A stretch of 64,000 bases of DNA, taken from an uncultured Dokdonia sp. Its GTDB lineage: Bacteria > Bacteroidota > Bacteroidia > Flavobacteriales > Flavobacteriaceae. The stretch spans positions 325-64,324 of the forward strand of contig NZ_CANLOB010000014.1 in NCBI RefSeq assembly GCF_947492815.1, written 5' to 3'. The translations under genes and the position numbers were made by a program. Of this stretch, positions 1-64,000 are shown piece after piece. Under the pieces are notes generated by a model, which was given only the letters and a program-made list of their open reading frames with translations, was not told the DNA's origin and made no database searches. Numbering within the stretch: the stretch's first letter is position 1; the number at the start of each line of letters is the position of its first letter.

Positions 1-77
1 TTTACACGTTTTGAAAAAATTAACGCTGAAGTTGGCTGATATTCTTAACTTCGCCACATTGCAAAAAAAATAAGAAC

Positions 78-3000
78 ATGACAGAATTCAACTTTAAGAA
101 GTGGAATAAAATAGTCGGATGGAGTGTTTTTGCCATCGCATTACTTGTATACTCTCTTACTGTGGAGCCTACAGCAAGTTTCTGGGATGCTGGAGAATAC
201 ATCTCAACATCTTCCAAATTAGAGATAGGTCACCCTCCTGGAGCGCCTCTTTACCAAATATTAGGAGCTTTTGTTTCTATTTTTGCACCAGATAGCACCT
301 ATATCGCACTCGCTGTAAATTATCTTTCATGCTTGACAAGTGCCTTCACCATTCTTTTTATGTTTTGGTCACTTACCTTATTAATTAGAAAATTATTACA
401 CATCAACACAGAAGTAATGACTACTTCCAAGCAATATGCAGTACTTGGAAGCGCTGCTATTGGGTCACTTGCTTTTAGTTTTACAGATAGTTTCTGGTTT
501 AATGCTGTCGAAGCAGAGGTATATGCGCCTGCCGCTTTTATCCTCTCTTTATTATTTTACCTAGGCTTACTTTGGGAACGTGACATGCACAAACCACGTG
601 GTAACAGATGGCTTATTCTTATTGCATTTATTGTAGGACAGTCATTTGGAATTCACTTCATGGGACTTCTTACTATTCCAGCAATAGGATTATTATATTA
701 TTTTAAAAACACAAAAGAGGTTACTGCAAAAAATTTCATTATTGCACTTGTCGTTGTAGTGGCTGTATTACTATTTATCTTTAAATTCTTATTACCATAT
801 ACACTTGCCATATTTGGGCATCTAGAAGTATTTTTTGTCAATACACTCAGGCTACCATTTAATAGCGGTACTATTATCGCAGCCTTATTATTAGCGGGAC
901 TTTTTTATTATGGGTTTACGCTTTCGCGAAAGCATAACAAGCCTGCTTTAAACACGGTATTGCTATGTATATTATTTATATTCATAGGATTCTCAAGTTG
1001 GCTTATGTTACCTATTAGAGCCAATGCTGGAACGACTATTAATGAAAACAACCCTAATAATGCGCGTGAATTATTAGCGTATTATAATCGTGAGCAATAT
1101 CCAGAAACACATCTTTTTTATGGACCTCAGTTTACTTCTGATTACTCAGGACTAGACCCTGACAATCCCTATGTAGACGAAAAAAAGAAATATGAAAAGG
1201 ATGAAAAATTAGGAAAATATGTGGTTGTAAATGAATGGCGTAATGCAGGCCAGAATCTTGACGATGCACATAAAGCATTTTTACCTCGTATGTGGAGCCC
1301 AGAACACAATGCAAATTACATGCAGTACACTGGACCTCTTGATTTTAGCATTAAAGCAGAATATGCTGGCGAACCTGAATTACAAGATATTGTCATGCAA
1401 TTTAAGTTAGATTATGCTCAAGGGAAAGTAGACTATGAAGGATATAATGCATTCCTAAAAAGTGAAATTGGACAATACTACCTAGATGTAGAAAAGCCTT
1501 CTTTTGGAGATAACATTTCATATATGTTCAGTTATCAGTTTGGATATATGTATTGGCGTTATTTTATGTGGAACTTTACCGGACGTCAAAACGATATTCA
1601 AGGACAAGGAGATGATTTTAACGGAAACTGGATTAGTGGAATCAATTGGGTGGATAGTTTATTTATAGGTCCGCAGGATAATCTACCTTCGGATGTAACA
1701 AAAAACAAAGCACGTAATACCTATTATTTTTTACCATTGCTTTTAGGATTATTAGGGATTCTATTTCACGTAAGTAAAGACTGGAAGAATTTTGTAGTAC
1801 TTCTTGTATTTTTCTTATTTACAGGTTTAGCGCTTAAAGTATATCTAAACGAGCGGCCTTTTGAACCTAGAGAGCGTGATTATGCACTTGTAGGATCTTT
1901 TTATGTCTTTGCCATGTGGATTGGCTTTGGCGCATATGCATTGTTTGACATCTTAAAAGATGTTATCAAGCCAAAAATAGCAGTTCCCGTTGCTATGGTT
2001 ATTTGTTTATTTGCAGCACCTGTATTATTAGCTACAGAAAATTGGGATGATCACGATCGTTCTGGACGTAAAACAGCCCTTGCTATGGCTCGGAAATATC
2101 TAGATTCTGTAGATGAGAATGCGATTTTATTTACCATAGGTGATAATGATACATTTGCACTTTGGTACGTGCAAGAGATTGAAGGCTATCGTACAGATGT
2201 GCGTGTTGTAAATACCAGTCTTATTAATACAGATTGGTATATGGATCAAATGAAACGTAAAGCATTTAAAAGTGATCCTGTACCTAGCACTCTTACGCAT
2301 GAAAAATACCGCTACGGTACCCGTGATGCTATTTTTTATGCTCCTATTAAAAAAGATGGAGATGATATTACTGCTGTTGACAAATGGCTGAATTGGATTG
2401 CACTTGATGATCCTAGAACACAAGAAGAACTCAGAAATGGAAAGCTTGTCAATACTTTTCCAAGTAAAAAAATAAGAATCCCTGTAGATAAAAATACAGT
2501 ACTTAGTAACAATATTGTTCCTGAAAGAGATGCAGAAGAGATTGTACCATATATTGATATCGAATTAAAGAGCGATATTCTATATAAGAATAGACTTCTT
2601 ATGATGGATATTCTTGCTACTAATAACTGGGAGCGCCCTATTTACTTTACAGGAGGTAGTTTTGGAGATGATGATTACTTATGGATGAAAGATTACCTAC
2701 AACTTGACGGAGTTTGCTTTAAACTAGTTCCAATTTATACACCTGTAGACAAACGTAATCCATATGACATGGGACGTATAGATTCTGAGAAGTCTTATGA
2801 AATCATCAAAAACTGGTACTGGGGTAATAGTGGTGATCCAGATATTTACCACGATCGTGAGACACGTTCTAATGCAATTACCTATCGTGGTAATATAGCA
2901 CGTGTTGTTGAACAACTTATTATAGAAAATGATCCTGAAAAAGCTAAAGAACTCATGGACCTTGCTATGGAGAAAATGCCTGTAGATATCTTTGAATTCT

Positions 3001-3389
3001 ATACATTGTTAGAACCTTATATTAGTGGGTATTATCAAGTTGGAGAAACACAAAAAGCAAGGGATCTTTGGGAACAACTTGCTACAAAATATCAAGAGCA
3101 GCTCACCTATTTTAGTGGTCTTTCTGAAAGCAGACAATATGATTATGCTCAAGAAATTATTACAAACATAGAAAAGTACAGAAGCCTTATAGACTTAATA
3201 GTAGCCAATCAAGACGAGGAACTTGTAGAAGAGAAGGCGAAAGAGTTTAATGATTATTTACGTGCATTTTCTTTCTTTTATGACGATGAAGAACCAGAAA
3301 ACATTGAAAGTATAGAAGATATACTTGGCGATGAATCTATTCCTATACCAGCAGACACTACTGAAAGCGATACGATTCTAAAACAATAA
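78..3389 (+). CDS. DUF2723-family multi-pass membrane protein (GT-C fold, TMEM260-like putative glycosyltransferase)
   Basis: 1103 aa ORF; many TM helices; N-terminal WDAGEY and HPPG motifs typical of DUF2723; C-terminal soluble domain with TIGDNDTF. Confidence 0.8.
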   Translation: MTEFNFKKWNKIVGWSVFAIALLVYSLTVEPTASFWDAGEYISTSSKLEIGHPPGAPLYQILGAFVSIFAPDSTYIALAVNYLSCLTSAFTILFMFWSLTLLIRKLLHINTEVMTTSKQYAVLGSAAIGSLAFSFTDSFWFNAVEAEVYAPAAFILSLLFYLGLLWERDMHKPRGNRWLILIAFIVGQSFGIHFMGLLTIPAIGLLYYFKNTKEVTAKNFIIALVVVVAVLLFIFKFLLPYTLAIFGHLEVFFVNTLRLPFNSGTIIAALLLAGLFYYGFTLSRKHNKPALNTVLLCILFIFIGFSSWLMLPIRANAGTTINENNPNNARELLAYYNREQYPETHLFYGPQFTSDYSGLDPDNPYVDEKKKYEKDEKLGKYVVVNEWRNAGQNLDDAHKAFLPRMWSPEHNANYMQYTGPLDFSIKAEYAGEPELQDIVMQFKLDYAQGKVDYEGYNAFLKSEIGQYYLDVEKPSFGDNISYMFSYQFGYMYWRYFMWNFTGRQNDIQGQGDDFNGNWISGINWVDSLFIGPQDNLPSDVTKNKARNTYYFLPLLLGLLGILFHVSKDWKNFVVLLVFFLFTGLALKVYLNERPFEPRERDYALVGSFYVFAMWIGFGAYALFDILKDVIKPKIAVPVAMVICLFAAPVLLATENWDDHDRSGRKTALAMARKYLDSVDENAILFTIGDNDTFALWYVQEIEGYRTDVRVVNTSLINTDWYMDQMKRKAFKSDPVPSTLTHEKYRYGTRDAIFYAPIKKDGDDITAVDKWLNWIALDDPRTQEELRNGKLVNTFPSKKIRIPVDKNTVLSNNIVPERDAEEIVPYIDIELKSDILYKNRLLMMDILATNNWERPIYFTGGSFGDDDYLWMKDYLQLDGVCFKLVPIYTPVDKRNPYDMGRIDSEKSYEIIKNWYWGNSGDPDIYHDRETRSNAITYRGNIARVVEQLIIENDPEKAKELMDLAMEKMPVDIFEFYTLLEPYISGYYQVGETQKARDLWEQLATKYQEQLTYFSGLSESRQYDYAQEIITNIEKYRSLIDLIVANQDEELVEEKAKEFNDYLRAFSFFYDDEEPENIESIEDILGDESIPIPADTTESDTILKQ

Positions 3390-3390
3390 T

Positions 3391-4056
3391 ATGGGGTTAT
3401 TTATCCCACTTCCTATACGGGTACCTTCGTTTATAAAATGGATGCACCCGTCTTGGTATATATGGGATAAACCTTCTAAAGAAAAAACAATATACCTAAC
3501 ATTTGATGATGGTCCTATTCCAGAAGTAACAACATGGGTCTTAAACCTTCTTAAGCAAAAGGATATAAAAGCTACTTTCTTTTGTATTGGAGATAATGTA
3601 CAAAAACACCCAAAGGTTTTTAAACAAATCCTTGACGATGGACATACCATTGGCAATCACACCCAACACCATCTAAAAGGATGGAAACACACTACAGAAA
3701 AATATGTTTATGATGTTGCATTAGCAGAAACTACGATAACTCACGCATTACACTTAGAAGAAAAGCAGTCGCCAAGCTTTCCTCTTTTTAGACCTCCTTA
3801 TGGTAAAATAAAAAGGAAACAAGCTAAACAACTTCGTAAAAAGGGCTATCAAATCATCATGTATAGAACTGTTGCTTATGATTGGGAAGCTTCCACAACA
3901 CCAGAGCAATGTTTACAGAACATTATAAAGCATACTAGAAGTGGTGACTTAGTTGTTTTTCACGACAGTGTAAAAGCATCAAAAAACATGAAGTATGCAC
4001 TTCCTAAAGTCATTGATTATTTTCTAGAAAACGGATATTGTTTTAAACCTATGTGA
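3391..4056 (+). CDS. Polysaccharide deacetylase (CE4/NodB family)
   Basis: TFDDGP, HTQHH, FRPPYG and VFHDS motifs; starts 1 bp after DUF2723 stop. Confidence 0.9.
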   Translation: MGLFIPLPIRVPSFIKWMHPSWYIWDKPSKEKTIYLTFDDGPIPEVTTWVLNLLKQKDIKATFFCIGDNVQKHPKVFKQILDDGHTIGNHTQHHLKGWKHTTEKYVYDVALAETTITHALHLEEKQSPSFPLFRPPYGKIKRKQAKQLRKKGYQIIMYRTVAYDWEASTTPEQCLQNIIKHTRSGDLVVFHDSVKASKNMKYALPKVIDYFLENGYCFKPM

Positions 4057-4063
4057 GTAATTA

Positions 4064-4363
4064 CTAAGAAGCATACTCCTGCATAATACCTATTAAGGTA
4101 TTTGCATCTTGCTCTCCGCTTTGGCGCCATTTCATTTCGCCATTTTTATAAATAATAAGTGTAGGTAGTGATTTAATACGTAGTGCTTCTGCAAGCTTGT
4201 TATTTTTATCTACGTCTATTTTGATGACTTTCCCTTTGTCACCCATAGCAGCCGCTACATCCCTTAGTACAGGATGCATAGATACAGAATCTTCATTCCA
4301 CTCTGTATAGAAATCCAGTAACACGGGAACGTTTAAGTCTATTAATTCGCCAAATTTTGACAT
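4064..4363 (-). CDS. Thioredoxin-fold protein without CxxC
   Basis: PVLLDFYTEW...KIDVD...LPT thioredoxin pattern; WNEDS in place of WCxxC; no Cys in the protein. Confidence 0.8.
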   Translation of the reverse strand: MSKFGELIDLNVPVLLDFYTEWNEDSVSMHPVLRDVAAAMGDKGKVIKIDVDKNNKLAEALRIKSLPTLIIYKNGEMKWRQSGEQDANTLIGIMQEYAS

Positions 4364-4429
4364 AACCTTTACGATTTAGTACTTAATGAACGGAGGAATA
4401 TCCTTATCAAATATACCATTTTATCTTCA

Positions 4430-5656
4430 CTATGCTGTTTTTGAACCTTTTTTAAGCTCTATCACAGTAATTTCTGGCCATATCCCAACTCTTCCAGGAA
4501 AAGCTAAATATCCAAATCCTCTATTCACATTTATATATTGTCCTTTTTCTTCATATATGCCTGCCCAACGTTTATAACGCCATTTTACAGGACTCCATTT
4601 TATCCAACCAGGGATTTCTATTCCAAATTGCATCCCATGAGTGTGGCCACTTAAAGTTAAGTGAAAGTGATCTTTATGCGGGACTACTTCATGATCCCAA
4701 TGCGATGGATCATGGCTCAGCAATACTTTAAAATCATCTGAAGTAATGTTTCCTATAGCTTTATTAAGGTCTCCTTCTTGTTTAAAACCAGCTCCCCAGT
4801 TTTCTACACCCACTAGTGCTATACGTTGCCCATCTTTTTCGATAAAACGACTATCATTAAGAATTAAATCAAACCCAATTTCATTGTGTATATCTTTTAA
4901 TCTCTGAAAGTTATTTTGCTTTTCTTCTTTAGAACTCCAACCCCTATAATAATCACCATAATCATGATTTCCTAAAATTGAATACATTCCATCTTTTGCA
5001 CTTAGTTTAGAAAAAACATCTATCCAAGGTTCCATCTCACTAGCAAAATTATTCACCATATCTCCAGTAAAGAAAATTGCATCACTGTCTTGTTCATTAA
5101 TAAGATCTATAGCATAAGATACTTTTTCTTTATTATCAAAACTACCGCTATGAATATCACTTATCTGCGTGATTTGATAGCCATCAAAAGCATCTGGCAA
5201 ATCTTCAAAATGCAAGGTATATTTCAGTACTTTAAAATTATAACGTCCTTTAATAACCCCATAAAGAATAGAGGCAAACGGAACTGCCATTAAACCTAGA
5301 GCAATCTGACTTACAAATTTACGTCTGGAAGGAATTGAATAAGAAGTAGTCTTACCAGATAACTTATAATAGACACCTTCTACGAGTCGGAAGATATCTT
5401 CTCCAAACATCACAGCAATAAGAATGATTTTAGAGACTATCATAATAATAAATGTCACAATAAAAAACTGTGTCATTGCAGACCAACTACGTCTATCACC
5501 TGTAGCAACTTGAAAGATAAGTCCTCCTATGACAAGCGCTGTAATAAGAAAATATAAGATCGTTCCCCATTTTCCTTTTACTAAAAACCGAAAAGCCTGA
5601 TAGGCATATATATCAAGTGCAATAACAATTGCGATAAATAAAATGAAACGAACCAT
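4430..5656 (-). CDS. Membrane-anchored calcineurin-like metallophosphoesterase
   Basis: N-terminal TM helices; DIHSG, GDMVN, GNHDY, SHDP, GHTHG motifs. Confidence 0.9.
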   Translation of the reverse strand: MVRFILFIAIVIALDIYAYQAFRFLVKGKWGTILYFLITALVIGGLIFQVATGDRRSWSAMTQFFIVTFIIMIVSKIILIAVMFGEDIFRLVEGVYYKLSGKTTSYSIPSRRKFVSQIALGLMAVPFASILYGVIKGRYNFKVLKYTLHFEDLPDAFDGYQITQISDIHSGSFDNKEKVSYAIDLINEQDSDAIFFTGDMVNNFASEMEPWIDVFSKLSAKDGMYSILGNHDYGDYYRGWSSKEEKQNNFQRLKDIHNEIGFDLILNDSRFIEKDGQRIALVGVENWGAGFKQEGDLNKAIGNITSDDFKVLLSHDPSHWDHEVVPHKDHFHLTLSGHTHGMQFGIEIPGWIKWSPVKWRYKRWAGIYEEKGQYINVNRGFGYLAFPGRVGIWPEITVIELKKGSKTA

Positions 5657-5754
5657 TAAACAAATTTTAACAAAAATAAGATGTCCGTTCTGAGTGTGCT
5701 ATCTTTTCACGTTTATTTAACCAAATCCTAATCATAAATGGTATAATTTCTAGG

Positions 5755-5819
5755 TACGCTTTATCGCTTTGCTCTCCCTATGGTCGTGAATCTCACAAGA
5801 TCGATTTCGCGAAAGCGTA
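5755..5819. repeat. Miniature repeat element, family A copy 1 (ends TACGCTTT...AAAGCGTA)
   Basis: 65 bp; aligns by eye with 8686-8770 and with the reverse complement of 44429-44680. Confidence 0.75.
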
Positions 5820-5878
5820 TATATCATATCATTCATATTTTTGAACATCTTTCTTAAACACACCTAATTATAAAACGT

Positions 5879-7006
5879 TTATGATTTAAGAGCTCTTGCA
5901 AAATTATAGCTAGCCATCACAAGGTTTTCATAACTGTGAGCTATGGCTTTTTGAAGTGTCATAACTCCTGAAGTAATAGCAGTCGCATAGGTTAATCCTA
6001 GATCTTCTTGATCCTGTATAGATATATCGATACTCCCACAAAGAGCAGCTACAGGTATTTTATGTTTTTTTGCAGTTTCTAATACTCCGGAAATGGTCTT
6101 TCCTGAGATGGTTTGTTCATCCAATTGTCCTTCTCCAGTAATAATCCAATCGGCTTCTTGAACAGCTTCTTCAAAACCTGCCAATTCTTTTATCAGGTCA
6201 ATTCCAGAAGTAAGTGTTGCTTTTAAAAACACACAGCTTGCTACACCCATTCCTCCAGCAGCGCCGCCACCTTCAATTTCTTGCACATGATTATTTACAA
6301 GAGTATTCACTATAGATGCATAGTTTCTTAAGCCTTTATCTAATGCTAGTACCTCAGCTTCTGAGGCTCCTTTTTGTGATCCATACACATGCGCCGATCC
6401 ATTAGACCCATACAACGGATTTGTCACATCGCAAGCCACTAGAAATGTGATATCATGCAATTCTGGCAGTACTCTTGAATCATTTATGTGTGCTACATGG
6501 ATAAGGTTTGCTCCTATAGGAGACAATACGTTTCCTTGTGCATCTAAAAAATCATACCCCAAGGCATGTGCCATACCCATACCCGCATCACAAGTAGCAC
6601 TTCCTCCTATACCTAAAATAATCTTAGACGCTCCTTTTTGTATGGCATTTACAATAAGTTCTCCCGTACCATAGGTAGTTGTATACATGCAATTACGTTC
6701 CTCTTGATTCAGTAATTTTAATCCTGAGGCTTCTGCCATCTCTACAAAAGCAGTTTCAGAGGCTTCATTATATAAATAGCTGCCCTCTATTTTTCTAAAT
6801 AACGGATCATTTACCTCTACCCTCTGCGTATTCCCATTTAGATAATGACCTATGATTGCAATGGTACCATCCCCTCCATCTGCTAGTGGCTTTTTAATAA
6901 TTTCGGCGTTTTGAAAAACACGTTGAAGTCCTTCTTCTACAGCATCACAGAATTCAAAACCTGATAGCGAGTCTTTGTATTTATCAGGAGCGATTACAAA
7001 TTTCAT
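5879..7006 (-). CDS. glxK: Glycerate kinase (GlxK/GarK family)
   Basis: IAPDKYKDSL, PLADGGDGT, EMAEASGL, GIGGSAT, GAAGG, ITGEG motifs. Confidence 0.9.
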   Translation of the reverse strand: MKFVIAPDKYKDSLSGFEFCDAVEEGLQRVFQNAEIIKKPLADGGDGTIAIIGHYLNGNTQRVEVNDPLFRKIEGSYLYNEASETAFVEMAEASGLKLLNQEERNCMYTTTYGTGELIVNAIQKGASKIILGIGGSATCDAGMGMAHALGYDFLDAQGNVLSPIGANLIHVAHINDSRVLPELHDITFLVACDVTNPLYGSNGSAHVYGSQKGASEAEVLALDKGLRNYASIVNTLVNNHVQEIEGGGAAGGMGVASCVFLKATLTSGIDLIKELAGFEEAVQEADWIITGEGQLDEQTISGKTISGVLETAKKHKIPVAALCGSIDISIQDQEDLGLTYATAITSGVMTLQKAIAHSYENLVMASYNFARALKS

Positions 7007-7016
7007 TTCTTTTATT

Positions 7017-8621
7017 TTATCCTAACAAGGTAGGTAACATCAAACTAAATATTAAAATACATACAAAATATCCTACGAGTAATAGTACTTCTTTTTTACC
7101 AGAATGGTACACCACTTCCACATTTTCTTTCACCTCTCTTTTAATAATATAACTCACCCCTAATGCTACAACAATGGTCATAATACATCCTAATGCATTC
7201 CACCAGAACCAGAATATTTCGGGTACATATAGCCATAAGTAGGCATTAAATAGTACGCCAACTACAATACCAATATTTGCTCCTAAGGCATGTGTTTTTT
7301 TAGTAAGGATTGCTAGCATAAATACCGCTAAGATGGGGCCATAAAAAACAGAACTTATTTTATTGATCACCTCAATGACTGTTCCTTCTATATTCCCTGC
7401 AAAAAAAGCAAAAAACAAGCATACAAGACCCCAAAATACAGACAAAAGTCTTGACGTACTTATATACTTTTTATTATCCATATTTGGTTGGAAACGCTTT
7501 ATAAAATCTTCCATAGTCACAGCCGAAAGTGAATTAACTGTAGAGCTCAAGGAAGACATTGCTGCCGACATAATAGCGACTATCAAAATACCTATCACTC
7601 CATTAGGCAAATATTGAATAATAAAAACGGGCACCATCAAATCTGCTTTTTTCCCTTCCAGTGTTCCAATATTAGCTTGATATACATTTTCCATAGCTAC
7701 TTGAAAACTTGTATCCTGAAATAACAATGTTCCTAGTACTAACCCCATAATACAATACACCAACGTAATTGGGAATCTAAAAAGGCCATTGGCTAATAAT
7801 AGCTTCTTAAGAGTAGGCATATTCTTAGCAGATAGTAATCGTTGTGATTGTGTTTGATCAGTTCCATAATAGGAAGCATACAAAAAGAATCCTCCTATCA
7901 CCATAGGCCAGAATCCAAATGCATCACTCCCATCAGCATTATTAAATCCCCATTTAGAGAAATCTACCGTGTTGATTCTATCTTTATCTACATGCGTCAA
8001 GAAATTATCAAATCCACCCAACTCACTTAATCCATAAAAAAGACATATAACAATGCCTAGAAATAATATTGTCATTTGTATCACATCTCCCCAAATAACA
8101 GCTTTCATTCCGCCTTGAAAAGAGTAAATCATGGTAATGATTCCTATAATAGCTACTGATATCCAGAAATCTAATCCGATCGTTGCTTGTAAAATAAGTG
8201 CCATGGTATACACCATAACACCTGTTGCTACAGAGCGACTTATTTGAAATACAAAACTGATTAACAATCTTGAGGATGCATCAAATCGTTTTTCTAAGTA
8301 CTCGTACACACTTACGATACCTGATTTATATAGGCTAGGCAATACTGCAATAAGTAAGAAAGCCATAGCGAGTGGCACTCCAAACTCATAGGTAAGCCAT
8401 TGCAATCCTCCACCATCTTTTAAACCTACAAATGCAGGAGCAGATATAAAACTAATGGCAGATAATTGTGTTGCCATCGTAGACAGACTTAATGGCAACC
8501 AAGAGATACTTCTACCCCCAAGAAAGTAATCACTAGAGGTTTTATTTTCCTTAAAAACATATCCAAGTCCCAAAAATCCTATTAAGTAAATAACAATAAC
8601 TAGATAGTCTAAATAATTCAT
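7017..8621 (-). CDS. Sodium:solute symporter (SSS family)
   Basis: About 13 TM helices; DYFLGGR, YEYLEKRF, GGMKAVIWGD, AAMSSLSS motifs. Confidence 0.9.
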   Translation of the reverse strand: MNYLDYLVIVIYLIGFLGLGYVFKENKTSSDYFLGGRSISWLPLSLSTMATQLSAISFISAPAFVGLKDGGGLQWLTYEFGVPLAMAFLLIAVLPSLYKSGIVSVYEYLEKRFDASSRLLISFVFQISRSVATGVMVYTMALILQATIGLDFWISVAIIGIITMIYSFQGGMKAVIWGDVIQMTILFLGIVICLFYGLSELGGFDNFLTHVDKDRINTVDFSKWGFNNADGSDAFGFWPMVIGGFFLYASYYGTDQTQSQRLLSAKNMPTLKKLLLANGLFRFPITLVYCIMGLVLGTLLFQDTSFQVAMENVYQANIGTLEGKKADLMVPVFIIQYLPNGVIGILIVAIMSAAMSSLSSTVNSLSAVTMEDFIKRFQPNMDNKKYISTSRLLSVFWGLVCLFFAFFAGNIEGTVIEVINKISSVFYGPILAVFMLAILTKKTHALGANIGIVVGVLFNAYLWLYVPEIFWFWWNALGCIMTIVVALGVSYIIKREVKENVEVVYHSGKKEVLLLVGYFVCILIFSLMLPTLLG

Positions 8622-8685
8622 AATAGCTGATTATCAATTAGCTGTATACATTTGTTTCCTCATCCTAAAAAGGAGTATTCTTTCA

Positions 8686-8770
8686 TACGCTTTAACGTTT
8701 CACTCTTCCTAAGGTTGTGAATCTGCCTAACGACAGGCAGGTCTCGTAGGCTCAATTTCGCGAAAGCGCA
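8686..8770. repeat. Family A element copy 2 with internal CTGCC...GGCAGG insert
   Basis: Same ends and core as 5755-5819, plus about 20 bp TCTGCCTAACGACAGGCAGG between GTGAA and TCTC. Confidence 0.7.
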
Positions 8771-8787
8771 TATCATATATTTTAAAA

Positions 8788-10098
8788 TCATTCATGTAAT
8801 AAATCAATTAAAAGTGCTGCACTCCAAGAGAAATTATTTCCTCCATAAGCTCTACTATCTCCAGATGGCAACTCTTTTCTAGCATCAAAATATTCATAAA
8901 AACCATAAGTTTCTATAAGACTAATAGAATCCATTTTTACTGTATTTGCAGTTTCTTTAAAACCATATCGCTTGAGTCCTTTATAAAGAATCCAATTCAA
9001 ATTCATCCATATAGGACCTCGCCAATATTTTTTAGGATTATATAAAGTACTTGTTGGATCAAAAGAAGCACAGAGGTATTGCTCCTCTCCTCTAAATTTT
9101 TGTAACAATACGTTTAAAAGTTGTTTTGCCTGATCTTCATTAGGAATCCCAGCAAACAAAGGAGCAAAAGAAGAAGAGGTAATATAGGGCATGGGTTGAT
9201 CATTTCTCAAATCATAATAGATATAAGCTCCTAATGTCTCATCAAATAGTTTTTCATTAAACCTTGCTATACTTTTAGCTTGGCACTTTTTGAGATAAGC
9301 AATTTTTTCTTCATTATTCCCAATACGCTCATATAACGCTATTAAAGATTCATTAGATTTAATAAGCATTGCATTAAAAAGAGGATCTTGTATTAATAAG
9401 GGAGAATGTACTGCTATTTTTTGATCGTTATACTGATGAGATTTTGCAATTTCGATAATATGCAAATAGTGATTGTATTCTCTATTTGAAGGTCTTTGCG
9501 ATGGGTCAACATGTGTAGTATCTCTTCTTTCAAAAGTATATTCAGGAGCATCAATACCTTCCCATATCTCATCCCAAACTGGAGAATTATCTGTTCCCGA
9601 TTCCCAATTGTGATAGATATAGACTAATCCTTCTTGATGAGGATCTCTGTTTTTATAGAAATACACATGATTATCAAATACCTTATCAATATGTACTGTT
9701 ATAAAAGAGAGCATATCACTATCATCTTTTGAAATACGCATCATTTCTTCAAGCACAAATCCCAATACAGGAGGCTGCGTCATTCCGGTAGTTTTATACT
9801 TCTTTGAAGATAAGGGATGTAAATGAGATTGATGAAAATCTGCTCCAGGAAAATAGGTATCACTCTCATTATGAAAAACAATATGAGGAACAAATCCATT
9901 TTCCCATTGCGCATCTAATAATGTGGCAATTTCTTGCTTTGCTTTTGTGGTATTATAATGTGCTAATCCTATCGCAATAAATCCTGAATCCCATTTCCAC
10001 TGAAAGGGATATAGTCCTTTACTTGGAATGGTAAATCCACCTTCTTGATAGTTTGCATCTAATACCTGTTTTGCTCTTTCTAGTAACGTTTCTTTCAT
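8788..10098 (-). CDS. GH63-like glycoside hydrolase (mannosylglycerate/glucosylglycerate hydrolase type)
   Basis: QWKWDSGF, WESGTDNSP, YWRGPIW, FYEYF, FSWSAA motifs; start moved to ATG at 10098. Confidence 0.8.
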   Translation of the reverse strand: MKETLLERAKQVLDANYQEGGFTIPSKGLYPFQWKWDSGFIAIGLAHYNTTKAKQEIATLLDAQWENGFVPHIVFHNESDTYFPGADFHQSHLHPLSSKKYKTTGMTQPPVLGFVLEEMMRISKDDSDMLSFITVHIDKVFDNHVYFYKNRDPHQEGLVYIYHNWESGTDNSPVWDEIWEGIDAPEYTFERRDTTHVDPSQRPSNREYNHYLHIIEIAKSHQYNDQKIAVHSPLLIQDPLFNAMLIKSNESLIALYERIGNNEEKIAYLKKCQAKSIARFNEKLFDETLGAYIYYDLRNDQPMPYITSSSFAPLFAGIPNEDQAKQLLNVLLQKFRGEEQYLCASFDPTSTLYNPKKYWRGPIWMNLNWILYKGLKRYGFKETANTVKMDSISLIETYGFYEYFDARKELPSGDSRAYGGNNFSWSAALLIDLLHE

Positions 10099-10222
10099 AT
10101 ATAACACACTTCAAAAAAAGATGGCTCGTCCATATTATGTATTGCATCTTCCATATTTTTAAGGAGTACTTAAAATTATAAGAATATCTAATTGGCATTA
10201 CAGAAATAGCTTTAAAAACCTA

Positions 10223-10236
10223 TTCAAACGTTTGCG
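10223..10236. promoter_or_regulatory. Candidate LacI-family operator
   Basis: TTCAAACGTTTGCG with a perfect CAAACGTTTG palindrome, between the divergent GH63 and lacI genes. Confidence 0.55.
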
Positions 10237-10278
10237 GGAATAATTGCAAAATTCTTTTTTTGACTTATCTTTAATTTT

Positions 10279-11304
10279 ATGAATAAACGAAAAGCAACGA
10301 CACTTAAAGAAATTGCAAAAAAGTTAGACATCTCTATTTCTACGGCATCAAGAGCATTAAATAACCACCCGGATATTAGTGATGCTACCAAAGAAAAGGT
10401 ACAGCAACTTGCAGAAAAACTACACTATTCTCCTAACTTATTTGCGCAGGGTTTTAGAACACAACGAAGTCATATCTTAGGGGTAATTGTTCCTAATATT
10501 GCGCACTATTTTACCTCTACGATTCTAAAAGGCATTCTTAAAGAAGCAGAAACAAAAGGTTATAAAGTCATTGTCTCAGAGTCTAACAACAATGAAAACA
10601 AACAATCAGAAATGCTACGCACTATGAGTCAGTTTGGAGTAGATGGTATCTTATTAGCTTTATCACGTAAAACAACATCTGTAGATAGTATTCTGAACAC
10701 TTTAGATACAGTTCCGTTGGTGCTTTTTGATAAGGTCTCTCATAAAATTCCATGTACACAAGTAGTAGTAGATGAAGAAATAGCTGCTTTTAATGCGATA
10801 GAACATCTCATTAATACTGGTAAAAAACGTATTGCTATTATAAAAGAAACAGAAAACTCATTCAATTCAGAAAAAAGATTTGCTGGATACTTAAGAGCTC
10901 TCAAAGAACATAATATTGAAGTTGATAAAAAAATAATCTTAAGCACAGAAGATGTTTCATTATACAAAGGGCGTATGATGACCAATATATTATTAAGTCT
11001 TAAAGAAAGACCTGATGCAATTTTTGCGATTACAGATACGGCTGCTATTGGAGCTATTAAAGCCTTGCATAAATACAACATAAAAATACCTGAAGAGATT
11101 GCTGTTGTAGGGTTTAGTAATTCTATACATGCTACCATCATACAACCATCACTTACGACTGTAGATCAACCTGGTGAAAAAATCGGAAAAACAGCTGTCA
11201 TGTATTTAATCAAAGAGATTGAAAGCAACAAAAATGAAATAACCACAAAAACAGTTACCGTAAAAACACATCTTATCGTTAGAGATTCTTCTTTTAAAGT
11301 ATAG
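10279..11304 (+). CDS. LacI-family transcriptional regulator
   Basis: TLKEIAKKLDISISTASRALN HTH, hinge YSPNLFAQG, periplasmic-binding-protein-like C-terminus. Confidence 0.95.
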   Translation: MNKRKATTLKEIAKKLDISISTASRALNNHPDISDATKEKVQQLAEKLHYSPNLFAQGFRTQRSHILGVIVPNIAHYFTSTILKGILKEAETKGYKVIVSESNNNENKQSEMLRTMSQFGVDGILLALSRKTTSVDSILNTLDTVPLVLFDKVSHKIPCTQVVVDEEIAAFNAIEHLINTGKKRIAIIKETENSFNSEKRFAGYLRALKEHNIEVDKKIILSTEDVSLYKGRMMTNILLSLKERPDAIFAITDTAAIGAIKALHKYNIKIPEEIAVVGFSNSIHATIIQPSLTTVDQPGEKIGKTAVMYLIKEIESNKNEITTKTVTVKTHLIVRDSSFKV

Positions 11305-11370
11305 AGATGATTACTGTTTTCAATTTCCTAAAAAATCGATATAAGTAGGTAAAAAAAGTACGACAACAGC

Positions 11371-11378
11371 TACCTTTG
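11371..11378 (+). promoter_or_regulatory. Bacteroidota -7 promoter element
   Basis: TACCTTTG matches TAnnTTTG, 7 bp before the ATG. Confidence 0.5.
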
Positions 11379-11385
11379 TACCTAT

Positions 11386-12345
11386 ATGCTTCGTATCACT
11401 AATGTTTCTTATGCCATTTCAGATCGATTCTCTTTACAGAATCTAAATCTTCAGATAGAAGAAGGAACTCATGTATCTATTATTGGGGAAAGTGGCTGCG
11501 GAAAGACGACTTTACTTAAATTAATTTATGGTCTTTATGATACCGATACTGGCACTATTTTTTGGAAGGATACTCAGATTACAGGCCCTAAAGACAACCT
11601 AGTACCGGGAATGCCTTTTATCAAGTATTTATCACAGGATTTTGATTTAATGCCTTTCATTTCGGTGGAAGAAAACATACAAAAATTCCTTTCCCGTTTA
11701 TATCCCGAAGAAAGTGCACAACGCACACAGGAGTTATTGGAGGTGGTGGAGATGTCCGCTTTCGCGAAAGCGCATGTAAAAACACTTTCAGGAGGACAGA
11801 AACAACGCGTAGCACTCGCACAAGCACTCGCAAAGGAGCCAAAAATCCTATTATTAGACGAACCTTTTTCTCATATTGATAATTTTAGAAAAAATAGGTT
11901 GAGAAGAAAACTCTTTTCATATCTCAAAAAACGACACATTACCTGTATTGTTGCCACGCATGATAGCACAGATATTTTATCTTACATGGATCAAACAATT
12001 GTTATTAGAGAAGGAGAAGTTATTGCAAATGCGACTACAAAAGAGTTATATAAAAATCCTAAAACACATTATATCGCTTCGCTTTTTGGGGAAGTAAATG
12101 AACTTCCCACTCATTGGTTTGATCCATCAGCAACAGATCTTTCTAAGACATCTCTTATATACCCTCATCAACTTATGGAAGCTAATTCTGGACTAGAGGT
12201 TATTGTCCAACAATGTTATTTTAAAGGAGGATACTACTTAATAGAGAGTATACATAAAGACACCACGATCTTTTTTGAATCTTCAAAACCACATACCACA
12301 AATGATATGATACAACTTACCTTAAAGACTATCTTTATGAACTAA
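11386..12345 (+). CDS. ABC transporter ATP-binding protein (FbpC/PotA-like), orphan
   Basis: Walker A GESGCGKTT, LSGGQ signature, LLLDEP Walker B; no permease adjacent. Confidence 0.85.
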   Translation: MLRITNVSYAISDRFSLQNLNLQIEEGTHVSIIGESGCGKTTLLKLIYGLYDTDTGTIFWKDTQITGPKDNLVPGMPFIKYLSQDFDLMPFISVEENIQKFLSRLYPEESAQRTQELLEVVEMSAFAKAHVKTLSGGQKQRVALAQALAKEPKILLLDEPFSHIDNFRKNRLRRKLFSYLKKRHITCIVATHDSTDILSYMDQTIVIREGEVIANATTKELYKNPKTHYIASLFGEVNELPTHWFDPSATDLSKTSLIYPHQLMEANSGLEVIVQQCYFKGGYYLIESIHKDTTIFFESSKPHTTNDMIQLTLKTIFMN

Positions 12346-12996
12346 GAGTATTTGGTAAGCGTCTATTAATACTTCCCAACCTTTCTGTTCCATATAAGGA
12401 ACTACTGTTTTTCCTTTTCCGCCGCCAGGTAAGCCACAATCATCTATGAGTACAATCGTGTCTTTATGCAATTGTTGTTCAATTGCCATAAATTCCTTTA
12501 AATGATGTTCTTGGCTTTTCTCTTGGATAACTGTATCTACCTTACAATAATCATAACTATCTAAGTATAGAAAATCTACCGTATCTTCAAATGCGTCTAA
12601 GAAATTTAAAGAATCATCTAATACCACAGTGACTGTATCTTGAAGTTCTTGATGTGTTACTTCTACTTTACACTCTTTGACAGCATCTCCATTAATATCT
12701 ACAGAGAATAATTTTGCATCATTTTCTTTTGCCCACTTCCCAAACACAAAAGTTCCTGCTCCATCTCCTTTTGTATTGGTCAATCCTTTTCTAGAGGTTC
12801 CTGTCTCTATGATTGTTTTGATGTTTCGTTCTGATAATAAAGAGAGTGTTTTATCAAAGGTAACCCTCCTTCTTCTAAAATTATACTTAAATGGCATAAA
12901 TGGATATAAGGATTTATGCTTTATAAATTTTAAGACATAATGAGTCAAGAAACCTAAGAATACAGCAATTCCAAGGTACATCAGAAAATAATTCAT
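12322..12996 (-). CDS. Class I SAM-dependent methyltransferase-like protein with N-terminal TM helix
   Basis: IIETGTS, SVDI, DFLYLDS, IVLIDD Rossmann-like pattern. Confidence 0.6.
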   Translation of the reverse strand: MNYFLMYLGIAVFLGFLTHYVLKFIKHKSLYPFMPFKYNFRRRRVTFDKTLSLLSERNIKTIIETGTSRKGLTNTKGDGAGTFVFGKWAKENDAKLFSVDINGDAVKECKVEVTHQELQDTVTVVLDDSLNFLDAFEDTVDFLYLDSYDYCKVDTVIQEKSQEHHLKEFMAIEQQLHKDTIVLIDDCGLPGGGKGKTVVPYMEQKGWEVLIDAYQILLVHKDSL

Positions 12997-13127
12997 TTAT
13001 AATCAGGGAGGTTAGTTAGGTTGCGAATGTACTCTAATATATATTGGCCACATAATTTACAGCCTATTCATTTTAAAAAAGGGTGCTAGACTACAGATCT
13101 CACTAAAAAATGGAATTAGCAAAAAAC

Positions 13128-13158
13128 ACTTCCCTCACTCAAAAGGATACTTCCCTCA
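13128..13158 (+). promoter_or_regulatory. 10-bp direct repeat ACTTCCCTCA x2 with 21-bp period, candidate regulator site
   Basis: Identical copies at 13128-13137 and 13149-13158; weaker third TCCCT at 13174; 63 bp before the barrel gene. Confidence 0.45.
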
Positions 13159-13221
13159 TTACTTGTTTTTATCTCCCTAGGGTAAAATTACTTTTGGTCA
13201 CAACTAATAACCATTTAACCC

Positions 13222-16035
13222 ATGAGAAAAATCTTAGTTTTTATATGTGTGATATGCTGTACTACTTTATTTTCTCAGACAGGAACTGTATCTGGTATAC
13301 TAGAAGAAGAAAATGGTCCACTTCCCGGTGTTACTATTCTTGTAAAAGGAACTCAAAACGGTACAGTGACCAATTTTGATGGCATCTACTCCATAGAATG
13401 TAGTGTAGGAGATATTCTTGTAATCAGTTATATAGGTTATAAAACTAGAGAAATCTTAGTCACTGAAAATATGTTCAGTGACGTATATGAAGAAGCCATA
13501 CTTCTTGTAAAATCTAAGCCTGTTCGTCTTATGCGACATGAAGATTATAAAGAGAATGTACGCTCCTTACCCAAGAAACTCATATTCAACCCAAAAGACC
13601 AAGACCCCATAAAGAAAAAACACTATGGATATGGCAAAGACCTTTATCGCATTGCTCAATTTAAAACTACTGATAAAGAGGTAAAAATATACCAGCAAAG
13701 ACCTCGGTTTTACAGCTATGAAATTGAATATATAGGAGGATCAGCACAACGATTTATTCAAGATAAGAATCTACCAAAGCTTCAACGTATTTTTGCACAA
13801 GGATCTAATGGTATTGACTGGGAAGGTCCAGAGACTGGCACTGTATTTTCATTTGGACCGCGCTTGTCTGAATTAGGTTTTGACAATAGCATTTATGATT
13901 ATGACACGAATGGTCGTCTCATCCCTTTAGGAGACGCAAACAATAACGCTATTCCTTACACAAACACCTTATTCCAGAATAGTCATAGAGATGAGCATTT
14001 TATCAGATTCTCTATAGATAACGAAAACTTCCGCTCTCTTAGTGGAAACTTTAAATATGCGACTATTAAAGACGTATTTGGAAGAGAGAATACTCAAAAT
14101 ATTCTTGCAGGAGCAAATTACTCAAGAAATGGTCAGCAATGGAATTTAGATTCTAGTATAAAATTCGGATCAACTGTTGATAATCAACCCAACATAAATG
14201 GTTTTCAGAACCTCTTACTATTCCAAAATTACATCACTCCATCTAGTTTTGATACCACACAAGGAATTGCATTAGCAGATGGAACACAACGCAGTTTTGC
14301 CCCAAACATATACAACAATCCACTTTGGTTATTAGATACGCACAGAAACAAATCCAGTACTTCAAGTTTATCTACAGCTGTTGCTATCAAAAGACCATTT
14401 ACAGGCGATTTACAACTTACATTAGGAGGTTCATTTACATACAATAACCACAAACAGCGTTTTGGTCTCCCTAATGCTACTGCTGGTTTTCTTGACGGAT
14501 ATGCTTCTCAAAAAACGATACACAACACAAAAGTAGAAGGCTTTGCAAAGTTTACTACAAATTTTATAATCTCAGAGATAGACATTATGAGTTTATCACG
14601 TTTTTCTATATCAAATGAGCAACTAGATTATGATTTTAATGAAGTTGTAGGGTTAAATACGCTTTCGCGAAAGCGTACTCCGCAACGCACTAATTATGAA
14701 CTTTTAAACAGTATTACTTTTGGCATTCCTATTTTTGATTATCAAGATCTTGATCTCACTTTAGGGAATACGAGTTATATCTCTACACTTCAAGAAGATG
14801 CATTATGGCAACCAAGCGTGAAGCTATTTGCCAATTTAAAACACGTATTAGATGAACTTTATATTCTTAATTTCATAAACTATTGGGGAGTCTCCACAGG
14901 ATATTCATTCTCTAATGCAAATAGCCCTTTACTCTATGGGAATACAAGTCATAACAGTTTAAACTTCTTACCTGAAAACACACTTACATACACTGCAAAT
15001 AATGATTTATTTACGGAAGGCTCTTTACAACTAGAAGATATTACTCGATTTGAAATAGGGAATGATTTCCGTTTTTTTAGAAATCATTTTTCACTGGACA
15101 CTAACTTTTTTGCAGAAACGCGAAGCAATGTTGTATTTCCTGTACTAGATGCTAATTATACACTTGCTAATGTAGCTACCGTAGAAAATAAAGGCATAGA
15201 AATTCATTTAGGTATTGATCACATACGTAAAGAAAAATTGCATTGGCACACTGGAATTACTTTTTCAAAAAACAGAACCAATGTCACAAAAATAAACTCA
15301 AATACTACCCGAGTGCCTATTAGTGGTTTTTCTAACATTCGACAGAACCTTATTGTGGGACAGCCTGCAGGGATTATTGTTGGGACTGCTTTTGAAAGAA
15401 ATACTAACAATCAAGTTGTTATTGACGATGCTGGATATCCAATAGTACAAACTGACTTACAAATAATTGGAGATCCCACACCCGATTTTCAAGTTGGACT
15501 TAGCAACCATTTTAAAATAGGAAAGCAATTACAAATAGCTTTTACAATAGACTGGAGACAAGGTGGAGACATTTGGAATGGCACACAGCAAGTACTTAAT
15601 TACTTTGGGAGATCTCAAGAGTCTGCACAACTAAGAAATACAGAAGGGTTTGTTTTTGAAGGCGTAAATACTTCCGGAACTATCAACACAACACCAGTTA
15701 ATTTTCTAAACCCAAATCAAGATGTACTTTCAAATAGGTGGACACGCTATGGTTTTTCTGGAGTAGGAGAATCTGGAATTGTAGATGGCACTTATATCAA
15801 TCTAAATGACATAACGATTTCTTATGATTTTATAAAACCCAAAAAGGGTTATGAATACAAGACATTCAAATCTATAAGACTTATCCTATATGGACATAAT
15901 CTACTTACCTATTCCAAGTATGATGGTGCTTCTCCATACACTTCTCTATTTGATGGACTCAGCGCACAAGCTCTCAACTTCTTCAATACTCCTTTGGTCT
16001 CTGAAATAGGTTTTAAAGTCAATTTAAAAATATAA
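13222..16035 (+). CDS. SusC/RagA-type outer-membrane beta-barrel apparently lacking the plug domain
   Basis: Signal peptide; carboxypeptidase-regulatory-like N-domain (GPLPGVTILVKGTQNGTVTNFDG); barrel motifs LPKLQRIFAQG, SFGP, GDPTPD, DWRQGGDIWNGT and C-terminal FFNTP...GFKVNLKI; no VVTG, IRG, VDG or GVIxITTK plug motifs. Confidence 0.8.
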   Translation: MRKILVFICVICCTTLFSQTGTVSGILEEENGPLPGVTILVKGTQNGTVTNFDGIYSIECSVGDILVISYIGYKTREILVTENMFSDVYEEAILLVKSKPVRLMRHEDYKENVRSLPKKLIFNPKDQDPIKKKHYGYGKDLYRIAQFKTTDKEVKIYQQRPRFYSYEIEYIGGSAQRFIQDKNLPKLQRIFAQGSNGIDWEGPETGTVFSFGPRLSELGFDNSIYDYDTNGRLIPLGDANNNAIPYTNTLFQNSHRDEHFIRFSIDNENFRSLSGNFKYATIKDVFGRENTQNILAGANYSRNGQQWNLDSSIKFGSTVDNQPNINGFQNLLLFQNYITPSSFDTTQGIALADGTQRSFAPNIYNNPLWLLDTHRNKSSTSSLSTAVAIKRPFTGDLQLTLGGSFTYNNHKQRFGLPNATAGFLDGYASQKTIHNTKVEGFAKFTTNFIISEIDIMSLSRFSISNEQLDYDFNEVVGLNTLSRKRTPQRTNYELLNSITFGIPIFDYQDLDLTLGNTSYISTLQEDALWQPSVKLFANLKHVLDELYILNFINYWGVSTGYSFSNANSPLLYGNTSHNSLNFLPENTLTYTANNDLFTEGSLQLEDITRFEIGNDFRFFRNHFSLDTNFFAETRSNVVFPVLDANYTLANVATVENKGIEIHLGIDHIRKEKLHWHTGITFSKNRTNVTKINSNTTRVPISGFSNIRQNLIVGQPAGIIVGTAFERNTNNQVVIDDAGYPIVQTDLQIIGDPTPDFQVGLSNHFKIGKQLQIAFTIDWRQGGDIWNGTQQVLNYFGRSQESAQLRNTEGFVFEGVNTSGTINTTPVNFLNPNQDVLSNRWTRYGFSGVGESGIVDGTYINLNDITISYDFIKPKKGYEYKTFKSIRLILYGHNLLTYSKYDGASPYTSLFDGLSAQALNFFNTPLVSEIGFKVNLKI

Positions 16036-16039
16036 CTCC

Positions 16040-19000
16040 ATGAAAAATCTATATATACTCATCCTTTTATTCTTTTGTTCGATGACTGTTACAGGACAGT
16101 TTTTTGAACCTATAGATCGTATAGAGAAAACATATTTACATACAGATCGTCCATTTTATTTTCCTGGAGAAACCATTTGGTTTAAAGGGTATATTACTAA
16201 TGCACATCAAGACATTACGCTTTTAAGTCAGGGAATTATTGTAGAACTCGTTTCTCCCAAAGGAGTTGTACTTAAAAAATCAAACCTATCTATAGAAGAT
16301 GGATATACCTATGGTGAATTTCTAATTGATGCATCTTGGGTAGGTGGCACATATACCATTAAAGCGTATACACAATGGTCTAAAAACTTTGGAGAAGAAG
16401 CACTTTTTACTAAAAATATTACAGTTCAAAAAATTATTCAACCTCGTTTACAATTAAAATTTGATTTTGAAAAAGAGGCCTATGGTCCTGGAAGTGTCGT
16501 GCATGCAAAACTCATTATAAAAGATTTAGAAAACAACGCACTTAAAAGCATCCCGTGTACATACACCCTTGCAATAGATGGAAGAATTGTTTCTAAAGAA
16601 ATTACGTCCACAACCCAAGAAGGTCTTCTTAACCTCAAGACTTCACTTCCTGAAGATTTATCGACTACAGATGTTATTGTACAGGCACAAATCCCTTTTG
16701 AAGGAAATATAGAATCTATTGCACGTAGCGTTCCTATTACACTAGACGCTATCGATTTACAATTTATGCCAGAAAGTGGTTATGCCTTAGAAGGCTATAA
16801 AAACACCATTGCCTTTAAAGCTTTAAACCCATACGGAAAGCCTGCAGACATAAGTGGTATTATCAAAAACTCAAAAGGAGAAGAAATAACTTCTTTTGAA
16901 AGCTTTCACAATGGTATGGGAAGTTTTGAACTTACTCCAAAATCAAATGAAACCTATACTGCTTTCATCACAAAACCTTTTACATCTACGATTGCATATC
17001 CTATACAGAAGATTCAGAAAGAAGGAACTACACTTCACTTAGCATCTTTAGAGAATAACATCGCAACTTTTACGATACATAGCACCTCAATTCAAGAATT
17101 ACAACTTGTCGCTTCTGATGTATTACAACAATGTTATGAAACCACAGTAAAAGTAAATTCCGAGGAAACAATTATTAAAGTTCCTGTAGATTCCATTGCT
17201 AGAGGAATTACAAAATTCTCATTGATAGCCTCTAATGATCAAATTGTTTCAGAACGACTTGTTTTTGTTAACTACGACAAAGCGTTAGATATTACAGTTC
17301 GTGTAGATAAAGAACACTATAACTTAAGAGATTCCGTAGTCGTTACAGTAAAAACAGCTGTACAAGACAAACCTGTTGCCGCAAATTTATCAATAGCTGT
17401 TGCTGACAATGCATTGCTCAGTTTTGCAGATGACAGACAAGATACTATTGAATCTTACTTTTTAGTATCATCAGAATTACAAGGATCTATATACAAGCCT
17501 AATTTTTACTTTGATGCTAAAGAAAAGAAGGCGAAAAAGGCTTTAGAATATCTACTTCTCACACATGGATGGCGATCTTATTTACAAACGATGCCTCCTG
17601 AAATCACAAAAGCAACCTTTGCTCCAGAAATACCCGCATTACGTAGGGTGTTTATAACAGATTCATTAAACAATCCAGTAAAAGCCAAACTACTTCTTAC
17701 TAAAAGGTATAGTGACGACGTTTGGACGCTTGAAACAAATGAAGAAGGCGTGGCTCAATTTCAATTAAACACAAACAACCCATATGGTAACTATACACTT
17801 ATTGCGTATACAGATGACAAAACCCCTCTTTTTATTCATGACTCAGCACCGATAAGCCGCACGCAAGAATCATTTGCCTACAGCCAAAATAACAATCGAT
17901 ATTTGGACACTAAAACAAGACAAATACTTCGTAATAAAAACAAGAACAACATCAATAAAAAAACAGCTAAAAAGAAGTTTGCTGTAAACGCAAATGCATC
18001 TACATCATTACTAGCATCTGAGAATGCCCTAAGTGAAGTAGTCGTTACTGGTTATGGTATAAAAAGAGAAAAAAAATCAGTAGGTTATGCTGTAAGTGAG
18101 GTAAATTCTGATGAGATAGAATTTCAAAGCGAAAGTAATTTAGCACGTTTACTTTCTAGAAAAGTATCTGGTATTGACATCACCTCGCAAAGCGGAGCCT
18201 CTGGAAGTGCTACCAATGTTGTTATAAGAGGTTACAATAGTGTTTCTGGAAGCAATCAAGCACTATTCATAGTAGATGGTGTTCCTTTTGATTATTCATC
18301 TATCGCATCTTCTCAAGTTAATGGAGGTCGTTTTTTAGATCTTGACCCAGAAAATATAGCTTCTGTCAATGTTTTAAAAGGGCTAGCAGCAGCCACACTA
18401 TATGGAACTGCAGGTAGAAATGGAGTGATTGTCATTACTACAAAGAATAAAACTCATCGTTACAGTATAAAAAAGAGATGGCGTAAAGATTACCCTGATG
18501 TTACCTATGCGATTAAAAACTTAAATACGTATAGAAATAAGGTATATCATAATACAAGCAAACGTTTCTACATGCCTATATATAATAATGCCGTCATTCC
18601 TGAGCAACGTGATGACTTTAGAAATACCATTTATTGGAACCCCGTAGTTCAAACGAATAATGAAGGCAAAGCTACATTTAAATTTTACACATCAGATGCT
18701 GTAACTTCTTTTAAAATAACAACTGAAGGCGTTAGCCACACAAGCGCATTGGGACGTTCGGAGACAGATATTAGCACAATAAAATTACTGAATCTAGACG
18801 TAAAGATTCCTCCATATCTATCAACAAGAGATACGGTTCAAATTCCAATTACTATTAGAAACAAACAAGACAAAGCTATTCAAGCAAAAGTCAACATTGA
18901 GCTTCCATCATCTATAACATTATTAGATTTCCCTTCTGAAGATCACATCACTATTCCTGCCAAAGGGTTTAAAGTAATCTACGCTTCTATTATCCCTACA

Positions 19001-20677
19001 GCAATAACAACATCTAGTCGTATTGTGATTACTGCTGACACCGAAAATTACAAAGATGCTATTAGTAAAGAAGTAGTTATCACATCTCCTTTCTTTCCTA
19101 ATGAAGCCAGTGTTTCTAGCTTAGAATCTGCTTCATACACATTAGATCTTAAAGATTATATCCCTTCTTCCGAAACTGGAAAAATCACTATATACACAGA
19201 TATTACAGCACAAGTATTTGATGGAATAGAAGGATTAATACGTAAACCATATGGTTGTTTTGAGCAAGCCTCAGCTACCATCTATCCCAATGTACTTGTC
19301 ATGCAATATTTTAAAGACATGGGTATTTCAAATCCAGAAGCAGAAAAAAAAGCCATGCAATATATACGCAAAGGTTATAGAAAGCTAAAAAGTTATGAAG
19401 TAAAAAGCGGAGGGTTTGATTGGTTTGGAGAAGCTCCCGCCGATGATGGTTTAACGGCTTATGGTATTCTTGAATTTACAGACATGAAAAAAATATATCC
19501 CGATGTAGATCAAAAACTCATTGATAGAACGACAACGTGGTTATTAAAACACAAAGACAATAAAGGAGGATTTCACGGCAATAATGGACACTCTGGTTTT
19601 TCAAAAGTTTCTAAAAATATTACAAACGCTTATATCATCTATGCGCTTGCTAATGCTGGACTTAACTATCAAATCTCTAAAGAATTTAATACAAGTGTAG
19701 AGGAGGCATTAACTTCTGAAGATACTTATAGAATGGCGCTTATGGTAAATGCTGCATTTGCAATGGGTAGAAAAAACGAGTCCTTGCAACTTATAGAAAA
19801 GCTAAAAGCAGTTATAAAGGATACTTCTTTTAAAGAACTCCCTATTGAACAAACAATAACGCACTCTTACGGCCGTGACAAAATAACAGAAACTGTTGCA
19901 CTTATTACAAGCGCTTTATTAAAAGAAGAAAAACCAGATAAGAAACTTATCTTCAAGTGTATTAATTACATTTCTAAACAACGTACCTATGGTCGTTTTG
20001 GATCTACACAAGCAACGGTATTATCATTAAAAGCATTGATTGCATTTGCAAAAACTCAAAAAGAAGCAACTAAAAATTCAGATCCGCTTATATATGTATC
20101 CTATAACGGCACTGAAACATCTTATAAAATTGATAAAAACACCACTGGTAAGATGGAAATTCCTATTGCCAGAGAAAATATGTCTCAAGGAAAACTAGCT
20201 ATTAACATACGCTACGATGATACAAAAATAGTACTTCCATACAGTATAGATACATACTGGGAAAGTAGTACTCCACAAGAAAAAGCGAAAGGATCATTAG
20301 AACTCATTACAGAAATCGTTTCTCAACCTATAAAAGTAGGTGACAACATCAGAATGAATGTTACTGTAGAAAACACAGACTCAAAACCTACTGGAATGGT
20401 TACTTCCATCATAGGAATACCTTCTGGAGCTACACCACAAATTTGGCAACTCAAGGAACTAGTAGAAAAGAAAGAAATTGATTTTTATGAGATTTCAGAA
20501 AATTTCCTTGTCATTTATTGGAGAACATTTAATCGCTTTGAGAAGAAAAAAATTGCGATAGACTTAAAAGCTGAAGTTGCGGGATCTTATACTGCACCTG
20601 CAAGCGCAGTATACCTTTATTATGGAGAAGAATACAAACACTGGCTCAAAGGAACACAAATTGAAATAGAAAAATAA
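16040..20677 (+). CDS. Alpha-2-macroglobulin-family thioester protein with internal TonB box and SusC plug domain
   Basis: MG2 start (YLHTDRPFYFPGETIWFK); plug at aa 664-802 (LSEVVVTGYG...VIRG...FIVDG...LKGLAAATLYGTAGRNGVIVITTK); A2M motif FRNTIYWNP; thioester PYGCFEQ at nt 19247-19267; C-terminal receptor-binding-like domain. Confidence 0.88.
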   Translation: MKNLYILILLFFCSMTVTGQFFEPIDRIEKTYLHTDRPFYFPGETIWFKGYITNAHQDITLLSQGIIVELVSPKGVVLKKSNLSIEDGYTYGEFLIDASWVGGTYTIKAYTQWSKNFGEEALFTKNITVQKIIQPRLQLKFDFEKEAYGPGSVVHAKLIIKDLENNALKSIPCTYTLAIDGRIVSKEITSTTQEGLLNLKTSLPEDLSTTDVIVQAQIPFEGNIESIARSVPITLDAIDLQFMPESGYALEGYKNTIAFKALNPYGKPADISGIIKNSKGEEITSFESFHNGMGSFELTPKSNETYTAFITKPFTSTIAYPIQKIQKEGTTLHLASLENNIATFTIHSTSIQELQLVASDVLQQCYETTVKVNSEETIIKVPVDSIARGITKFSLIASNDQIVSERLVFVNYDKALDITVRVDKEHYNLRDSVVVTVKTAVQDKPVAANLSIAVADNALLSFADDRQDTIESYFLVSSELQGSIYKPNFYFDAKEKKAKKALEYLLLTHGWRSYLQTMPPEITKATFAPEIPALRRVFITDSLNNPVKAKLLLTKRYSDDVWTLETNEEGVAQFQLNTNNPYGNYTLIAYTDDKTPLFIHDSAPISRTQESFAYSQNNNRYLDTKTRQILRNKNKNNINKKTAKKKFAVNANASTSLLASENALSEVVVTGYGIKREKKSVGYAVSEVNSDEIEFQSESNLARLLSRKVSGIDITSQSGASGSATNVVIRGYNSVSGSNQALFIVDGVPFDYSSIASSQVNGGRFLDLDPENIASVNVLKGLAAATLYGTAGRNGVIVITTKNKTHRYSIKKRWRKDYPDVTYAIKNLNTYRNKVYHNTSKRFYMPIYNNAVIPEQRDDFRNTIYWNPVVQTNNEGKATFKFYTSDAVTSFKITTEGVSHTSALGRSETDISTIKLLNLDVKIPPYLSTRDTVQIPITIRNKQDKAIQAKVNIELPSSITLLDFPSEDHITIPAKGFKVIYASIIPTAITTSSRIVITADTENYKDAISKEVVITSPFFPNEASVSSLESASYTLDLKDYIPSSETGKITIYTDITAQVFDGIEGLIRKPYGCFEQASATIYPNVLVMQYFKDMGISNPEAEKKAMQYIRKGYRKLKSYEVKSGGFDWFGEAPADDGLTAYGILEFTDMKKIYPDVDQKLIDRTTTWLLKHKDNKGGFHGNNGHSGFSKVSKNITNAYIIYALANAGLNYQISKEFNTSVEEALTSEDTYRMALMVNAAFAMGRKNESLQLIEKLKAVIKDTSFKELPIEQTITHSYGRDKITETVALITSALLKEEKPDKKLIFKCINYISKQRTYGRFGSTQATVLSLKALIAFAKTQKEATKNSDPLIYVSYNGTETSYKIDKNTTGKMEIPIARENMSQGKLAINIRYDDTKIVLPYSIDTYWESSTPQEKAKGSLELITEIVSQPIKVGDNIRMNVTVENTDSKPTGMVTSIIGIPSGATPQIWQLKELVEKKEIDFYEISENFLVIYWRTFNRFEKKKIAIDLKAEVAGSYTAPASAVYLYYGEEYKHWLKGTQIEIEK

Positions 20678-20745
20678 TGTCATTTATGATACACCTTCAT
20701 AATACATAATGTAGGTTAAAAAGAGTGTTTAGTTGGTTTGTTGGA

Positions 20746-20786
20746 AGATCCGCATATATGTTTTTAGGAGGGCATTATGCGGATCT
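20746..20786. promoter_or_regulatory. 11-bp perfect inverted repeat (terminator or operator candidate)
   Basis: AGATCCGCATA (20746-20756) and TATGCGGATCT (20776-20786) between the A2M gene and the T9SS gene. Confidence 0.35.
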
Positions 20787-20928
20787 ATTTTTAATTCAAA
20801 ATTGGTTTGTAAAAATAGATCGGGAACTCATAGTATTTTATCGGGGCTTCGTAAATGTCGATAAAAGTAAACTTCGTTTCACAAAAGCCAAAAGATATTT
20901 GTTTTTAACAATCTAAAAACAAATCAAC

Positions 20929-22143
20929 ATGAAAACACAATTATCTTTCATTATAGTATTCATAACCTTTATAGGTTATAGTCAAACATTTACAAATTAT
21001 ACAGTAGCAGATGGTGTTATTCCTGGTGTCATTTATGAAATCATTCAGGACACTGATGGGGACATTTGGTGTGTTGGTTGGACGGAACCCGATACGCCAG
21101 GTATTGGTAGATTTGATGGGACAGAATGGACTCAGTTCGGAACAGAAGACGGTCCGCACAGTAATACAATGGTCTCTTCCTTTCAGGATAGCAGTGGAAA
21201 TTATTGGTTTGGCTGTGTTCCTTTTTTTGGAGACGATGGTGTAAGCATGTTTGATGGGACAACTTGGATACAATTTTCTACGGCTGATGGATTAGCAGGT
21301 TCAAATGTAGAAGATATTATAGAGGATACAGATGGTAACATTTGGTTTGCCACAGGCGGTGGTGCCTCTATGTTTGATGGAACAACTTTTACAAATTACA
21401 CTATAGAAGATGGGTTATCATCTAATGCACTTACAGGTGTTATTCAGACTACTAATGGTGATTTTTGGTTTAGCACTGCAGACAGTGGTGCCATTCGATT
21501 TGATGGTACAACATTTACAAATATTACTGTAGAAGACGGACTTGCCTCTAATGAACTAAGCAGAGTTTTTCAGGATCAAAACGAAAATATCTGGTTCAGT
21601 TCGGGATTTAGCGATACAGGTTTGACACGGTTTGATGGTGACTCGTTTACCATATTCACTACCGTAGATGGACTCGCTTCAAATAACATACGAGAAATAG
21701 CTGAAGACAATGATGGAAATGTATGGTTTGGAGGAGGTTTTGGTGCATCACGTTTTGACGGTACAGACTGGTTGGTATTAGACCAAAGTGATGGACTCCT
21801 AAGTAGTGGCATAAGAGGCATAGAAGCTGATGATGAAGGCAATATATGGTTTGGAACTTTTGAAGGAGTAAGTGTTCTTAACGCAGGGTCTTTATCTACT
21901 GAAGAAGAAAACTTAACCTCATTTTCTATATTTCCTAACCCAGTTCAAGATCAGCTAACGATACAAGCTCCAGGTGCTTCAGCAGTCTTAAAAGTAAACC
22001 TATACAGCATATTAGGTGAACTTATTACATCGCAGGAAAACACAACAATTGTTGATATGTCAACACTTTCATCAGGAGTTTATTTTGCAGAAATCTTAGC
22101 GATCAATCAACAAGCGCAGACCATAAAAATCATTAAAAAGTAA
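20929..22143 (+). CDS. T9SS cargo: two-component-regulator-type beta-propeller plus type A C-terminal domain
   Basis: About seven repeats of FTxxDGLxSNxVxxIxEDxxGNIWF; CTD FPNPVQD...LSSGVYF...KIIKK; signal peptide. Confidence 0.85.
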   Translation: MKTQLSFIIVFITFIGYSQTFTNYTVADGVIPGVIYEIIQDTDGDIWCVGWTEPDTPGIGRFDGTEWTQFGTEDGPHSNTMVSSFQDSSGNYWFGCVPFFGDDGVSMFDGTTWIQFSTADGLAGSNVEDIIEDTDGNIWFATGGGASMFDGTTFTNYTIEDGLSSNALTGVIQTTNGDFWFSTADSGAIRFDGTTFTNITVEDGLASNELSRVFQDQNENIWFSSGFSDTGLTRFDGDSFTIFTTVDGLASNNIREIAEDNDGNVWFGGGFGASRFDGTDWLVLDQSDGLLSSGIRGIEADDEGNIWFGTFEGVSVLNAGSLSTEEENLTSFSIFPNPVQDQLTIQAPGASAVLKVNLYSILGELITSQENTTIVDMSTLSSGVYFAEILAINQQAQTIKIIKK

Positions 22144-22167
22144 TACCTATCCCTATTCATTCAAATT

Positions 22168-22202
22168 AAGGTGTTTTCACAAGATACATTGGAGACACCT
22201 TT
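22168..22202. terminator. Stem-loop between convergent T9SS genes, probable terminator
   Basis: AAGGTGTTTTC...GGAGACACCTT pairs with G:U. Confidence 0.45.
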
Positions 22203-22311
22203 ATCTGTTTAGTAAATAGCATCTATTCTAAATACGCTTTCGCGAAAGCGTACCCAACCTTATTCCCATTTATTGAATAGTAATTGTAATACCTAAGAAG
22301 CATCACACATT

Positions 22312-23391
22312 CTATTTTTTTATAAAACGCTTAAATATATTTTTTTCATCCTTCATTACAAAATGAGCAATATACATTCCTTTAGCGAGGAAGCTCACAT
22401 CCAAGTACGTATGCATCGTATCTTCTATATACGTAGTAATAATGCGTCCGTTTACATCCAGAATATGCAGTTTTTCTAGGCCCTGCATTTGAAGTGTTAA
22501 AATATCTGCTACTGGATTAGGGGTAATAAGAATATCAGATAGCACCGAAGTATTTTTAACAGACAATACCTCTTCTGGAAAAAAGAAGATCGCTCCTTGA
22601 ACATTATCTGTAAAATATAATTTATTGTCATGCAGTGTGATATTCTCAATTTGATACACTTCTGGATCTAGTGTAATTGTTCTTGAAAATATCCATGGAG
22701 CTGACTGACTCGTATCAAAAATAGTAATGGAATTACTGTCTCTAAATAACACATATACTAAATTACCGTGTACTTCCAATTGATCTATAAATGCACCAAC
22801 ATCTATAAGTAGTTCTTTTGTAGTATTAAAAGAAGAGATTTCTGCTCTATGCAATCTAGTTCCCTCATCATAATATATAATATCATCTGCTACTGCAATA
22901 TTTTTTACATGGACACCACTATCGCCAAATATACTTCCATCTCCATAAGGGTCTATGTCGGTAAGTCTAAAAAATAAAGATCCAAAATCAGAAAAGGTAA
23001 AGAAGTATTCATCATTATATACTTTAAGATCATATAACTGCTGACTATTAAAATCCATAAACAAGCTAGCATCACTAATCTCGGCAGTATCAAATGGCGC
23101 TTTAAACCAATTAAAAACATCTCCAAAATACACGTAGGATTCGTCAGGGTTCCAAAAAAAGTATTTTATATCTCTCGGAATCTCTTCTATATTCACCAGT
23201 AATTGTGCTTCGGTTGGATTTAATAAAGCTACTTGTTTAAGGCCTTCTTGTTGTGCGATATAATACACATAATCATTTCTAATTTCTATCGGTCCTAAAT
23301 GATCACTTCCATCTTCATAAAACAATACTGGGGTTTGAGAGAACACGTGTACGGTGAGTAAGAAAATGAAAACAGAAAGTATATTTTTCAT
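22312..23391 (-). CDS. T9SS cargo protein, probable beta-propeller, with type A C-terminal domain
   Basis: Signal peptide; CTD ITPNPVAD...LAKGMY...KRFIKK. Confidence 0.75.
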   Translation of the reverse strand: MKNILSVFIFLLTVHVFSQTPVLFYEDGSDHLGPIEIRNDYVYYIAQQEGLKQVALLNPTEAQLLVNIEEIPRDIKYFFWNPDESYVYFGDVFNWFKAPFDTAEISDASLFMDFNSQQLYDLKVYNDEYFFTFSDFGSLFFRLTDIDPYGDGSIFGDSGVHVKNIAVADDIIYYDEGTRLHRAEISSFNTTKELLIDVGAFIDQLEVHGNLVYVLFRDSNSITIFDTSQSAPWIFSRTITLDPEVYQIENITLHDNKLYFTDNVQGAIFFFPEEVLSVKNTSVLSDILITPNPVADILTLQMQGLEKLHILDVNGRIITTYIEDTMHTYLDVSFLAKGMYIAHFVMKDEKNIFKRFIKK

Positions 23392-23403
23392 AGAATGTGT
23401 ATT

Positions 23404-23862
23404 CTAAAAAACGGATGTAATGGTAAATACGCTTTCGCGAAAGCGTATTTCATCCCCTTCTTCTTTACTTAGTAGACGCTGACCTATAGGAGAGGTTGCG
23501 CCAATAGCAAAAAAAAGAGTACCATCTACTGTAATTTGTCCTGCAGGAATACTTATAAAATAATTATGTTGTGAAGTCATAACAGCACTTCCTAAATGGA
23601 CAGGCCCAGAGGATATAGCTGTAGAAACACGTTGTAATATTGCTTCTAGTTTTTCTATTTCTGCCAATTGTTTCCCAGCGTTCTCTCTTTCTAACTGAAG
23701 CATTGCTCTTCCTGTTTCATGCTTATCTCCTGCAGAACTTTTGGTTTCTTCTTTAAGAGATAGCGCCACATTCTTTAGTATGTTATCTACCGCTGCGCGT
23801 CTAACGGCCAGTTGAGATTGACAGTGTTTAAATAGTGCTTCTTTTAATGCTTGTTTTTTCAT
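23404..23862 (-). CDS. GreA/GreB-like protein
   Basis: ETKSSAGDKHETGRAM coiled-coil segment; SPIGQRLL...GD C-terminal domain. Confidence 0.65.
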   Translation of the reverse strand: MKKQALKEALFKHCQSQLAVRRAAVDNILKNVALSLKEETKSSAGDKHETGRAMLQLERENAGKQLAEIEKLEAILQRVSTAISSGPVHLGSAVMTSQHNYFISIPAGQITVDGTLFFAIGATSPIGQRLLSKEEGDEIRFRESVFTITSVF

Positions 23863-23870
23863 AGATTTTT

Positions 23871-24488
23871 TCAGATTACATCTATTTGCTTTTTTATTTG
23901 ACTTAGATCACTAATCTCATATTCTTTCAAAAGTTTTTCTCTTCTATTTATTTTTAAATACTTCCATCCTATATTTTTTGCGCCTATAACATCCGATTTA
24001 AAAGAATCTCCAATCATGACTATTTCATTTTTAGTATTTCCTGTGAATTTCTCAACTTCTTTAAATATTCTTTCATTTGGTTTTAAAGCACCATAATCAC
24101 AAGAAAAAAACAAACCATCAAAATACGTATAAAGATTAGTTTCAAAAACAGGCTTTTTATAAGGTGACGCTAAATTGGAAATTAGGAAAATTTGAAAATC
24201 TTTCTTCAATTCCTCAAGCACACTAAAAACTTCTTTATAAACTACGATTGAATCTAATTCTTTTTCTAAATCTACTTCATTCTTATAATACAATTCTTTA
24301 AATTCAATTGGTAAAATAGTCATTACATCATCGATCTCTCTTGTCATTATAAGTTCTAAATATGCGATTACATTTAAGCCAAAACCATTTTTAGAAGTTT
24401 TAAATAATTTTAAAAAAAAATTATTTGATTCTTTTATTTCAATTAAAGTATTATATAAATCAAAAACTATAATTTTAATATTATTCAT
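23871..24488 (-). CDS. HAD-superfamily hydrolase, very AT-rich
   Basis: FDLYNTL, LISN, KP, MIGDS...DV motifs. Confidence 0.8.
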   Translation of the reverse strand: MNNIKIIVFDLYNTLIEIKESNNFFLKLFKTSKNGFGLNVIAYLELIMTREIDDVMTILPIEFKELYYKNEVDLEKELDSIVVYKEVFSVLEELKKDFQIFLISNLASPYKKPVFETNLYTYFDGLFFSCDYGALKPNERIFKEVEKFTGNTKNEIVMIGDSFKSDVIGAKNIGWKYLKINRREKLLKEYEISDLSQIKKQIDVI

Positions 24489-24625
24489 TATTTATAATAA
24501 TTAATTTATCGGGTTAAACATTTACTACTAATCTTTAGAAAGAGAGTAACGGAAAGTTCTTTTCTTTTTGTATCCAAAAATTACAAAAACAAAAGAACAA
24601 CCATCCCACAATGGGCTATCATTAA

Positions 24626-25750
24626 TTAGTCACACCTTACTACCAAATCAGCCAAATCTCTTCCCACTTGACTACCTATCGCTATTCCCATTCCACCTAA
24701 GCGAACGCCAGCGTGTATGCGATGAGAGAGTTTCTTAACAATAGGTTTCTTTTGCGTTCCTACACCCATAATTCCACTCCATCGTCTATCTATTTCAAAA
24801 GAGGTGTTTGGTAAAATCACTTCTTTTAATATCTCTTCAAGCTTATTTTGAACTAAAGCTGTCTGTCCTAAATCGGTGGTTTCTTCGGTGGTGAAATCTA
24901 GATTACGACCTCCTCCAAAAAGAATACGATTATCTATGTTCCTAAAATAGTAATACCCTTTATCTAAATGGAAAGTTCCTTTTATCTTCAAATCTGGAAT
25001 TGGTTTTGTGATCAATACTTGTGCTCTCGCAGGTTTTACTTCTTGTAAGCCTAACTGAGAAGCAAAACCATTCGTTGCCAATACCAATTGCTTACTCTCT
25101 AAAGAAAACTTGTTTGCACGAATCAGCACAGCATTCTCTTTTTCTTCGAAAGCCTCTACCTGTACACCATTCATAATGTTGATACCTTTTTGAATAGCAA
25201 GTTGCAATAAACGCTCCATCATAGCACCTGTATCAATCTGCCCTTCAAAAGCATTATAGATATAGTGATTTTGAATATGCTCAAATCCAAATACATTTTC
25301 TTTTGTACTGTATACAGGGGCCTTAAAAATAGGATATAGTAATTCGTTTATGTTATCTATATTTTGCAAACAATCTTCATAGAATACCTCATCTTCTTCT
25401 GTAAACAGTTCATAACCTCCTAATTCTTGATATCCTAAAGCAGTATCTTCCACGGTATCTCTCAATAGTGCTAAACCATCTATACGTTGCTTTACAAGTG
25501 CTACGACTTCTTCTTCAGAATGTGACGTAAGGTCGTCGAGAATTTCAGAAATACTTCCAAAACAAGCAAAACCAGCATTTTTAGTACTCGCACCTTGCGG
25601 CAACATGCCTTTTTCTAAAATAAGAATACGCGCCTTGGGAAATTTTTCGCGCAAGCGTAAAGCACAATTTAATCCTACAATACCACTTCCTACAATAGTA
25701 TAATCAATAGCAGACAACCATGATTTGTATTCCCAATAACTTAAACTCAT
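24626..25750 (-). CDS. FAD-dependent oxidoreductase (DAO/PuuB-like)
   Basis: IVGSGIVG dinucleotide fold, GASTKNAG, GGMGIAIG. Confidence 0.85.
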   Translation of the reverse strand: MSLSYWEYKSWLSAIDYTIVGSGIVGLNCALRLREKFPKARILILEKGMLPQGASTKNAGFACFGSISEILDDLTSHSEEEVVALVKQRIDGLALLRDTVEDTALGYQELGGYELFTEEDEVFYEDCLQNIDNINELLYPIFKAPVYSTKENVFGFEHIQNHYIYNAFEGQIDTGAMMERLLQLAIQKGINIMNGVQVEAFEEKENAVLIRANKFSLESKQLVLATNGFASQLGLQEVKPARAQVLITKPIPDLKIKGTFHLDKGYYYFRNIDNRILFGGGRNLDFTTEETTDLGQTALVQNKLEEILKEVILPNTSFEIDRRWSGIMGVGTQKKPIVKKLSHRIHAGVRLGGMGIAIGSQVGRDLADLVVRCD

Positions 25751-25908
25751 ACGCGTAAAGCTTTAAGTAAAAATAAGCATCATCCTTCACTTTATATAGT
25801 TTTCTTGTAGAGGATCTCTACTTTCTTTTTTACATCTCTCAAACAAAAAAATATTTTTCTGTTAGCCTTGTAAAATAGTTACGTCTAAGCAAGCCTAACG
25901 ACATCATC

Positions 25909-26391
25909 ATGACATCATTTCTACTCGTGTTATTTTTATGGGCTTCACCTTCTACAAATGAAGGAGCTGTACGAATGTATAATAAAGAATACTATGCAAA
26001 TGGCAATCTGAAATCTGAAGGATGGATGATGAGTGGTGAAAAAACAAGTTATTGGTACCATTATCATGAAAATGGAAAAATTGCTTCAAGAGGGCATTAT
26101 AAAGGAAATAATAAAACAGCATACTGGTATTACTACGATAAAAACGGTTCTTTAACCCGAGAAGGGCATTATAAAAAAGGAATCGCCGAAAATTGGTGGA
26201 TTTTTTACGATCTTGCAACCCAAGAAAAACGTAAAACACAATACCAAAACAATAAGAAAAACGGATTTAGTTTAATCTATCAGAAAAACAAGCTAGTAAA
26301 GGTCGAGAAATACACCAAAGATGTGTACAAAGGTATGTGGACCAGCATTAGTAGTTTTAGGCGTGACAACCCTGATGTAAAGATGTACTAG
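25909..26391 (+). CDS. MORN-variant repeat protein (YwqK-like), exported
   Basis: Repeats of YYxNGxLxSEGxxxxGxKxGxW; signal peptide. Confidence 0.75.
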   Translation: MTSFLLVLFLWASPSTNEGAVRMYNKEYYANGNLKSEGWMMSGEKTSYWYHYHENGKIASRGHYKGNNKTAYWYYYDKNGSLTREGHYKKGIAENWWIFYDLATQEKRKTQYQNNKKNGFSLIYQKNKLVKVEKYTKDVYKGMWTSISSFRRDNPDVKMY

Positions 26392-26405
26392 ATTTGCCAC
26401 CTATT

Positions 26406-27098
26406 ATGAATCCCATCATCAAAGTTATTATTCCGGCTTATAATGAGCAAGATTCTATAGGTCTGGTCATTAACGATATTCCAGATACTGTACAAGAAGT
26501 TATTGTGGTAAGCAATGCTTCTACAGATCAAACAGATGAAGTTGCAAAAAAAGCGGGAGCCACCGTATTGAGAGAAGATACGCCTGGTTATGGAAATGCC
26601 TGTTTGAAAGGAATGGAATACGTAGCCAACTCAAAAGACAAGACAGATATTATTGTTTTTTTAGATGGTGATTATAGTGATTATCCCGAGCAATTACCAT
26701 TGCTTATTACGCCTATTATGGAAGATGGATGTGATATGGTGATTGGGGCGAGAGATAAACGCTTTCGCGAAAGCGGATCCATGACCATTCCACAAGTATT
26801 TGGAAATTGGCTAGCCACGACCTTAATGCGCCTCTTTTTTAGAGCTCGTTTTACAGATTTAGGCCCTTTCAGAGCCATGAAATATACAAGCCTTCTCGAA
26901 TTAGAGATGGAAGATAAAACCTATGGTTGGACAGTAGAAATGCAACTTAAGGTATTAAAAAAGAAAATGAAATACACAGAAATCCCTGTTAAATACCGTA
27001 ATCGTATTGGGGTTTCTAAGGTTTCAGGAACCGTAAAAGGTGCTATCTTTGCTGGCATAAAAATTTTAAGTTGGATATTTAAATATAGTTTTAAATAA
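26406..27098 (+). CDS. GT2 glycosyltransferase (polyprenol-phosphate sugar synthase-like)
   Basis: IIPAYNE, FLDGD, TDLGPFRA, YGWTVEM; start moved to ATG at 26406. Confidence 0.85.
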   Translation: MNPIIKVIIPAYNEQDSIGLVINDIPDTVQEVIVVSNASTDQTDEVAKKAGATVLREDTPGYGNACLKGMEYVANSKDKTDIIVFLDGDYSDYPEQLPLLITPIMEDGCDMVIGARDKRFRESGSMTIPQVFGNWLATTLMRLFFRARFTDLGPFRAMKYTSLLELEMEDKTYGWTVEMQLKVLKKKMKYTEIPVKYRNRIGVSKVSGTVKGAIFAGIKILSWIFKYSFK

Positions 27099-28588
27099 TG
27101 CTGTTAGAACTCATAATCATCACGATTTACACCATTTCGTTATTAATCATATTTGCATATAGCTTATCGCAACTTAATTTGTTATTCAATTATTTGCGAG
27201 CACAACGCAAAAAAGATGATGCACCAAAATTTGACTTATCTGACCCAGAGCAAGTCCCTTATGTAACGATTCAGCTTCCCGTATACAATGAGTTATACGT
27301 AATGGAACGACTATTAGATAACATTGCGCTCTTAGAATATCCCGCAGAAAAATTAGAGATTCAAGTACTAGATGATAGTACAGATGAGTCTTTACAATCT
27401 ACAAAAGAACATATAGAACGATTACAAAAAACGGGACTTGATATAAAACATGTAACTCGTGAAGATAGATCTGGTTTTAAAGCAGGAGCTTTAAAGGAAG
27501 GACTTATAGATGCTAAAGGAGAGTTTATTGCTATTTTTGATGCCGATTTTCTTCCTGAGCCTAATTGGTTACAACGTACGGTACCGTATTTTATAGATCG
27601 CAATATTGGTGTAGTACAAACCCGATGGGGGCATATTAATAGAGATTATTCACTACTCACAAAAGTACAAGCATTTGCTTTAGATGCCCATTTCACACTA
27701 GAGCAAGTAGGTAGAAATAGCAGAGGACATTTTATCAATTTTAATGGTACTGCTGGACTATGGCGAAAGCAATGTATCATTGACGCAGGAAACTGGGAAG
27801 GAGATACGCTTACAGAAGATTTGGATTTAAGTTATAGAGCTCAACTTAAAAATTGGAAATTCAAGTATCTAGAAAACGTGGAAACACCTGCAGAATTACC
27901 TGTAGTCATTAGTGCCGCACGTTCACAGCAATTTAGATGGAATAAAGGAGGAGCAGAAAACTTCCAAAAAATGGCTTCAAAAGTAGTCAAGAGTAAAAGC
28001 CTATCTACGAAGACAAAATTCCACGGTATACTACATTTATTAAACAGTACCATGTTCTTAAATGTATTGATCGTTGGTTTATTAAGTATTCCTATGCTGT
28101 ATATCAAAAATGAATACGGACACCTTAAAACCTACTTTGTCGTCATGAGTTTCTTTGTGATGAGTACGGTAATTTTCTTTATCTGTTACTGGTATATGTT
28201 TAAGAATATATACGGAGGAGGTTTTAAACAGTTTATACGATATATAGGCATGTTCTTCACCTTTTTCAGTATTGCAATGGGGTTCTCATTACACAATTCT
28301 ATCGCAGTCATTGAAGGACATATTGGAAAGCGAAGCGACTTTATACGTACACCAAAATTTAATATAAGTAATCTTAAAGATGGCTGGAAAGGCAATAAAT
28401 ACCTTAAGAAGAAAGTCTCTTTAAATGTTTTCATTGAAGGAGCCCTTATGCTCTATTTTGCTTTTGGAATGTACAGCGCTTTTATCGTAGGAGATCAAGG
28501 TGGAGATTTCGGATTATTCCCTTTTCACCTTATGCTATTTATAGGTTTTGGATTTGTATTCTTTAAATCATTAACCTCCAAAGTGTGA
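27098..28588 (+). CDS. Processive GT2, cellulose-synthase-like
   Basis: DDSTD, KAGAL, FDADF, TEDLD and QQFRW (D,D,D,QxxRW); TM helices at both ends. Confidence 0.85.
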   Translation: MLLELIIITIYTISLLIIFAYSLSQLNLLFNYLRAQRKKDDAPKFDLSDPEQVPYVTIQLPVYNELYVMERLLDNIALLEYPAEKLEIQVLDDSTDESLQSTKEHIERLQKTGLDIKHVTREDRSGFKAGALKEGLIDAKGEFIAIFDADFLPEPNWLQRTVPYFIDRNIGVVQTRWGHINRDYSLLTKVQAFALDAHFTLEQVGRNSRGHFINFNGTAGLWRKQCIIDAGNWEGDTLTEDLDLSYRAQLKNWKFKYLENVETPAELPVVISAARSQQFRWNKGGAENFQKMASKVVKSKSLSTKTKFHGILHLLNSTMFLNVLIVGLLSIPMLYIKNEYGHLKTYFVVMSFFVMSTVIFFICYWYMFKNIYGGGFKQFIRYIGMFFTFFSIAMGFSLHNSIAVIEGHIGKRSDFIRTPKFNISNLKDGWKGNKYLKKKVSLNVFIEGALMLYFAFGMYSAFIVGDQGGDFGLFPFHLMLFIGFGFVFFKSLTSKV

Positions 28589-29973
28589 TTGCACAGATTT
28601 GGAAATATCATAAACTTCCGCTTCTTTTTGCTTTACTGTCGCTAGTATTCTATTGGGTATTTGCTTATGATCTTGTACGTGATGATTTTATAAAATTATT
28701 CACCTTATATGGTGCGTTGTTTTTTCTGTTTTACAAAATAGTACAACTAGGAAAAACTGATTTTTGGCTATTAGCTTTTATCGCCTTTGTATTTCGACTT
28801 ATTTTTCTTCCTGTAATCCCAAATCTATCCCAAGACTTTTATCGTTTTATATGGGACGGCAGGTTACTTTTAGAAGGCCTCAACCCATACCTAACTACTC
28901 CTTTGAGTTATGTGGAGTCTGGCACAATGGATATTGTATCACAAGCCGATGCACTCTACAAAGGTATGGGAGAGCTCAATGGAAGTCACTACACCAACTA
29001 CCCACCTATTAATCAAGTATGTTTTGCTATTGCAGGACTTTTTTCCGGTAATAGTATTACAGGCGCTGCTATCGTATTTAGAGTATTGATCCTCATTGCC
29101 GATATGGGTACCATCATACTCGGAAAAAAACTACTTCAACGAATGGGCCTCCCTATTCATGCTATTTTCTGGTATGCACTCAATCCGTTTATCATTATAG
29201 AAATGACAGGCAACTTACATTTTGAATCTGTAATGTTGTTTTTTGTAGTATGGTCTCTCTATTTGCTACATAAAGGAAAATGGATTGGAAGTGCTGTCTT
29301 ATTAGCACTTTCCATCTCTGTAAAATTATTACCCTTATTATTCCTTCCATTACTATTTCAATTTTTGCTTTCGCGAAAAACTACACAGGGACAAAACCTA
29401 TTTCTTTCATGGAAAGGTTGGAAGCAAGCCGCTTTATATTACCTCATCGTTTTGGGAACTGTCGCGCTTACTTTTGCACCCTTTTTAACGGGTGAATTTG
29501 CCGAAAATTTTGGAGCCTCTATTGCACTTTGGTTTAAGAAGTTTGAATTCAATGCGAGTATCTATTATGTGATACGATGGATTGGTTTTAAAGTTATTGG
29601 TTGGAATATCATAGGTGATGTAGGTCCATTATTACCACGCTATGTTGTAGGATTCTTATTAATCTTAGCCTTCTTTAGAAAAAACAGAACGCTTAAAGCC
29701 ACGATCACAGCCATACTTCTGGGGATCTCTTTTTACTTTTTACTCTCGACCACGGTACATCCTTGGTATGTAGCAACGCCCCTTATTTTATGTGTATTTA
29801 CAAGGTATCGTTTCCCATTGGTGTGGAGTTTTACGATTATACTCAGTTACTCAGCCTATGGTCCAGAAGGTTTTCAGGAAAATTTATGGCTCGTTGCTAC
29901 CGAATACCTAGTTGTATTGAGCGTATTTCTTTGGGAAGTTTTTAGAAAAAGTAAGAAGCCTATTATTGTATAA
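28585..29973 (+). CDS. GT-C membrane glycosyltransferase (GT87/DUF2029-like)
   Basis: LSQDFYRFIWDG, YPP, NLHFE, VHPWY motifs; multi-pass; GTG start overlaps the upstream stop. Confidence 0.7.
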   Translation: MIAQIWKYHKLPLLFALLSLVFYWVFAYDLVRDDFIKLFTLYGALFFLFYKIVQLGKTDFWLLAFIAFVFRLIFLPVIPNLSQDFYRFIWDGRLLLEGLNPYLTTPLSYVESGTMDIVSQADALYKGMGELNGSHYTNYPPINQVCFAIAGLFSGNSITGAAIVFRVLILIADMGTIILGKKLLQRMGLPIHAIFWYALNPFIIIEMTGNLHFESVMLFFVVWSLYLLHKGKWIGSAVLLALSISVKLLPLLFLPLLFQFLLSRKTTQGQNLFLSWKGWKQAALYYLIVLGTVALTFAPFLTGEFAENFGASIALWFKKFEFNASIYYVIRWIGFKVIGWNIIGDVGPLLPRYVVGFLLILAFFRKNRTLKATITAILLGISFYFLLSTTVHPWYVATPLILCVFTRYRFPLVWSFTIILSYSAYGPEGFQENLWLVATEYLVVLSVFLWEVFRKSKKPIIV

Positions 29974-29982
29974 CAAGTGTAT

Positions 29983-31074
29983 TTAATCTCTTGTTATTTT
30001 AAAATGAAATCTATCCGCTTCAATTACAAAATCATATTCTTTATCTAATGAATCCCTAAAAGTGAGTCTTGATTTGAATATGGTATCGCTAAGATCTGTC
30101 TTTGTCATTCCTTGAATCGGAATATCTTTTTCGTATTCATAACTATTAAAACGCATAGGTAGACTATCTATCCATTCTATATCATGAGATATATTTTCAA
30201 TCTTTACAAGATTTGCAGGAGCTCCAAAATTTTGCAAATCAAACGTAAGAAGCCAAGAACGATTATCTCTACCACCTCTTTGACTACTACTATAATAAAA
30301 TTCTTCTTCTCTGTCTGTTCTCCAAAAATATCGCTCTATTCCACCATAAATAATAGGACTATCAAAATATTCTATTCTATCTATGATATATAGAATATTA
30401 TCTCCAAAAAAATTAAAACCATAGGGCTCTCTATCCTCAATCAATTCATAATCAGCACAAATAGCTTTTTTCAACTCCTTTACAGTATAGGTTATGGTAT
30501 CTGATAGTACTTCTTCAAAATAAATCTTCTTCTGACTATAGTTAGGAGTTTTTGTTTTTACTACTAGAAAACCATATGCATCATCTTTCTTTTCTACAAC
30601 TTTTAAAAAAGTTATCTCACGATTATACAGGTTTTTCAAATCTTTAATTCTCAAATAAGCGCCTGGTAGTAAATTTTCGATATTATTTTGGACCTCGTTC
30701 AGTCCTACCTCATACAAAGCTTCACGTTCTTTAAATCGTTCTCGATTCATATAATATTTAGAAATACTCATGAATAACGCAAAACCAGTTAACCCGACAA
30801 TTAAAACAACAGGGATGAAGAAAGAATACCAGGGTGTTTTAATTTTATCTCCTCCTTTAATCCTACTTATAATATATTCTGGCAATTCATATAATTCTCC
30901 ATTTTTCCGTAAAGCATATGACTTTCCTATAGGAAAAAAAGGAAGCCAAAATAAGTGAAATACTTTTTGACGCACCTCAAAAGTCACATTTCCCCATTCT
31001 TCTTTTTTAAGCTCTAATTCATCTACTGAATATGATTTTACCTTAAAACTATACCATCCAAATACTACACTCAT
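29983..31074 (-). CDS. Hypothetical membrane-anchored protein
   Basis: 363 aa ORF; FHLFWLPFFPIGK segment, one TM helix, large soluble C-terminal region. Confidence 0.65.
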   Translation of the reverse strand: MSVVFGWYSFKVKSYSVDELELKKEEWGNVTFEVRQKVFHLFWLPFFPIGKSYALRKNGELYELPEYIISRIKGGDKIKTPWYSFFIPVVLIVGLTGFALFMSISKYYMNRERFKEREALYEVGLNEVQNNIENLLPGAYLRIKDLKNLYNREITFLKVVEKKDDAYGFLVVKTKTPNYSQKKIYFEEVLSDTITYTVKELKKAICADYELIEDREPYGFNFFGDNILYIIDRIEYFDSPIIYGGIERYFWRTDREEEFYYSSSQRGGRDNRSWLLTFDLQNFGAPANLVKIENISHDIEWIDSLPMRFNSYEYEKDIPIQGMTKTDLSDTIFKSRLTFRDSLDKEYDFVIEADRFHFKITRD

Positions 31075-31112
31075 AGAAATCTATTGCTTAGTTTATATTA
31101 TTATTACTTGCG

Positions 31113-31166
31113 ACCAACTTATACACACACCCTACCTTTCTGTCTTTATAGCTTCTTCCATCAGAA
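31113..31166. repeat. 54-bp direct repeat, copy B (att-like duplicate of the arnT-like 3' end)
   Basis: 50/54 identical to 32474-32527. Confidence 0.9.
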
Positions 31167-31168
31167 AA

Positions 31169-32056
31169 TCATTCATTCAAGCTATCAATGATTTGCTTTA
31201 ATGCTTTTTTTGCTTCCTTCATTACGGGAAGGAATGGCCAAATATGAGGCATCTTTTCCCCTTCAATAATAGCTACCTGAGTATTGGTTTTTATTAATTT
31301 CTCAATGGTTAATTTTTGATCCGGATAGGTAATATCATGTGTTGCTACATATAAAATAGTATGAGGAAAATTTTCGAAGCTTCCATACAATGGGGAGATC
31401 ATACTATTTTTTAAATCATTATTCTCTGCACACATTTGCTTTGCACTAAGCACTCCTTTTTTAGATAGCATCGGATCAAGAGGATCTACTTTATCTATAT
31501 CTGGATTAGATAATGTAGCATCCATTACTGGAGAGACTAAAATAACTTTAGCAGGTAATTCCATGTGTTTTTGAACTAATCTTTGAACTAAAGCTGTAAT
31601 CAATGTACCTCCTACAGAGTCTCCAATACAAGAAATCTGATGTGCACTATATGTTTTTAGAGCTGTATTATATACCTCGTCTATATTTTGAGATATCAGC
31701 GAAATCGTATTTTCAGGAGCTTTTGGATAATCACACATCCAGACGGTATGATTTGTTTGACTAACGATTGTCTTTATAGTATCCCAGTGATGTTTTGCTG
31801 GGCCTGATATAAAAGCACCTCCATGAATAAACAATACTAATTTACCTGAAGCCTTGTTTGACGTAATCTCTGTAATCGAGGTATTTAAAATAGTAAATGT
31901 ACGCGTTTGATGCTTCTTAAAGAACGCTCCTTTTGGTTGTCGAACATCTTCTTTTCGTATTTTTTTATAATCTATTGGGTCTTGACTAAAGTCTTTTTTT
32001 AATCCTTTTAGTTTAATAATAAATAACGTAATATAATAGGTGAAGCTTTGTTTCAT
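31169..32056 (-). CDS. Alpha/beta hydrolase (HSL-family esterase)
   Basis: HGGAF, GDSVGG nucleophile elbow, D and HIWP catalytic motifs. Confidence 0.9.
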   Translation of the reverse strand: MKQSFTYYITLFIIKLKGLKKDFSQDPIDYKKIRKEDVRQPKGAFFKKHQTRTFTILNTSITEITSNKASGKLVLFIHGGAFISGPAKHHWDTIKTIVSQTNHTVWMCDYPKAPENTISLISQNIDEVYNTALKTYSAHQISCIGDSVGGTLITALVQRLVQKHMELPAKVILVSPVMDATLSNPDIDKVDPLDPMLSKKGVLSAKQMCAENNDLKNSMISPLYGSFENFPHTILYVATHDITYPDQKLTIEKLIKTNTQVAIIEGEKMPHIWPFLPVMKEAKKALKQIIDSLNE

Positions 32057-32448
32057 TATTTATTATTTTTAATAGCTATTCTTTTGGCTACTTTAAGTTC
32101 AAATACAGCAAGTGTTATTATAATTAAAATTTCAATTAAAATATACAACCACCCAATAATTGTAATCGTTTCTATATGATAAAACGCAATTCCTACAGAT
32201 AAGCAACAATACAACAAATTTAGTATCGCAATCATCTTTAAGCATCTACCTAAACTATTGCTCTTTCTTTGGTAACAATAGAAATCAAAAAGGGCAAAAA
32301 ACACAGGAAGTATGGCGAGAAAATATAACGTAGAAGGAGGAATCCCAAACATACTTTCTAACTTGACTAGTACTATTCCTAGCATAAAAGCTGATAGTAT
32401 TGCTCCCAATCCATCTATTAACAAAAGTCTCCTTGGGCTAAATATCAT
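32056..32448 (-). CDS. Hypothetical 4-TM membrane protein
   Basis: 130 aa hydrophobic ORF whose stop overlaps the hydrolase start by 1 bp. Confidence 0.65.
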   Translation of the reverse strand: MIFSPRRLLLIDGLGAILSAFMLGIVLVKLESMFGIPPSTLYFLAILPVFFALFDFYCYQRKSNSLGRCLKMIAILNLLYCCLSVGIAFYHIETITIIGWLYILIEILIIITLAVFELKVAKRIAIKNNK

Positions 32449-32466
32449 ACAAGTTTTTTATTACTC

Positions 32467-34116
32467 TCATTTAACCAACTTATACACATACCCTATCTTT
32501 CTGTCTTTATGGCTTCTTGCATCAGAAGGTTCTGCATTTACATCTATACGAAGTGGAGTTTTAGTTACTACAGTATATCCTTTAGTATTTTGATTCTTCT
32601 TTAGTGTCAATTCATGCTCATATTCATGAGGTGCGATTATATAAAAGGCATCTTCTTCAATATCATTTAAGTGATAGATTACAGGTATAGTTCCTCCTTT
32701 TGACCAAATAATTTCTGGAGTAGTTCTTTGATAAGAGTAGTATGGAATTCCTTTTTCTAAAACCCCTTTCTCTTGTAACATTTCAAAATTAGCATATGCA
32801 GGGTTTGTGATCATATGTTGTTTTCGTAAACTACCTGCACTATATACAAGCATGATAAGTCCTATGATGGTGATGATTAACACATGCCCTATTGACTTTT
32901 GATACAGTCGCATACATAATAACACACCTATACTCACTAAAACCCCCACAAAGAAATATGTAATAACTGGTATGCGCATCGTTGTTTCAGTAAGAGATAG
33001 ATAAATAATAGCGATAGCAATTCCTATAAAAGCGAGTCCTAATATCCCAAAAAAGAAATAGACAGGAATCGTCTCTCGTTTATCTTTTAACTCCTTAAAG
33101 CGACGTATGAGATACTCAATATAAAATCCTGTATTCATTGCCAATGGAATTAAAACAGGCATTAGGTATCTTGATTTTTTCTCTGGAATCACAGACAGCA
33201 ATACCACAACTAGTAGCGTCCATAGCAATGTAAACTGATACACCTTCAGATTAGAAACACGTGTTTTTAAATACGGATATAGCAATCCTATAAATGCAGG
33301 TACTGTCCAAAGGCCACTTTGTGTAAAGAAACTCCAATAATAATAAAAAGGACGTACATTATAACTGGTCCAATTTCCTGTTTCTTTAGAAGCAATAGCC
33401 GCAAATGTCTCTGGATCTGCATATCGCACATAAAGGTACCAACTAAACCCAATAACCAAACCCACAATGAGAACTCCTACAAACAACACCCACTTTTTAG
33501 TAGTCGTAGATTTTCGAAATATAATCCCATAAGAAATCAAAAAGGGTAATAATAATGCATAAGCAGATACAGGACCTTTGCTTAATACAGAACATCCTAT
33601 ACCTAAAACAGCGAGTAATCCATATCCCCAAGAAATGGTGTCGTTTTTAAATAATTGCACAATCCCATAGATAGCAACGAGCATAAATGCATGTGCATAA
33701 ATGTCCCAAGGAGCTTCAAAGACAATAAGAATAATATAAAGAGAGGTAACTCCTATCAGACCATTATACAAACTATGAGATTTATCAAGGGTAAGCTTTC
33801 GCGAAAGCGTATACAACATAATTCCTAATAACATCACCATGAGTACAGCAGGAAGTCGCAATCCCCAAATACTTTTTACACCAAATAACATCGCCGAAAT
33901 TGCCGTTAGCCATGTAGGAAGTGGTGGTTTTTGATACCTAGCTTCGCCATTCATGGTAGTGAGTATCCAATGATCATCTGTCAGCATTTCACGAGCAGTA
34001 ATAAAATTACGTGCTTCCATAATGGTGACTTCCATGACATCTAAAAATGGCAATAGTAATAATGCAACCAGCGTAATAATGGTAAGTATGGGTCGCTTTT
34101 TATAAATATCAATCAT
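32467..34116 (-). CDS. ArnT/GT83-family lipid glycosyltransferase
   Basis: EARNFITAREM, KPPL, SKGP, KKSRYL motifs; start moved to ATG at 34116. Confidence 0.85.
   Translation of the reverse strand: MIDIYKKRPILTIITLVALLLLPFLDVMEVTIMEARNFITAREMLTDDHWILTTMNGEARYQKPPLPTWLTAISAMLFGVKSIWGLRLPAVLMVMLLGIMLYTLSRKLTLDKSHSLYNGLIGVTSLYIILIVFEAPWDIYAHAFMLVAIYGIVQLFKNDTISWGYGLLAVLGIGCSVLSKGPVSAYALLLPFLISYGIIFRKSTTTKKWVLFVGVLIVGLVIGFSWYLYVRYADPETFAAIASKETGNWTSYNVRPFYYYWSFFTQSGLWTVPAFIGLLYPYLKTRVSNLKVYQFTLLWTLLVVVLLSVIPEKKSRYLMPVLIPLAMNTGFYIEYLIRRFKELKDKRETIPVYFFFGILGLAFIGIAIAIIYLSLTETTMRIPVITYFFVGVLVSIGVLLCMRLYQKSIGHVLIITIIGLIMLVYSAGSLRKQHMITNPAYANFEMLQEKGVLEKGIPYYSYQRTTPEIIWSKGGTIPVIYHLNDIEEDAFYIIAPHEYEHELTLKKNQNTKGYTVVTKTPLRIDVNAEPSDARSHKDRKIGYVYKLVK
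32474..32527. repeat. 54-bp direct repeat, copy A, within the arnT-like 3' end
   Basis: Encodes SDARSHKDRKIGYVYKLV on the minus strand; duplicated at 31113-31166. Confidence 0.9.
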
Positions 34117-34726
34117 GCTTTTTCTTGTATAACATAATGTTGCGCACATAGATAATCGCGCCCATTACATTAGAAATAATCAACACAATATCTTGTCTAA
34201 AGATAAAGTAAGTTAATGTCATAAGCCCTCCTATAAGACTAATCACCCAAAAACCTAAAGGTAATATGGCTTCTTTATGCTTTTCTGCATAGAGCCATTG
34301 GTATACAAAACGAAGTGTAAAAACTATTTGTGCGATAACGCCAAGTATTAATAACCATTGAGCGATATCAGGATTATTAAGAAGATTTTTAATATCATAA
34401 TCTCCATTATTATACCCATATACTACAATGGCTATAGGGATCAAAAAAAATAAGAGTCGACTCCAGGCTGGTATTTTTGCCCATTGATCTTGTATTTGTA
34501 AGTTACGTATGTAAATAAAATAGGTAAGTACCTGCCCTAGCATTAAAGCAAAATCAACACGCAAATACCCATAAATAAATAATAGAAAAGAGCCTGATAA
34601 ACTTAACCACCAAAAGAAAAGTGGGGTTACTGATTTTTTTTGTTTTTCTGAAAGAATCCATTGTGAGTACATCCTTCCGCCAAAAAGGAGTTGTGCAATA
34701 ATGGCAAGTATGGAAAATTTATCCAC
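34109..34726 (-). CDS. Lipid A biosynthesis N-terminal (LAB_N) tandem-domain membrane protein
   Basis: Two repeats of QxxFxxRxxxQWxxxE...PxxFWxxSLxG. Confidence 0.85.
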   Translation of the reverse strand: MDKFSILAIIAQLLFGGRMYSQWILSEKQKKSVTPLFFWWLSLSGSFLLFIYGYLRVDFALMLGQVLTYFIYIRNLQIQDQWAKIPAWSRLLFFLIPIAIVVYGYNNGDYDIKNLLNNPDIAQWLLILGVIAQIVFTLRFVYQWLYAEKHKEAILPLGFWVISLIGGLMTLTYFIFRQDIVLIISNVMGAIIYVRNIMLYKKKHD

Positions 34727-35438
34727 GGCTTGTTTTTTCTACGGTATAATTAATATACTTCTTTTTCATCCAGAGATAAGCAAAGCAATCCATAAGTGGT
34801 CCTAATAACCTGTTCCAAAGTCCAAACTTTGCCTCTCCTGCAATACGCGGAAAATGACGCACAGGTACTTGTTTTACTTTCCCATGTTGGAGTAAAATCA
34901 TAGCAGGCAAAAATCGATGTAATCCTCTAAACATAGGAATACGTTTTGCATAATCTGTTTTTATGATTTTAAGCGGGCATCCCGTATCATCCATTCCATC
35001 ATGTGTAAATGCGCGACGGATTCCATTGGCAATTTTAGAAGACATGTTTTTTACAAAACTATCTTTACGGTCGGCGCGTACTCCAGTTACTAATACGCAA
35101 TCATCCATTTCATTCAATAGCTTATTAAAATCTTCTGGAGTCGTTTGAAGATCGGCATCTATATAGCCCACTAGATCTGTATCTGCATAATCAAACCCTG
35201 CTTTTATTGCAGCACTTAATCCTGCATTCTTCACAAAAGAAATATAGGTAAAACTGTCATTACGAGCGCAGATATCTTCTATAAGTGTTTGGCTTTTATC
35301 TTTAGACCCATCATTTACAAAAAGGACTTTGCTTTTTACAGCCGCAATTTCAAAATACGCTAGAAACTCTTTTTCTACACGCTGAAGATTGTCTTCTTCG
35401 TTATATACAGGAACTACAATAGTAAGTCGATACGACAT
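34719..35438 (-). CDS. GT2 polyprenyl-phosphate glycosyltransferase (ArnC/RgtE-like)
   Basis: VVPVYNEE, VNDGSKD, IDADLQ, DTGCPLK, GLHRFLP; start moved to ATG at 35438. Confidence 0.85.
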   Translation of the reverse strand: MSYRLTIVVPVYNEEDNLQRVEKEFLAYFEIAAVKSKVLFVNDGSKDKSQTLIEDICARNDSFTYISFVKNAGLSAAIKAGFDYADTDLVGYIDADLQTTPEDFNKLLNEMDDCVLVTGVRADRKDSFVKNMSSKIANGIRRAFTHDGMDDTGCPLKIIKTDYAKRIPMFRGLHRFLPAMILLQHGKVKQVPVRHFPRIAGEAKFGLWNRLLGPLMDCFAYLWMKKKYINYTVEKTSRG

Positions 35439-35481
35439 TAGGATAAAGTTAGTTTGTCGCAAGATAGTTTTTTCTAAAAAA

Positions 35482-36306
35482 CTATACCATTTTTAAATTA
35501 ATGACTTCTTGTTTTGTAAGATGACGCCAATGACCTCTTGGTAAATCTTTTTTAGTGAGACCTGCAATCGTAACACAATCTATCTTTACCACTTCATAAT
35601 TTAAGTGTTCAAAAATAGTGCGTATCACACTATTACCTGTATGCTTAATTTTAAGTCCGACTTCTTTTTTAGGAGCACCATCTACATAACTAACTTCTTC
35701 TACATTGATACTCTTCCCTTCTATTGTAAGTCCTTCATTGATACGCTCAATATCTGCTGCTTTTACATTTTTAGAGAGCTCTACATGATATAATTTAGCA
35801 ACTCCCGTTTTGGAATTTGTAAAACGTTGATGTACTTGTTCATCATTTGTAAATAATAATAATCCTGTCGCATTACGCCCTAATCTTCCTATAGGTTTGA
35901 TACGAGAGCTTGTAGATTTTGCTACAAGATCCATTACCGTATTTCCTTTATCATTACTTGTTGTTGTTGCAAACCCTTTGGGTTTGTTTAGAAGCACATA
36001 AGCCTTTTCCTCAGGGCTAATACGACGTCCATCAAAACGCACATCATCTCCTATCTGCACTTTGTACCCCATCTCATTAACAATCTTCCCATTTACAGTT
36101 ACATTTCCTATAGAAATGTACATATCGGCTTCACGTCGTGAACAAATACCAGCATTTGCAATGTATTTGTTTAAACGCATCGTTCCATCATCCTTCTTTT
36201 GAGGTGTTTTTTTAGGCGTCACTTTTTTTGACTTTGCCTGCTTTTGATAGCCTTCTCTTGTGGTCTTCTGTTTTCCTTTTCTGCTTCGAGATGCTCCTTG
36301 ACTCAT
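35482..36306 (-). CDS. RsuA/RluB-family pseudouridine synthase homolog, catalytic Asp replaced by Gly
   Basis: S4 domain MRLNKYIANAGICSRREAD; LLNKPKG; motif II reads GRLGR (GGG codon at 35878-35880). Confidence 0.85.
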   Translation of the reverse strand: MSQGASRSRKGKQKTTREGYQKQAKSKKVTPKKTPQKKDDGTMRLNKYIANAGICSRREADMYISIGNVTVNGKIVNEMGYKVQIGDDVRFDGRRISPEEKAYVLLNKPKGFATTTSNDKGNTVMDLVAKSTSSRIKPIGRLGRNATGLLLFTNDEQVHQRFTNSKTGVAKLYHVELSKNVKAADIERINEGLTIEGKSINVEEVSYVDGAPKKEVGLKIKHTGNSVIRTIFEHLNYEVVKIDCVTIAGLTKKDLPRGHWRHLTKQEVINLKMV

Positions 36307-36325
36307 GATACTTTCTATTTAGGTG

Positions 36326-36355
36326 CAAAGGTAGGTTTAAACTCTGAAATACAAA
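36326..36355 (-). promoter_or_regulatory. Bacteroidota promoter (-33 TTTG, -7 TACCTTTG)
   Basis: Minus-strand TTTG at 36355-36352, 18-bp spacer, TACCTTTG at 36333-36326. Confidence 0.55.
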
Positions 36356-36539
36356 CTACGAAAGTACTTTGAAACTATTTTATGGCATATCTATTGATAC
36401 GAATTGGAAATAATCATCTTATACATTCAAAAAGATGATTGTATGAATTAAGACAGATTACTACCGATAGGAAACCATTTGATAAAAAAACACCAACCAA
36501 AGGAATGTTATTTTATTAATTTTTTTAAACCATCACATT

Positions 36540-37157
36540 ATGTCAAAACGAAATGCACCCGAAGTAAATGCAGGATCTATGGCAGATATTGCCTTTTTAC
36601 TGCTTATCTTTTTTTTAGTCACCACCACCATTGATAAAGACAAAGGCATTGCTAGATTTCTTCCTATAGAAACAAATCCTGATCCAACACCTGTTAAAGA
36701 AAAAAACATCCTTCCTATTTTTATAAATATAGAAGGAGAATTTCTCGTAAATGAAACCATAACACCCATCGATGAGATCTCAGAAATAGCGTTTGATTTT
36801 ATTGATAATGGGGGCGCAAATAGCAATGACGAATTTTACTGTAGTTATTGTAAAGGTGATCGTGACCCTTTATCATCAGACAGCCCCAAAAAAGCAGTGA
36901 TTGCTATAGATGCTAATAGAAAATCTGCGTATAATGCATATATCTTATTACAAAATGAATTAGCAAAAGCCTATAATACCCTTCGCAATCGAGAGTCGCA
37001 ACGCTTGTTCGGATACGATTTCACAACCGTAAACAAGGAAGTACAAGAAGGTCGTTATAAAGGAAATATCGAAAAAACAAAAGCGCAACTAAAAGAGATC
37101 AAAGAACTGTACCCACTTTTAATTACAGATGCTCAAACGAAAAAACGAGAAATTTAA
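36540..37157 (+). CDS. exbD: ExbD/TolR-family biopolymer transport protein, orphan
   Basis: EVNAGSMADIAFLLLIFFLVTTT TM motif with the conserved Asp; no exbB nearby. Confidence 0.85.
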   Translation: MSKRNAPEVNAGSMADIAFLLLIFFLVTTTIDKDKGIARFLPIETNPDPTPVKEKNILPIFINIEGEFLVNETITPIDEISEIAFDFIDNGGANSNDEFYCSYCKGDRDPLSSDSPKKAVIAIDANRKSAYNAYILLQNELAKAYNTLRNRESQRLFGYDFTTVNKEVQEGRYKGNIEKTKAQLKEIKELYPLLITDAQTKKREI

Positions 37158-37182
37158 AAGAATACACTAATCATCAAGTGTA

Positions 37183-37233
37183 AAACACCCGTCAGTGAAC
37201 AACCATCATTCATTGAACGGGTGTTTGTTTTTT
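37183..37233 (+). terminator. Rho-independent terminator
   Basis: AAACACCCGT...ACGGGTGTTT stem followed by GTTTTTT, 25 bp after the exbD stop. Confidence 0.7.
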
Positions 37234-37242
37234 AATGCATTC

Positions 37243-37290
37243 GGTAGTTTCGATACTATTTTCGCGAAAAGCGAAAATCACTCAACCACC
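37243..37290. repeat. REP-like hairpin containing the TTTCGCGAAA core
   Basis: GGTAGTT...ATTTTCGC GAAAA GCGAAAAT...AACCACC. Confidence 0.55.
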
Positions 37291-37452
37291 TTATGATTCC
37301 AAATATAATTTAAAATACATCTACAAAAACATCTTTTTTAAGATGACGTTTTACAGATCCTGTCGAATAGATGGTTAGGGAGGTTATTTTATTGTCTCTA
37401 AGTTTTAGATACAATTACTTTTATTATTCTTCTGTTATTTAGACAAAATAAC

Positions 37453-37539
37453 ACACCCCTTAATCCCTTTTTACTAGAAGGGAAATTTCAGAATATGCGT
37501 ATGAGTATTCCCTCCTAAAAAGGAGGGTTAGGGAGGTGT
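37453..37539. repeat. C/G-run REP-like nested hairpin element
   Basis: ACACCCCTTAATCCCTTT...TTCCCTCCTAAAAAGGAGGGTTAGGGAGGTGT; related fragments near 8658 and 37372. Confidence 0.55.
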
Positions 37540-37586
37540 AGAAGAGATGAGAAACTTTTAATTGTAAATAATATGTTCCTTTAAAC

Positions 37587-37632
37587 TAAAAATAGAGTAC
37601 TGCTCTATTTTAGAGTACTACTCTATTTTTAA
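37587..37632. repeat. Tandemly duplicated hairpin
   Basis: AAAAATAGAGTACTGCTCTATTTTAGAGTACTACTCTATTTTT. Confidence 0.5.
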
Positions 37633-37654
37633 TGTTATACACCCCTAAAAAGTT

Positions 37655-37687
37655 CCTTCTACCCCTGGGAGAAGGCTAGGATGAGGG
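37655..37687. repeat. REP-like hairpin overlapping the nitrilase stop codon
   Basis: CCTTCT-ACCCCTGGG-AGAAGG then CTAGGATGAGGG; supplies the PSS-stop codons on the minus strand. Confidence 0.5.
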
Positions 37688-38641
37688 AGACAACTTAATC
37701 GTACTCTGACGTTCCCTATTCACACTTAATTGTGTGACATCTGGACGCGAGTAATGTCCTACCGCATCAAAGTTTTGTCGTTCTTCATACACTCGATTAA
37801 AATCAATAGTGTGGTATATATTCCCTTCCGTAGTGATATCTGGATGTACGATAAATTCTCCATCAGGCCCAGCAATACAAGACCCTCCATTTGACAGCAA
37901 TTCTGGCGCATTCTTTACCAACTCATCATAGTGAGGTGTGTCTTTTGGAAAATCTGACTTAAGCATTCTACTGGATACAGACACCACAAAAGAACGAGAC
38001 TCTCTTGCTATAAATCGGGTGATGTCTTTGGTGTTGTAATCACTTCCAGGCCAAACGGCAATATGTAAGTTTTCACCTTGCCCATATAAAGCTGCACGTG
38101 GTAACGGCATCCAGTTTTCCCAACAGTTTAATCCGCCAACGGTAAATTGTTTTAAAGGATGTACTTGCAATCCATGACCATCACCAGGCGCCCATGTTAA
38201 GCGTTCATCATAGGTAGGTTGTAATTTACGGTGTACAGATTGTATCTCCCCTTCTTGATTTATATAGACCAATGAGGCATATAAACTATGACCACCTCTA
38301 TCTTGTGGACGTTCAATAATACCTAAGTAAATGGCTATGTTATGCTTTCGCGAAAGCGCACACACTTCCTCTAAATCTCCTGCATCTATATCAACACAAT
38401 TACGAGCATAATGTGCATGCAGTTCTTTCACCACATCTTTATTCCACTCGGCGCCACCTGTAAGTGCTAACCAATACGGATAGCCAGGTAGTACACCTTC
38501 TCCAAATACAATGAGCTCTGCTCCTTCTTGAGCGGCTTCAGTAATGGATTTTTTAATTTTCTCTAAAGTTGCTTGTTTATTGAGCCAGACAGGAGCAATT
38601 TGTGCCATGGCAATTTTAAGATGATTCTCTGGTATTGTCAT
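37676..38641 (-). CDS. Nitrilase (carbon-nitrogen hydrolase)
   Basis: E-K-C triad motifs FGEG...PGYP, HRKLQPT, CWENWMP. Confidence 0.9.
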   Translation of the reverse strand: MTIPENHLKIAMAQIAPVWLNKQATLEKIKKSITEAAQEGAELIVFGEGVLPGYPYWLALTGGAEWNKDVVKELHAHYARNCVDIDAGDLEEVCALSRKHNIAIYLGIIERPQDRGGHSLYASLVYINQEGEIQSVHRKLQPTYDERLTWAPGDGHGLQVHPLKQFTVGGLNCWENWMPLPRAALYGQGENLHIAVWPGSDYNTKDITRFIARESRSFVVSVSSRMLKSDFPKDTPHYDELVKNAPELLSNGGSCIAGPDGEFIVHPDITTEGNIYHTIDFNRVYEERQNFDAVGHYSRPDVTQLSVNRERQSTIKLSPSS

Positions 38642-38773
38642 TCAAATTTTTTTCTAAAAATACAAAATTGACAGTCGTTTTTATTAGGATTCGCTTGCGC
38701 GAAAAACGTTAAATTTCATAGCACATACATGAAATGTAGAAATATTCCATATTTTTGGAATAAATCCTTTTCC

Positions 38774-40057
38774 ATGAACTTTGATCGAATTAAAGAAAAA
38801 CTCAATATCCTTGCAGATGCAGCAAAGTATGATGTTTCCTGTTCTTCTAGCGGAAGCAAACGTGCAAATAAAAACAAAGGATTAGGAGATAGTAGCGGCA
38901 TGGGTATTTGTCATAGCTATACCGAAGATGGACGATGTGTTTCTTTATTAAAAATTCTATTGACGAATCATTGCATTTTTGACTGTGCCTATTGTGTCAC
39001 TCGAAAAAGTAATGATATCAAGAGAGCCGCTTTTAAAGTTCAGGAGGTTGTTGATTTAACGATTAATTTCTACCGCAGAAACTATATAGAAGGACTGTTT
39101 TTAAGTAGTGGTATTTTTAAAAGTCCTGATTATACCATGGAACGACTTGTTGCCGTAGCAAAAAAGTTGCGAGAAGAAGAAAACTTTAATGGGTATATAC
39201 ACCTCAAATCGATTCCAGGCGCTAGTGATGAACTAATGCGCGAAGCAGGTCTATATGCAGATAGACTCTCTGTCAATATTGAAATCCCAACCGTATCTGG
39301 ACTCAAACTACTAGCTCCTGATAAAAAAAGAGAGGACTTTATAAAACCCATGCTAAAGGTTAAAAACGAAATCATTCAATATAAAAGTGAAAAGAAAATC
39401 ATTAAGAGCACACCCGTATATGCCCCTGCTGGTCAAAGCACGCAAATGATTATCGGAGCCACTGGCGAAACCGATGCACAAATCATGTATACAAGTGCTC
39501 ATTTTTATAAAAACTTTCACATGAAACGCGTCTACTACTCTGGGTATATCCCTATAAGTTATGACGATCGTTTGCCTTCTATCGGCACAGAAGTTCCTAT
39601 GTTACGAGAAAATAGGTTGTACCAAGCAGATTGGTTACTTCGGTTTTATGGATTTGATGTCAAAGAATTACTCACAAAAGAACATCCCAATCTCGATGCA
39701 GATATAGATCCAAAACTGAGTTGGGCTCTTAGAAATCTTGATAAATTCCCTGTAAATATTAATAAAGCCAGTAAGCATGTACTCGCTCGTATTCCTGGTG
39801 TAGGCATGCGATCTGTACATAAGATCATACACGCACGAAAATACCGAAACCTCAATTGGGAACATCTCAAAAATATAGGTATCGCAATGAATAGAGCTAA
39901 ATATTTTATTACCTGTGATTCTAAAGATTTTGAAACAAAAGACAGAACACCTGGTCAACTCAAAAGCCTAATCATGCAAGAGAGTGCTAGTAAGTTTAGA
40001 AAAGCATATAGCAACCAACTTAACTTATTTGACACACAAACGCCTCTTGTTATATAA
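38774..40057 (+). CDS. Putative DNA modification/repair radical SAM protein (TIGR03916-like)
   Basis: CIFDCAYC Fe-S motif; GICHS, STQMIIG, RENRLYQADWL; HhH motif RIPGVG; start moved to ATG at 38774. Confidence 0.9.
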   Translation: MNFDRIKEKLNILADAAKYDVSCSSSGSKRANKNKGLGDSSGMGICHSYTEDGRCVSLLKILLTNHCIFDCAYCVTRKSNDIKRAAFKVQEVVDLTINFYRRNYIEGLFLSSGIFKSPDYTMERLVAVAKKLREEENFNGYIHLKSIPGASDELMREAGLYADRLSVNIEIPTVSGLKLLAPDKKREDFIKPMLKVKNEIIQYKSEKKIIKSTPVYAPAGQSTQMIIGATGETDAQIMYTSAHFYKNFHMKRVYYSGYIPISYDDRLPSIGTEVPMLRENRLYQADWLLRFYGFDVKELLTKEHPNLDADIDPKLSWALRNLDKFPVNINKASKHVLARIPGVGMRSVHKIIHARKYRNLNWEHLKNIGIAMNRAKYFITCDSKDFETKDRTPGQLKSLIMQESASKFRKAYSNQLNLFDTQTPLVI

Positions 40058-40070
40058 TACCAATATCACC

Positions 40071-40835
40071 ATGGCTATTTACAGATATGACAGTACTTTT
40101 GAAGGGTTTCTCTCTTGTGTGTTTGAGTATTATGAGCAAAAACCTGCATCGTTATCTATTGTTCCTAATCATCATAATGCACTCTCTATTTTTGACACGA
40201 AAGAAACTATCATTACAGATCCTATAAAGGCAGAACGAGTTTGGAAAGGCCTCAAACAAACTGGAGGGGCCAAAACCACAACAGCTATCTACCGAGCTTT
40301 TTTAAGTGAGAAAGAAGGCATTGAAAATACACTACTCTCTTATATTATAAAACTTTTTAAACATCAAACATCTATAGAAGACTATACTGATTTTGACGTA
40401 GTTCAGATACGAAAAACAGTTAAAATGGTAGGGCGAGAAAAACATCGTATGGATGCTTTTGTACGCTTTCGCGAAACAAAGGACGGTATCTATTTTGCCA
40501 CAGTAGCACCAGATTTTAATGTCTTACCCTTAATCTCAACTCATTTTAAAAAGCGATATGCAGATCAAAAATGGTTGATTTACGATCTCAACCGAAAGTA
40601 CGGTATCTATTATGACCTCTACACAGTAGAAACTATTGAACTAGCCCTCGCATCTGATATTAATACACCATCAAAAGCCACAATTTACTTTACAGAAGAA
40701 GAACTACAATACGAAGCATTATGGCAAAACTATTTTAAGAGTACCAATATTGCATCAAGAAAAAACATGAGATTACACCTACAGCATGTCCCAAAAAGAT
40801 ACTGGAAGTATTTAAGCGAGAAAAGACCTTCTTAA
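40071..40835 (+). CDS. TIGR03915/DUF4130-family putative DNA metabolism protein
   Basis: YDSTFEGFL, REKHRMDAFVRF, PDFNVLP, PKRYWKYL; usual partner of the upstream radical SAM; start at ATG 40071. Confidence 0.88.
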   Translation: MAIYRYDSTFEGFLSCVFEYYEQKPASLSIVPNHHNALSIFDTKETIITDPIKAERVWKGLKQTGGAKTTTAIYRAFLSEKEGIENTLLSYIIKLFKHQTSIEDYTDFDVVQIRKTVKMVGREKHRMDAFVRFRETKDGIYFATVAPDFNVLPLISTHFKKRYADQKWLIYDLNRKYGIYYDLYTVETIELALASDINTPSKATIYFTEEELQYEALWQNYFKSTNIASRKNMRLHLQHVPKRYWKYLSEKRPS

Positions 40836-40850
40836 ATCTGCAGTATACGA

Positions 40851-41756
40851 TTAAGTAATAAATCGTAACCATTCATTAGGTTTGATAAGGACGATACAAA
40901 AAACACCTGCTACAATAATAAACTTTAAAATATTATGTAATAATAAATAATGAAGTTTTGCTTGTGATTTCCATAAGGCTCCTAAAAAAAGAAGTAATGC
41001 AATCACACTTGCATAAAAGTAAAAATCCATATACCCTACTTCAAAGTGATTGATTAAAAAGTAAACGGGTATCACTGTAAAACCTGCAAGTGCCGTTAGC
41101 ATCCATTTGGATGTTTTTTCTCCAAACACAATAGGAATTGTTCGATACCCTTGTGTCAAATCTCCCTTTAAATTTTCTAAATCTTTTGTGAGTTCGCGCA
41201 TTGCAATCACCAAAAACAAAAAACTAGCATGTACAAAAATGACAGTATCGAGGTTTTTGTAATACAAAAAGGTAGCAAAGAAAGGAGTAATGGCAAGTAT
41301 AGCTGCCGTAAGGTTCCCTATAAAAGGCCTCTTCTTTAACTTATGAGAATACAACCAGATTCCAAAAATATAAATCGCAAAAAATACTACTGCTCTAAAT
41401 GACACATAGCTCGCTGCAATGACAGCTAGAAAATTGAGTACAAAATAAAAAGAGAGTTTGGTATTCTGACTTACCAATCGATCTAACATTGTTTTACGTG
41501 GTCTATTAATGAAATCTTTTTCTGAATCGTAAAAATTATTAATAATATAGCCTCCAGCAATGGTTGCCGCAGAAGCAATAACAAGCATAAAAAGATTTAA
41601 ATCAAAAACAACTTCTCGTAATGTTCTACCTGAGGATAGTATAAATATAGACGCAAGATATTGGGCAAGTACAATCACCAAAATATTATAACCTCTCACG
41701 ACAGAAAACAAACTAAACATCTTAAGAAGTGTTCGTTTATTTTTTCGCGAAAGCAT
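40851..41756 (-). CDS. UbiA-family prenyltransferase (DGGGP synthase-like)
   Basis: INNFYDSEKDFINRP and RELTKDLENLKGD Asp-rich motifs; about 9 TM helices. Confidence 0.8.
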   Translation of the reverse strand: MLSRKNKRTLLKMFSLFSVVRGYNILVIVLAQYLASIFILSSGRTLREVVFDLNLFMLVIASAATIAGGYIINNFYDSEKDFINRPRKTMLDRLVSQNTKLSFYFVLNFLAVIAASYVSFRAVVFFAIYIFGIWLYSHKLKKRPFIGNLTAAILAITPFFATFLYYKNLDTVIFVHASFLFLVIAMRELTKDLENLKGDLTQGYRTIPIVFGEKTSKWMLTALAGFTVIPVYFLINHFEVGYMDFYFYASVIALLLFLGALWKSQAKLHYLLLHNILKFIIVAGVFCIVLIKPNEWLRFIT

Positions 41757-41782
41757 ATAAAAAATCCTTGTAAAGGGTACTG

Positions 41783-42721
41783 TTAAAAATTATAGACAAC
41801 TTCTAGTTTGTGTGCATGTAATGCTTTACGTGCTTTATCTATATCTTGGGTAAACCCTAAAATATAGCCACCACCACCAGAACCACAAAGTTTTAGATAG
41901 TAATCATTACTTTCTATACCTTGTTTCCAAAGCGTATGAAATGCTTTTGGTATCATTGGTTTGAAGTTACTTAAAACCACTTTAGACAGTTGCTTTACAT
42001 TTCCAAAAAGCGATTTCACATCTCCTTTTAAGAAATCATCTACACAAGCATCTGTATGTTTTACAAACTGATCTTTAAGCATGTTACGGAAACCTTCTTG
42101 CTTCATGTTTTCCATAAAGATATTTACCATAGGAGCTGTTTCTCCTACAATACCACTATCTAATAAAAACACAGCTCCTTTTCCTTCTTGTTCTTGTGAA
42201 GGAATACCAGCAGGTTCAATATTATCTTTACTATTGATAAGAATAGGCAAGCTTAAGTAACTATTTAAAGGATCTAATCCTGAAGATTTTCCATGGAAGA
42301 AAGATTCCATCGCTCCAAAAACTGCTTTCAACTTTAAAAGTTTTTCTCTCGTTAGGTTTTCTAATACTGTAATTTTTTCAGTAGCGTATTTATCATAAAT
42401 AGCGGCTACTAAAGCACCACTACTTCCCACACCGTATCCTTGTGGAATACTAGAATCAAAATACATTCCTTTGGCTAAATCTTGAGACAAACGTTCAATA
42501 TCAAACTGAACAAGTACATCTTCAGACTGTGATAATGTTGATAAGTGTGTCGCAAATTGAGTTAACTTCTCATTGGAATCTAGCGCTTCTTCTGATGTGT
42601 TACCATCACATTTAAGTGCTCCGTTGTAAAAGTTATAAGGAATTGAGAGTCCTTTTGAATCTTTAATGATTCCATATTCTCCAAAAAGAAGAATTTTAGA
42701 ATAAAATAAGGGGCCTTTCAT
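41783..42721 (-). CDS. mvk: Mevalonate kinase family (GHMP kinase)
   Basis: KILLFGEY, PQGYGVGSSGA, SSGLDP, KLCGSGGGG. Confidence 0.85.
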   Translation of the reverse strand: MKGPLFYSKILLFGEYGIIKDSKGLSIPYNFYNGALKCDGNTSEEALDSNEKLTQFATHLSTLSQSEDVLVQFDIERLSQDLAKGMYFDSSIPQGYGVGSSGALVAAIYDKYATEKITVLENLTREKLLKLKAVFGAMESFFHGKSSGLDPLNSYLSLPILINSKDNIEPAGIPSQEQEGKGAVFLLDSGIVGETAPMVNIFMENMKQEGFRNMLKDQFVKHTDACVDDFLKGDVKSLFGNVKQLSKVVLSNFKPMIPKAFHTLWKQGIESNDYYLKLCGSGGGGYILGFTQDIDKARKALHAHKLEVVYNF

Positions 42722-42750
42722 AGTTGTAGGTTAACTTAGTATATACAAAT

Positions 42751-43827
42751 TTACAATTTTTTTGCTCCATTTCCCACGCAATCATTAATATAGTGGCTGT
42801 TTTGGCAAAATTTTGACAATTCGTTTTCTATAAAAAGGTGTATTTCTTCAGTTTCTTTTTGAGGATATAACACATGTACATTTGCTCCTGCATCTAGTGT
42901 AAAACATACTTTTGAGTCTGTTTTTTCTCTATATGCCCAGATGCGATTTATGATTTCTAGTGTATTAGGTTTCATTAATATAAAGTAAGGATGGCTCGTC
43001 ATCATCATGGCATGTAATGTGAGCGCTTCACTTTCTACAATAGCAATAAAGGCATCCAAATCTCCAGATTGCAATACTGTTTTTAACTGAACTAAATTGT
43101 CGTATGCCTGATTAAATCTCGCTTTCGCGAAAGCATGCCCATACATCAACCCATGTCCTACAGTGCTACTTACTTGTTTCTCTCCTTTATCTACCAATAA
43201 GATCGTGTCTTGATAATCTTGAAAATTAGCATGTACTTCATAAGGGTATTCTGTACCGTATAGATCACTACTATTTGCAATATCTTGATGCGCTCCCCAA
43301 ACGATGAGTGGCCCCTCTAAACTTCGACAAGCACTTCCTGAACCTAACCGAGATAAAAAGGAAGCTTTTTGCATAAAATAGCTTTCTGTCATTTCAGGAG
43401 AAAGTTGGCGTTCTATATCCATAATACATAGGGACAACGCACTCATTCCAGATGCAGAAGAGGCAATTCCCGAACTATGTGGAAACGAATTGGATGTTTC
43501 AATCTTAAAACTGTAACTCGTTATAAACGGGACGTATTTTTCTATGCGTTTAAAAAAGCTAGCAATCTTTGGCTCAAAACCTTCTTCTTTAGTTCCATCT
43601 AAATATACTTCAAATTCAAATCCAGCCGTTTCTTTGGGAGTATATGCCAAGGTTGTGATGGTATGACAATTACTTAACGTAAAACTTATACTAGCGTTTT
43701 GAGGTAGTTGTTCTCCATGTTTTCCCCAGTATTTAACTAAAGCGATATTACTAGGAGATTGCCAACACACCGAACCTGCAGACACTACAGGAATATTTGA
43801 ATTTAAAACAAAAGAATCTTCAGACAT
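42751..43827 (-). CDS. mvaD: Diphosphomevalonate decarboxylase
   Basis: SPSNIALVKYWGK, PHSSGIASSASG, GSGSACRS, DAGANVH. Confidence 0.92.
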   Translation of the reverse strand: MSEDSFVLNSNIPVVSAGSVCWQSPSNIALVKYWGKHGEQLPQNASISFTLSNCHTITTLAYTPKETAGFEFEVYLDGTKEEGFEPKIASFFKRIEKYVPFITSYSFKIETSNSFPHSSGIASSASGMSALSLCIMDIERQLSPEMTESYFMQKASFLSRLGSGSACRSLEGPLIVWGAHQDIANSSDLYGTEYPYEVHANFQDYQDTILLVDKGEKQVSSTVGHGLMYGHAFAKARFNQAYDNLVQLKTVLQSGDLDAFIAIVESEALTLHAMMMTSHPYFILMKPNTLEIINRIWAYREKTDSKVCFTLDAGANVHVLYPQKETEEIHLFIENELSKFCQNSHYINDCVGNGAKKL

Positions 43828-43920
43828 ATACTATATATAGGTTTTGGCAAAGATAACTGTTGTCTTTCTATTATTTGTATGGAAATCTTTAGGAGTTTTT
43901 TCATAAATTGGTATAACCAA

Positions 43921-44397
43921 ATGAAAAAACGCCTCCTCATAAGAATTTTAATTTCGGTAATAGTCTGCCTCTCCATAGGTGGTATTGGTGCCGTAGCTAC
44001 ACAATCTAGTATTACAGATTGGTATGTCACACTTAACAAACCTAGTTTTAATCCTCCTAATTGGATTTTTGGTCCCGTTTGGACAGTCCTATATATTATG
44101 ATGGGAATTGCAGTTGCCTTAGTATGGAATAAAGGGTTTTATCATAAATGGGTGCAAACTGCTTTATACCATTTTGGTTTTCAATTGATTTTAAATGCGA
44201 TGTGGAGTATTTTATTTTTTGGAATGAAAAAACCATCATGGGCACTCATCAATATTGTGATGTTGTTTGTATTGATACTATTTACCATTAAATGGTTTAA
44301 AGTGGTAGACAAGCGCGCTGCTTATTTACTAATTCCTTATGCTTGTTGGGTTTCTTTTGCGACAGTGCTCAACTTTGAGATTTGGAGATTGAATTAA
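43921..44397 (+). CDS. tspO: TspO/MBR tryptophan-rich sensory protein
   Basis: WYVTLNKPSFNPPNWIFGPVWT, LLIPYACWVSFA; start moved to ATG at 43921. Confidence 0.92.
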   Translation: MKKRLLIRILISVIVCLSIGGIGAVATQSSITDWYVTLNKPSFNPPNWIFGPVWTVLYIMMGIAVALVWNKGFYHKWVQTALYHFGFQLILNAMWSILFFGMKKPSWALINIVMLFVLILFTIKWFKVVDKRAAYLLIPYACWVSFATVLNFEIWRLN

Positions 44398-44428
44398 ATA
44401 GTATAAAATAATTGGCTTATTTTCTTTA

Positions 44429-44680
44429 TACGCTTTCGCGAAAGCGAACTTGTGAGACCAGCAGGCAGGCAGGTTCATGACTAATAAGGAGAGTGGCATT
44501 AAACCCGCATTATTCAATAAAACTTCATGATGAGGGTTGAAACAGCAATAAAATATGGCATTTTCTGAGTTTTAGCATAGCATCGCTATGGTTAAACTTA
44601 AAAACGTATTGCAGTGATATATTTTACAGCAGTTTCAAGACGGAATAGATTTTCTATTGCATAATGCGGGTTAAAGTGTA
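44429..44680 (-). repeat. Family A element copy 3 (inverted), interrupted by a MITE
   Basis: Reverse complement matches copies 1 and 2 once 44503-44671 and one TAA are removed. Confidence 0.7.
44503..44671. mobile_element. Non-autonomous MITE with ACCC-terminated inverted repeats
   Basis: ACCCGCATTATTCAATA / TATTGCATAATGCGGGT (16/17 match), flanked by TAA direct repeats; no ORF. Confidence 0.7.
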
Positions 44681-44689
44681 TATCACACA

Positions 44690-45916
44690 TTACTTATTTG
44701 TAATAGCTTCTGCTATCATATGCCCTCCTGTCCACGCATTTTGAAAATTAAATCCTCCTGTAATGGCATCGATATTAAGGACCTCTCCTGCTAAATAAAG
44801 ATGATCTTGCACTTTACTTTCAAAAGTTTTAAAATTAACTTCTTTAAGGTTGACTCCACCTGCCGTCACAAATTCTTCCTTAAATGTACTCTTCCCCTTT
44901 ATTTCATAAATACCACCAGTAAGTTCTTTGCTCAAAGATTGTAATTGACTTTTTGTAAGATCTGCCCACTTTGCTCCTTCTTTAATAGTTGAAGCTGTAA
45001 GTAAGCTTTGCCAAAGTCTTTTAGGCAAATCAAATTGCGTATAGGTATAAGGAGATTGTCTTGCTAATGACTGTTTATACTCTTTTAATAGAGCCATCAC
45101 ATCATCTTGCGATTCATATAACAACCAATTAACTTTAATAGTAAATTGATAATTCATCGCAGCCAGCTCTCTAGCACCCCAAGCAGAAAGTTTTAAAATA
45201 CCAGGACCACTCAATCCCCAGTGCGTAATAAGTAAAGGCCCTTCTGATTGTAATTTTGTTCCTAAAATCTTAACAGAGGCTTCTGAAGAAAGCCCCATTA
45301 AATCTTTTATACGGTTATCTTTACTATTAAACGTAAATAGGGAAGGTACTGCTGGTGTTATTGTGTGTCCTAATGTTTCTAATTGCTTCCACATTTTTGG
45401 ATTACTACCTGTAGTTACAATTAATGTATCACATGTAAAAGGGTGTTGAGAAGTTTCTAAAAGCCAATGAATATCATTTTTTTCTATCTTTTGAACGGAA
45501 TGGTTCTTATAGATTTCAATATCATATTTTTTTGCTTCTTTTAAAAAGCAATCTATAATAGTGGTAGAAGAATCAGATATTGGAAACATACGACCATCTT
45601 CTTCTATTTTAAGTAACACTCCTCGTTCTTCAAACCATGCAATGGTATCACCTGTCATAAATGTATGAAAAGGCCCTAAAAGTTCTTTTTCTCCACGAGG
45701 ATAATTTTTTGACAATTCTTTTGGAACAAATTCGGCATGGGTTACATTACATCTACCGCCTCCAGAAATACGAACTTTTGTTAATACTTCTTTACCTCTT
45801 TCTAAAATTAGAATAGAAACATCTGGTTTTCTTGAAGCAATATTAATGGCTGTAAAAAAACCTGCAGCACCTCCTCCTATTATAATAATATCTTTATGCA
45901 ATACCGTAGTCTTCAA
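44690..45916 (-). CDS. HI0933/YhiN/BaiN-family flavoprotein
   Basis: IIGGGAAG, KVRISGGGRCNVT, FVTAGGV, GEVLNIDAITGGFNFQNAW. Confidence 0.92.
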   Translation of the reverse strand: MKTTVLHKDIIIIGGGAAGFFTAINIASRKPDVSILILERGKEVLTKVRISGGGRCNVTHAEFVPKELSKNYPRGEKELLGPFHTFMTGDTIAWFEERGVLLKIEEDGRMFPISDSSTTIIDCFLKEAKKYDIEIYKNHSVQKIEKNDIHWLLETSQHPFTCDTLIVTTGSNPKMWKQLETLGHTITPAVPSLFTFNSKDNRIKDLMGLSSEASVKILGTKLQSEGPLLITHWGLSGPGILKLSAWGARELAAMNYQFTIKVNWLLYESQDDVMALLKEYKQSLARQSPYTYTQFDLPKRLWQSLLTASTIKEGAKWADLTKSQLQSLSKELTGGIYEIKGKSTFKEEFVTAGGVNLKEVNFKTFESKVQDHLYLAGEVLNIDAITGGFNFQNAWTGGHMIAEAITNK

Positions 45917-46145
45917 AAATACTTTTTACACAAATATACGTTGCCATTTTGAAGATAAGCTCCATTTATTTTTTTAAAAACATCAAGTTTATTTTAACGA
46001 AAATTATGTTACTATAATTTATCGTTGATATTATATAAATCTATAACTCATTACAAATTTGATATTATAGACTATTCTTTTTTAAGAACTCATCAAAAAA
46101 AACACTAAAATTTTCACAGAAAACAATACAAAAAGCCTTTTAAAC

Positions 46146-46161
46146 ACGAAAACGTTTTCGT
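46146..46161. promoter_or_regulatory. Perfect 16-bp LacI-family-type operator upstream of susC
   Basis: ACGAAAACGTTTTCGT; lies at the -33 position of a TATTTTTG -7 element (46175-46182). Confidence 0.65.
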
Positions 46162-46278
46162 AACTTTAACGATGTATTTTTGTTGCGTTAACGTAAATTT
46201 TACATAAATTAGGCGCTTATAAAGTGATATAAACGCTAATTTTTTAAACTAAGCAAACTAATTTTAAACAAGAATCTT

Positions 46279-49200
46279 ATGAAGAAAGTATTACTTAAAA
46301 GTATGCTGCTGTTTGTCGCGGTTCTCTTTGCGGGAATTTCAACTGCCCAGACAGTTTCTGGAACAGTGACAGAGGATAATGGTCCTCTGCCGGGTGCAAA
46401 CGTAATTGTAAAAGGCACCCAAAATGGTGCTACTACCGACTTTGACGGTAACTACACTCTCAATAATGTAGCAAGTGATGCTATACTCGTATTTAGTTAT
46501 GTAGGATATTCTACGCAAGAGATTGCTGTAGGAGGAAGAAGCACTGTAAACGCAACATTATCTTTAGATAACGCGCTTGATGAAGTGGTATTAATTGGAT
46601 ATGGTACAACTACAGTTAAAGATGCTACAGGATCTGTTGCATCAGTTACTTCCGAAGAATTTAACCAAGGGGTTATTCAATCTCCTGAACAATTAATTCA
46701 AGGTAAAACTGCCGGAGTTCAAATTTCAGAAACATCTGGAGAGCCTGGAGCTGCTATTGTAGTAAACATTAGAGGTAACAATTCCATACGTTCTGGAAAC
46801 AACCCTCTATTTGTAGTTGACGGAGTACCATTAACTTCTGGTGCAGCACCTGCTGTAAACGTAGCTGGAATTGGTGGAGGAGCTTCAAGAAACCCACTTA
46901 GTTTCTTAAACCCAAATGATATAGAAAGTATTTCTATTCTTAAAGATGCATCAGCTACAGCGATCTACGGATCTCGTGGAGCAAATGGTGTAATTATCAT
47001 TCAAACAAAAGCTGGTCGTGGAGCTAGTAAAGGTATATGGGACATTAACACATCTGTAAGTGTTGCTAATACTGCAAATGAGTATGACTTATTAGGTAGA
47101 GACGCATTTTTAGAAAATATCGCAGAAGTAGGTAACGATCCTGTTGCACTTGACTTCGGATCTGATTCTGACTTCCAAGATTTTTATACACGTACTGCAT
47201 ACTCTAGAAGAACAGATTTAAGTTACTCTAAAAGTTATCAAGGAGGAAACTTAAGAGCTTCTTTCGGATATGCAAACACATTTGGTGTTGTTGAAAATAC
47301 AGATCAAGAGCGTATTGCTGGTCGTTTAAACATAACTCACAAATTTCTTGATGATAAATTGACATTAAGTGGTCAATTTAGTATCGCTAGAGTAAATGAT
47401 CAATTTGCTCCTGTATCTGGAGGTGCTGGTTCTACTGGAGATTTAATTGGAGCATCTATTACTCAGAATCCAACAGCTCCTATTGATCCTGACTTTACAC
47501 CAGGAGGTAACGTATTAAACCCTGTAAGTCTTTTAGAGAACTTCTTAGGAAGATCTAGATCTAATAGATTTTTAGGAAACTTATCTGCTACATATGCCAT
47601 AACTGAAGAACTTGACGCAAAAGTAACTGTAGGTTATGATGAAAATAATACAACGACTACTTCTGCATTCGGATCTGATGTTATTGGATTAAACGGTGTA
47701 TCTGGTATAGGTCGTGGTAACTTCAATACTTTTGATCAGGAAAATTCATTATTAGAAGCAACATTATCTTATAACAAAGAATTTTCAAATTCAAACTTAA
47801 GTGTTGTTGGAGGTTATTCTTATCAAGAATTTGCTCGTTCAGGATTCTTTGCTCAAGGAGCTGGTTTTAATTCTTCTAACTTAGATGGAACTTTAGGTCA
47901 ATTAGAGAATCAATTTGGTTTAATCCAAGGAGTAACTCCTGGAGGTATTCAAACTTTCGGATATGGTGCTGACGGAACATTCTTAAGTACATTTAATCCT
48001 AACGATACTGAAAATCCATTTACAACTGGACAAACACTTCCTAGCGTAAATCGTTTATTCTCTGCATATACAGGTGGAAATTTTGACAATACAGATGAAC
48101 TTCAGTCTTTCTTTGTAAGAGCAAACTATACGATTGCTGACAAATATTTATTTACTGGAACATTTAGAGCGGATGGTTCTACTACGTTTGGTGAAAATGA
48201 GCGTTATGGATATTTCCCTTCAGGAGCATTTGCATGGCAATTACACGAAGAAGATTTCATTGGAGATGCTTTTTCAACTCTTAAATTACGTTTAGGGGCA
48301 GGTATTGTTGGTAACCAAGAAGGTTTATCTTTTGCAAACTTTATTCAAGTAGAAAGACTTGCAGGAGCAGGTATTGCTAATGACTTTACTATTATAGGTA
48401 ATGGTAACAGTATTCCTGGTACATTCTTCCAAGGAGATCCAAACCCAGATTTAAAGTGGGAGGAAACTACTGACTTTAATGTTGGAGTAGATTTCGGATT
48501 TAATAACGATCGTTTCAATGGTACTGTTAACGTATACCGTAAAGAAACAAGAGATTTACTTTTATCAAGACCTCCTGCTGCACCAGCAACGCAACCAGTT
48601 ATTTTTGGTAACTTAGATGATGGTCTTGTATTAAACCAAGGAGTTGAAGTAGCTTTAAATTATGATTTCTTCGATACAGATGATTTCGGTTTTTCTGCTA
48701 GTTTCAATGTAGCGTTTAACAAGAACGAAGTTCAAGATACAGACTTAGTAATAGACTTAGGTCCTATTAACGGTAACGGTTTAACAGGTGCTTTTGCTCA
48801 GCGTTTACAGGCTGGAGAGCCATTAGGTTCTTTCTTCCTTGCTGAATTTACAGGATTTGACGGAGACGGAAACCCAACATATAGAGATGTAAACGGTGAT
48901 GGTGTAGGTGATCCAGATTCAGATAAAACGTTTGTAGGAGAATCTGCTATTCCTGAAATAACTTCAGGTTTATCATTAAATGCTCGTTACAAGAGATTTG
49001 ACTTATCAACATATTTTAATGGACAATTTGGATTCTCTGTATATAATGCTACTGATAACGCATTCTTTACAAGAGCTGGATTATTAATTGGTAAAAACGT
49101 AACACAAGCAGCTACCAACCCTGCAGAAAACCCTGCAGCAACAGTAGCAGTATCATCTAGATTCTTAGAGGCTGGAGATTTTGTACGTTTACAATCAGCA

Positions 49201-49428
49201 TCTTTAGGATACAATTGGCCAGTGAGCGAAGATGGAATCTTTGATTCATTAAGAATATCTCTTACAGGACAAAACTTATTTATTATTACTGATTATAGTG
49301 GATTAGATCCTGAAATCTCTGTAAACACAGGTACTATTAATGCTTCAGCTATCCCAGGTTCTGGTATAGATTATGCAGCATTCCCAAGACAAAGAACATT
49401 TACTCTAGGTGTAAATGCTAGATTTTAA
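46279..49428 (+). CDS. susC: SusC/RagA TonB-dependent transporter
   Basis: N-terminal extension, LDEVVLIG TonB box, plug (NPNDIESISILKDASATAIYGSRGANGVIII), barrel ending FPRQRTFTLGVNARF. Confidence 0.97.
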   Translation: MKKVLLKSMLLFVAVLFAGISTAQTVSGTVTEDNGPLPGANVIVKGTQNGATTDFDGNYTLNNVASDAILVFSYVGYSTQEIAVGGRSTVNATLSLDNALDEVVLIGYGTTTVKDATGSVASVTSEEFNQGVIQSPEQLIQGKTAGVQISETSGEPGAAIVVNIRGNNSIRSGNNPLFVVDGVPLTSGAAPAVNVAGIGGGASRNPLSFLNPNDIESISILKDASATAIYGSRGANGVIIIQTKAGRGASKGIWDINTSVSVANTANEYDLLGRDAFLENIAEVGNDPVALDFGSDSDFQDFYTRTAYSRRTDLSYSKSYQGGNLRASFGYANTFGVVENTDQERIAGRLNITHKFLDDKLTLSGQFSIARVNDQFAPVSGGAGSTGDLIGASITQNPTAPIDPDFTPGGNVLNPVSLLENFLGRSRSNRFLGNLSATYAITEELDAKVTVGYDENNTTTTSAFGSDVIGLNGVSGIGRGNFNTFDQENSLLEATLSYNKEFSNSNLSVVGGYSYQEFARSGFFAQGAGFNSSNLDGTLGQLENQFGLIQGVTPGGIQTFGYGADGTFLSTFNPNDTENPFTTGQTLPSVNRLFSAYTGGNFDNTDELQSFFVRANYTIADKYLFTGTFRADGSTTFGENERYGYFPSGAFAWQLHEEDFIGDAFSTLKLRLGAGIVGNQEGLSFANFIQVERLAGAGIANDFTIIGNGNSIPGTFFQGDPNPDLKWEETTDFNVGVDFGFNNDRFNGTVNVYRKETRDLLLSRPPAAPATQPVIFGNLDDGLVLNQGVEVALNYDFFDTDDFGFSASFNVAFNKNEVQDTDLVIDLGPINGNGLTGAFAQRLQAGEPLGSFFLAEFTGFDGDGNPTYRDVNGDGVGDPDSDKTFVGESAIPEITSGLSLNARYKRFDLSTYFNGQFGFSVYNATDNAFFTRAGLLIGKNVTQAATNPAENPAATVAVSSRFLEAGDFVRLQSASLGYNWPVSEDGIFDSLRISLTGQNLFIITDYSGLDPEISVNTGTINASAIPGSGIDYAAFPRQRTFTLGVNARF

Positions 49429-49445
49429 CAAATAAAAAAAGAAGT

Positions 49446-51065
49446 ATGAAACGAAACAAAATCTTTAAAAATCTGCCTAAGGTACTCTTAGGAGTTTTTG
49501 CCCTAGTATCAGTCATTTCTTGTACTGATCTAGAGGTAGAAGGTGTAGACGGACTTATTATTGACCCTAATGATTCTAGATTCCAAGGGGTAACAGACCC
49601 AGCATCATTTATTGGAAACTCTTACAATAGTTTAAATGGACTTATTGGAGATCAAGCAAATACGTTTGCACTAAGTGAAGTTACTACAGATGCACATCTT
49701 ATCCCTACTCGTGGAGCAGACTGGGGAGATAATGGTATCTGGAGACAATTGCACCAACACAATTGGACACCTGAGCATTCATTTATTACTAATGTATGGA
49801 ATCAGTGGAACACACTACATTTCCAAGGAGCACAATTATTATCTCCTTTAACAACCTTAACTGGTGAGCAAGCAGGAGATGCACATTTCCTAAGAGCTTT
49901 AGGAATGTGGGTTATTTTAGATAACTTCGGGCAAGTACCAGTAAGAGATCCAGAATTAGACATCTTTGTTGATCCTATCGTATTAAGAGGACAAGAAGCT
50001 GTTGATCAGATTGTATCTGATCTTGATGCTGCAATAGCTAACTTATCTGCTGGTGGTCCAGGATCTGGAAACAGTAGAGCAAATAAAGCTGCTGCTCGTT
50101 ACTTATTAGCAAAAGTTTTATTAAACAAGCATATTTACCTTGGAACATCGCCTGATAGTGCAGACATGAACCGAGTGGTTTCTTTAGTAAACGATATTGA
50201 GGGTGAAGGATACGGACTTGTATCTGGATACTTTGATATTTTCAGAGAGCAATTAGACAACGAAACAATTTGGTTTATCCCAACTGGAGTAGGAAACAGA
50301 ATTTGGAACGGATTACATTACAACATGGCACCAGAAATTGCTGGAGGTGGTTGGAATGGATTCTCTACACTTGCTGAATACTATGATTTATTTGAAGGAG
50401 ATCCTAACACGAATGTACCAGGAAGTGGTCAAGAAGAGCGTCGTGGATTTGTACCTACAGCAGGTGTACCTTTTACAGGTGATGCTGGAACTACAGAGTC
50501 TGGAAACTTCCCAGGTTTTGAAGCTGGATCAAACATAGGATTTGGATTCTTAATTGGTCAACAATATGAAATTGATGGATCACCTCTTTCTGAAAGAGGA
50601 GGAGCACCATTAGCTTTCGAAAGAGACTTCGTAGATGGAAATGGAGCTTCTAGCTTAATTAACAACAGTGAAGTTACAGGTATTCGTATGTTAAAGTACA
50701 ACCCACGTTATGGAGGGTTTACTGGACATGAGATATTCTTTAGATTTTCTGATGCTCACTTAATGAGAGCTGAAGCAATGTTACGTAGTGGTGGAGACGC
50801 TACTTCAGAAGTAAATGAGTTACGTATTCTTAGAGGAGCTGCACCGTTAGGAGCAGTAACTGAACAAGATTTATTAGACGAAAGAGGACGTGAATTATAC
50901 GCTGAATTTTGGAGAAGAAATGATTTAGTTCGTTTTGGTCAATTTACTAGAGATTGGGAACTTAAGAGCCCAGATGCTGTAGGTGACACGAACTTAAATT
51001 TATTCCCAATTCCAGCAAGTCAAGTTATTCTTAACCCTAATTTGACACAAAATCCAGGTTACTAA
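49446..51065 (+). CDS. susD: SusD/RagB lipoprotein
   Basis: Lipobox VISC; RFSDAHLMRAEA, ERGRELYAEFWRRNDLVRFG, QNPGY. Confidence 0.95.
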   Translation: MKRNKIFKNLPKVLLGVFALVSVISCTDLEVEGVDGLIIDPNDSRFQGVTDPASFIGNSYNSLNGLIGDQANTFALSEVTTDAHLIPTRGADWGDNGIWRQLHQHNWTPEHSFITNVWNQWNTLHFQGAQLLSPLTTLTGEQAGDAHFLRALGMWVILDNFGQVPVRDPELDIFVDPIVLRGQEAVDQIVSDLDAAIANLSAGGPGSGNSRANKAAARYLLAKVLLNKHIYLGTSPDSADMNRVVSLVNDIEGEGYGLVSGYFDIFREQLDNETIWFIPTGVGNRIWNGLHYNMAPEIAGGGWNGFSTLAEYYDLFEGDPNTNVPGSGQEERRGFVPTAGVPFTGDAGTTESGNFPGFEAGSNIGFGFLIGQQYEIDGSPLSERGGAPLAFERDFVDGNGASSLINNSEVTGIRMLKYNPRYGGFTGHEIFFRFSDAHLMRAEAMLRSGGDATSEVNELRILRGAAPLGAVTEQDLLDERGRELYAEFWRRNDLVRFGQFTRDWELKSPDAVGDTNLNLFPIPASQVILNPNLTQNPGY

Positions 51066-51087
51066 ACCTAAATTTTGAATTAAGCTT

Positions 51088-51117
51088 AAAAAGAGGGTTG
51101 TTTCAACCCTCTTTTTT
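51088..51117 (+). terminator. Rho-independent terminator after susD
   Basis: AAAAAGAGGGTTG-TTT-CAACCCTCTTTTTT perfect stem. Confidence 0.85.
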
Positions 51118-51157
51118 ATTTCTATTTCTTTTAGTAAAATTGTATTTTAGAATTGTA

Positions 51158-54100
51158 TTGAAACCCCTATTTTTAATATTTGCCACTGTAGTACTCTTTG
51201 CTTCATGTAAAGAAAAAACAACACTTCAACCTAAGTTTATTGGAGTGAAAAATTCTGGTATTTCTTTTTCAAATACTGTACAAAACCAACCTGAACTTAA
51301 TATCTTAAACTACCTCTATTTTTATAATGGAGCAGGTACCGCTATTGCTGATTTCAATAATGATGGTTTAGATGATATTTATTTCACTTCAAATCAACAA
51401 GCCGATCAATTATATATCAATAAAGACAATTTACAGTTTGAAAATAGCACGACTTCTTCAGGTATTAAAAATGATCAAGGATGGACAACAGGAGTTACGA
51501 CAGTAGATATTAATAATGATGGACGTACAGACATCTATATATCCAAAGTAGATGGACATCTAAACTTAAAAGGAGCAAATCTTTTGTATGTAAATCAAGG
51601 AAATGACACTAATGGAAATCCTACATTTAAAGAACAAGCAGCCGATTATAATTTAGCCTTAAAAGGTCTTGCAACACAAGCAACTTTTTTTGATTATGAT
51701 GCAGATGGAGATTTGGATGTATTTATCTTAAATCATTCTTTACACCCTAATAGTAATTACGGAAAAGGAACACTACGTACTAAAAAGGATTCTCTATACG
51801 GCGATAAATTACTAGAAAATCAAGATGGTCAATTTATTGATGTTACAGATACCTCTGGCATCTTTCAAAGCAGATTAGGGTATGGATTAGGTATTTCTAT
51901 AGCAGATGTAAATAATGATGGCTATCCAGATATATACCTAGGTAATGATTTCTTTGAAAATGACTACCTCTACATCAATCAAAAAAACAAAACTTTTGTA
52001 GAAGTAAACTCTACACAATCAACATTGGGTCATAGTTCTCATTTTTCTATGGGAAATACGATCAGCGACATCAATAATGATGGACATCCAGATATTATGT
52101 CACTAGACATGTTACCAGAAGATTTACACACATTAAAAGTCTCTGGGGCAGAATATAACTATCCTATATTTCAGAATCAGCTTCGTAATGGATATGAACC
52201 TCAGTTTATGCAAAACACATTGCATCTTAACTTAGGCAATGGCAAATATGCAGAAACAGCTTTTCTAAGTGGCGTCTCTGCTACAGAATGGTCTTGGTCA
52301 CCACTTATTGCAGATTTTGACAATGACGGTCATAAGGATATATACATTACAAACGGTATACAAGGCGCAACAAATGATATGGATTTTGTCAATTTCATCT
52401 CAAATGAAAGTATCCAACAAAAACTAGGTCAAGGTATGAGTGCTGAAGAACTTAAATTCATTGACGAATTACCCGAAAAGAAAACAACAAATTACTTTTA
52501 TAAAAACACTGGAAATGCACAATTTGAAGATGTAAGTAACCAATGGCAAGTAGCACAAAACTCCTTTAGCAATGGCGCTAGTTATGCAGATCTTGACAAT
52601 GACGGAGATCTAGACCTTGTTGTCAATAACGTCAATCAAAATGCATTCATTCTAGAAAATACAACACGTAAAGACAGTAGTACTACCAACTATTTAAAGA
52701 TACATTTCAAAGGAAGTACTACAAATACTCAAGGCATAGGTGCTAAAGTGATTCTATATAAAGGAAAACAAAAACAGTTTTTTGAAAACCACACTACAGA
52801 AGGTTATCTCTCTGCTACCCCTCCTAGCCTACTCGTTGGTTTAGGAAGTCATACACTTGTGGATTCTTTAGAAATAATCTGGTCTGACCAAAAACGTCAA
52901 ACACTTACAAACATTAAAGCAAATCAACGTATTGTAGTCGCTTATGAAAACTCACAAGAAAACACATATACATACCCTGAACATTCGCAAACTTCTTTGA
53001 TTACAAATACATCTTCTCCAATAGATTTTAAACACCGTGATGCCACTTCTATAGAATTTACCCGTACACCTTTAATTCCATATGCAAGTACCAATTCAGG
53101 TCCTTATATAACAACAGGAGATCTTAATAATGACCAAATAGAAGATATCATTACATTAGGTGCCAAAGGGCAGTCATCACAAATTTGGTTACAAAACGAA
53201 TCAGGTGCTTTTCAATCACAAGAATTGCCTGACGCAAAAGACACACAAATACACGAAGATACACATGCTGTCATTTTTGATGCCAATGGTGATCAAATCA
53301 ATGACCTACTTATTGTAAGCGGTGGCAATGAATTTAAACGTGGAAAACCACTAACACCTCGATTATATATTACATCACAAAATATACTTACGAGAGATCA
53401 AGAGCAATTTAAAGAGACTTTTATCAACGCCTCTAAAGTAACTGCAATAGATATTGATAATGATGGAGATATGGATATTGCCATCACAGCAAATGTAGTC
53501 CCGCATCAATTTGGAAAAACCCCTACACAATATCTATTCAAAAATGACGGAAAAGGACATTTTGAAGATATCACTATGGCCTATGCAAAAGACTTTCAAA
53601 ATATAGGCAATGTATATGATATCACTTGGAAAGACCTTAATAACAATGGATATCCAGATGCGATTGTTGCAGGACATTGGATGCCTATTTCCATCTTTAT
53701 AAATGATGGCTCCTCCCTTACGCTACAACAAACAAAAGGACTAGAAAGCACACATGGGTGGTGGAATAGTATTAAAGTAGCCGATTTTGACAATGACGGA
53801 GATCAGGATATCATCGCTGGTAATTGGGGTCTAAATACGCGTTTACAACCTACGTTAGAAGAACCTGTCACTTTGTATCGCAATGATTTTGATGACAATA
53901 ATCAAATAGACCCTATCGTCACCTATTACTATCAAGGGATAGAAACCACCATTGCTACAAAAGATGAACTCGTAAAACAGCTCCCTCTACTTAACAAAAA
54001 ATACCTTTCTTATAACGCTTTCGCTAAAGCAGATATAGAAAAACTACTTGGTAAAGAGAAGTTACAAGAGTCAGAAACAAAAGAAGCATATGTATTTGCA

Positions 54101-54457
54101 TCTATGTATTTTGAAAACAAAGGAAACGATACTTTCCAAGCAAATGAATTACCATTCTTAGCACAAGTTTCTACGGTTCAAGACATACTGATTGAAGATT
54201 TTGACAATGATGGCTTTTTAGATGCCCTTTTAGTGGGTAACAACTATGAAATAAGTACACAATTAGGTAGGCTAGATGGCTCTCATGGCTTATTTTTGAA
54301 AAACGATACAAAAGGTGGATTCACGACACTTTCTGATCAGAATTATGATATCAACGGGGCTTCCCGAAGTATCCAAAAAATTAAAATAACAGATCGTACT
54401 TTTTATGTCGTAGGACGTAATAACGATACTCCTATATTTCTAAAAAAAGAGAAGTAA
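51158..54457 (+). CDS. FG-GAP/VCBS-repeat ASPIC/UnbV (CRTAC1-like) lipoprotein 1
   Basis: Lipobox FASC; many DxNxDGxxD motifs; central ASPIC/UnbV segment (GIGAKV); start moved to TTG at 51158 because 51098 lies within the terminator. Confidence 0.85.
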   Translation: MKPLFLIFATVVLFASCKEKTTLQPKFIGVKNSGISFSNTVQNQPELNILNYLYFYNGAGTAIADFNNDGLDDIYFTSNQQADQLYINKDNLQFENSTTSSGIKNDQGWTTGVTTVDINNDGRTDIYISKVDGHLNLKGANLLYVNQGNDTNGNPTFKEQAADYNLALKGLATQATFFDYDADGDLDVFILNHSLHPNSNYGKGTLRTKKDSLYGDKLLENQDGQFIDVTDTSGIFQSRLGYGLGISIADVNNDGYPDIYLGNDFFENDYLYINQKNKTFVEVNSTQSTLGHSSHFSMGNTISDINNDGHPDIMSLDMLPEDLHTLKVSGAEYNYPIFQNQLRNGYEPQFMQNTLHLNLGNGKYAETAFLSGVSATEWSWSPLIADFDNDGHKDIYITNGIQGATNDMDFVNFISNESIQQKLGQGMSAEELKFIDELPEKKTTNYFYKNTGNAQFEDVSNQWQVAQNSFSNGASYADLDNDGDLDLVVNNVNQNAFILENTTRKDSSTTNYLKIHFKGSTTNTQGIGAKVILYKGKQKQFFENHTTEGYLSATPPSLLVGLGSHTLVDSLEIIWSDQKRQTLTNIKANQRIVVAYENSQENTYTYPEHSQTSLITNTSSPIDFKHRDATSIEFTRTPLIPYASTNSGPYITTGDLNNDQIEDIITLGAKGQSSQIWLQNESGAFQSQELPDAKDTQIHEDTHAVIFDANGDQINDLLIVSGGNEFKRGKPLTPRLYITSQNILTRDQEQFKETFINASKVTAIDIDNDGDMDIAITANVVPHQFGKTPTQYLFKNDGKGHFEDITMAYAKDFQNIGNVYDITWKDLNNNGYPDAIVAGHWMPISIFINDGSSLTLQQTKGLESTHGWWNSIKVADFDNDGDQDIIAGNWGLNTRLQPTLEEPVTLYRNDFDDNNQIDPIVTYYYQGIETTIATKDELVKQLPLLNKKYLSYNAFAKADIEKLLGKEKLQESETKEAYVFASMYFENKGNDTFQANELPFLAQVSTVQDILIEDFDNDGFLDALLVGNNYEISTQLGRLDGSHGLFLKNDTKGGFTTLSDQNYDINGASRSIQKIKITDRTFYVVGRNNDTPIFLKKEK

Positions 54458-54463
54458 TAGCAT

Positions 54464-57400
54464 ATGCAAGTTAAATTCACATACCAAACCGTTATCGGAG
54501 CACTCCTCGCTCTATGCATCATAGGATGTACTTCGACTACCAAAGAAAAAGAAAACGAAAAGCAAGAGACTGCAACAGAAGGAAATCCTTTATTTACACT
54601 TCTATCTAAAGAAGAAACAGGTATTGATTTTGTAAACAACATAAAAAACCAAAAAGATTTTAATATTTTCAAATACCGTAACTTCTATAATGGAGGTGGG
54701 GTTTCTATTGGAGATATTAATAATGATGGACTTCCTGATATTTTTCTCACAGCCAATATGGAGAAAAATAAACTTTACTTAAACAAAGGTGATTTTACTT
54801 TTGAAGATATTTCAGAAAAAGCAGGTATTGAAGGTAACAAAGCATGGTCTACAGGAGTAACTATGGCCGATGTAAATGCAGACGGATTATTAGACATCTA
54901 TGTGAGTAATGCTGGAAATTTAGAGGCAGATAACCATGATAATGATTTATACATTAACAACGGAGATCTGACCTTTACAGAAAAAGCAAAAGAATACAAC
55001 TTAGCGACTTCGGGGTTTTCTACGCATGCCTCCTTTTTTGACTATGATAAAGATGGAGATTTAGATGTATATATCTTAAATAACAGTAATGTTCCTGTAA
55101 GTAGTTTAGGAAACAAAGGACAGCGTGACAAACGTGCTCAAGACTGGGAAAATGTAGATAGCCAGTTTAGAGGGGTTGGTGATCTACTCATGCGTAATGA
55201 CAATGGGGTTTTTACAGACGTAAGCAAAGAAGCTGGTATTTATGGCTCCCTTATTGGATTTGGATTAGGCGTGATGGTTACAGACATTAACCACGATTTA
55301 TATCCAGACATCTACATCTCAAATGACTTCTTTGAGCGTGATTATTTATACATTAACAATCAAGACGGTACTTTTACTGAAGAAATAAAAAAATGGACTT
55401 CTCACCTATCACTCTCTGCGATGGGCGTTGATATTTCAGATATTAATAATGACGGACTGCAAGATATTTTTATTACAGACATGCTTCCTGATGGAGAAGA
55501 ACGTGTGAAATCTGTCATGGAATTTGACGGGTATAATGTGTATAAGAGAAAACAACGTAACGATTTCTACCAGCAGTTTATTCAAAATACCTTACAAGTA
55601 AACAATGGTAATGGCACCTTCTCTGAAGTAGCGTATCATAGTGGTGTAGAAGCCACCGATTGGAGTTGGTCTGGATTGGTCTTTGATATGGATAATGATG
55701 GGTATCGCGATATCTATGTAACTAATGGTATTAATCATGATCTTACAGACTTAGATTTTGTAGACTTTTTTGCTAACGAGATTATTCAAAGTAAAGCCAC
55801 AGGAGAAACTAGAGTATTAGACACTATTATTAATAAAATGCCTGTAAAGCCACTTTCTAATTATGCCTACCAAAATCAAAAAGACATTACTTTTAAAAAC
55901 AAGGCCAAAGATTGGGGACTTGAAATTTTAAGTATGTCTAATGGTGCTGCCTATGGTGACTTAGATAATGACGGAGATCTAGATCTTGTCGTAAATAATG
56001 TAAACATGCCATCGTTTGTTTATAGAAATAATACCGACAAAGAAAGAAATCACAACTATATTAAATTAAAATTTAAAGGCGCCGAGAAAAATCCTTTTGC
56101 AATAGGCACTACCGTACGCTTATATCATGGAGGTCAAACGTATATCCAGGAACTTGTTCCTTCTAGAGGATTCCAATCTTCTATGGAACATACCATGACC
56201 ATAGGATTAGGAGCTTCTCAAAAGATAGATTCGTTACGTGTGATTTGGCCTAATGAAAAAACACAGCGTTTTGAAAATCTTACAGTCAACCAAACGCTTC
56301 AACTGCAAATTACAGAAGCAACTGACACCTATAAAGTACCTGCGTCTACAAAAGCAAAAACACTTTTTAATGAAATTTCAAATACGTCATTAGATACTCA
56401 TAAAGAAAATGAGTACAGTGACTTTGATTACGAAGGTCTCATTGCAAAAAAACTATCTCAAGAAGGTCCATCATTAGCTATCGGAGATATAAATGGTGAT
56501 GGTCATGAAGATGTATTTATAGGCGGAGCTAAAAAACAAGCGGGAACACTTTACCTACATAAAGGAAATGGAAAACTAACCAAAGCACCCACGAATGCTG
56601 CCTTTAAAAAAGATGCTAATTATGAAGATTCGGCAGCAGCATTTTTTGATGCAGATAATGACGGCGATTTAGATTTGATGGTAGGCTCAGGTGGTAATGA
56701 AGTGACTACGAAGACAGATTATAGTCTTCGTTTATATCTAAATGATGGTAAGGGCGCTTTCGCGAAAGCGGAAAACACCATCCCTTCTGCATATCAGAAT
56801 ATGTCTGTGATTGCACCCTATGATTTTGATCAAGATGGCGACATGGATGTATTTGTAGGCTCTCGAAGTGTGATTGCAGTATATGGAATTGATCCGGAAC
56901 ACCTTTTCCTTGAAAATAGAGGAAATGGAGAATTCTCAAATGCAACAGAGCGCATTGCATATCCTCTTAAAAATGCAGGAATGATTACCGATGCACTTTG
57001 GGCAGATATGGATCAGGATGGAAAAGAAGATCTTGTGGTTACTTCAGAATGGGGAACTACCAAAATATTTAAAAATAATGGAAGACGTCTTACCGCTATG
57101 AAAAGCTCTTTAGATGATGTACACGGATGGTGGAATACCTTAGAGGCATCAGATCTTGATAACGATGGAGACCTTGACCTAGTATTAGGAAATGAAGGAA
57201 CCAATATTCATTACAAACCTGAAGAAGGGGCTCCTATGAAAATGTACATTAATGACTTTGATAATAATGGTACCATAGAGCAAATCACCACCTTTCATAA
57301 AGATGGAAAGGATTATCCATTACATCAAAAGAAAGAACTTACGGGACAATTAGTGTCTCTTAAAAAACAGAATATCAAGGCATCTGATTATGCAAAACGG

Positions 57401-57835
57401 TCTATAGATGAGTTATTTCCAAAAGAAGTGATTGATGTATCTATCGTAAAGCAAGTACAAACTGCTGCTTCTGTCATTGCTATCAATGAAGGGAATGGCA
57501 CTTTTAGAATTCAAGAGCTACCTGTACGTGTTCAGCTATCATGTGTGTGCGGAATTGCCTGTACAGATGTAAATAATGATGGGAATTTAGATCTCGTCAT
57601 GGGTGGTAATAATTTTGAATTCAAACCACAATACTCACAATTAGATGCTAGTAGTGGTAATGTACTATTAGGAGATGGTAATCTTGGTTTTGAATGGCAA
57701 GACTATACTACAAGTGGTTTTGAGATACGCGAAGAGGTTAAACACTTAGCAACATTCAAAGATAGTGCTGGAAAGACCTTTTTGATTGCTGCTATTAATA
57801 ATGAAAAACCAAGAGTATACAATGCAGGCAATTAG
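54464..57835 (+). CDS. FG-GAP/VCBS-repeat ASPIC/UnbV lipoprotein 2
   Basis: Lipobox IIGC; YRNFYNGGG, ATDWSWS, PSRGFQSS motifs. Confidence 0.88.
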   Translation: MQVKFTYQTVIGALLALCIIGCTSTTKEKENEKQETATEGNPLFTLLSKEETGIDFVNNIKNQKDFNIFKYRNFYNGGGVSIGDINNDGLPDIFLTANMEKNKLYLNKGDFTFEDISEKAGIEGNKAWSTGVTMADVNADGLLDIYVSNAGNLEADNHDNDLYINNGDLTFTEKAKEYNLATSGFSTHASFFDYDKDGDLDVYILNNSNVPVSSLGNKGQRDKRAQDWENVDSQFRGVGDLLMRNDNGVFTDVSKEAGIYGSLIGFGLGVMVTDINHDLYPDIYISNDFFERDYLYINNQDGTFTEEIKKWTSHLSLSAMGVDISDINNDGLQDIFITDMLPDGEERVKSVMEFDGYNVYKRKQRNDFYQQFIQNTLQVNNGNGTFSEVAYHSGVEATDWSWSGLVFDMDNDGYRDIYVTNGINHDLTDLDFVDFFANEIIQSKATGETRVLDTIINKMPVKPLSNYAYQNQKDITFKNKAKDWGLEILSMSNGAAYGDLDNDGDLDLVVNNVNMPSFVYRNNTDKERNHNYIKLKFKGAEKNPFAIGTTVRLYHGGQTYIQELVPSRGFQSSMEHTMTIGLGASQKIDSLRVIWPNEKTQRFENLTVNQTLQLQITEATDTYKVPASTKAKTLFNEISNTSLDTHKENEYSDFDYEGLIAKKLSQEGPSLAIGDINGDGHEDVFIGGAKKQAGTLYLHKGNGKLTKAPTNAAFKKDANYEDSAAAFFDADNDGDLDLMVGSGGNEVTTKTDYSLRLYLNDGKGAFAKAENTIPSAYQNMSVIAPYDFDQDGDMDVFVGSRSVIAVYGIDPEHLFLENRGNGEFSNATERIAYPLKNAGMITDALWADMDQDGKEDLVVTSEWGTTKIFKNNGRRLTAMKSSLDDVHGWWNTLEASDLDNDGDLDLVLGNEGTNIHYKPEEGAPMKMYINDFDNNGTIEQITTFHKDGKDYPLHQKKELTGQLVSLKKQNIKASDYAKRSIDELFPKEVIDVSIVKQVQTAASVIAINEGNGTFRIQELPVRVQLSCVCGIACTDVNNDGNLDLVMGGNNFEFKPQYSQLDASSGNVLLGDGNLGFEWQDYTTSGFEIREEVKHLATFKDSAGKTFLIAAINNEKPRVYNAGN

Positions 57836-60800
57836 AAATATCATATTTCTTAGTCTACTCTTTATGCTTTTTGGCTGTAAAGAGAAAGATACTTTATTTA
57901 AAAATCCATCAGCAGAAGATACAGGGCTTACGTTTGTAAATACCTTGACAGAAAGTGACGATTTCAATATTATAGATTACCTCTATTTTTACAATGGTGG
58001 CGGACTTGCCATAGGTGATATAAATGGAGACACGCTTCCTGATATTTTTATTTCAGGTAATCAAGTAAAAAACAAACTTTACCTCAACAAAGGGAATCTT
58101 CAGTTTGAAGACATTAGTGATAAAGCAGGGATAACAGGTAATAGCACGTGGAATACAGGTGCGGTAATGGGCGATGTAAATGGCGATGGTTTACTAGACA
58201 TTTATGTATGTGCCGTAGTAGGCATTAATGGTTTTGATGGGTATAACGAATTATACATCAATAATGGAGATGCAACATTTACAGAAAGTGCAGCAAAGTA
58301 CGGTTTAGATCTAGATACTTACAGCTCTAATGCCGCTTTTTTAGATTATGACTTAGATGGCGATTTAGATATTTATATTCTGAATCATGCAGTACATACC
58401 CAAGAATCGTATGGAAAAGCCTCTTTACGCTTTAAGCGAAATTATGAGACGGGAGATCGATTGATGCGTAATGACGGAGGCAAATTTACAGATGTAAGTG
58501 AAGAAGCCGGCATTTTAGGAGGCATCAACAGCTACGGATTAGGAATTGCCATTGCCGATTTTAATCAAGATGGATGGCCAGATATTTATGTAGGGAATGA
58601 TTTTCACGAAGATGATTATTACTATTTAAATACAGGAGAAGGCAGCTTTCGCGAAAGCTTAAAAGACTACTTTGGACACACCTCACGTTTTTCTATGGGA
58701 AATGATGTGGCTGATATTAATGCCGATGGTTGGCCTGATATGATCTCACTAGATATGCTGCCTGAAGATGAAAAAGTATTAAAATCATCTGAAGGGGATG
58801 ATAACATTCAAACGCAGAAATTACGTATTGACCGTTTTGGATATCACTATCAGTTTACACGTAATATGCTATATGTAAATCAAAAAGGATATGATTATCA
58901 AGAAACTGCACTTTTAAGTGGTATTGCTGCTACCGACTGGAGTTGGAGTGCTTTATTTGCCGACTTTGATCAAGATAGTACGCAAGATCTTTTTATCTCA
59001 AACGGGATTCCGAAACGTCCAAATGATCTGGATTATGTTCGTTTTATCTCTAGTAAGCAAATTCAAAATAAAATAAGCAATACCAAACTCATTGATCAGA
59101 AAGCATTAGACTTAATGCCTAAGGGGAATACGCATAATTATATCTTTAAAGGAAAAGGACAGCTCGCATTTGAAGACTTATCTGGCACATGGACTCAAAA
59201 AGACACCTTGGTTTCTGGAGCCACTGCCCTAGCCGATCTAGATAATGATGGTGATTTAGATATCGTCACTAATAATATTAACACGACTCCACAAGTATAT
59301 CAAAATACCACCGATGCTTCGGCAAATTATCTAAAGATTCGTTTTGAGTATAAAAAAGGAAATACTCTGGGAATAGGCACCAAAGTATTTGCCTATCATA
59401 AAGGGCAATTACAGTATAAGGAATTATATACCGTACGGGGTTTCCAAGCATCTTCCGAACCAATACTGCACTTTGGAGTTGGTAATGCACCTAGTATCGA
59501 TTCGCTAAAAGTGATCTGGCCAGATCGTACGTCACAAATACTTACTAATGTGACGACAAATCAAACACTTACTATTTCGCCGAAAGGCAATACACCTTTT
59601 AATTATAATACACTACAACCTAAGAGCCAATCTCTTTTCAAAAAAGTAGTCGATAATTTAGGCATTGATTTTACCCATACAGAAGATCGATACATTGATT
59701 TTAACAGACAAAAACTTATTCCATACCAAGTATCAGATCGTGGTCCAGCAGTCGCTATCGGTGATATCAATGGAGATCAAAGAGATGATATTTATTTTGG
59801 GAGTTCTAAGTTTCAAGAATCCAAAATTTATCTGGCTGATAGCATTGGGTTTACAGCAGCTTCATTTCCTATTATCACCAAAGAGACTGTTACAGAAGAT
59901 GTAGTGGCAACCCTTCAGGATTTTGATCAGGATGGTCGTGCAGATCTTCTTATAGGAACTGGTGGCACCGACTTTGATAATAAGGCAAAACCACTCAAAG
60001 ATCTTTATTACACAGCCAAAGACACGACGTTTGTACAACAACAACTTCCAGAAAGCTTTCAGAACGCTTCTGTACTCGCTGTACACGATTATGATAATGA
60101 TGGTGATCTAGATGTATTTGTAGGTAACCAGGCTGTTACAAATGATTTTGGGCGCCCATCTGAATCGCTATTACTTCGCAATGATAAAGGTACTTTCAGT
60201 ATAGACGATACGACCTCTTTTAATGATATAGGAATGTTAACAGATGCTGTTTGGAGTGATTTTAATGCCGACGGAACAAAAGACCTTATCCTTATTGGAG
60301 AATGGATGGCACCTCAGTTTTATGCAAACACAAATGGCAGTTTACAAAAAGTACTTGTAACTGATGCATCTATGCATGGGTTATGGCAAGCTATAGAACC
60401 CTTTGATATGGATGCCGATGGCGACATAGATTACATCTTAGGAAATTGGGGAGAAAACAGTAAGTTTTCTGCTTCTCCAGAAGCACCTATGTATGCTTAT
60501 TTAGATGACTTTGATTCCAATGGTCAATCAGAAACGATTATTGCCACTCAAAAAAATGGAGCCTATTACCCATTATTAGGATTAAATGAATTAGGTAGTC
60601 AGATGACCAACCTCTTTAAAAAGTACACAAGTTATAAGGATTTTGGAGGGCAGACAGTAGACGCTATTTTTGGTAAGAAAGCTTTATCTCAAAGCACTCA
60701 ATTACGCGTAGAAACCTTACAATCTGGATACTTAAAAAATGAAAATGGACGTTTTAGGTTTGTGCCTTTCGGCGAAAGCTTACAAATAGCGCCTATCATG

Positions 60801-61073
60801 GCATTTGAAACGTATGATTTTGATGGAGATGGACAAAAAGAAGTACTTGCTGCTGGAAATTATTTTGGTGTAAAACCTTTTCATGGTCGGCTTGATTCTT
60901 TCTCTGGAGCATTGCTTAAAAGTGATGGAAGTAGTACCTTAGGTCATCATCTAGGCTTAGACCTTGCTCAGAAATCAGTAAGACATCTTTCTATTTTATC
61001 TGTAGATACAAAAACATACCTTTTGGTTACTTTTAATAATGAAAAAGCACACGTATATCAATTACAAAAATAA
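57822..61073 (+). CDS. FG-GAP/VCBS-repeat ASPIC/UnbV lipoprotein 3
   Basis: Lipobox LFGC; YLYFYNGGG, ATDWSWS, RGFQAS motifs; start moved to ATG at 57822. Confidence 0.88.
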   Translation: MQAIRNIIFLSLLFMLFGCKEKDTLFKNPSAEDTGLTFVNTLTESDDFNIIDYLYFYNGGGLAIGDINGDTLPDIFISGNQVKNKLYLNKGNLQFEDISDKAGITGNSTWNTGAVMGDVNGDGLLDIYVCAVVGINGFDGYNELYINNGDATFTESAAKYGLDLDTYSSNAAFLDYDLDGDLDIYILNHAVHTQESYGKASLRFKRNYETGDRLMRNDGGKFTDVSEEAGILGGINSYGLGIAIADFNQDGWPDIYVGNDFHEDDYYYLNTGEGSFRESLKDYFGHTSRFSMGNDVADINADGWPDMISLDMLPEDEKVLKSSEGDDNIQTQKLRIDRFGYHYQFTRNMLYVNQKGYDYQETALLSGIAATDWSWSALFADFDQDSTQDLFISNGIPKRPNDLDYVRFISSKQIQNKISNTKLIDQKALDLMPKGNTHNYIFKGKGQLAFEDLSGTWTQKDTLVSGATALADLDNDGDLDIVTNNINTTPQVYQNTTDASANYLKIRFEYKKGNTLGIGTKVFAYHKGQLQYKELYTVRGFQASSEPILHFGVGNAPSIDSLKVIWPDRTSQILTNVTTNQTLTISPKGNTPFNYNTLQPKSQSLFKKVVDNLGIDFTHTEDRYIDFNRQKLIPYQVSDRGPAVAIGDINGDQRDDIYFGSSKFQESKIYLADSIGFTAASFPIITKETVTEDVVATLQDFDQDGRADLLIGTGGTDFDNKAKPLKDLYYTAKDTTFVQQQLPESFQNASVLAVHDYDNDGDLDVFVGNQAVTNDFGRPSESLLLRNDKGTFSIDDTTSFNDIGMLTDAVWSDFNADGTKDLILIGEWMAPQFYANTNGSLQKVLVTDASMHGLWQAIEPFDMDADGDIDYILGNWGENSKFSASPEAPMYAYLDDFDSNGQSETIIATQKNGAYYPLLGLNELGSQMTNLFKKYTSYKDFGGQTVDAIFGKKALSQSTQLRVETLQSGYLKNENGRFRFVPFGESLQIAPIMAFETYDFDGDGQKEVLAAGNYFGVKPFHGRLDSFSGALLKSDGSSTLGHHLGLDLAQKSVRHLSILSVDTKTYLLVTFNNEKAHVYQLQK

Positions 61074-61080
61074 ACACAAC

Positions 61081-62448
61081 ATGACTAGCATGATATCCCG
61101 TTATTTTGGAGTCCTACTCCTGATTCTTTTCTTTACAGCTTGTGAAGAAAAACCTGCTGAACCTATTGTGATTACCGCCGAAAATTTTCACACCTCTGTA
61201 AACAATGTTACAGAAGTGATGATACATGATATATTTTCACCACCACAAGCCAGTAGAATATATGCGTACCCTAATGTGGCTGCTTATGAAATCTTATCAA
61301 GTAAAGCATCAGACTACAACTCATTGGCTACGCAACTTGCCGGTTTTACAGCAATTCCTGAACCTAATCCTGATTCTACAAAATATGTAAACTATGAACT
61401 TGCTGCTCTTGTGGCGCATATGGATTTAAGCAGACGCTTGGTATTTTCTGAAGACATGATCACACCCTACAGAGATAGTTTATATCAATTATGGAACACT
61501 AAAAACCCTAAAGAATATACAACTTCAAAAACCTATGGTCTCGCTGTAGCAGAACATGTAGCTGCATGGATGGATAAGGACATGTACAAAGAAACACGTA
61601 CCATGCCTAAATTCTCTGTAATTACAGACGATCCTTCTAGATGGCAACCTACGCCACCTGCCTATGCAGATGGTATCGAGCCCCACTGGAATAAAATACG
61701 TCCGTTTGTGATTGACTCTGCAGCACAATTTAAACCTGTGCCTCCTCCTGCTTTTTCTATGGATGAGTCGTCAGATTTTTACAAAGAGCTTAAAGAAGTA
61801 TATGATATTAGCGAACGTATTACAAAACAAGGAGATGACGCAGAAGAAATTGCTATCGCACAATTCTGGGATTGTAATCCATATGTCTCTGTAACGAGAG
61901 GGCACCTTATGTTTGCTACTAAAAAAATCACGCCTGGAGCACACTGGATTGGTATTGCTAAAATTGCTTCTAGAAATGCAGGACACGACATCATGCAAAC
62001 CATGTACACGTACACTAAGACATCTATTGCCATTGCCGATGCTTTTATAAGCTGTTGGGATGAAAAATACCGCAGTAATTTAGTACGTCCAGAAACACTC
62101 ATCAATGAGCATTTTAATGATAGTTGGCAACCTATTTTACAAACACCTCCATTTCCAGAATATGTAAGTGGTCACTCAGTAGTGTCTGGAGCTGCATCTG
62201 AAGCATTAACCAGTATTTTTGGAGATGGCTTTTCATTTATAGATGACACAGAATTGCCTTATGGACTTCCTGTACGTAGTTTTTCTTCTTTTAGAGCTGC
62301 AGCTAGTGAAGCAGCTGTAAGTAGACTCTATGGAGGTATTCATTACCGTGCCGCCGTAGATAACGGACTGGTACAAGGAAAAAATATAGGAAGATTTATT
62401 AATGCTTCTCTAAAAATGAAAATTAATAACGCACAAGCTTCAAATTAA
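61081..62448 (+). CDS. Vanadium-dependent haloperoxidase/PAP2-fold lipoprotein
   Basis: Lipobox FTAC; KYRSNLVRP, PPFPEYVSGHS, SRLYGGIHY vanadate/phosphate-binding motifs. Confidence 0.85.
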   Translation: MTSMISRYFGVLLLILFFTACEEKPAEPIVITAENFHTSVNNVTEVMIHDIFSPPQASRIYAYPNVAAYEILSSKASDYNSLATQLAGFTAIPEPNPDSTKYVNYELAALVAHMDLSRRLVFSEDMITPYRDSLYQLWNTKNPKEYTTSKTYGLAVAEHVAAWMDKDMYKETRTMPKFSVITDDPSRWQPTPPAYADGIEPHWNKIRPFVIDSAAQFKPVPPPAFSMDESSDFYKELKEVYDISERITKQGDDAEEIAIAQFWDCNPYVSVTRGHLMFATKKITPGAHWIGIAKIASRNAGHDIMQTMYTYTKTSIAIADAFISCWDEKYRSNLVRPETLINEHFNDSWQPILQTPPFPEYVSGHSVVSGAASEALTSIFGDGFSFIDDTELPYGLPVRSFSSFRAAASEAAVSRLYGGIHYRAAVDNGLVQGKNIGRFINASLKMKINNAQASN

Positions 62449-62450
62449 TT

Positions 62451-63341
62451 ATGAAAAAGATAGTACGTCTACTACTGTTCGTTGTTCTTATCGTAGCGGC
62501 CTGGTATCTATTTATAAAACCTTATGATTATGTAGTACGTTTTCCTGCAAAAACAACGGTAGGAACGATTAATCAATCTATAAAATCATGGTATGCCGCT
62601 ATAGAAGGTACAGAGATTATTGATGACTCTAAATTTGATGAACTCAAGCAGCAATTTAAATTTGGCGATTCTACACATCTTTACACGTGGAAAATAGAAG
62701 CCTTAACAGACTCGACCTCTCGTGTAAAAGTATATGTAAAAGATCGTGAGCATAGTTTTGCAAATAAGCTTGCGATTCCGTTTTCAAAAACAGCTATAGA
62801 AAAACGTTCGGAAGCAACTGTAAAGGAATTTTATGATGTTCTTAATTCTCACCTCAAAAAAACTAAGGTGACTATTAACGGGGAAGATGCAACAAAGGAA
62901 ACCTATGTTGCTTATACACCCCTTAAAGGCTTACAGGTTGAAAAAGCAAAAGGAATGATGTATAATTATTCTTTATTAACCCAAATCATGCTTAAAGGGA
63001 ATGTTGCGCTTAATGGTCCTCCTTTTGTAGAAGTTACACATTGGGATACCAAAACAGATAGTATCTCGTATAATTTCTGTTTTCCCATCAAAAAAAGCGA
63101 TAGCTTACCTACACATCCTGAAATTAAATACAAACAATATCATAGCCGAAAAGCCCTCAAAGCAACCTATAATGGCAACTATATTACTTCAGATCGTGCT
63201 TGGTATGCGCTACACACTTATGCCAATAGTCACAACATTCCAGTAGATCTCACACCAGTAGAAGTATTTTATAACAATCCAAATATGGGCGGTGATGAGC
63301 TTAAGTGGAAGGCAGAGATCTTTATGCCTATCAAAGAGTAA
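62451..63341 (+). CDS. Membrane-anchored protein with C-terminal GyrI-like small-molecule-binding domain
   Basis: N-terminal TM helix; KATYNGNY...AWYAL and PVEVFYNNP GyrI-like pattern. Confidence 0.75.
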   Translation: MKKIVRLLLFVVLIVAAWYLFIKPYDYVVRFPAKTTVGTINQSIKSWYAAIEGTEIIDDSKFDELKQQFKFGDSTHLYTWKIEALTDSTSRVKVYVKDREHSFANKLAIPFSKTAIEKRSEATVKEFYDVLNSHLKKTKVTINGEDATKETYVAYTPLKGLQVEKAKGMMYNYSLLTQIMLKGNVALNGPPFVEVTHWDTKTDSISYNFCFPIKKSDSLPTHPEIKYKQYHSRKALKATYNGNYITSDRAWYALHTYANSHNIPVDLTPVEVFYNNPNMGGDELKWKAEIFMPIKE

Positions 63342-63346
63342 AACAT

Positions 63347-63916
63347 ATGTCCAAGCTATTCCTAGATCAAAACTACCAAGGCATTGATTATACTAGCCAA
63401 GGGTTTTCTATAGGAGAGTATGACAATTGTACATTTACAAACTGCTTATTTCCAGAGCTACATATTTCTAATACCACCTTCTTAGAATGCACATTTATAG
63501 ATTGTAATTTTACCAATACCAAGTTTGGAGGAACAACACTTAATGACGTCTTTTTTAAAGGCTGTAAAATGATAGGGATAGATTTAAGTGTATGTAATGA
63601 TTTTATGCTTTCCATAAAAGCCGAAGACTCTGTACTCGATCTGGCAAATTGTTATCAACTCAATCTTTCAAAAACTTCTTTTAAAGAGTGCTCTTTAAAA
63701 GAAGTAGATTTTACAGAAAGCAACCTATCTGAAGTAATATTTGCAAATTGCAACCTTAAAGATGCTATTTTTGATCATACCAATCTTCAAAAAACAGATT
63801 TTAAATCGGCATTAAATTATACCATAGACCTAGACCAGAATACGGTAAAAGGTGCTCAGTTTTCTAAAGAAAATATACAGGGACTACTCACTAAATACGG
63901 TATAAAAATCTCCTAA
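63347..63916 (+). CDS. Pentapeptide-repeat protein
   Basis: Serial [AC][DNST]F/L five-residue repeats (NCTFT, ECTFI, DCNFT, GCKMI, NCNLK); start moved to ATG at 63347. Confidence 0.92.
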   Translation: MSKLFLDQNYQGIDYTSQGFSIGEYDNCTFTNCLFPELHISNTTFLECTFIDCNFTNTKFGGTTLNDVFFKGCKMIGIDLSVCNDFMLSIKAEDSVLDLANCYQLNLSKTSFKECSLKEVDFTESNLSEVIFANCNLKDAIFDHTNLQKTDFKSALNYTIDLDQNTVKGAQFSKENIQGLLTKYGIKIS

Positions 63917-64000
63917 TATGCTTTTATACGCTTTCGCGAAAGCGTATACCTGATACACACATCATAAAACACTTGTGAAAACAAATGGTTTAAATTTAGT

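Follow-up and report, generated by a model that had tools for sequence, protein, structure and literature searches.

A perfect palindrome with the core TTTCGCGAAA is iterated throughout the Dokdonia genome, and by resemblance it belongs beside the HIP1-type iterated palindromes and the DNA-uptake sequences. The word is most likely a recognition site built in place rather than a mobile element. Our analysis favors, with a probability of roughly 0.4, a reading in which it is a self-DNA tag used in DNA uptake, homologous recombination, or both.

Abundance and coding imprint of the word

The window, the whole 64-kb stretch of DNA that was analyzed, contains 19 TTTCGCGAAA cores, every one at the position given in the preliminary description, versus 0.03 expected from dinucleotide shuffles (shuffle maximum, 1). 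The exact 14-mer GCTTTCGCGAAAGC accounts for 13 of the 19, with 0 expected. Enrichment confined to the window had been named as a possible refutation; the Dokdonia genome G000 (5.24 Mb, 33.9% GC) carries 1,134 cores and 860 14-mers. The core count is 230–490 times the Markov expectation of 2–5, and the core and its palindromic extensions are the top-ranking 10-, 12-, 14-, and 16-mers genome-wide. One-off variants of the core show just an approximately 2.6-fold excess, and two-off variants are at background. The word was not found in the literature searched.

Thirteen window cores lie within long ORFs and are read as LSRK (six), FRES/FRET (four), or AFAKA (three), as described previously. LSRK is encoded by a 14-bp perfect palindrome (920..933) in a TMEM260-like glycosyltransferase gene (78-3389, plus strand), where the core is kept in 5/5 syntenic relatives; by the 20-bp palindrome TACGCTTTCGCGAAAGCGTA (14658..14677) in a CarboxypepD_reg-domain protein gene (13222-16035, plus); by the core alone (29369..29378) in a GT87/ALG6-like gene (28585-29973, plus); and by 14-bp palindromes in a PMT-family glycosyltransferase gene (33795..33808 in 32467-34149, minus) and a CN-hydrolase gene (38344..38357 in 37676-38641, minus). 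The 26-bp perfect palindrome claimed at 23425..23450 is present, reads FRES near the 3' end of ORF 23404-23862 (minus), and has its core kept in five relatives. FRES is also spelled by 16-bp palindromes in a GT2 glycosyltransferase gene (26760..26775 in 26394-27098, plus) and an FG-GAP/UnbV_ASPIC repeat protein gene (58644..58659 in 57786-61073, plus), and FRET by a core in a DUF4130 gene (40467..40476 in 39984-40835, plus). AFAKA is encoded by 16-bp palindromes in an ABC-transporter ATPase gene (11757..11772 in 11386-12345, plus) and another FG-GAP/UnbV_ASPIC gene (56755..56770 in 54464-57835, plus), and by a 14-bp palindrome in a mevalonate-diphosphate decarboxylase gene (43121..43134 in 42751-43827, minus). 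The core at 41743..41752 occupies the far 5' end of a UbiA-family ORF (40851-41756, minus), at about codon 4, and the true start may lie downstream of it. No core occurs in susC (46279-49428) or susD (49446-51065), as assigned by Pfam, in agreement with the earlier observation; since the mean spacing is 4.5 kb, a 4.8-kb gap is ordinary and this absence is unremarkable.

Across G000, AFAK occurs 333 times versus 22 expected, and its motif-codon spelling 292 times versus 1.5. LSRK occurs 148 times (motif-codon spelling, 104 versus 0.04 expected) and FRES 104 times (95 versus 0.5). Codon or dipeptide usage, the other refutation that had been envisaged, is rejected as the source of the frequency, since these peptides use the motif codons far above expectation.

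Although 51% of copies lie inside ORFs, non-coding DNA carries the word at approximately 6 times the coding density (0.75 versus 0.13 per kb; 559/1,134 sites). The preliminary description had set it apart from "mostly intergenic" REP elements; that contrast has to be corrected with respect to location, and the word differs from REP in its origin and in the missing RAYT link. The intergenic window copies comprise a 20-bp palindrome between convergent genes (22233..22252), a 12-bp palindrome (37259..37270), a 24-bp palindrome approximately 10 nt past the stop of ORF 63305-63916 (63925..63948), and three copies associated with a mini-element. These are a core at the 3' end of an approximately 65-nt element (5805..5814 in 5755-5819), a core at the 3' end of a longer variant (8756..8765 in 8686-8770), and a 16-bp palindrome joined to an inverted variant (44431..44446; element at about 44429-44500).

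Origin by point substitution

To follow the sites between species, 1,339 G000 ortholog pairs were compared genome-wide with G009, the closed genome of another Dokdonia species, at approximately 72% protein identity. More than 90% of in-gene sites lie in gap-free ortholog alignments and half are letter-perfect: 139 of the 274 sites persist in G009, 118 have an equal-length counterpart without the word, and 17 fall in gaps. For intergenic sites, the probability of a site in G009 given a site in G000 is 0.63 versus 0.13, corresponding to an odds ratio of 11. The CN-hydrolase site, aligned across 29 Dokdonia genomes, shows zero length change; its motif letters are invariant while adjacent synonymous sites vary, and motif-less genomes read ALSKH, VLAQN, and similar. 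At 11757..11772, equal-length orthologs in G023 and G002 lack the motif and are 4 and 8 substitutions apart, respectively. A comparison of the 64-kb syntenic region in five genomes also supports substitution. The question of substitution or insertion, raised previously, is thus answered by all three comparisons in favor of point substitution.

This origin bears on a REP/RAYT- or MITE-type mobile repeat, which would account for an abundant short palindrome that is denser between genes, and approximately 52 copies do reside in the mini-element (approximately 70 nt). REP/BIME elements likewise comprise hundreds of short, spacer-enriched palindromes that are possibly protein-binding sites (gyrase, IHF), but their hairpins are imperfect, a Y1 transposase spreads them, and they occur in spacers alone. 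The Dokdonia word arises in place, half of its copies are in genes, in-gene sites mostly align without gaps, and compensatory hairpin changes were not found. The Y1 transposase/RAYT (PF01797) is missing in the motif-rich G009, G012, G018, G041, G042, and G297, motif-less genera do have it, and the mini-element explains just approximately 4% of G000 cores. Mobility is refuted as a general explanation by the gap-free orthologs, the RAYT mismatch, the absence of covariation, and this small share, and we consider it almost certainly wrong.

Symmetric architecture with skewed arms

The unit of function would comprise three layers spanning about 50–56 bp: the invariant 10-bp core, a strongly preferred extension to the 20-bp palindrome given above, and an arm of approximately 20 nt on either flank, C-poor and G/T-rich on whichever strand runs 5' to 3' toward the center. 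The cores are flanked by mirror-image C-poor/G-poor arms of this length, whose skew ends abruptly at a distance (d) of approximately 26. On either strand, it is precisely the stretch with its 3' end at the dyad that is skewed. GC skew over d11–25 is +0.48 where the site is conserved, +0.42 where it is species-specific, +0.14 in the motif-less ortholog, and 0.00 at random CDS positions; the arms come and go together with the core. Covariation between the arms was sought at d6 to d15 and none was found, complementarity throughout this range being what independent arms would give. The half-sites thus vary independently of each other; a protein with two-fold symmetry that reads the double helix fits this pattern better than a hairpin does.

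A hairpin in RNA or DNA, acting as a transcription terminator, RNA-processing signal, or cruciform, is therefore highly improbable, as what is conserved is the sequence and not the pairing. The 20-mer could form an 8-bp stem, all six intergenic window copies lie downstream of some gene's 3' end, and sites in tandem spacers are closer to the upstream stop than to the next start (medians, 63 versus 126 nt). However, divergent, promoter-only spacers are nearly as dense as other spacers (0.66 versus 0.79–0.95 per kb), half of the copies are in genes, and the even spacing described below disregards gene orientation.

The arms would suit a nick or break started at the site, in which a putative dimeric nuclease-like protein acts at the 4-bp CGCG dyad center, as a selfish element or a recombination hotspot. 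Exposure of the 3'-ended strand over approximately 25 nt per side would yield the mirror-image skew, with its polarity, its limit, and its dependence on the core, and repair favoring the intact word would copy or preserve it as a bidirectional Chi-like or homing-like hotspot. The great excess of perfect cores over one-off variants agrees with this model. Conversely, no nuclease candidate was identified, the changes in coding arms (C down 8 points, G up 9) are more like base-pair orientation swaps than pure deamination, and site creation takes several independent substitutions, templated patches at new sites being absent from the G000–G009 ortholog comparison. We regard this model as unlikely, and it is decidedly unlikely that a strand-specific transaction starts at each palindrome through a putative clade-restricted dimeric enzyme cutting or nicking CGCG. 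If it did, the approximately 1,000 evenly spaced sites would act as programmed hotspots of bidirectional recombination or repair, and horizontal transfer of the enzyme would account for the patchy spread over Dokdonia, a sister genus, and one non-sister genus.

Even spacing along the chromosome

Sites in G000 are spaced far more evenly than the null (CV 0.736 versus 1.04 ± 0.03), and gaps shorter than 1 kb number 75 versus 242 ± 12 expected. The closed G009 genome gives a CV of 0.65, 31 versus 143 short gaps, and a dispersion index of 0.54–0.68. Even spacing holds genome-wide whatever the gene orientation. The distribution along the replichores, which the preliminary description had left for a check, is uniform in density from origin through terminus in G009. 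That description mentioned neither the even spacing, nor the mirror-image skewed arms that extend the site to approximately 50 bp, nor the independent half-sites.

Two 39-kb stretches of C2 in G000 contain no motif. A serine recombinase and T4SS coupling proteins are encoded within them, a secretin and a T2SSE ATPase directly upstream, and we regard them as ICE-like DNA that was recently acquired.

A structural or topological role would likewise produce even spacing and conservation; in it, a nucleoid-associated protein or type II topoisomerase would occupy a high-affinity site every 3.5–4.5 kb and manage supercoiling, looping, or compaction. Such a role has reportedly been proposed for E. coli REP/BIME as gyrase or IHF sites. 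The uniform density, the symmetric footprint with its independent half-sites, and the similar 14-mer counts (700–900) across genomes spanning 2.9 to 5.5 Mb are consistent with this role, and the CGCG center, judged from sequence, has the geometry of a 4-nt staggered cut. Nevertheless, universal enzymes such as gyrase leave the restriction to three genera unexplained, and absence from ICE-like islands is predicted by slow site acquisition and not by a structural role alone. No extra ParB/Noc-like paralog accompanies the word: motif-rich and motif-less genomes alike have one ParB_N gene, and the macrodomain bias of parS- or NBS-type sites is lacking. We hold this role to be possible, though doubtful.

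A putative self-DNA tag

In the preferred reading as a self-DNA tag, the reader would most likely be a homodimeric protein with two-fold symmetry that recognizes the word in double-stranded DNA. Ordinary point substitutions would make copies wherever the local sequence permits, genes included, even at the cost of amino-acid changes; the copies would then be held letter-perfect, and the maintaining process would favor one site every few kilobases along all native chromosomal DNA. Accumulation may proceed by molecular drive, through bias in uptake or recombination, or by selection, as for Pasteurellaceae USS and Neisseria DUS. HIP1 has reportedly been proposed of late as a tag accumulating in a similar way. 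The existence of a reader protein, its identity, and the DNA transaction using the tag are what we infer from these patterns.

Published genome patterns and models of uptake sequences feature even spacing together with scarcity in coding and in newly acquired DNA (PMC7811141), and the Dokdonia word, evenly spaced and scarcer in both, agrees with the uptake model. In addition, natural competence occurs among the Flavobacteriales, in species with a preference for their own DNA, and makes use of no recognized pilus genes (PMC7965970, PMC8459023), as in Riemerella (PMC8459023). Against the tag reading, the T2SSE ATPase is missing from most motif-rich genomes and ComEC is non-discriminating. Known uptake sequences are asymmetric 9–12-mers, unlike these 14–20-bp perfect palindromes. 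We know of no USS or DUS with mirror-image arm skew, which suits a site-centered, strand-specific process at least as well as an uptake tag.

Phylogenetic distribution and candidate determinants

Among approximately 480 Bacteroidota genera sampled, only Dokdonia and two others are word-rich, and one Dokdonia genome (G014) has just 70 copies of the 14-mer. The RpoB of G063 is 89% identical to that of Dokdonia, no closer than motif-less genera (85–91%); this hints at a transferable determinant, as the nick or break model would have it, although single-protein identity is a weak phylogeny.

Phylogenetic profiling, suggested previously, links neither C5, D12, and N4/N6 methyltransferases, RAYT, nor the pilus ATPase to the word, and ComEC is found in every genome tested; no reader protein emerged from the methyltransferase, RAYT, pilus ATPase, and ParB candidates. 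The T2SSE type IV pilus ATPase occurs in 13/34 Dokdonia genomes, and its G000 gene adjoins the ICE-like island. ComEC is intact in 36/36 motif-bearing genomes tested and in 40/40 overall; it gives uptake no positive support because it is equally intact in motif-less genera and G014.

Methylation-directed repair around TCGCGA had been put forward, by which an orphan methyltransferase would modify this 6-bp palindrome within the core and methyl-directed repair or strand discrimination would maintain the word. In G000, 1,134/1,356 TCGCGA occurrences fall within TTTCGCGAAA, and HIP1 is tied to DmtA and DmtC (PMC4390886). The panel covered C5, D12, and N4/N6 enzymes, and none of these classes tracks the word: the sole C5 enzyme of G000 is strain-specific and missing from its nearest relatives, the D12 class is missing in motif-rich G002, G006, G009, G012, G018, G063, and G297, closed genomes included, and N4/N6 (PF01555) is missing in G000 and most Dokdonia genomes. 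The proposal is thus unsupported, and we judge it very unlikely.

Comparison with known systems

The preliminary comparison with HIP1 and DUS/USS holds, as the word is frame-independent, substitution-born, ortholog-conserved, and genome-wide. HIP1 (GCGATCGC) and alternative iterated palindromes of cyanobacteria (PMC4390886, PMC5861425, PMC13756078) are likewise hundreds-fold over expectation, with copies in all reading frames and in spacers, substitution origin, interspecies conservation, quasi-regular spacing, and palindromic extensions. They differ in phylum and in an invariant part of 8 bp versus 10–14 bp (20-bp consensus). The Dokdonia word is approximately 10 times less dense, with rare one-off variants, skewed arms of approximately 20 nt, and no co-occurring orphan methyltransferase conserved among the classes surveyed.

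Pasteurellaceae USS and Neisseriaceae DUS (PMC2817400, PMC7811141) are also clade-specific words that imprint peptides on the proteome, are evenly spaced and under-represented in coding and newly acquired DNA, and have a weaker extended flanking consensus. They are asymmetric, taken up through type IV pili, and borne by proven competent hosts, whereas the Dokdonia word is a perfect palindrome in genomes most of which lack the T2SSE pilus ATPase.

Chi is a short asymmetric word that points along with replication, is read in single-stranded form, and stimulates RecBCD or AddAB, whereas the Dokdonia word has two independent half-sites and, being a perfect palindrome, no orientation. The two share a density of approximately one site per 4.5 kb of native DNA and a G/T-rich side 5' of the site on each strand.

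Abundance of the palindrome and its imprint on proteins

The window (contig C14, positions 325–64324) contains 19 exact copies of the 10 bp palindrome TTTCGCGAAA, hereafter the core or word, compared with 0.03 expected from dinucleotide-preserving shuffles, and 13 of the 19 are extended to the exact 14-mer GCTTTCGCGAAAGC. All 19 copies listed in a preliminary description, made from the sequence alone, were located. As described there, 13 cores reside within long ORFs, where they are read as LSRK (six), FRES/FRET (four), or AFAKA (three), and a perfect palindrome of 26 bp, the longest in the window, is present at 23425–23450. The susC/susD genes were likewise correctly described as devoid of copies, with no core across 46279–51065, although a gap of 4.8 kb is unremarkable. 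The core-bearing ORFs are ordinary genes, encoding glycosyltransferases, an ABC ATPase, a CN hydrolase, UbiA, a DUF4130 protein, mevalonate-diphosphate decarboxylase, and FG-GAP proteins. The DUF4130 gene, with its internal core, overlaps a radical-SAM/HHH gene (38729–40835 for the pair, forward strand); genes paired in this way usually receive the annotation of putative DNA modification/repair proteins. An unusual domain architecture is encoded at 16040–20677 (forward strand), where a 1,545-residue ORF combines alpha-2-macroglobulin domains (MG2, A2M, and TED) with the Plug domain of TonB-dependent receptors.

The enrichment is not confined to the window. The 5.24 Mb draft assembly of the source genome (33.9% GC) contains 1,134 cores and 860 14-mers, while Markov models of order 1 to 5 predict 2–5 cores. 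The word and its overlaps top the frequency lists of 10-, 12-, 14-, and 16-mers, and 1,134 of the 1,356 TCGCGA sites fall within a core. Single-mismatch variants of the core number 324 against about 122–168 expected, and double-mismatch variants occur at the background level. When the outer positions of the 14-mer are intact, hardly any single changes occur within the central 10 bp. The genome-wide consensus around the core is TACGCTTTCGCGAAAGCGTA.

This abundance is imprinted on the proteome. AFAK occurs 333 times (22 expected from residue frequencies), with 292 occurrences encoded by the motif codons (1.5 expected from codon usage). The corresponding values are 148 (21.7) and 104 (0.04) for LSRK, and 104 (11.4) and 95 (0.5) for FRES. 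The excess of motif codons indicates that the DNA word drives the peptides rather than the reverse, and codon or dipeptide usage, the explanation against which the preliminary description asked to be checked, is ruled out.

Creation and conservation of the copies

The CN-hydrolase gene was aligned for 29 Dokdonia genomes, and the length of the site is constant throughout. Motif-less genomes encode ALSKH, VLAQN, and similar peptides at the same codons; where the motif is present, its 16–18 letters are invariant while adjacent synonymous positions vary. The other in-gene sites of the 64 kb syntenic region behave similarly among five relatives (70–90% nucleotide identity). At the genome scale, the source genome was compared with 2.13 Mb of the closed genome of another Dokdonia species (G009) through 1,339 reciprocal best hits with a median protein identity of 72%. 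Among the 274 in-gene sites of the source genome, 139 are letter-perfect at the same codons in G009, 118 are absent from an ortholog segment of equal length, and 17 are gapped or unaligned. In the reciprocal comparison, the 236 sites of G009 are divided into 139, 75, and 22, respectively. Where the word is missing, the orthologous 10-mer differs at 1–9 positions, with a mode of 4–5. At this divergence, only a few percent of neutral 10-mers are expected to survive intact. In syntenic spacers, G009 carries a site in 63% of cases when the source genome has one and in 13% otherwise (odds ratio 11, p = 1e-15). The ortholog and spacer comparisons show that the word is written by point substitution, and that it is held by selection at the nucleotide level or by a persistent drive. 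An origin by insertion, the alternative posed in the preliminary description, is ruled out by the gap-free ortholog alignments, and we consider a REP/MITE model highly improbable.

Strand-skewed arms and independent half-sites

The element reaches past the 20 bp consensus. The 5′ arm, approximately 11–25 nt from the dyad centre, is poor in C (2–10%) and rich in G+T on each strand, and the composition of the 3′ arm is its mirror image. The GC skew amounts to +0.35 to +0.50 out to 25 nt and falls to zero by 26–30 nt; no kilobase-scale sawtooth of skew surrounds the sites, the skew stopping at about 26 nt. This profile is common to ORF-distant spacer sites and to in-gene sites of all three frames, and thus does not represent a codon artefact. 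The C depletion is also found in G009. Between 11 and 25 nt, the skew is +0.48 at conserved sites and +0.42 at species-specific sites, as compared with +0.14 at the same codons of a genome lacking the core and 0.00 at random coding positions. The arms are therefore part of the element. Their strand skew points to a strand-specific process, and a nick or break started at the site and followed by biased repair would best explain the mirror-image arms; overall, we regard this model as a rival of low probability that still merits consideration.

The complementarity of the arms between 6 and 15 nt from the centre equals that expected under independence at every distance. Since the half-sites vary independently, the palindrome probably reflects a two-fold symmetric reading of duplex DNA rather than selection for hairpin formation in DNA or RNA. 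Hairpin models, including a terminator, are contradicted by this lack of covariation and by the density of divergent spacers (0.66 sites per kb), which is nearly as high as that of the others (tandem, 0.79; convergent, 0.95), and they retain hardly any credibility.

A mini-element of about 70 nt with the consensus TATACGCTTTAaCGCTtcGCTCTCCCTtTGGTcGTGAATCTCaCaAGtTCGaTTTCGCGAAAGCGTATA is found in the window at 5755–5819, 8686–8770, and 44429–44500 (inverted). It resembles the palindrome interrupted after TACGCTTT by an insert of about 45 nt, is sometimes tandem, and in some variants contains an extra internal hairpin. The source genome has about 52 copies, corresponding to about 4% of its cores, versus 2 in 2.13 Mb of G009, so the mini-element has expanded in the lineage of the former. 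No Rfam family matched within the window, the mini-element included.

Even spacing and a possible self-DNA tag

A crude prediction of ORFs (86% coding) places 575 cores of the source genome within ORFs and 559 between them, which corresponds to a density about six times higher in non-coding DNA. In both genomes the cores are spaced much more evenly than expected by chance, as judged by a null preserving the coding/non-coding split for the source genome and by the Poisson expectation for G009. The coefficient of variation of the gaps is 0.736 in the source genome (1.04 ± 0.03 expected) and 0.65 in G009 (1 expected). Gaps under 1 kb number 75 (242 ± 12 expected) and 31 (143 expected), respectively, and long gaps are also depleted, with 30 over 12 kb in the source genome (76 ± 6 expected) and 14 over 10 kb in G009 (37 expected). 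Bins of 20–100 kb in G009 give an index of dispersion of 0.54–0.68, and the distribution along the replichores, raised as a check in the preliminary description, proved flat through both the GC-skew terminus (about 0.6 Mb) and the origin (about 1.95 Mb). A site for chromosome topology or nucleoid organization is a possible but less probable function; no extra ParB/Noc paralog was detected in the genome panel described below, ParB_N being single-copy in nearly all genomes, whether motif-rich or motif-less.

The source genome has only two large deserts, of 39 kb each, on contig C2. The motif-poor region (C2:196000–300600) contains repeated gene sets and encodes two T4SS coupling proteins along with a large serine recombinase, a content typical in our reading of ICE-like, recently acquired DNA, and the deserts look like two related islands of this kind in tandem. 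A cluster of secretin and T2SSE ATPase genes is located just upstream of the first desert. Elsewhere, some spacers hold three cores each at steps of about 220 bp or about 120–290 bp (C6:110194–110635, C15:7937–8407, and C38:35920–36170), which suggests that a longer unit is repeated in tandem.

We rank first, with a probability of about 0.4, the reading of the word as a self-DNA tag for uptake or recombination. The results fit a recognition word built in place and read by a symmetric dimer, with roughly one copy favoured per 3.5–4.5 kb of native DNA. Like uptake sequences, the word is evenly spaced, scarce in coding DNA and in newly acquired DNA, imprinted on the proteome, and restricted to a clade, and it has a weak extended flank; these features are published hallmarks of such sequences and are reproduced by a drive model (PMC7811141, PMC2817400). 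The ranking further draws on reported experimental links between HIP1 and transformation (bioRxiv 10.1101/2024.09.10.611283; PMC13756078), and on competent Flavobacteriales species that favour their own DNA without recognised pilus genes (PMC7965970, PMC8459023).

Iterated words, HIP1 and uptake sequences among them, rank with the strongest sequence signals of bacterial genomes that still lack an explanation. To our knowledge, HIP1 has gained no settled function in 30 years; the Dokdonia word is an independent system in a different phylum. Our literature search found no paper containing the word or linking Dokdonia to such a palindrome. New here are the genome-scale ortholog test, the even spacing repeated in a closed genome and uniform across its replichores, the half-site independence, the arm–core coupling, and the negative tests of the candidate partners.

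Candidate partners

Because the word is long and exact, one specific reader protein is expected. Candidates were compared across panels of 37–52 genomes comprising up to 34 Dokdonia, two genomes of other word-rich genera (G063 and G297), and motif-less genera. The C5 methyltransferase of the source genome is strain-specific and missing from its closest relatives. D12-class methyltransferases were not found in several motif-rich genomes (G002, G006, G009, G012, G018, G063, and G297), and N4/N6 methyltransferases (PF01555) were not found in the source genome or most Dokdonia. The methylation-linked mechanism proposed in the preliminary description is thus not borne out by the tested enzymes, which sets the phenomenon apart from methylation, and we assign it a minimal likelihood. 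The RAYT and competence genes that it named for profiling were also compared. The occurrence of the Y1 transposase/RAYT of the REP model is uncorrelated with the word. The T2SSE pilus ATPase is patchy, being present only in 13 of 34 Dokdonia and G063, and in the source genome it lies beside the ICE-like deserts. ComEC is intact in every genome tested, including those without the word, and its loss does not explain the low count of the Dokdonia genome G014. Accordingly, the reader was not found among the tested C5, D12, N4/N6, RAYT, T2SSE, ParB, and ComEC candidates, and none of the close site pairs or triplets examined in the source genome indicates an autoregulated reader gene.

Taxonomic distribution and probable transfer

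The closest named relatives of a window protein belong to Dokdonia, with D. pacifica DSM 25597 at 97% identity. In one survey, the 14-mer was present at 70–906 copies in all 24 genus members first sampled and absent from 16 other families of the order. Across 300 genera sampled in the family, high counts are confined to Dokdonia, G063 (753 copies of the 12-mer in 3.7 Mb), and G297 (446 copies in 3.2 Mb), and all others have at most 19 copies. A sample of the phylum comprising 401 genomes from 179 genera and 71 families shows richness solely in the source genome and G063, the others having at most four copies. No core is present in 499 kb of loci taken from other genera and orthologous to core-bearing ones. 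RpoB identity to the source genome is 96–97% within Dokdonia, 94% for G297, and 89% for G063, the last lying inside the range of motif-less genera (85–91%). G297 thus looks like a sister genus of Dokdonia and G063 does not, a single protein being weak evidence in this respect.

The number of 14-mers spans more than ten-fold in Dokdonia, with 70 in G014, 276 in G005, 415 in G011, and 700–906 in most others. These low-count lineages could expose the reader through gene loss. The lineage with ten-fold fewer 14-mers and the non-sister genus carrying the word provide natural contrasts, and Dokdonia strains are cultivable.

Four otherwise motif-less genera share a copper/metal-resistance island at 79–95% nucleotide identity (L147 in G150, L148–149 in G164, L150–151 in G325, and L152 in G187), which encodes an RND pump, an outer-membrane factor, a multicopper oxidase, and P-type ATPases. 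The island carries 2–6 copies of the word, including a pair within the OEP gene separated by 933 bp, and was likely transferred horizontally out of a motif-rich lineage. In practice, the word also serves as a marker of DNA with past residence in the clade, this island being an example. Judged by site spacing, a further genome (G262) has the same 933 bp-spaced pair.

Follow-up and report, generated by a model that had tools for sequence, protein, structure and literature searches.

A reduced flavobacterial operon for the predicted catabolism of alpha-glycosyl-glycerates in an uncultured Dokdonia

Mannosylglycerate ("digeneaside") is a red-algal photosynthate. Its repressor-controlled import, with release of glycerate for glycerate kinase, is the task of MngR/MngA/MngB in E. 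coli, a system which is analogous, not homologous, to the one described here, since it relies on a PTS transporter with a phosphorylated intermediate, a GH38 alpha-mannosidase and a GntR-type regulator. A closer counterpart appears in the supplement of Kappelmann 2018 (ISME J, PMC6298971), where the arrangement LacI::TBDT::GH63::SSS::glycerate kinase is given as a predicted "digeneaside" PUL for 11 of 53 North Sea Flavobacteriia; the same supplement assigns "digeneaside" PULs 44 and 55 to Cellulophaga and has others in Maribacter and Zobellia. A Maribacter paper (PMC8072126) cites the homologous digeneaside genes of Zobellia, and there the PUL assignment is said to follow the genome analysis of Zobellia galactanivorans. 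The published assignment is itself bioinformatic only. As for glucosylglycerate, PMC11631117 (citing Klähn 2010) counts it among the major solutes in Prochlorococcus and marine Synechococcus.

The window, by which we mean the whole 64-kb stretch of DNA that was analysed, contains an operon of this type: the GH63, SSS symporter and glycerate kinase (glxK) genes are co-oriented on the minus strand and lacI is divergent on the plus strand, all four genes lying as the earlier note had described them (Table 1). The lacI-GH63 intergenic region measures 180 nt, and 10 nt separate the SSS gene from glxK, which follows it. As in the published PULs, a divergent LacI is followed by GH63, SSS and glycerate kinase in the same order, SusD is present in neither, and the substrate logic would be the same (mannosylglycerate to mannose and glycerate, the latter to phosphoglycerate); the published loci, however, are headed by a non-SusC TonB-dependent receptor, whereas the operon studied here has none and holds a dispersed repeat element. 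From these sequence comparisons we think, with a probability of roughly 0.8, that the operon serves the LacI-repressed catabolism of alpha-glycosyl-glycerates, that is, mannosylglycerate and/or glucosylglycerate. Since a digeneaside PUL of this cluster type had already been predicted in print, the operon amounts to a sound annotation and not to a new system, and what we contribute is confirmation, an operator consensus and the description of a reduced variant rather than a discovery.

Table 1. Positions of the genes, repeats and predicted regulatory site of the operon within the window
Feature	Position	Strand	Remarks
GH63 MGH1-like glycoside hydrolase, predicted cytoplasmic mannosylglycerate/glucosylglycerate hydrolase	8788..10098	-	436 aa, PF22422
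REP/MITE-like dispersed repeat, GH63-SSS gap	8675..8790	-	repeated in direct orientation after glxK
Sodium:solute symporter (SSS/SLC5), predicted inner-membrane importer	7017..8621	-	PF00474, TIGR00813
Class-I glycerate kinase (GlxK/GarK family)	5879..7006	-	PF02595, TIGR00045
Second REP/MITE-like repeat copy, just past the glxK stop	5750..5835	-	same repeat family
LacI-type operator, predicted	10224..10237		minus strand CCGCAAACGTTTGA; core palindrome CAAACGTTTG at 10225-10234
LacI-family transcriptional repressor	10279..11304	+	PF00356 + Peripla_BP_3/1

The hydrolase is the most informative of the four proteins. An alignment of 41 orthologues places its start at the ATG at 10098 (MKETLL...) and not at the GTG at 10107 proposed by the ORF lister; the residue numbers used below (173, 405 and so on) follow the 439-aa reading (8788-10107), the ATG start giving 436 aa. 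It matches the family PF22422 (MGH1-like_GH) with 279 bits against a cut-off of 27, over profile positions 1-356 of 356, and its best relative in the PDB is the mannosylglycerate hydrolase TTHA0978 of Thermus (2z07/4wva, E 3.9e-86, full-length), which aligns with residues 10-433 of 439 (residue 7 onward when counted from the ATG). That enzyme, TTHA0978 of Thermus thermophilus HB8 (GH63; PDB 2z07, 4wva-c), is of similar size (420 versus 436 aa), likewise lacks a signal peptide, has the same catalytic Asp/Glu pair and binding residues, and has a Phe directly before the conserved Ser-Trp of loop E, as here. The Mycobacterium glucosylglycerate hydrolase (GgH; 5ohc/6g3n) also matches over its full length, with E about 1e-59 to 1e-60, and is more distant than the Thermus enzyme (205-208 versus 293 bits). 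With the equivalog model for glucosylglycerate hydrolase, NF047898, the score is 313 bits, under the cut-off of 550, and the protein is therefore to be seen as related to the mycobacterial enzyme without being a strict orthologue of it. The earlier note had held that the GH63 carries no signal peptide, and the alignment bears this out: the match of the catalytic domain to the Thermus enzyme starts as early as residue 7 counted from the ATG, and none of the 41 aligned orthologues has a hydrophobic N-terminus.

The roles of Asp182 and Glu419, and the contacts to sugar and glycerate, were assigned in the M. hassiacum GgH (PDB 5ohc and others; PMC6608630), with which our protein shares the fold family and all of the crystallographic glucose/mannose and glycerate contacts. 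Its Asp173 and Glu405 correspond to the general acid Asp182 and the general base Glu419, and an inverting mechanism is what one would expect. The glycerate contacts of the +1 subsite, Tyr36/Trp40/Tyr88/Arg216/Tyr375, become Tyr33/Trp37/Tyr85/Arg205/Tyr361, and those of the sugar site (Trp42/Asp43/Gln115/Gly180/Trp376 in M. hassiacum numbering) are all kept; the catalytic, glycerate and sugar residues are all invariant in 41/41 orthologues. In loop E, Gln433/434 of the mycobacterial enzyme (the paper and the PDB numbering are off by one), which we considered as a possible discriminator between mannose and glucose, aligns with Asn425, a position occupied by Asn in 35/41 orthologues and by Asp in 6/41; a short loop-E query against the PDB returned only the Thermus chain.

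One could argue that the enzyme cuts an alpha-glucoside without glycerate (kojibiose, nigerose, a trehalose-like compound or glucosylglycerol) and that its linkage to a glycerate kinase gene is unrelated. E. coli YgjK acts on kojibiose or nigerose and gives a partial match to our protein; there are also weak Pfam matches to Trehalase and Glyco_hydro_63, and orthologues are publicly annotated as "Trehalase". We find this hardly credible. With YgjK only the C-terminal 200 residues match, at E about 1e-8, whereas the mannosylglycerate hydrolase aligns from end to end at 1e-86; the Arg, Tyr, Tyr and Tyr that bind glycerate do not vary; and the linkage to glycerate kinase recurs across genera, as detailed below. 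The mycobacterial enzyme, moreover, which has the same site, cleaves neither glucosylglycerol nor glucosylglycolate (PMC6608630).

The other two structural genes agree with a glycerate glycoside as the substrate. The SSS protein matches PF00474 (SSF) with 170 bits and TIGR00813 over its full length with 255 bits (cut-off 184), and its nearest solved relatives are the anion/carboxylate carriers NIS (182 bits), SMCT1 (166) and SMVT (165), with SGLT1 (142) and SiaT (141) ranking behind them. This nearness to the SLC5 carboxylate/anion carriers fits an anionic glycoside as cargo, and mannosylglycerate/glucosylglycerate is the presumed substrate of the symporter. The glycerate kinase is assigned by PF02595 (452 bits, cut-off 23), by TIGR00045 (430 bits against 168, full-length) and by its similarity to glycerate kinase 2 of PDB entry 3cwc (E 1.2e-80); the equivalog models for the 2-PG and the 3-PG product both remain under their cut-offs.

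Put together, the route that we propose would begin with the passage of the anionic solute through the outer membrane, presumably by porins or a generic receptor, as there is no dedicated TonB receptor, followed by uptake through the Na+-coupled SSS symporter. The signal-less, inverting GH63 would then split the solute in the cytoplasm into mannose or glucose and D-glycerate, the kinase would convert the glycerate into 2- or 3-phosphoglycerate, which would enter lower glycolysis, and the hexose would be handled by kinase and isomerase genes encoded elsewhere. The earlier note had spoken of a complete route of import, hydrolysis and phosphorylation. This is upheld by the full-length GH63 homology, the kept residues, the linked glycerate kinase and the lack of synthesis genes, and it has to be qualified in that the hexose genes and the TonB receptor are missing. 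A mannosyl or a glucosyl substrate, and a phototroph as the source of the solute, are what we infer.

Much of the confidence in this reading comes from related loci. In a sample of 300 genera of the family, 43 carry the module (about one genus in seven), and synteny was counted in 40 related loci, each from another genus. GH63 and SSS are adjacent in all 40, and glycerate kinase accompanies them in 36/40, a linkage which is far beyond chance. A lacI orthologue is divergent from the module in 23/40 loci and a dedicated TonB receptor is present in 22/40. Two SSS subtypes are interchangeable across genera. Beyond this core, a type-I mannose-6-P isomerase follows glxK in four sampled genera and in two genomes of the same genus, ROK kinases occur in two related loci, a GH13_18 sucrose-phosphorylase-family enzyme in two (L053 and L047), and a GNAT acetyltransferase lies between GH63 and SSS in eight; a mannosylglucosylglycerate-synthase-like GT4 and a GntP permease are each found in one locus, the same one (L053). 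These accessory genes would fit mannose or glucose plus glycerate as the products.

They also invite a different reading, in which the real substrate is some other glycerate glycoside, perhaps a larger one such as mannosylglucosylglycerate, and the GH63 takes off the hexose bound to glycerate: L053 pairs GH63 with both GT4 and GH13_18, L047 with GH13_18, and the GNAT hints that some lineages use a modified substrate. For the operon described here we consider this quite improbable, given that GT4, GH13_18 and GNAT are found neither in the window nor elsewhere in the genome, and that the active site of the solved relative closes over one hexose plus glycerate (PMC6608630), with all of its lining residues kept in our protein.

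A further possibility is that the hydrolase recycles a compatible solute made by the cell itself, as in Thermus and M. hassiacum, the symporter retaking what has leaked. Both characterised relatives do act on an endogenous solute (PMC6608630, PMC5381378): Thermus turns over a self-made compound and has MpgS, and the M. hassiacum enzyme helps the cell to recover from nitrogen starvation rather than to scavenge. The GT4 of the L053 operon would point the same way. We nevertheless regard recycling as very improbable here, where the gene belongs to an import operon. The genome is 99.97% complete, and in it there is no MpgS (PF09488; the Thermus control was positive), no match of TIGR01486 (MPGP) over its cut-off, and no match better than 54 bits, against a cut-off of 262, for the GpgS model NF010496, which we take to be PRK13915, glucosyl-3-phosphoglycerate synthase. 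Every related locus has the dedicated importer alongside, most relatives add an outer-membrane TonB receptor, and the arrangement of LacI repressor and operator is typical of catabolic operons. Scavenging is hence the best reading, because the genome has no recognisable genes for the synthesis of mannosylglycerate or glucosylglycerate.

Compared with its relatives, the operon copy studied here is a reduced form, without TonB receptor and isomerase and with a repeat element inside. A whole-genome search found no orthologue of the TonB receptor, the best match, a generic domain similarity, being confined to the N-terminal ~250 residues at about 28-35% identity, and the operon contains neither a hexose kinase nor a mannose-6-P isomerase gene. 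The form lacking both receptor and isomerase is common to this genome and two sister species. The genome has a single mannose-6-P isomerase gene, to which the two copies of G268 and the three of G329 are all about 42% identical; a single isomerase gene stands at the syntenic site of G268, and we considered that it might be a remnant of the module. A tentative idea, and in our opinion a doubtful one, is that the minimal form is functional as it stands, the SSS alone taking up picocyanobacterial glucosylglycerate and not red-algal digeneaside, with the SSS subtypes reflecting different solute preferences; if true, it would provide a defined ocean sink for glucosylglycerate. The literature searched yielded no enzyme, growth or expression data for any flavobacterial member; the operon is a clean and compact candidate for the step by which heterotrophs consume either solute.

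Regulation can be described from both the protein and its probable site. The LacI protein has the N-terminal LacI HTH (PF00356) and a Peripla_BP_3/1 effector domain, and among solved structures it is most similar to CcpA and PurR. The palindrome reported earlier between lacI and GH63 is indeed there; it is CG-centred and lies upstream of both genes, at 45 nt from the lacI ATG and about 120 nt from that of GH63. As a 10-mer, CAAACGTTTG is not above chance in the genome (6 occurrences, 5.6 expected), but the 12-mer CGCAAACGTTTG occurs 3 times versus 0.32 expected. Of the related loci that bear lacI, 22/23 have GCAAACGTTTGC, one mismatch being allowed, in the corresponding stretch between the genes; the operator matches the consensus CCGCAAACGTTTGC, and in relatives the site mostly precedes the first structural gene by 85-132 nt. 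Without substrate, LacI bound to this predicted operator would repress the operon and probably itself too, and the inducer may be the solute or one of its products. Scans for a sigma-70 promoter and a terminator stayed at background level, these models not being applicable to Bacteroidota; the Bacteroidota-type -7 motif TAnnTTTG gave no clear site, with one-mismatch matches only, and an Rfam scan of the window matched no RNA family.

Of the other two copies of the 12-mer, one (C22:1656) is inside an ORF and the other (C1:529561) lies upstream of a 171-aa ORF and pyruvate kinase. We considered extending the regulon to the latter and rejected it: a LacI-type palindrome is kept there in five genomes of the same genus, one of which, G268, lacks both the module and its LacI, and the site therefore probably belongs to another regulator.

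The repeat fills the 166-nt gap between GH63 and SSS, a gap of at most 30 nt in most other genera. It belongs to a family with 107 blastn-short matches on 35 contigs of the genome and is retained in the orthologous locus of G319 (95% identical). As RNA it forms a long hairpin (-31.8 kcal/mol), and a structure of this strength could uncouple the transcription of GH63 from that of SSS.

The locus consists of three close-packed genes on the minus strand and a fourth, divergent from them, on the plus strand. This agrees with the earlier note, which had read co-oriented genes for a GH63 hydrolase, an SSS symporter and a glycerate kinase with lacI divergent from them, and the gene coordinates and family matches are likewise borne out. 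The symporter gene and glxK are 10 nt apart, the GH63 and symporter genes 166 nt; by an alignment of 41 orthologues, GH63 (MKETLL...) starts from the ATG at 10098 and not from the upstream GTG. Genes for a metallophosphoesterase and a thioredoxin flank the locus at one end and an ABC ATPase gene at the other; they do not belong to the module, since a genome of the genus without the module keeps them as neighbours.

Coordinates of the genes and dispersed repeats at the locus
Feature	Position	Strand	Match or remark
GH63/MGH1-like glycoside hydrolase	8788-10107 as listed, 8788-10098 with corrected start	-	PF22422, 279 bits, full profile
Sodium:solute symporter	7017-8621	-	TIGR00813, 255 bits vs cut-off 184
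Class-I glycerate kinase (glxK)	5879-7006	-	TIGR00045, 430 bits vs cut-off 168
LacI-family regulator	10279-11304	+	HTH + sugar-binding domain
REP/MITE-like dispersed repeat, copy 1	8675-8790	-	fills gap between GH63 and symporter genes
REP/MITE-like dispersed repeat, copy 2	5750-5835	-	after glxK

The top solved relative of the GH63 protein is the mannosylglycerate hydrolase TTHA0978 of Thermus thermophilus HB8 (E 3.9e-86, 293 bits, residues 10-433), followed by structures of the Mycobacterium glucosylglycerate hydrolase (201-208 bits); E. coli YgjK and trehalases align with the C-terminal part only, at E 1e-8 or worse. The Mycobacterium enzyme, which cleaves neither glucosylglycerol nor glucosylglycolate, has Asp182 as catalytic acid and Glu419 as base, and contacts the hexose through Trp42, Asp43, Gln115, Gly180, Tyr375 and Trp376 and the glycerate through Tyr36, Trp40, Tyr88, Arg216 and Tyr375 (PMC6608630). 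Transferred by HMMER alignment to the window protein (439-aa numbering, from the GTG), its active-site residues correspond to Tyr33, Trp37, Trp39, Asp40, Tyr85, Gln111, Trp168, Gly171, Asp173, Arg205, Tyr211, Tyr361, Trp362, Trp367 and Glu405, and all are invariant in 41 of 41 flavobacterial orthologues. On these sequence grounds we place the enzyme in the mannosylglycerate/glucosylglycerate hydrolase group, nearer to the Thermus type than to the mycobacterial one, of which it is not a strict orthologue; it scores 313 bits against the NCBI glucosylglycerate-hydrolase equivalog, under the cut-off of 550. The absence of a signal peptide is also confirmed: the catalytic domain begins within the first ten residues and none of the 41 orthologues has a hydrophobic leader, and the enzyme is therefore predicted to be cytoplasmic.

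Among solved transporters, the window symporter is nearest to the SLC5 anion/carboxylate carriers NIS, SMCT1 and SMVT, not to the glucose carriers, a likeness that fits a carboxylate-bearing glycoside as substrate but is no proof of it. Two symporter subtypes adjoin GH63 in the related loci L032-L071, one of about 534 aa (73-85% identical to that of the window) and one of about 548 aa (51-55%), and on the tree of GH63 the two intermingle (the sister loci L042 and L043 are an example). Within an otherwise conserved operon, exchange of the transporter gene has taken place repeatedly.

The distribution of GH63 is patchy: of 300 genera sampled in the family 43 have it, and of 30 further genomes from the same genus, 8. 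When gene content was compared in about 15 kb around 40 of these matches, the symporter gene lay downstream of GH63 in all 40 (split in one, with an intervening gene in about ten), the glycerate kinase came next in order in 36, a divergent LacI orthologue was found in 23, and in 22 the operon began with a gene for a TonB-dependent receptor (about 890 aa) that has no SusD partner. In eight of the 40 loci (L032:6370-6990 and seven others) the gene for a GNAT acetyltransferase of about 200 aa separates GH63 from the symporter gene. A second, more distant GH63 clade (L061-L071, 52-57% identity) keeps the order GH63-SSS-GlxK and lacks LacI; in most of its loci the flanks are a SIS-domain (GKRP/MurQ-like) gene, which is divergent, and a DUF4249/TonB-receptor pair, which is convergent.

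Characterised GH63 relatives break down a solute that the cell itself has made, and the hydrolase could be thought to recycle such a solute here too. However, the own genome, which is 99.97% complete, gave no match to mannosyl-3-phosphoglycerate synthase (PF09488, for which the Thermus control was detected), and none above cut-off to the MPGP phosphatase family or to NF010496/PRK13915, which we take to be the glucosyl-3-phosphoglycerate synthase model. Because, in addition, the transporter is obligatory in the module, relatives have an outer-membrane receptor and LacI control is present, we think that import of an external solute is the better reading. The route put forward in the earlier note, in which a glycosyl-glycerate is imported and hydrolysed and its glycerate phosphorylated, is well supported by enzyme homology, linkage and the lack of synthesis-gene matches.

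As for regulation, the palindrome CAAACGTTTG lies at 10225-10234, inside the 180-nt spacer between lacI and GH63. This 10-mer occurs 6 times in the genome against 5.6 expected, which is chance level in an AT-rich genome, and the 12-mer CGCAAACGTTTG 3 times against 0.32. Cross-locus conservation is stronger evidence for the predicted operator than these counts: GCAAACGTTTGC, with at most one mismatch, recurs in 22 of the 23 related loci that have this LacI. There it lies between lacI and the operon, in most cases 85-132 nt upstream of the first structural gene, and often a further AAACGTT element stands at a distance of 12 bp. The window has a single predicted site, CCGCAAACGTTTGA on the minus strand. 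The palindrome that the earlier note saw between lacI and the other genes is confirmed as a sequence; repression by LacI, and the inducer, we infer from the behaviour of the family.

A second, weaker CG-centred palindrome, AGTAACGTTTCT, at 10082-10093 just within the GH63 coding start, could be an auxiliary operator or due to chance. An exact copy of CGCAAACGTTTG at C1:529561 of the own genome (about 5562 in locus L090) lies ahead of pyruvate kinase and of a 171-aa ORF that belongs to no known family. A LacI-type palindrome is kept before this operon in five same-genus genomes, one without the GH63 module, and since it is conserved in relatives lacking the module's LacI, it is probably the site of another regulator, likely a LacI-family protein, distinct from that of the module, that controls lower glycolysis.

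The interpretation of the module restates a published prediction. Exactly this cluster type is already described in the supplementary text and table of Kappelmann et al. 2018 (PMC6298971), and homologous digeneaside genes are cited in Zobellia galactanivorans and Maribacter (PMC8072126); our literature search turned up no flavobacterial member that had been tested biochemically or genetically. The copy here adds a reduced member to this predicted kind. It lacks the TonB receptor, of which a whole-genome search found no orthologue in the own genome. Nor does its operon contain an isomerase or a hexose kinase gene; the only type-I isomerase gene of the genome is on another contig. Two sister species (GH63 identity 95% and 73%) have the same reduced form in the same position on the chromosome, and two other same-genus genomes carry the full receptor-plus-isomerase form at a different location.

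Additional genes in relatives' operons agree with the predicted products. In four genera and in two same-genus genomes, glxK is immediately followed by the gene for a type-I mannose-6-phosphate isomerase that scores above the TIGR00218 cut-off. Two related loci have ROK-family kinases, and two have a GH13_18 enzyme of the sucrose-phosphorylase family whose closest solved relative is glucosylglycerol phosphorylase. The enlarged operon of L053 (G029:C2) runs TonB receptor, GT4, GH63, GH13_18, SSS, glycerate kinase, GntP permease; its GT4 is mannosylglucosylglycerate-synthase-like (NF041101, 408 bits, under the cut-off of 640), and the operon may serve to use mannosylglucosylglycerate or to phosphorolyse glucosylglycerate.

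In the same-genus genome G268 (locus L089, G268:C3:1120000-1130000), a lone type-I mannose-6-phosphate isomerase gene (5138-6106) replaces the four-gene module between the same metallophosphoesterase and ABC ATPase flanks; presence or absence at these flanks makes the module an indel within the genus. The dispersed repeat at the locus has terminal inverted repeats (TACGCTTTCGCG...AAAGCGTA), folds to a long hairpin and is represented in the own genome by 107 blastn-short hits, spread over 35 contigs. Copy 1 has an additional internal hairpin, CTGCCTGTCGTTAGGCAG, and the repeat is common to the closest sister species, G319 (89% over 116 nt).

Follow-up and report, generated by a model that had tools for sequence, protein, structure and literature searches.

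A TonB-dependent transporter is by definition one chain, whose plug arises within its own barrel. Plug and barrel are held together by a "site-2" ionic lock, which in FhuA sets E522 and E571 of the barrel facing R93 and R133 of the plug (PMC12940499). FhuA cork and barrel that were made separately reach the outer membrane, according to Braun et al. (2003, J Bacteriol 185:5508) as that work is cited in PMC2615193. The bacterial macroglobulins characterised so far are periplasmic protease traps (PMC4498604, PMC5764988), and in classical macroglobulins collapse is set off when the bait withdraws from the central channel (PMC9352918). Here we describe two adjacent genes, one for a SusC-class barrel without a plug and one for a thioester macroglobulin that carries a plug. 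No published description of such a pair was found in the literature searched, and a Tenacibaculum secretome paper mentions neither protein.

The window analyzed is a stretch of 64,000 nucleotides from an uncultured Dokdonia sp. (NCBI RefSeq assembly GCF_947492815.1, contig NZ_CANLOB010000014.1). All features of the gene pair given below lie on the + strand. An unbroken open reading frame (13222..16035) encodes a protein of 937 aa, which is ∼112 aa shorter than the canonical SusC of the same window (46279..49428, 1049 aa). It begins with a signal peptide (aa 1-19; 13222..13278) whose putative cleavage site, between LFS and QTG, was placed using the translation, a helix at aa 2-15 in the structural model and the family consensus FAQ-GTVSG that precedes the next domain. 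This domain is the SusC-type N-terminal extension, which is CarboxypepD_reg-like (aa 20-81; 13279..13464; PF13715, E 1.5e-13 at aa 26-81; pLDDT 82-87). It is the best-conserved part of the protein, with 55-65% identity across the family versus 26-41% for the barrel, and shares 38% identity with the N-terminus of the window's SusC. A linker follows (see below), and then the SusC-class β-barrel itself (aa 165-937 plus the stop codon; 13714..16035).

An AlphaFold2 model of the protein, built on a 60-sequence alignment, has a mean pLDDT of 86 and exceeds 90 over most of the barrel. Approximately 22 long strands can be counted in the DSSP string of the model. The best Foldseek match is the BT2264 SusC (5fq6; E 1.6e-46, TM 0.70), followed by RagA and BT1763, and the top matches are SusC or RagA structures throughout. 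Comparison with canonical SusC by hhalign likewise returned a probability of 100%. TIGR04056 matches in three stretches, the best of which pairs aa 580-936 with model positions 630-981, for a total of 177.3 bits; this is below the cutoff of 368.25 and compares with 665.5 bits for the window's canonical SusC. The only Pfam domain found in the 937-aa protein is CarbopepD_reg_2 (aa 26-81). It has no match to Plug (PF07715), which in the window's 1049-aa SusC occupies positions 113-238, nor was the SusC signature TIGR04057 found, and nowhere in the chain is there a TonB-box-like [DE]VV[VI] motif. The protein is a SusC-class barrel that lacks its own plug, TonB box and SusC signature. An earlier note on this DNA had called the barrel non-canonical, about one plug shorter than the intact SusC, and not the product of a frameshift. 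All of this holds.

The same note had placed about 80 Lys/Arg-rich residues (13462-13704, aa 81-161) at the plug position, between the N-terminal domain and the first strand. Because AlphaFold2 puts the first barrel strand at aa 165, the linker is ∼83 aa long (aa 82-164; 13465..13713). It is Lys-rich and mostly disordered: pLDDT is below 50 over aa 87-139, and two weak strands at aa 144-158 reach only ∼53. Lys and Arg make up 22% of the linker versus 9% of the whole protein, and its net charge is +6. The basic character is thus a property of this copy and is weaker in the family, where 73 members have a median Lys plus Arg content of 15% and a median net charge of +3. The length of the linker is kept in these 73 members (median 81 aa, range 65-107), and its sequence is the least conserved region of the protein, with 10-25% identity across the family. 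The linker models as a disordered tether without a plug fold, which answers in the negative the structural check that the earlier note had proposed.

That note had also heard, in NPKDQDPI...YG...KTT, a faint echo of the plug C-terminus. The echo can be recovered when whole-protein profiles are aligned by hhalign, where RIKxI of the linker pairs with DIESI of the plug and KVKLTYF with GVIxITTK. When a profile of the linker alone was compared with the SusC-plug and partner-plug profiles, the matches were insignificant (E 0.25 and 0.07, probability <1%), so that descent of the linker from a plug is unproven.

A gene of this kind might be the decaying remnant of a SusC whose plug was deleted, and both its length, ∼112 aa below that of canonical SusC, and its TIGR04056 score under the cutoff could be read in this way. 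We give that explanation practically no weight. The open reading frame is unbroken, dN/dS is 0.18 overall (0.16 in the barrel and 0.30 in the linker), and the barrel is modelled with confidence. Intact orthologues are present in Flavobacteriaceae, Cytophagales, Saprospiraceae, Chitinophagales and Bacteroidales, and among the 80 loci examined full-length orthologues down to 26% identity have the same architecture and an unchanged linker length. The two checks for decay that the earlier note suggested, dN/dS and homologues, were therefore both negative; a pseudogene is ruled out, and the barrel protein is selectively maintained and presumably functional.

The stop codon (TAA) of the barrel gene is separated by four nucleotides (CTCC; 16036..16039) from the ATG of the next gene, and no terminator-like site lies between them. 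This spacing suggests a single operon, possibly with translational coupling. The second gene (16040..20677) encodes the partner, an α-2-macroglobulin-like protein of 1545 aa with a thioester, in which Pfam recognizes MG2, MG4, Plug, A2M, TED_complement and A2M_recep. Among PDB sequences, CD109, human A2M and A2ML1 match its C-terminal half and BT2264 matches aa 646-804; its sequence is closer to those of CD109 and A2M (E ∼1e-24) than to that of YfhM (E 5.5e-5). The thioester motif GCFEQ (aa 1072-1076; 19253..19267) lies within the TED (PF07678, E 8.6e-26) and is invariant among the 22 partners displayed.

The TonB box and plug that the barrel protein lacks are found together in the partner (aa 663-806; 18026..18457), at the position of the bait region between MG4-6 and MG7. 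The plug (PF07715, E 5e-17 at aa 678-796) shares 39% identity with that of the window's own SusC; the segment matches TIGR04056 model positions 60-318 and has the SusC signature TIGR04057 at aa 773-802. The TonB box is of SusC type (EVVVTGYG, aa 666-673; 18035..18058) and aligns to the TonB-box region of the same SusC; L-x-EVVV-x-GYG is kept in partners of five orders. In an AlphaFold2 model of the plug region, which covers aa 400-1010, the plug is flanked on both sides by low-confidence linkers of about 40-80 aa. The first is Lys/Asn-rich and precedes the TonB box (aa 605-662; 17852..18025; pLDDT <50 at aa 605-685), and the second leads into MG7 (aa 807-862; 18458..18625), with pLDDT <50 at aa 807-845 and >88 at aa 863-1010. 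By its features the partner is a thioester-type α-2-macroglobulin in which the bait is represented in position only, the plug sitting there instead.

Comparison of the N-termini of 22 homologues indicates a Sec-type signal peptide for the partner and no conserved lipobox Cys, and the partner has no Por_Secre_tail or other T9SS C-terminal domain. Display as a lipoprotein or through T9SS is rejected on these grounds, and the periplasm is the default location. An adjoining barrel gene and a large secreted passenger that has neither lipid anchor nor T9SS signal do recall TpsB/TpsA, and a protease trap on the cell surface would be biologically sensible. The barrel might then serve as an export or display pore for the macroglobulin, as in two-partner secretion, with the plug left behind as an anchor and the body on the cell surface. 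We consider this most improbable. A TonB box is conserved where the plug begins on its N-terminal side and implies periplasmic plug termini, as in every TonB-dependent transporter, and folded MG/TED domains of ∼640 aa and ∼740 aa, on either side of the plug, would have to cross the pore. Characterised bacterial macroglobulins are also periplasmic (PMC4498604, PMC5764988).

The pairing is strict. In all 80 best-matching Bacteroidota loci that were fetched, from at least five orders, the partner gene comes next after the barrel gene and on the same strand, mostly at a distance of 2-5 nucleotides or with a short overlap. Matches to a plug HMM were found in none of the 80 barrels and in 76 of the 77 partners that were sequenced across the plug region; the exception, L072, has an intact barrel and a partner that lost most of its plug core. 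Distances among barrels and among partners correlate (r = 0.92). Two related macroglobulins whose bait is of the ordinary kind, long and charged, and which carry no plug also have no adjoining barrel. In addition, one locus (L090) encodes a protein of ∼900 aa that combines MG domains with a plug but has no plugless barrel nearby, which means that a plug on a macroglobulin scaffold can have a function for which no dedicated barrel is required. In a sample of ∼400 Bacteroidota genomes, evenly chosen, the pair was found in four and was adjacent in all four. The tally of the barrel-based search is a lower bound, as dozens of SusC paralogues occur in a genome and only two candidates were scored in each; the partner-based search is the more reliable of the two. 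Databases label the barrels "carboxypeptidase-like regulatory domain-containing protein" and the partners "TonB-dependent receptor plug domain-containing protein", and these current labels conceal the pairing.

No third gene is conserved. In the window, the macroglobulin-like partner is followed by genes for two T9SS-tailed proteins, an ABC ATPase and a methyltransferase are encoded upstream of the barrel, and these neighbours recur in close relatives only. There is no gene for a SusD-like lipoprotein beside the barrel and no CAZyme context at the locus.

Both gaps matter for the proposal that the barrel is an autonomous diffusion channel, either open or sealed by loops or the linker of the barrel protein itself, and that the macroglobulin next to it is regulatory or incidental. 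SusC-like transporters that are naturally plug-poor and lidless are reported to be widespread in Bacteroidota, and a SusC engineered to lack its plug proved viable and functional (bioRxiv 10.1101/2025.11.13.688124); the kept length of the linker and its two weak strands (aa 144-158) might also fit self-gating. Nevertheless, this proposal looks quite improbable. Adjacency in 80 of 80 loci at 2-5 nucleotides, across orders and with no other neighbour conserved, is not incidental. The linker is modelled with low pLDDT, varies more than any other region and does not significantly resemble plugs, and the CAZyme and SusD surroundings are absent. The earlier note had inferred an open or externally gated barrel. 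An open barrel is rather unlikely. External gating fares better, since the gate most likely does lie outside the barrel chain; what had been overlooked is the TonB box and plug encoded by the adjacent downstream gene, which would act from the periplasm and not from outside.

The reading that we favour is a split TonB-dependent transporter, in which the plug of the periplasmic macroglobulin docks in the lumen of the barrel. We infer docking from the complementary domain content of the two proteins and from their co-occurrence, and put its probability at roughly 45%. The barrel protein would provide the pore and the N-terminal domain, and the macroglobulin would provide a TonB-responsive plug that enters the empty barrel from the periplasmic side. 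With its plug in the barrel, the macroglobulin would be tethered under the outer membrane. TonB would presumably act on the partner's plug, and the purpose of the arrangement may be the capture of proteases or intruders at the outer-membrane pore.

Residues of the ionic lock bear on whether the plug sits in the lumen. The FhuA lock positions were mapped by using hhalign to align FhuA to the SusC profile. Acidic residues occupy barrel position 611 (the counterpart of FhuA E522) in 49 of 73 barrels versus 30 of 31 canonical SusCs, and position 660 (that of FhuA E571) in 68 of 73 (93%) versus 31 of 31. On the plug side, 72 of 72 partners have the Arg of the IRG motif (R730) and 69 of 72 have a Lys or Arg in the VLK motif; each is present in 31 of 31 canonical SusCs. 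The lock thus appears to be partly retained, a pattern compatible with a looser plug supplied in trans but no proof of one.

The history of the plug was also considered. The partner's plug is 74% identical to that of a second SusC encoded in this genome versus ∼40% to the plugs of orthologous partners. Plugs of the window's partner and of Dokdonia-type partners nest in a canonical SusC clade in both a FastTree and an IQ-TREE quick tree (support 99 and 98). A plug swap with a canonical SusC in this lineage is suggested rather than shown, because in an AU test a single clade of all partner plugs was not rejected (p = 0.148). No change in the barrel matches the apparent swap.

Several of these observations run against docking in the lumen, namely the relaxed E522 equivalent, the gutted plug of L072, the MG-plug protein of L090 that has no barrel, and the swap without a change in the barrel. 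They leave room for an explanation that we regard as possible, if somewhat unlikely, in which both proteins cooperate at the outer membrane while the plug stays outside the lumen. The plug and TonB box would then form a bait module that is operated by TonB or is sensitive to proteases, a role they may also have in MG proteins that carry a plug and lack a barrel. The barrel would be a channel or an anchor that contacts the partner in some other way, for example through its N-terminal domain on the 80-aa tether, and the high conservation of that domain (55-65%) and the kept tether length are in keeping with this role. So are the existence of a barrel-less protein with MG domains and plug, the relaxation of one lock glutamate, the retention of the pair at L072 despite the gutted plug, and the apparent exchangeability of the partner's plug with canonical SusC plugs. 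This explanation, however, leaves unexplained why precisely this SusC barrel lost the very elements, TonB box and plug, that its neighbour gained, and why barrels are absent beside plugless macroglobulins. An unplugged barrel of 22 strands would be a very large hole unless otherwise closed, an acidic residue is still found in 93% of barrels at the FhuA E571 position, and the plug arginine does not vary.

If the plug does dock in the lumen, a more elaborate device can be imagined, which we offer as an unlikely extension. The pair would be a new kind of machine in the cell envelope, in which an outer-membrane pore is energised by TonB and plugged by the "bait" of a periplasmic thioester macroglobulin, with the trap fired at the pore. 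An external protease cutting the pore-exposed plug, or TonB pulling the plug out, would be the equivalent of bait cleavage. The thioester trap would then fire right under the breached or opened pore, and sensing or import at the outer membrane would be coupled to covalent capture of the intruder.

Were the split transporter confirmed, assembly of plug and barrel in trans would occur in nature, with a bearing on how BAM folds such proteins. TonB would gain a 170-kDa periplasmic thioester protein as a client, and the mechanics of nutrient transporters would be joined to complement-like protease traps, two fields between which no contact has been known in bacteria. Even if the barrel is not closed by this plug, the family remains a conserved SusC barrel that naturally lacks a plug.

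Among known systems, the SusC/RagA family (TIGR04056; BT2264, BT1763 and RagA) shares with the barrel protein the CarboxypepD_reg-like N-terminal extension, the SusC-class barrel fold and conserved barrel motifs including N650, G658 and E660. In that family the plug and TonB box are part of the same chain, whereas here they are on a separate polypeptide, and there is no adjoining SusD-like gene. In the split FhuA, reportedly an engineered construct, two exported polypeptides, plug and barrel, assembled in the outer membrane, which makes it a mechanistic precedent for plugging in trans; its cork was reportedly a free domain, and the plug here is inserted in a thioester protein of 1545 aa. "Type S" SusC-like transporters and plug-deleted BACOVA_04505 (bioRxiv 10.1101/2025.11.13.688124) are, like the barrel described here, without a Pfam Plug. 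Type S transporters are located in CAZyme clusters, are proposed to import small sugars and have no plug-bearing partner described; here the sole conserved neighbour is a plug-bearing macroglobulin. Two-partner secretion (FhaC/FHA) resembles this locus in having a barrel gene that adjoins the gene for a large exported partner. The resemblance is an analogy only, as that system uses a 16-strand Omp85 barrel with POTRA domains and a TPS domain in place of a SusC-class barrel and a TonB box with plug. The α-2-macroglobulins (bacterial type I, E. coli ECAM/YfhM, PDB 4ziq and 5a42, PMC4498604; eukaryote-type CD109, A2M and A2ML1) share MG domains, a thioester TED and a receptor-binding-like C-terminal domain with the partner. 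The partner differs from them in having a folded module of TonB box and plug in place of the flexible bait, and in having no lipid anchor. Bacterial macroglobulin genes usually accompany pbpC or mag/yfa genes; the partner is instead obligately paired with an outer-membrane barrel.

The SusC-like gene (13222..16035, +) is an unbroken ORF of 937 aa, as the earlier note had stated, against 1049 aa for the canonical SusC of the window (46279..49428). Its sole Pfam match is a CarboxypepD_reg-like N-terminal domain (aa 26-81); Pfam finds no Plug domain, NCBIfam no SusC signature, and no TonB-box-like motif lies anywhere along the protein. The match to the NCBIfam SusC/RagA model is sub-threshold (177 bits, cutoff 368), while the canonical SusC gives Plug at 113-238 and 665 bits. 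The protein was modelled with AlphaFold2 from a 60-sequence alignment (mean pLDDT 86.4, pTM 0.77), with pLDDT ∼85 for the N-terminal domain (residues 20-79) and mostly >90 for the barrel, which starts at residue 165. Foldseek matched the barrel model best to BT2264 (5fq6; E 1.6e-46, TM 0.70), followed by BT1763, dextran SusC, ButC and RagA. The protein works like SusC and descends from it. Note that the C-terminus of the family reads ...NLKI (window 16030-16035; conservation of Lys936 ≥90%), unlike the canonical SusCs aligned here, which end in an aromatic residue (Phe). Note also that barrels of the Dokdonia-type loci (L052, L053, L058 and L067) are just 802-807 aa, and that the three segments absent from them (window aa 190-248, 350-369 and 794-843) are probably extracellular loops. 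At 13185-13195, ∼27 nt 5' of the barrel ATG, is a Bacteroidota -7 promoter element of the TAnnTTTG type (TACTTTTG); a sigma-70 scan gave fewer hits than shuffled sequence.

At 13462-13704 (aa 81-161) the earlier note had placed a short Lys/Arg-rich linker where the plug should be, and, since the protein has neither Plug domain nor TonB box and K+R in the linker is 22% versus 9% protein-wide (net charge +6), that observation was correct. Structure prediction gave no plug fold there, with pLDDT <50 for residues 87-139 and ∼53 for two short strands at residues 144-158. When the family was aligned with canonical SusCs profile to profile (probability 100%), the ∼160-aa SusC plug segment stood opposite the linker only, with large gaps, and the alignment picked up again at the post-plug motif (NLPxLQ..QG versus P..QN.YGQG). 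The faint echo of the plug C-terminus that had been noted is visible in this whole-family alignment; with the linker profile by itself, similarity to plug profiles does not reach significance (E 0.25 and 0.07). Conservation over 73 family members is lowest in the linker, at 10-25% identity to the window copy, compared with 26-41% in the barrel and 55-65% in the N-terminal domain; its length is kept (median 81 aa, range 65-107) and its basicity is not (median K+R 15%, median net charge +3). We take the stretch for a tether whose length is set, rather than for a plug. What the earlier note called a “short basic linker” marks where a domain, now encoded by the neighboring gene, used to be.

Decay of the gene, which the earlier note had proposed checking by dN/dS, is ruled out by a dN/dS of 0.18 for the whole protein and by intact barrels of the same architecture in all 80 best-matching loci from a genome scan, drawn from Flavobacteriaceae, Saprospiraceae, Cytophagales, Chitinophagales and Bacteroidales. 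Values were calculated against L001, the closest DNA homologue (70% amino-acid identity), and were 0.16 for the barrel, 0.16 for the N-terminal domain and 0.30 for the linker; all are approximate because dS is ∼1.1. In the protein database there are ∼36 relatives, 790-971 aa long, and a Plug domain is absent from all of them.

The plug is found next door. The partner gene (16040..20677, +; 1545 aa) starts 4 nt after the barrel stop (TAA CTCC ATG), with no terminator found between the two genes, and encodes an alpha-2-macroglobulin superfamily protein with MG2, MG4, A2M, TED and receptor-binding-like domains and an intact thioester motif (GCFEQ, aa 1072-1076). At its bait-region position, between MG4 and the A2M/MG7 domain, it carries a SusC-type module consisting of a TonB box (EVVVTGYG, aa 666-673), a Pfam Plug (aa 678-796, E 5e-17) and a SusC signature (aa 773-802); it matches the NCBIfam SusC model at positions 60-318, and its plug segment is 39% identical to that of the window's SusC. 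Modelling of aa 400-1010 gave confident MG domains on both flanks, moderate confidence for the plug, and low-confidence linkers on either side of it (aa 605-685 and 807-845). Partners from five orders keep the TonB box, an invariant GCFEQ and a Sec-type signal peptide in which no lipobox cysteine is conserved; these signals, with the absence of a T9SS C-terminal domain from the partner, would by default place it in the periplasm. The two genes after the pair, 20929-22143(+) and 22312-23391(-), encode T9SS-tailed proteins, one with Reg_prop repeats and Por_Secre_tail and the other with Por_Secre_tail only, and are not conserved beside the pair in other genera.

The partner directly follows the barrel on the same strand in 80/80 loci, usually with a gap of 2-5 nt or a slight overlap. 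None of the 80 barrels matches a plug HMM; of the partners, 77 are sequenced across the plug region, and 76 of these have the plug. Other neighboring genes are not conserved, which makes this a two-gene module. An even sample of ∼400 Bacteroidota genomes yielded the partner architecture in four besides the window's own, each with the barrel immediately upstream (4/4), and barrel and partner divergences correlate (r = 0.92). Sister macroglobulins in two loci (L087:3312-7784(-) and L088:6174-10880(+)), 35-36% identical to the partner on both halves and with a TED domain, serve as a natural control: they carry one or two CarboxypepD_reg-like domains followed, where the window's partner has its plug, by a long bait-like stretch that is charged and disordered, they have neither plug nor TonB box, and no barrel gene lies next to either. 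We consider the pair real (probability ∼0.95), and physical cooperation between the two proteins likely. The open or externally gated barrel of the earlier note is partly supported, in that the barrel is plugless; a SusC-type plug and TonB box lie in the adjoining gene.

Together the pair holds the domains of one canonical SusC plus a macroglobulin, with N-terminal domain and barrel on one chain and TonB box and plug on the other. In the simplest mechanism the partner plug would enter the empty barrel from the periplasm. Both plug termini face the periplasm in every known TonB-dependent transporter, which agrees with a plug suspended from a periplasmic body by a flexible linker at each end. 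In E. coli, FhuA cork and barrel synthesized as separate chains are both built into the outer membrane (Braun et al. 2003, as cited in PMC2615193). We also mapped FhuA residues onto the SusC profile to assess “site-2” (PMC12940499), a conserved ionic lock between plug and barrel. The IRG arginine of the plug, here on the partner, is present in 72/72 versus 31/31 canonical SusCs; barrel position E660 (FhuA E571) is acidic in 68/73 versus 31/31, and E611 (FhuA E522) in 49/73 versus 30/31. These counts are compatible with, and not proof of, a plug-barrel contact that is retained but looser. Trans-plugging is plausible and unproven, and a plug seated in the barrel lumen should be taken as a tentative placement, at slightly less than even odds.

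Some macroglobulin-like proteins carry a plug with no such barrel. Two loci encode ∼900-aa proteins with MG2 and CarboxypepD_reg and without TED (L090:7927-10641(+) and L091:6028-8754(-)), the former with a C-terminal plug; no plugless barrel was found near either, and the nearest TonB-dependent receptor in L090 carries its own plug. When carried by a macroglobulin scaffold, a plug may thus serve a role for which no barrel is needed. Caution against the lumen reading also comes from the one exceptional partner (L072, 3089-7618(+), a Cytophagales MAG), in which the TonB box, IRG motif and DG motif remain and most of the plug core is gone, beside an intact upstream plugless barrel of 990 aa. A further caution is that the window's partner plug (18026-18457) is 74% identical to the plug (G000:C3:113253-113747, L082) of a canonical SusC of 1097 aa encoded elsewhere in the genome, versus ≤39% to other SusC plugs of that genome and ∼40% to orthologous partner plugs. 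In trees, the partner plugs of the window, the Dokdonia-type loci (L052, L053, L067), L058 and L032 fall inside that SusC clade (support 98-99); an AU test for a single partner-plug clade does not reject single origin (p = 0.148). The L082 match and the tree placement suggest that plugs have been exchanged, or converted, between genuine SusC genes and the macroglobulin gene. Among the 80 loci, the window's partner has its closest full-length relatives in L052, L053, L058 and L067 (47-49% identity), whose plugs are the most similar of any locus (51-66%).

Public annotation of both proteins is generic, and literature searches found no paper on a plugless SusC barrel with a plug-bearing macroglobulin. 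If the plug docks in the barrel, the pair would amount to a TonB-dependent transporter split by nature between two chains, and TonB would gain a new client, which should be of high interest to specialists. Earlier work describes plug-poor SusC-like barrels and a plug-deleted SusC that is viable (bioRxiv 10.1101/2025.11.13.688124), with no plug-bearing partner reported there. Bacterial macroglobulins characterized so far are periplasmic protease traps (PMC4498604, PMC5764988), and the partner, a thioester member of the superfamily, is by sequence nearer CD109 and A2M than E. coli YfhM. A SusC/RagA transporter has a TonB box, plug, signature, cutoff score and SusD partner, and the barrel protein has none of the five; the pair combines features of two known kinds, the SusC transporter and the thioester macroglobulin.

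Follow-up and report, generated by a model that had tools for sequence, protein, structure and literature searches.

A thioester macroglobulin with a SusC-type plug at its bait position, paired with a plug-less SusC-type barrel gene in Bacteroidota

Why would a bacterial, complement-like thioester protein of the alpha-2-macroglobulin (A2M) superfamily carry, in its middle, part of a TonB-dependent transporter (TBDT)? The gene that raises this question, P0001, lies in a window of 64,000 nucleotides (the whole stretch analysed) from an uncultured Dokdonia sp., where it is a single ORF of 1545 aa spanning 16040..20677 on the + strand, as do all features described here. It encodes a macroglobulin-plug thioester protein and begins 4 nt past the stop codon of its upstream neighbor, P0002 (13222..16035), which encodes a plug-less SusC/RagA-type outer-membrane barrel of 937 aa. 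P0001 is built from MG domains, a TonB box and Plug of the SusC type (aa 664-804), MG7, a thioester domain (TED), and a receptor-binding domain (RBD). Specifically, the N-terminal MG domains (aa 25-456; 16112..17407) include a Pfam MG2 match at aa 31-120 and modeled beta-sandwiches at aa 352-456 (pLDDT 82-94), and Pfam further places MG4 at aa 523-595, Plug at aa 678-796, the A2M domain (MG6b/MG7) at aa 863-952 (18626..18895; E 6.1e-12), and the TED at aa 1053-1335 (19196..20044; E 8.6e-26), the last being all-helical in the model (pLDDT 80-96). The receptor-binding/MG8 domain (aa 1451-1530; 20390..20629) is a confident beta-sandwich in the model, with an A2M_recep match (E 0.0011) just under the cut-off. 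The SusC/RagA model of NCBIfam covers aa 646-905, with the SusC signature at aa 773-802. The layout of the A2M superfamily, a series of MG domains, a TED nested in CUB, and a C-terminal RBD/MG8, was thus recovered by Pfam, by the model, and by Foldseek, and the preliminary description of this DNA was right to read P0001 as a full-length member of that superfamily with an intact thioester motif.

The motif GCFEQ (aa 1072-1076; 19253..19267), part of PYGCFEQ in the TED and containing Cys1073, is invariant in 115/115 homologues. These homologues, which are 33-80% identical, underlie all residue counts given here. The match is far beyond chance. The same description had also drawn on His1179 and His1184 in GGFHGNNGH as setting the reactivity of the thioester. 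Both residues are present, but the argument fails at the family level: within HGNNGH (aa 1179-1184; 19574..19591), the region of the reactivity-determining residue, position 1179 is H in 19/115 homologues, with K in the majority, and position 1184 is H in only 3, compared with Y in 69 and K in 23. The catalytic residue, a His in C3 and CD109 and an Asn in A2M, is expected about 110 residues beyond the Cys. Alignments with CD109 and A2M disagree on which residue takes the place of the C3/CD109 catalytic His, the former pointing to H1184 and one of the latter to N1181, and the column is not conserved. In the homologue alignment, then, the two histidines are not family features.

The closest relatives of P0001 among known proteins are monomeric A2M-superfamily members of the eukaryote type, CD109, A2ML1, human A2M, and insect TEP1, which provide both its best sequence matches (E 6e-24 to 1e-20) and its best native-state fold matches. 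The P0001 model aligned with their native states at TMq 0.43-0.47 and with activated forms at 0.20-0.29, and Foldseek retrieved A2ML1 at E 5e-41. P0001 and these four proteins have in common the MG ring, the LNK/alpha'NT arrangement, a TED nested in CUB with CxEQ, a C-terminal RBD, and the R..F of the alpha'NT. Together, the motif conservation and the native-like predicted fold suggest that P0001 may be an active covalent trap. Unlike these four proteins, P0001 is bacterial, Sec-exported, and encoded with an outer-membrane barrel, and its bait/ANA position is taken by a SusC N-terminal module, consisting of an NTE-like domain, a TonB box, and a plug.

The order of segments around this module locates it precisely. 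Upstream lies a highly conserved LNK-like helical region (aa 457-530; 17408..17629; segment conservation 0.66), with helices at model positions 112-163 and invariant D465 and Q467. The inserted module begins with a CarboxypepD_reg-like beta-sandwich (aa 531-601; 17630..17842), which has a weak hhalign match to the NTE of P0002 (E 0.0079); PF13620 is annotated in many P0001 homologues and immediately precedes the Plug in locus L063. There follows an N/K-rich, hypervariable linker (linker 1, aa 602-660; 17843..18019; pLDDT 27-46; conservation 0.22), 21-79 aa long among homologues and a candidate bait, and then the TonB box LSEVVVTGYG (aa 664-673; 18029..18058). In the latter, L664 is kept in 109/115 homologues, E666 in 110/115, and V667-669 in at least 96/115, and its conservation (0.76) is the highest of any P0001 segment, the plug (0.48) being level with the MG core. 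The SusC/RagA-type plug itself (aa 678-804; 18071..18451; Pfam Plug E 5e-17) matches the plug of BT2264 in the PDB at E 5.4e-27 and shares 68% identity with the plug found in a canonical SusC from the same genome. A second candidate bait, the basic linker 2 (aa 805-856; 18452..18607; low pLDDT; conservation 0.32 over aa 805-842), leads into the alpha'NT motif RDDFRNTIYW (aa 857-866; 18608..18637), which aligns with 'R..F.ETW.W' of human A2M and A2ML1. R857, F860, and W866 are invariant or nearly so, and R857/F860 align with R732/F735 of human A2M (F860 corresponding to A2M chain position 709, numbered F735 in the precursor), residues whose role in the alpha'NT, just after the bait, has been described (PMC9352918). 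This residue correspondence supports the placement of the SusC module at the bait/ANA position, with the LNK helices before it and the alpha'NT after it. The earlier suggestion that the bait region had turned into a transporter plug was therefore correct as to position, but the bait does not appear to have been simply replaced, since the plug keeps a hypervariable, disordered linker of variable length on either side. What occupies the bait position is a folded SusC module together with these linkers.

The preliminary description missed the co-inherited, plug-less SusC barrel encoded next door. The only Pfam match on P0002 is CarbopepD_reg at aa 26-81 (PF13715, E 1.5e-13), within a CarboxypepD_reg-like (NTE) domain (aa 20-81; 13279..13464) that is 51% identical to the NTE of a canonical SusC from the same genome. 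Pfam detected no Plug in P0002, and the TonB box motif [DE][VI][VI][VI] occurs nowhere in it. At the place of the TonB box and plug in a canonical SusC, P0002 has a disordered linker (aa 82-143; 13465..13650), with pLDDT <50 at aa 87-106 and 116-143, and this segment is not conserved. The remainder (aa 144-937; 13651..16032) is modeled as an extended run of antiparallel strands, for the most part at pLDDT >90. The AF2 model (pLDDT 87) is a confident SusC barrel, best matched in Foldseek by the SusC BT2264 (TM 0.69), with other SusC, RagA, and further TBDT barrels also retrieved, and NCBIfam TIGR04056 covers the barrel end (aa 580-936). Both proteins of the pair score below the cut-off of this model (145 and 177 bits, cut-off 368). 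BT2264 is the closest solved SusC for the P0001 plug and the P0002 barrel alike. The 22-strand barrel and the plug are not on the same polypeptide, the barrel being found in P0002 only and not in P0001. The best explanation is that P0002 is a SusC-type barrel that lost exactly the module now carried by P0001. Of the features of SusC/RagA TBDTs, such as RagA and BT2264 (from the BT2261-2264 complex), P0001 has the TonB box, plug, and SusC signature, and P0002 the NTE and barrel. The pair differs from those systems in having the transporter divided between two polypeptides, with the plug built into a macroglobulin of 1545 aa, and in lacking a SusD lid and PUL genes.

The two genes also travel together. 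In 70/80 related loci, the gene immediately upstream, in the same orientation, is a P0002 homologue, with a median gap of 4 nt, and in one more (L041) such a homologue sits directly downstream of the A2M-plug gene. Of the remaining nine, four end at a contig edge, and five (L025, L063, L065, L069, and L077) have a plug-bearing A2M without an adjacent barrel. Pfam Plug was found in 0/42 partner barrels, while the NTE is kept in 34/42. Among 300 other Bacteroidota genomes sampled, all five with a full-length A2M-plug gene (5/5) have the barrel adjacent, and the P0002-type barrel was otherwise absent, bar one match to a 1063-aa ORF. The pairing of P0001 and P0002 genes is thus well supported, and the co-inheritance of the plug-less barrel argues for a transporter-like complex of two chains and not for a protein that stands alone. 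We found no conserved third gene beside the pair among related loci, and no publication describing this architecture of a macroglobulin-plug and a plug-less barrel.

Alternatively, the two proteins might act separately, P0002 as a passive, naturally plug-less SusC-like channel, and P0001 as a periplasmic A2M that uses its TonB box and plug for another purpose, for example, to bind TonB or to divert, as a decoy, proteins directed against TBDT plugs. We regard this as improbable. Plug-less 'Type S' SusC-like channels of Bacteroides do exist and function alone, for small sugars (PMC12642598), and they resemble P0002 in being SusC-like barrels without a plug domain. The five barrel-less loci fit such a division, as does a rarer sister architecture, in which a Pro-rich spacer and a TonB C-terminal domain sit at the same bait position and which has no barrel neighbor. 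However, unlike 'Type S' channels, P0002-type barrels occur only beside a plug-supplying gene, and separate action would leave this unexplained, along with the 4-nt gap in most loci and the exactly complementary loss and gain of the plug. Further, an open 22-strand pore with neither lid nor plug would make the outer membrane leaky. The TonB C-terminal-domain variant, for its part, again speaks for docking in the periplasm onto the Ton/TBDT system.

The preliminary description had left the signal peptide of P0001 (aa 1-19; 16040..16096) ambiguous between a type-I site, cleaved VTG/Q, and an FFC lipobox. Homologue counts resolve the prediction as type I, with the A/Q cleavage site being the consensus (A in 59/115, Q in 61/115) and the lipobox Cys13 found in just 13/115. 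P0001 has no Por_Secre_tail match in Pfam and, as had been noted before, no T9SS CTD. A periplasmic location would be favored by the type-I signal peptide and by the lack of both a conserved lipobox Cys and a T9SS CTD, and a TonB box can work only in the periplasm. As a separate observation, Pfam does report a Por_Secre_tail match in the next gene.

A very improbable alternative is that P0002 serves as a translocator or anchor dedicated to displaying the macroglobulin at the surface, where it would trap extracellular proteases, by a logic resembling that of two-partner or inverse-autotransporter systems or of the export-required TBDT Oar. The barrel does lack a SusD lid, and the TBDT Oar is known to be required for secreting the protease PopC (PMC6434023). 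Against this, a plug has both ends facing the periplasm, and in the A2M fold the N- and C-terminal halves must lie on one and the same side. The conservation of the TonB box also favors exposure to the periplasm, and P0001 bears neither a lipoprotein export signal nor a T9SS CTD.

Periplasmic thioester traps have precedents in E. coli ECAM/YfhM and Salmonella SaA2M, protease traps thought to guard the envelope. Their fold is similar to that of P0001 (TMq 0.43 to native forms), whereas ECAM/YfhM-type A2M is distant in sequence (E 5.5e-5). ECAM is an inner-membrane lipoprotein encoded with pbpC. P0001, unlike ECAM/YfhM, has a type-I signal peptide, no conserved lipobox, and no pbpC-like gene beside it, its neighbors in the window being unrelated, and no transglycosylase/transpeptidase family is among the 25 most frequent neighbor families of related loci. 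Also unlike ECAM, P0001 would be tethered to the outer membrane, via its plug.

Our preferred reading, to which we give about an even chance, is that the pair forms one two-gene machine, in which a periplasmic thioester trap, coupled to TonB and used in envelope defense, is anchored in trans to a plug-less barrel through its own plug. P0001 would be exported by Sec via its type-I signal peptide and remain in the periplasm, where its plug would enter the empty P0002 barrel from the periplasmic side and close it, leaving a trap of roughly 1400 residues hanging at the periplasmic mouth, with the TonB box allowing TonB to engage the complex. The trap would fire as A2M does. Specifically, the continuity of the bait segment would be broken, most plausibly by cleavage of one linker, the alpha'NT would retract, the protein would collapse, and the Cys1073-Gln1076 thioester would bond covalently to the captured protein. 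We infer both the trans-plugging and the defensive function, the likely targets being proteases or protein toxins arriving in the periplasm at this portal or through it. The cork and barrel of FhuA, expressed apart, reportedly reconstitute an active transporter in vivo (a finding attributed to Braun et al. 2003, J Bacteriol). The plug had low pLDDT when P0001 was modeled alone, which fits the unfolded state of isolated plugs that lack the barrel (Usher 2001, cited in PMC11658791). Speaking against the preferred reading, a single-use trap of 1545 aa on an energized transporter has no obvious economy, and the five barrel-less loci and the stand-alone plug-less channels mentioned above also count against it, as does the dispensability of a module that only about 2% of the sampled genomes carry.

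The transporter half of the pair could instead be the point, with P0001 and P0002 importing protein or peptides as nutrients in the manner of RagA or BT2264. The macroglobulin body would then receive or hold polypeptides drawn through the barrel as TonB remodels the plug, and defense would not be the purpose. Marine Flavobacteriia rely on protein as food, the plug and barrel are both closest to BT2264 and RagA-type SusCs, the TonB box is under the strongest selection, and RagAB takes up peptides. We nevertheless judge import to be a poor prospect, as neither a SusD family nor a peptidase is conserved among the neighbors of the pair, an invariant, single-use thioester would be costly for routine uptake, and a patchy distribution looks more like that of an accessory or defense trait. 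The A2M-plug module was present in only about 2% of the genomes sampled, and it is therefore dispensable.

Within the preferred reading of a tethered trap, the trigger might not be purely proteolytic but mechanical or topological, with the plug, seated in the outer-membrane barrel, in effect serving as the bait. A pull by TonB on the TonB box, or an assault from outside that reaches the plug through the lid-less barrel, would break the 'plug-in-channel' continuity of the alpha'NT, and the trap would fire exactly at the open portal. We hold this to be unlikely but worth stating, and A2M activation by a break of bait continuity other than proteolysis has been explicitly raised (PMC9352918). Were it true, it would represent a new class of envelope device and, with the TonB C-terminal-domain sister architecture, would establish Ton-coupled macroglobulins as a family. 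Should the plug act in trans, the pair would be a natural split TBDT and would place a bacterial A2M at the outer, not the inner, membrane, offering a natural system for what TonB actually does to a plug and for A2M activation by a non-proteolytic break of bait continuity. Two of the most thoroughly studied protein machines, A2M/complement-type thioester traps and TBDTs, are combined here in a manner undescribed in either field, as an uncharacterized two-gene machine in hundreds of Bacteroidota species. The module occurs in at least 567 of them, including cultured strains of Flavobacterium, Chitinophaga, and Aquimarina, which makes it directly testable.

The macroglobulin gene (16040-20677, plus strand) encodes a 1545-aa protein, P0001, in which Pfam recognizes MG2 (aa 31-120), MG4 (aa 523-595), a Plug domain of TonB-dependent receptors (aa 678-796; E 5e-17), A2M (aa 863-952), TED (aa 1053-1335; E 8.6e-26), and, marginally, A2M_recep (aa 1451-1530). 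The NCBIfam SusC/RagA model (aa 646-905) and SusC signature (aa 773-802) also match, at scores under the full-length thresholds, which is normal for a fragment. The preliminary description had correctly reported PYGCFEQ with its cysteine at 1073, GGFHGNNGH with histidines at 1179 and 1184, and the lack of a T9SS C-terminal domain; Pfam finds no T9SS sorting domain, which rules P0001 out as T9SS cargo. Among solved structures, the best match is the plug of the SusC protein BT2264 (E 5.4e-27), followed by CD109, human A2M, A2ML1, TEP1, and C3, with E. coli ECAM a distant match (E 5.5e-5). A predicted model of aa 346-1545 (pLDDT 77) is confident in its MG, CUB, TED, and RBD parts (80-96) and poor at aa 604-845 (27-64). 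By Foldseek, it is clearly closer to native-state A2ML1, CD109, A2M, A2Moo, TEP1, C5, and native ECAM/SaA2M (TMq 0.43-0.47) than to protease- or methylamine-activated forms (TMq 0.20-0.29), and the predicted fold is thus consistent with a protein resting in the spring-loaded state. The low pLDDT of the plug, modeled here without a barrel, fits the statement, attributed to Usher 2001 in PMC11658791, that plugs isolated from their barrel are unfolded.

In the A2M superfamily, MG6 is split by LNK and by the bait region, called the ANA domain in complement. The alpha'NT comes next, and its conserved residues R732 and F735 pass through a channel as long as the protein is native; once the continuity of the bait is lost, the alpha'NT retracts and the conformational change is triggered (PMC9352918). 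Using HMMER, we aligned RDDFRNTIYW of P0001 (aa 857-866) with RQYFPETWLW of A2ML1 and YFPETWIW of A2M, which places F860 at A2M chain position 709, equivalent to F735 in precursor numbering, since the thioester cysteine at 946 of the same chain is 972 in the precursor. When aa 800-960 were searched alone against the PDB, nothing matched, and the alignment came from a longer fragment. Across the family, R857, F860, and W866 are invariant or nearly so. Upstream, the model contains conserved LNK-like helices (aa 457-508) and a beta-sandwich (aa 535-601) that is annotated as CarboxypepD_reg in many homologues and shows a weak alignment to the corresponding domain of P0002, the barrel protein encoded by the preceding gene. 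The resulting order is LNK, CarboxypepD_reg-like domain, linker, TonB box, plug, linker, and alpha'NT, such that the bait position is occupied by a complete SusC N-terminal module. The initial proposal that the bait had become a transporter plug holds for the position of the module but not for simple replacement, because linkers 1 (aa 602-660) and 2 (aa 805-856) persist on either side. Disorder and hypervariability of this kind are typical of bait regions, and the plug is better seen as set within the bait than as a substitute for it.

The partner gene (13222-16035, plus strand) stops 4 nt ahead of the P0001 ATG and encodes a 937-aa protein with a signal peptide, an N-terminal CarboxypepD_reg-like domain of the type found ahead of the TonB box in SusC proteins, and a C-terminal part matching the end of the NCBIfam SusC/RagA barrel model. 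Neither a Pfam Plug nor a TonB-box-like motif was found in it. Its AlphaFold model (pLDDT 87, pTM 0.78) comprises the N-terminal domain (aa 20-81), a disordered segment (aa 87-143), and a large barrel (aa 144-937), and its nearest Foldseek neighbors are BT2264 (TM 0.69) and then other SusC and RagA barrels. In a canonical SusC encoded elsewhere in this genome (L081:2737-6021, minus strand; 1094 aa, followed by a SusD gene), the plug lies between the N-terminal domain and the barrel, making P0002 a SusC-type barrel without exactly the segment that P0001 carries. A divergent plug concealed in P0002 was ruled out, given the disordered segment, the missing TonB-box motif, and the 42 partner barrels, none of which has a Pfam Plug match at E ≤0.01 (34 of the 42 keep the N-terminal domain). 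Separately, conservation in the partner barrel peaks at 13771-13980 (aa ~184-253; consensus LPxLQxxYAQGRxxNGxLxWxGPETxExFSWGP), which the model shows with confidence as a long segment outside the barrel, lying between long strands one and two. This segment probably forms a loop on the extracellular side, where it could bind a ligand or act as a gate in place of the absent SusD lid. We also observed that the P0001 plug (18002-18478) shares 68-72% identity with that of the canonical SusC (G000:C3:113241-113753), about as close as the plugs of the nearest P0001 orthologues (72-76%), while the two barrels are just 29% identical. These identities suggest that the macroglobulin and an ordinary SusC have exchanged plugs or undergone gene conversion.

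In a database search, we recovered at least 666 relatives, and a scan of one genome per species placed the module in at least 567 species. The MG2-Plug-A2M-TED architecture is common to all 120 of the matches listed, whose hosts include Flavobacteriaceae, Chitinophagaceae, Cytophagales, and Bacteroidales; named relatives carry the label "TonB-dependent receptor plug domain-containing protein". Immediately preceding the macroglobulin gene in 70 of 80 fetched loci is a P0002 homologue in the same orientation, with a median gap of 4 nt (≤60 nt in 60/70); in one more locus, the homologue immediately follows it. Four of the other nine end at a contig edge, and five have no barrel. Among 300 other, evenly sampled Bacteroidota genomes, five encode a full-length A2M-plug protein, each adjoined by the barrel, and the sole other barrel match (E ≤1e-40) is a 1063-aa ORF of canonical SusC size. 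One could read the pair as a naturally plug-less channel beside a macroglobulin that acts independently, and plug-less channels do exist in nature (PMC12642598); this reading is less favored, given the strict co-occurrence and the complementary loss and gain of the plug.

The module is single copy, with no paralogues in the genome. No third conserved partner (SusD, pbpC, or a protease) was found: clustering of all ORFs gave no further recurring family, and a Pfam tally of the 117 nearest neighbors (top family, 6/117) showed no recurrent SusD, PBP, or protease family. A scan of the region for sigma-70 promoters and terminators yielded fewer matches than shuffles did. The five loci without an adjacent barrel, each of which retains a macroglobulin with its plug, are L025, where a prolyl oligopeptidase (S9) gene is at the barrel's place, L063, L065, L069, and L077. 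One contig labeled as a Limnohabitans (Betaproteobacteria) MAG (L052) carries the module amid the flanking genes of Flavobacterium loci (L051, L056, and L058), which is probably a binning error and not transfer beyond Bacteroidota. Downstream of P0001, the product of a gene at 20929-22143 (plus strand) combines a Reg_prop beta-propeller with a T9SS C-terminal sorting domain, and a second T9SS-CTD protein follows (22312-23391, minus strand; 359 aa), with no other recognizable domain. In L001, which belongs to the nearest, Dokdonia-like clade, the next gene downstream (8174-9424) has the same Reg_prop and T9SS domains and is 78% identical to its counterpart in L002 (10889-12097); this pairing was not encountered phylum-wide.

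The bait position has also been filled in a second way. Seven distinct proteins, P0122 (L082:8001-13151), P0123, and P0127-P0131, share MG2, A2M, and TED (GCFEQ confirmed in P0122), and that position is taken not by a plug but by CarboxypepD_reg domains, a remnant "SEVVVT", a poly-proline spacer, and a TonB C-terminal domain, followed by the same alpha'NT, "FYAPKY...RSDFRSTVY". Thus, at least twice in this Bacteroidota clade, the bait position has served to join a thioester trap to the Ton system. The sister architecture supports a periplasmic way of working in which the macroglobulin would dock to a TonB-dependent transporter. No barrel gene adjoins P0122; an S9 peptidase gene is again found nearby.

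Conservation, as mean majority-residue frequency among 115 homologues 33-80% identical, is highest in the TonB box (0.76; L664 in 109/115, E666 in 110/115, and V667-669 in at least 96/115), followed by the alpha'NT (0.67), LNK (0.66), and TED (0.63); the plug equals the MG core (0.48), and linkers 2 and 1, both predicted to be disordered, reach 0.32 and 0.22, with linker 1 ranging from 21 to 79 aa. The GCFEQ motif does not vary. Import of proteins or peptides into a periplasmic receiver is less favored than a trap, given the invariant, single-use thioester; the conserved TonB box also speaks for a trap held at the barrel. Of the two readings offered for the signal peptide, the lipobox did not survive comparison: Cys13 is kept in just 13/115 homologues, and a type-I A|Q cleavage site is the consensus, which rules out a lipoprotein. 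Lacking both a lipoprotein signal and a T9SS domain, P0001 is not known to have any way of reaching the Bacteroidota cell surface, and display of the macroglobulin on the surface through the barrel is likewise less favored.

Both ends of a TonB-dependent transporter plug face the periplasm, and a TonB box is functional there alone. Because of this, and since the two halves of the A2M fold must stay together, the simplest model would keep the macroglobulin in the periplasm and have its plug slot into the empty barrel of P0002 from the periplasmic side, sealing the barrel and tethering the trap at its periplasmic mouth, where TonB could engage the complex. Supply of a plug in trans is feasible, as Braun and colleagues are said to have found in 2003 that the FhuA cork and barrel, expressed separately, reconstitute a working transporter in vivo. 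Firing would obey the A2M rule: loss of LNK-alpha'NT continuity, most plausibly by linker cleavage, would release the alpha'NT, and the thioester would then capture the intruder. TonB may open the portal or may itself be a mechanical trigger. Taken together, the strict co-occurrence, the complementarity of the plug in the two genes, the conserved TonB box, and the invariant, single-use thioester lead us to favor this tethered trap over the importer, the independent channel, and surface display, which we regard as less likely.

A full-text literature search returned no description of a plug-carrying macroglobulin, a plug-less partner, or the TonB_C variant. The family is already in databases under automatic names, and the pair is built from two known kinds of protein; there is nevertheless a genuine chance, though less than even, that its trigger follows a principle not seen before.

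The two histidines had been proposed to set hydroxyl versus amine reactivity. Position 1179 is His in 19/115 homologues, with Lys the majority, and 1184 is His in 3/115, with Tyr the majority, which rules them out as a reactivity switch at the family level; to judge from the alignment, such a switch does not characterize the family. In P0001 itself, the catalytic-His column falls on H1184 in the CD109 alignment and on N1181 or H1184 in two A2M alignments, an ambiguity arising from a loop four residues shorter than in the references. Elsewhere in the TED, aa 1135 (19442-19444) is His in 107/115 homologues, within the motif TPPHE, and Asp in P0001 and its closest relatives.
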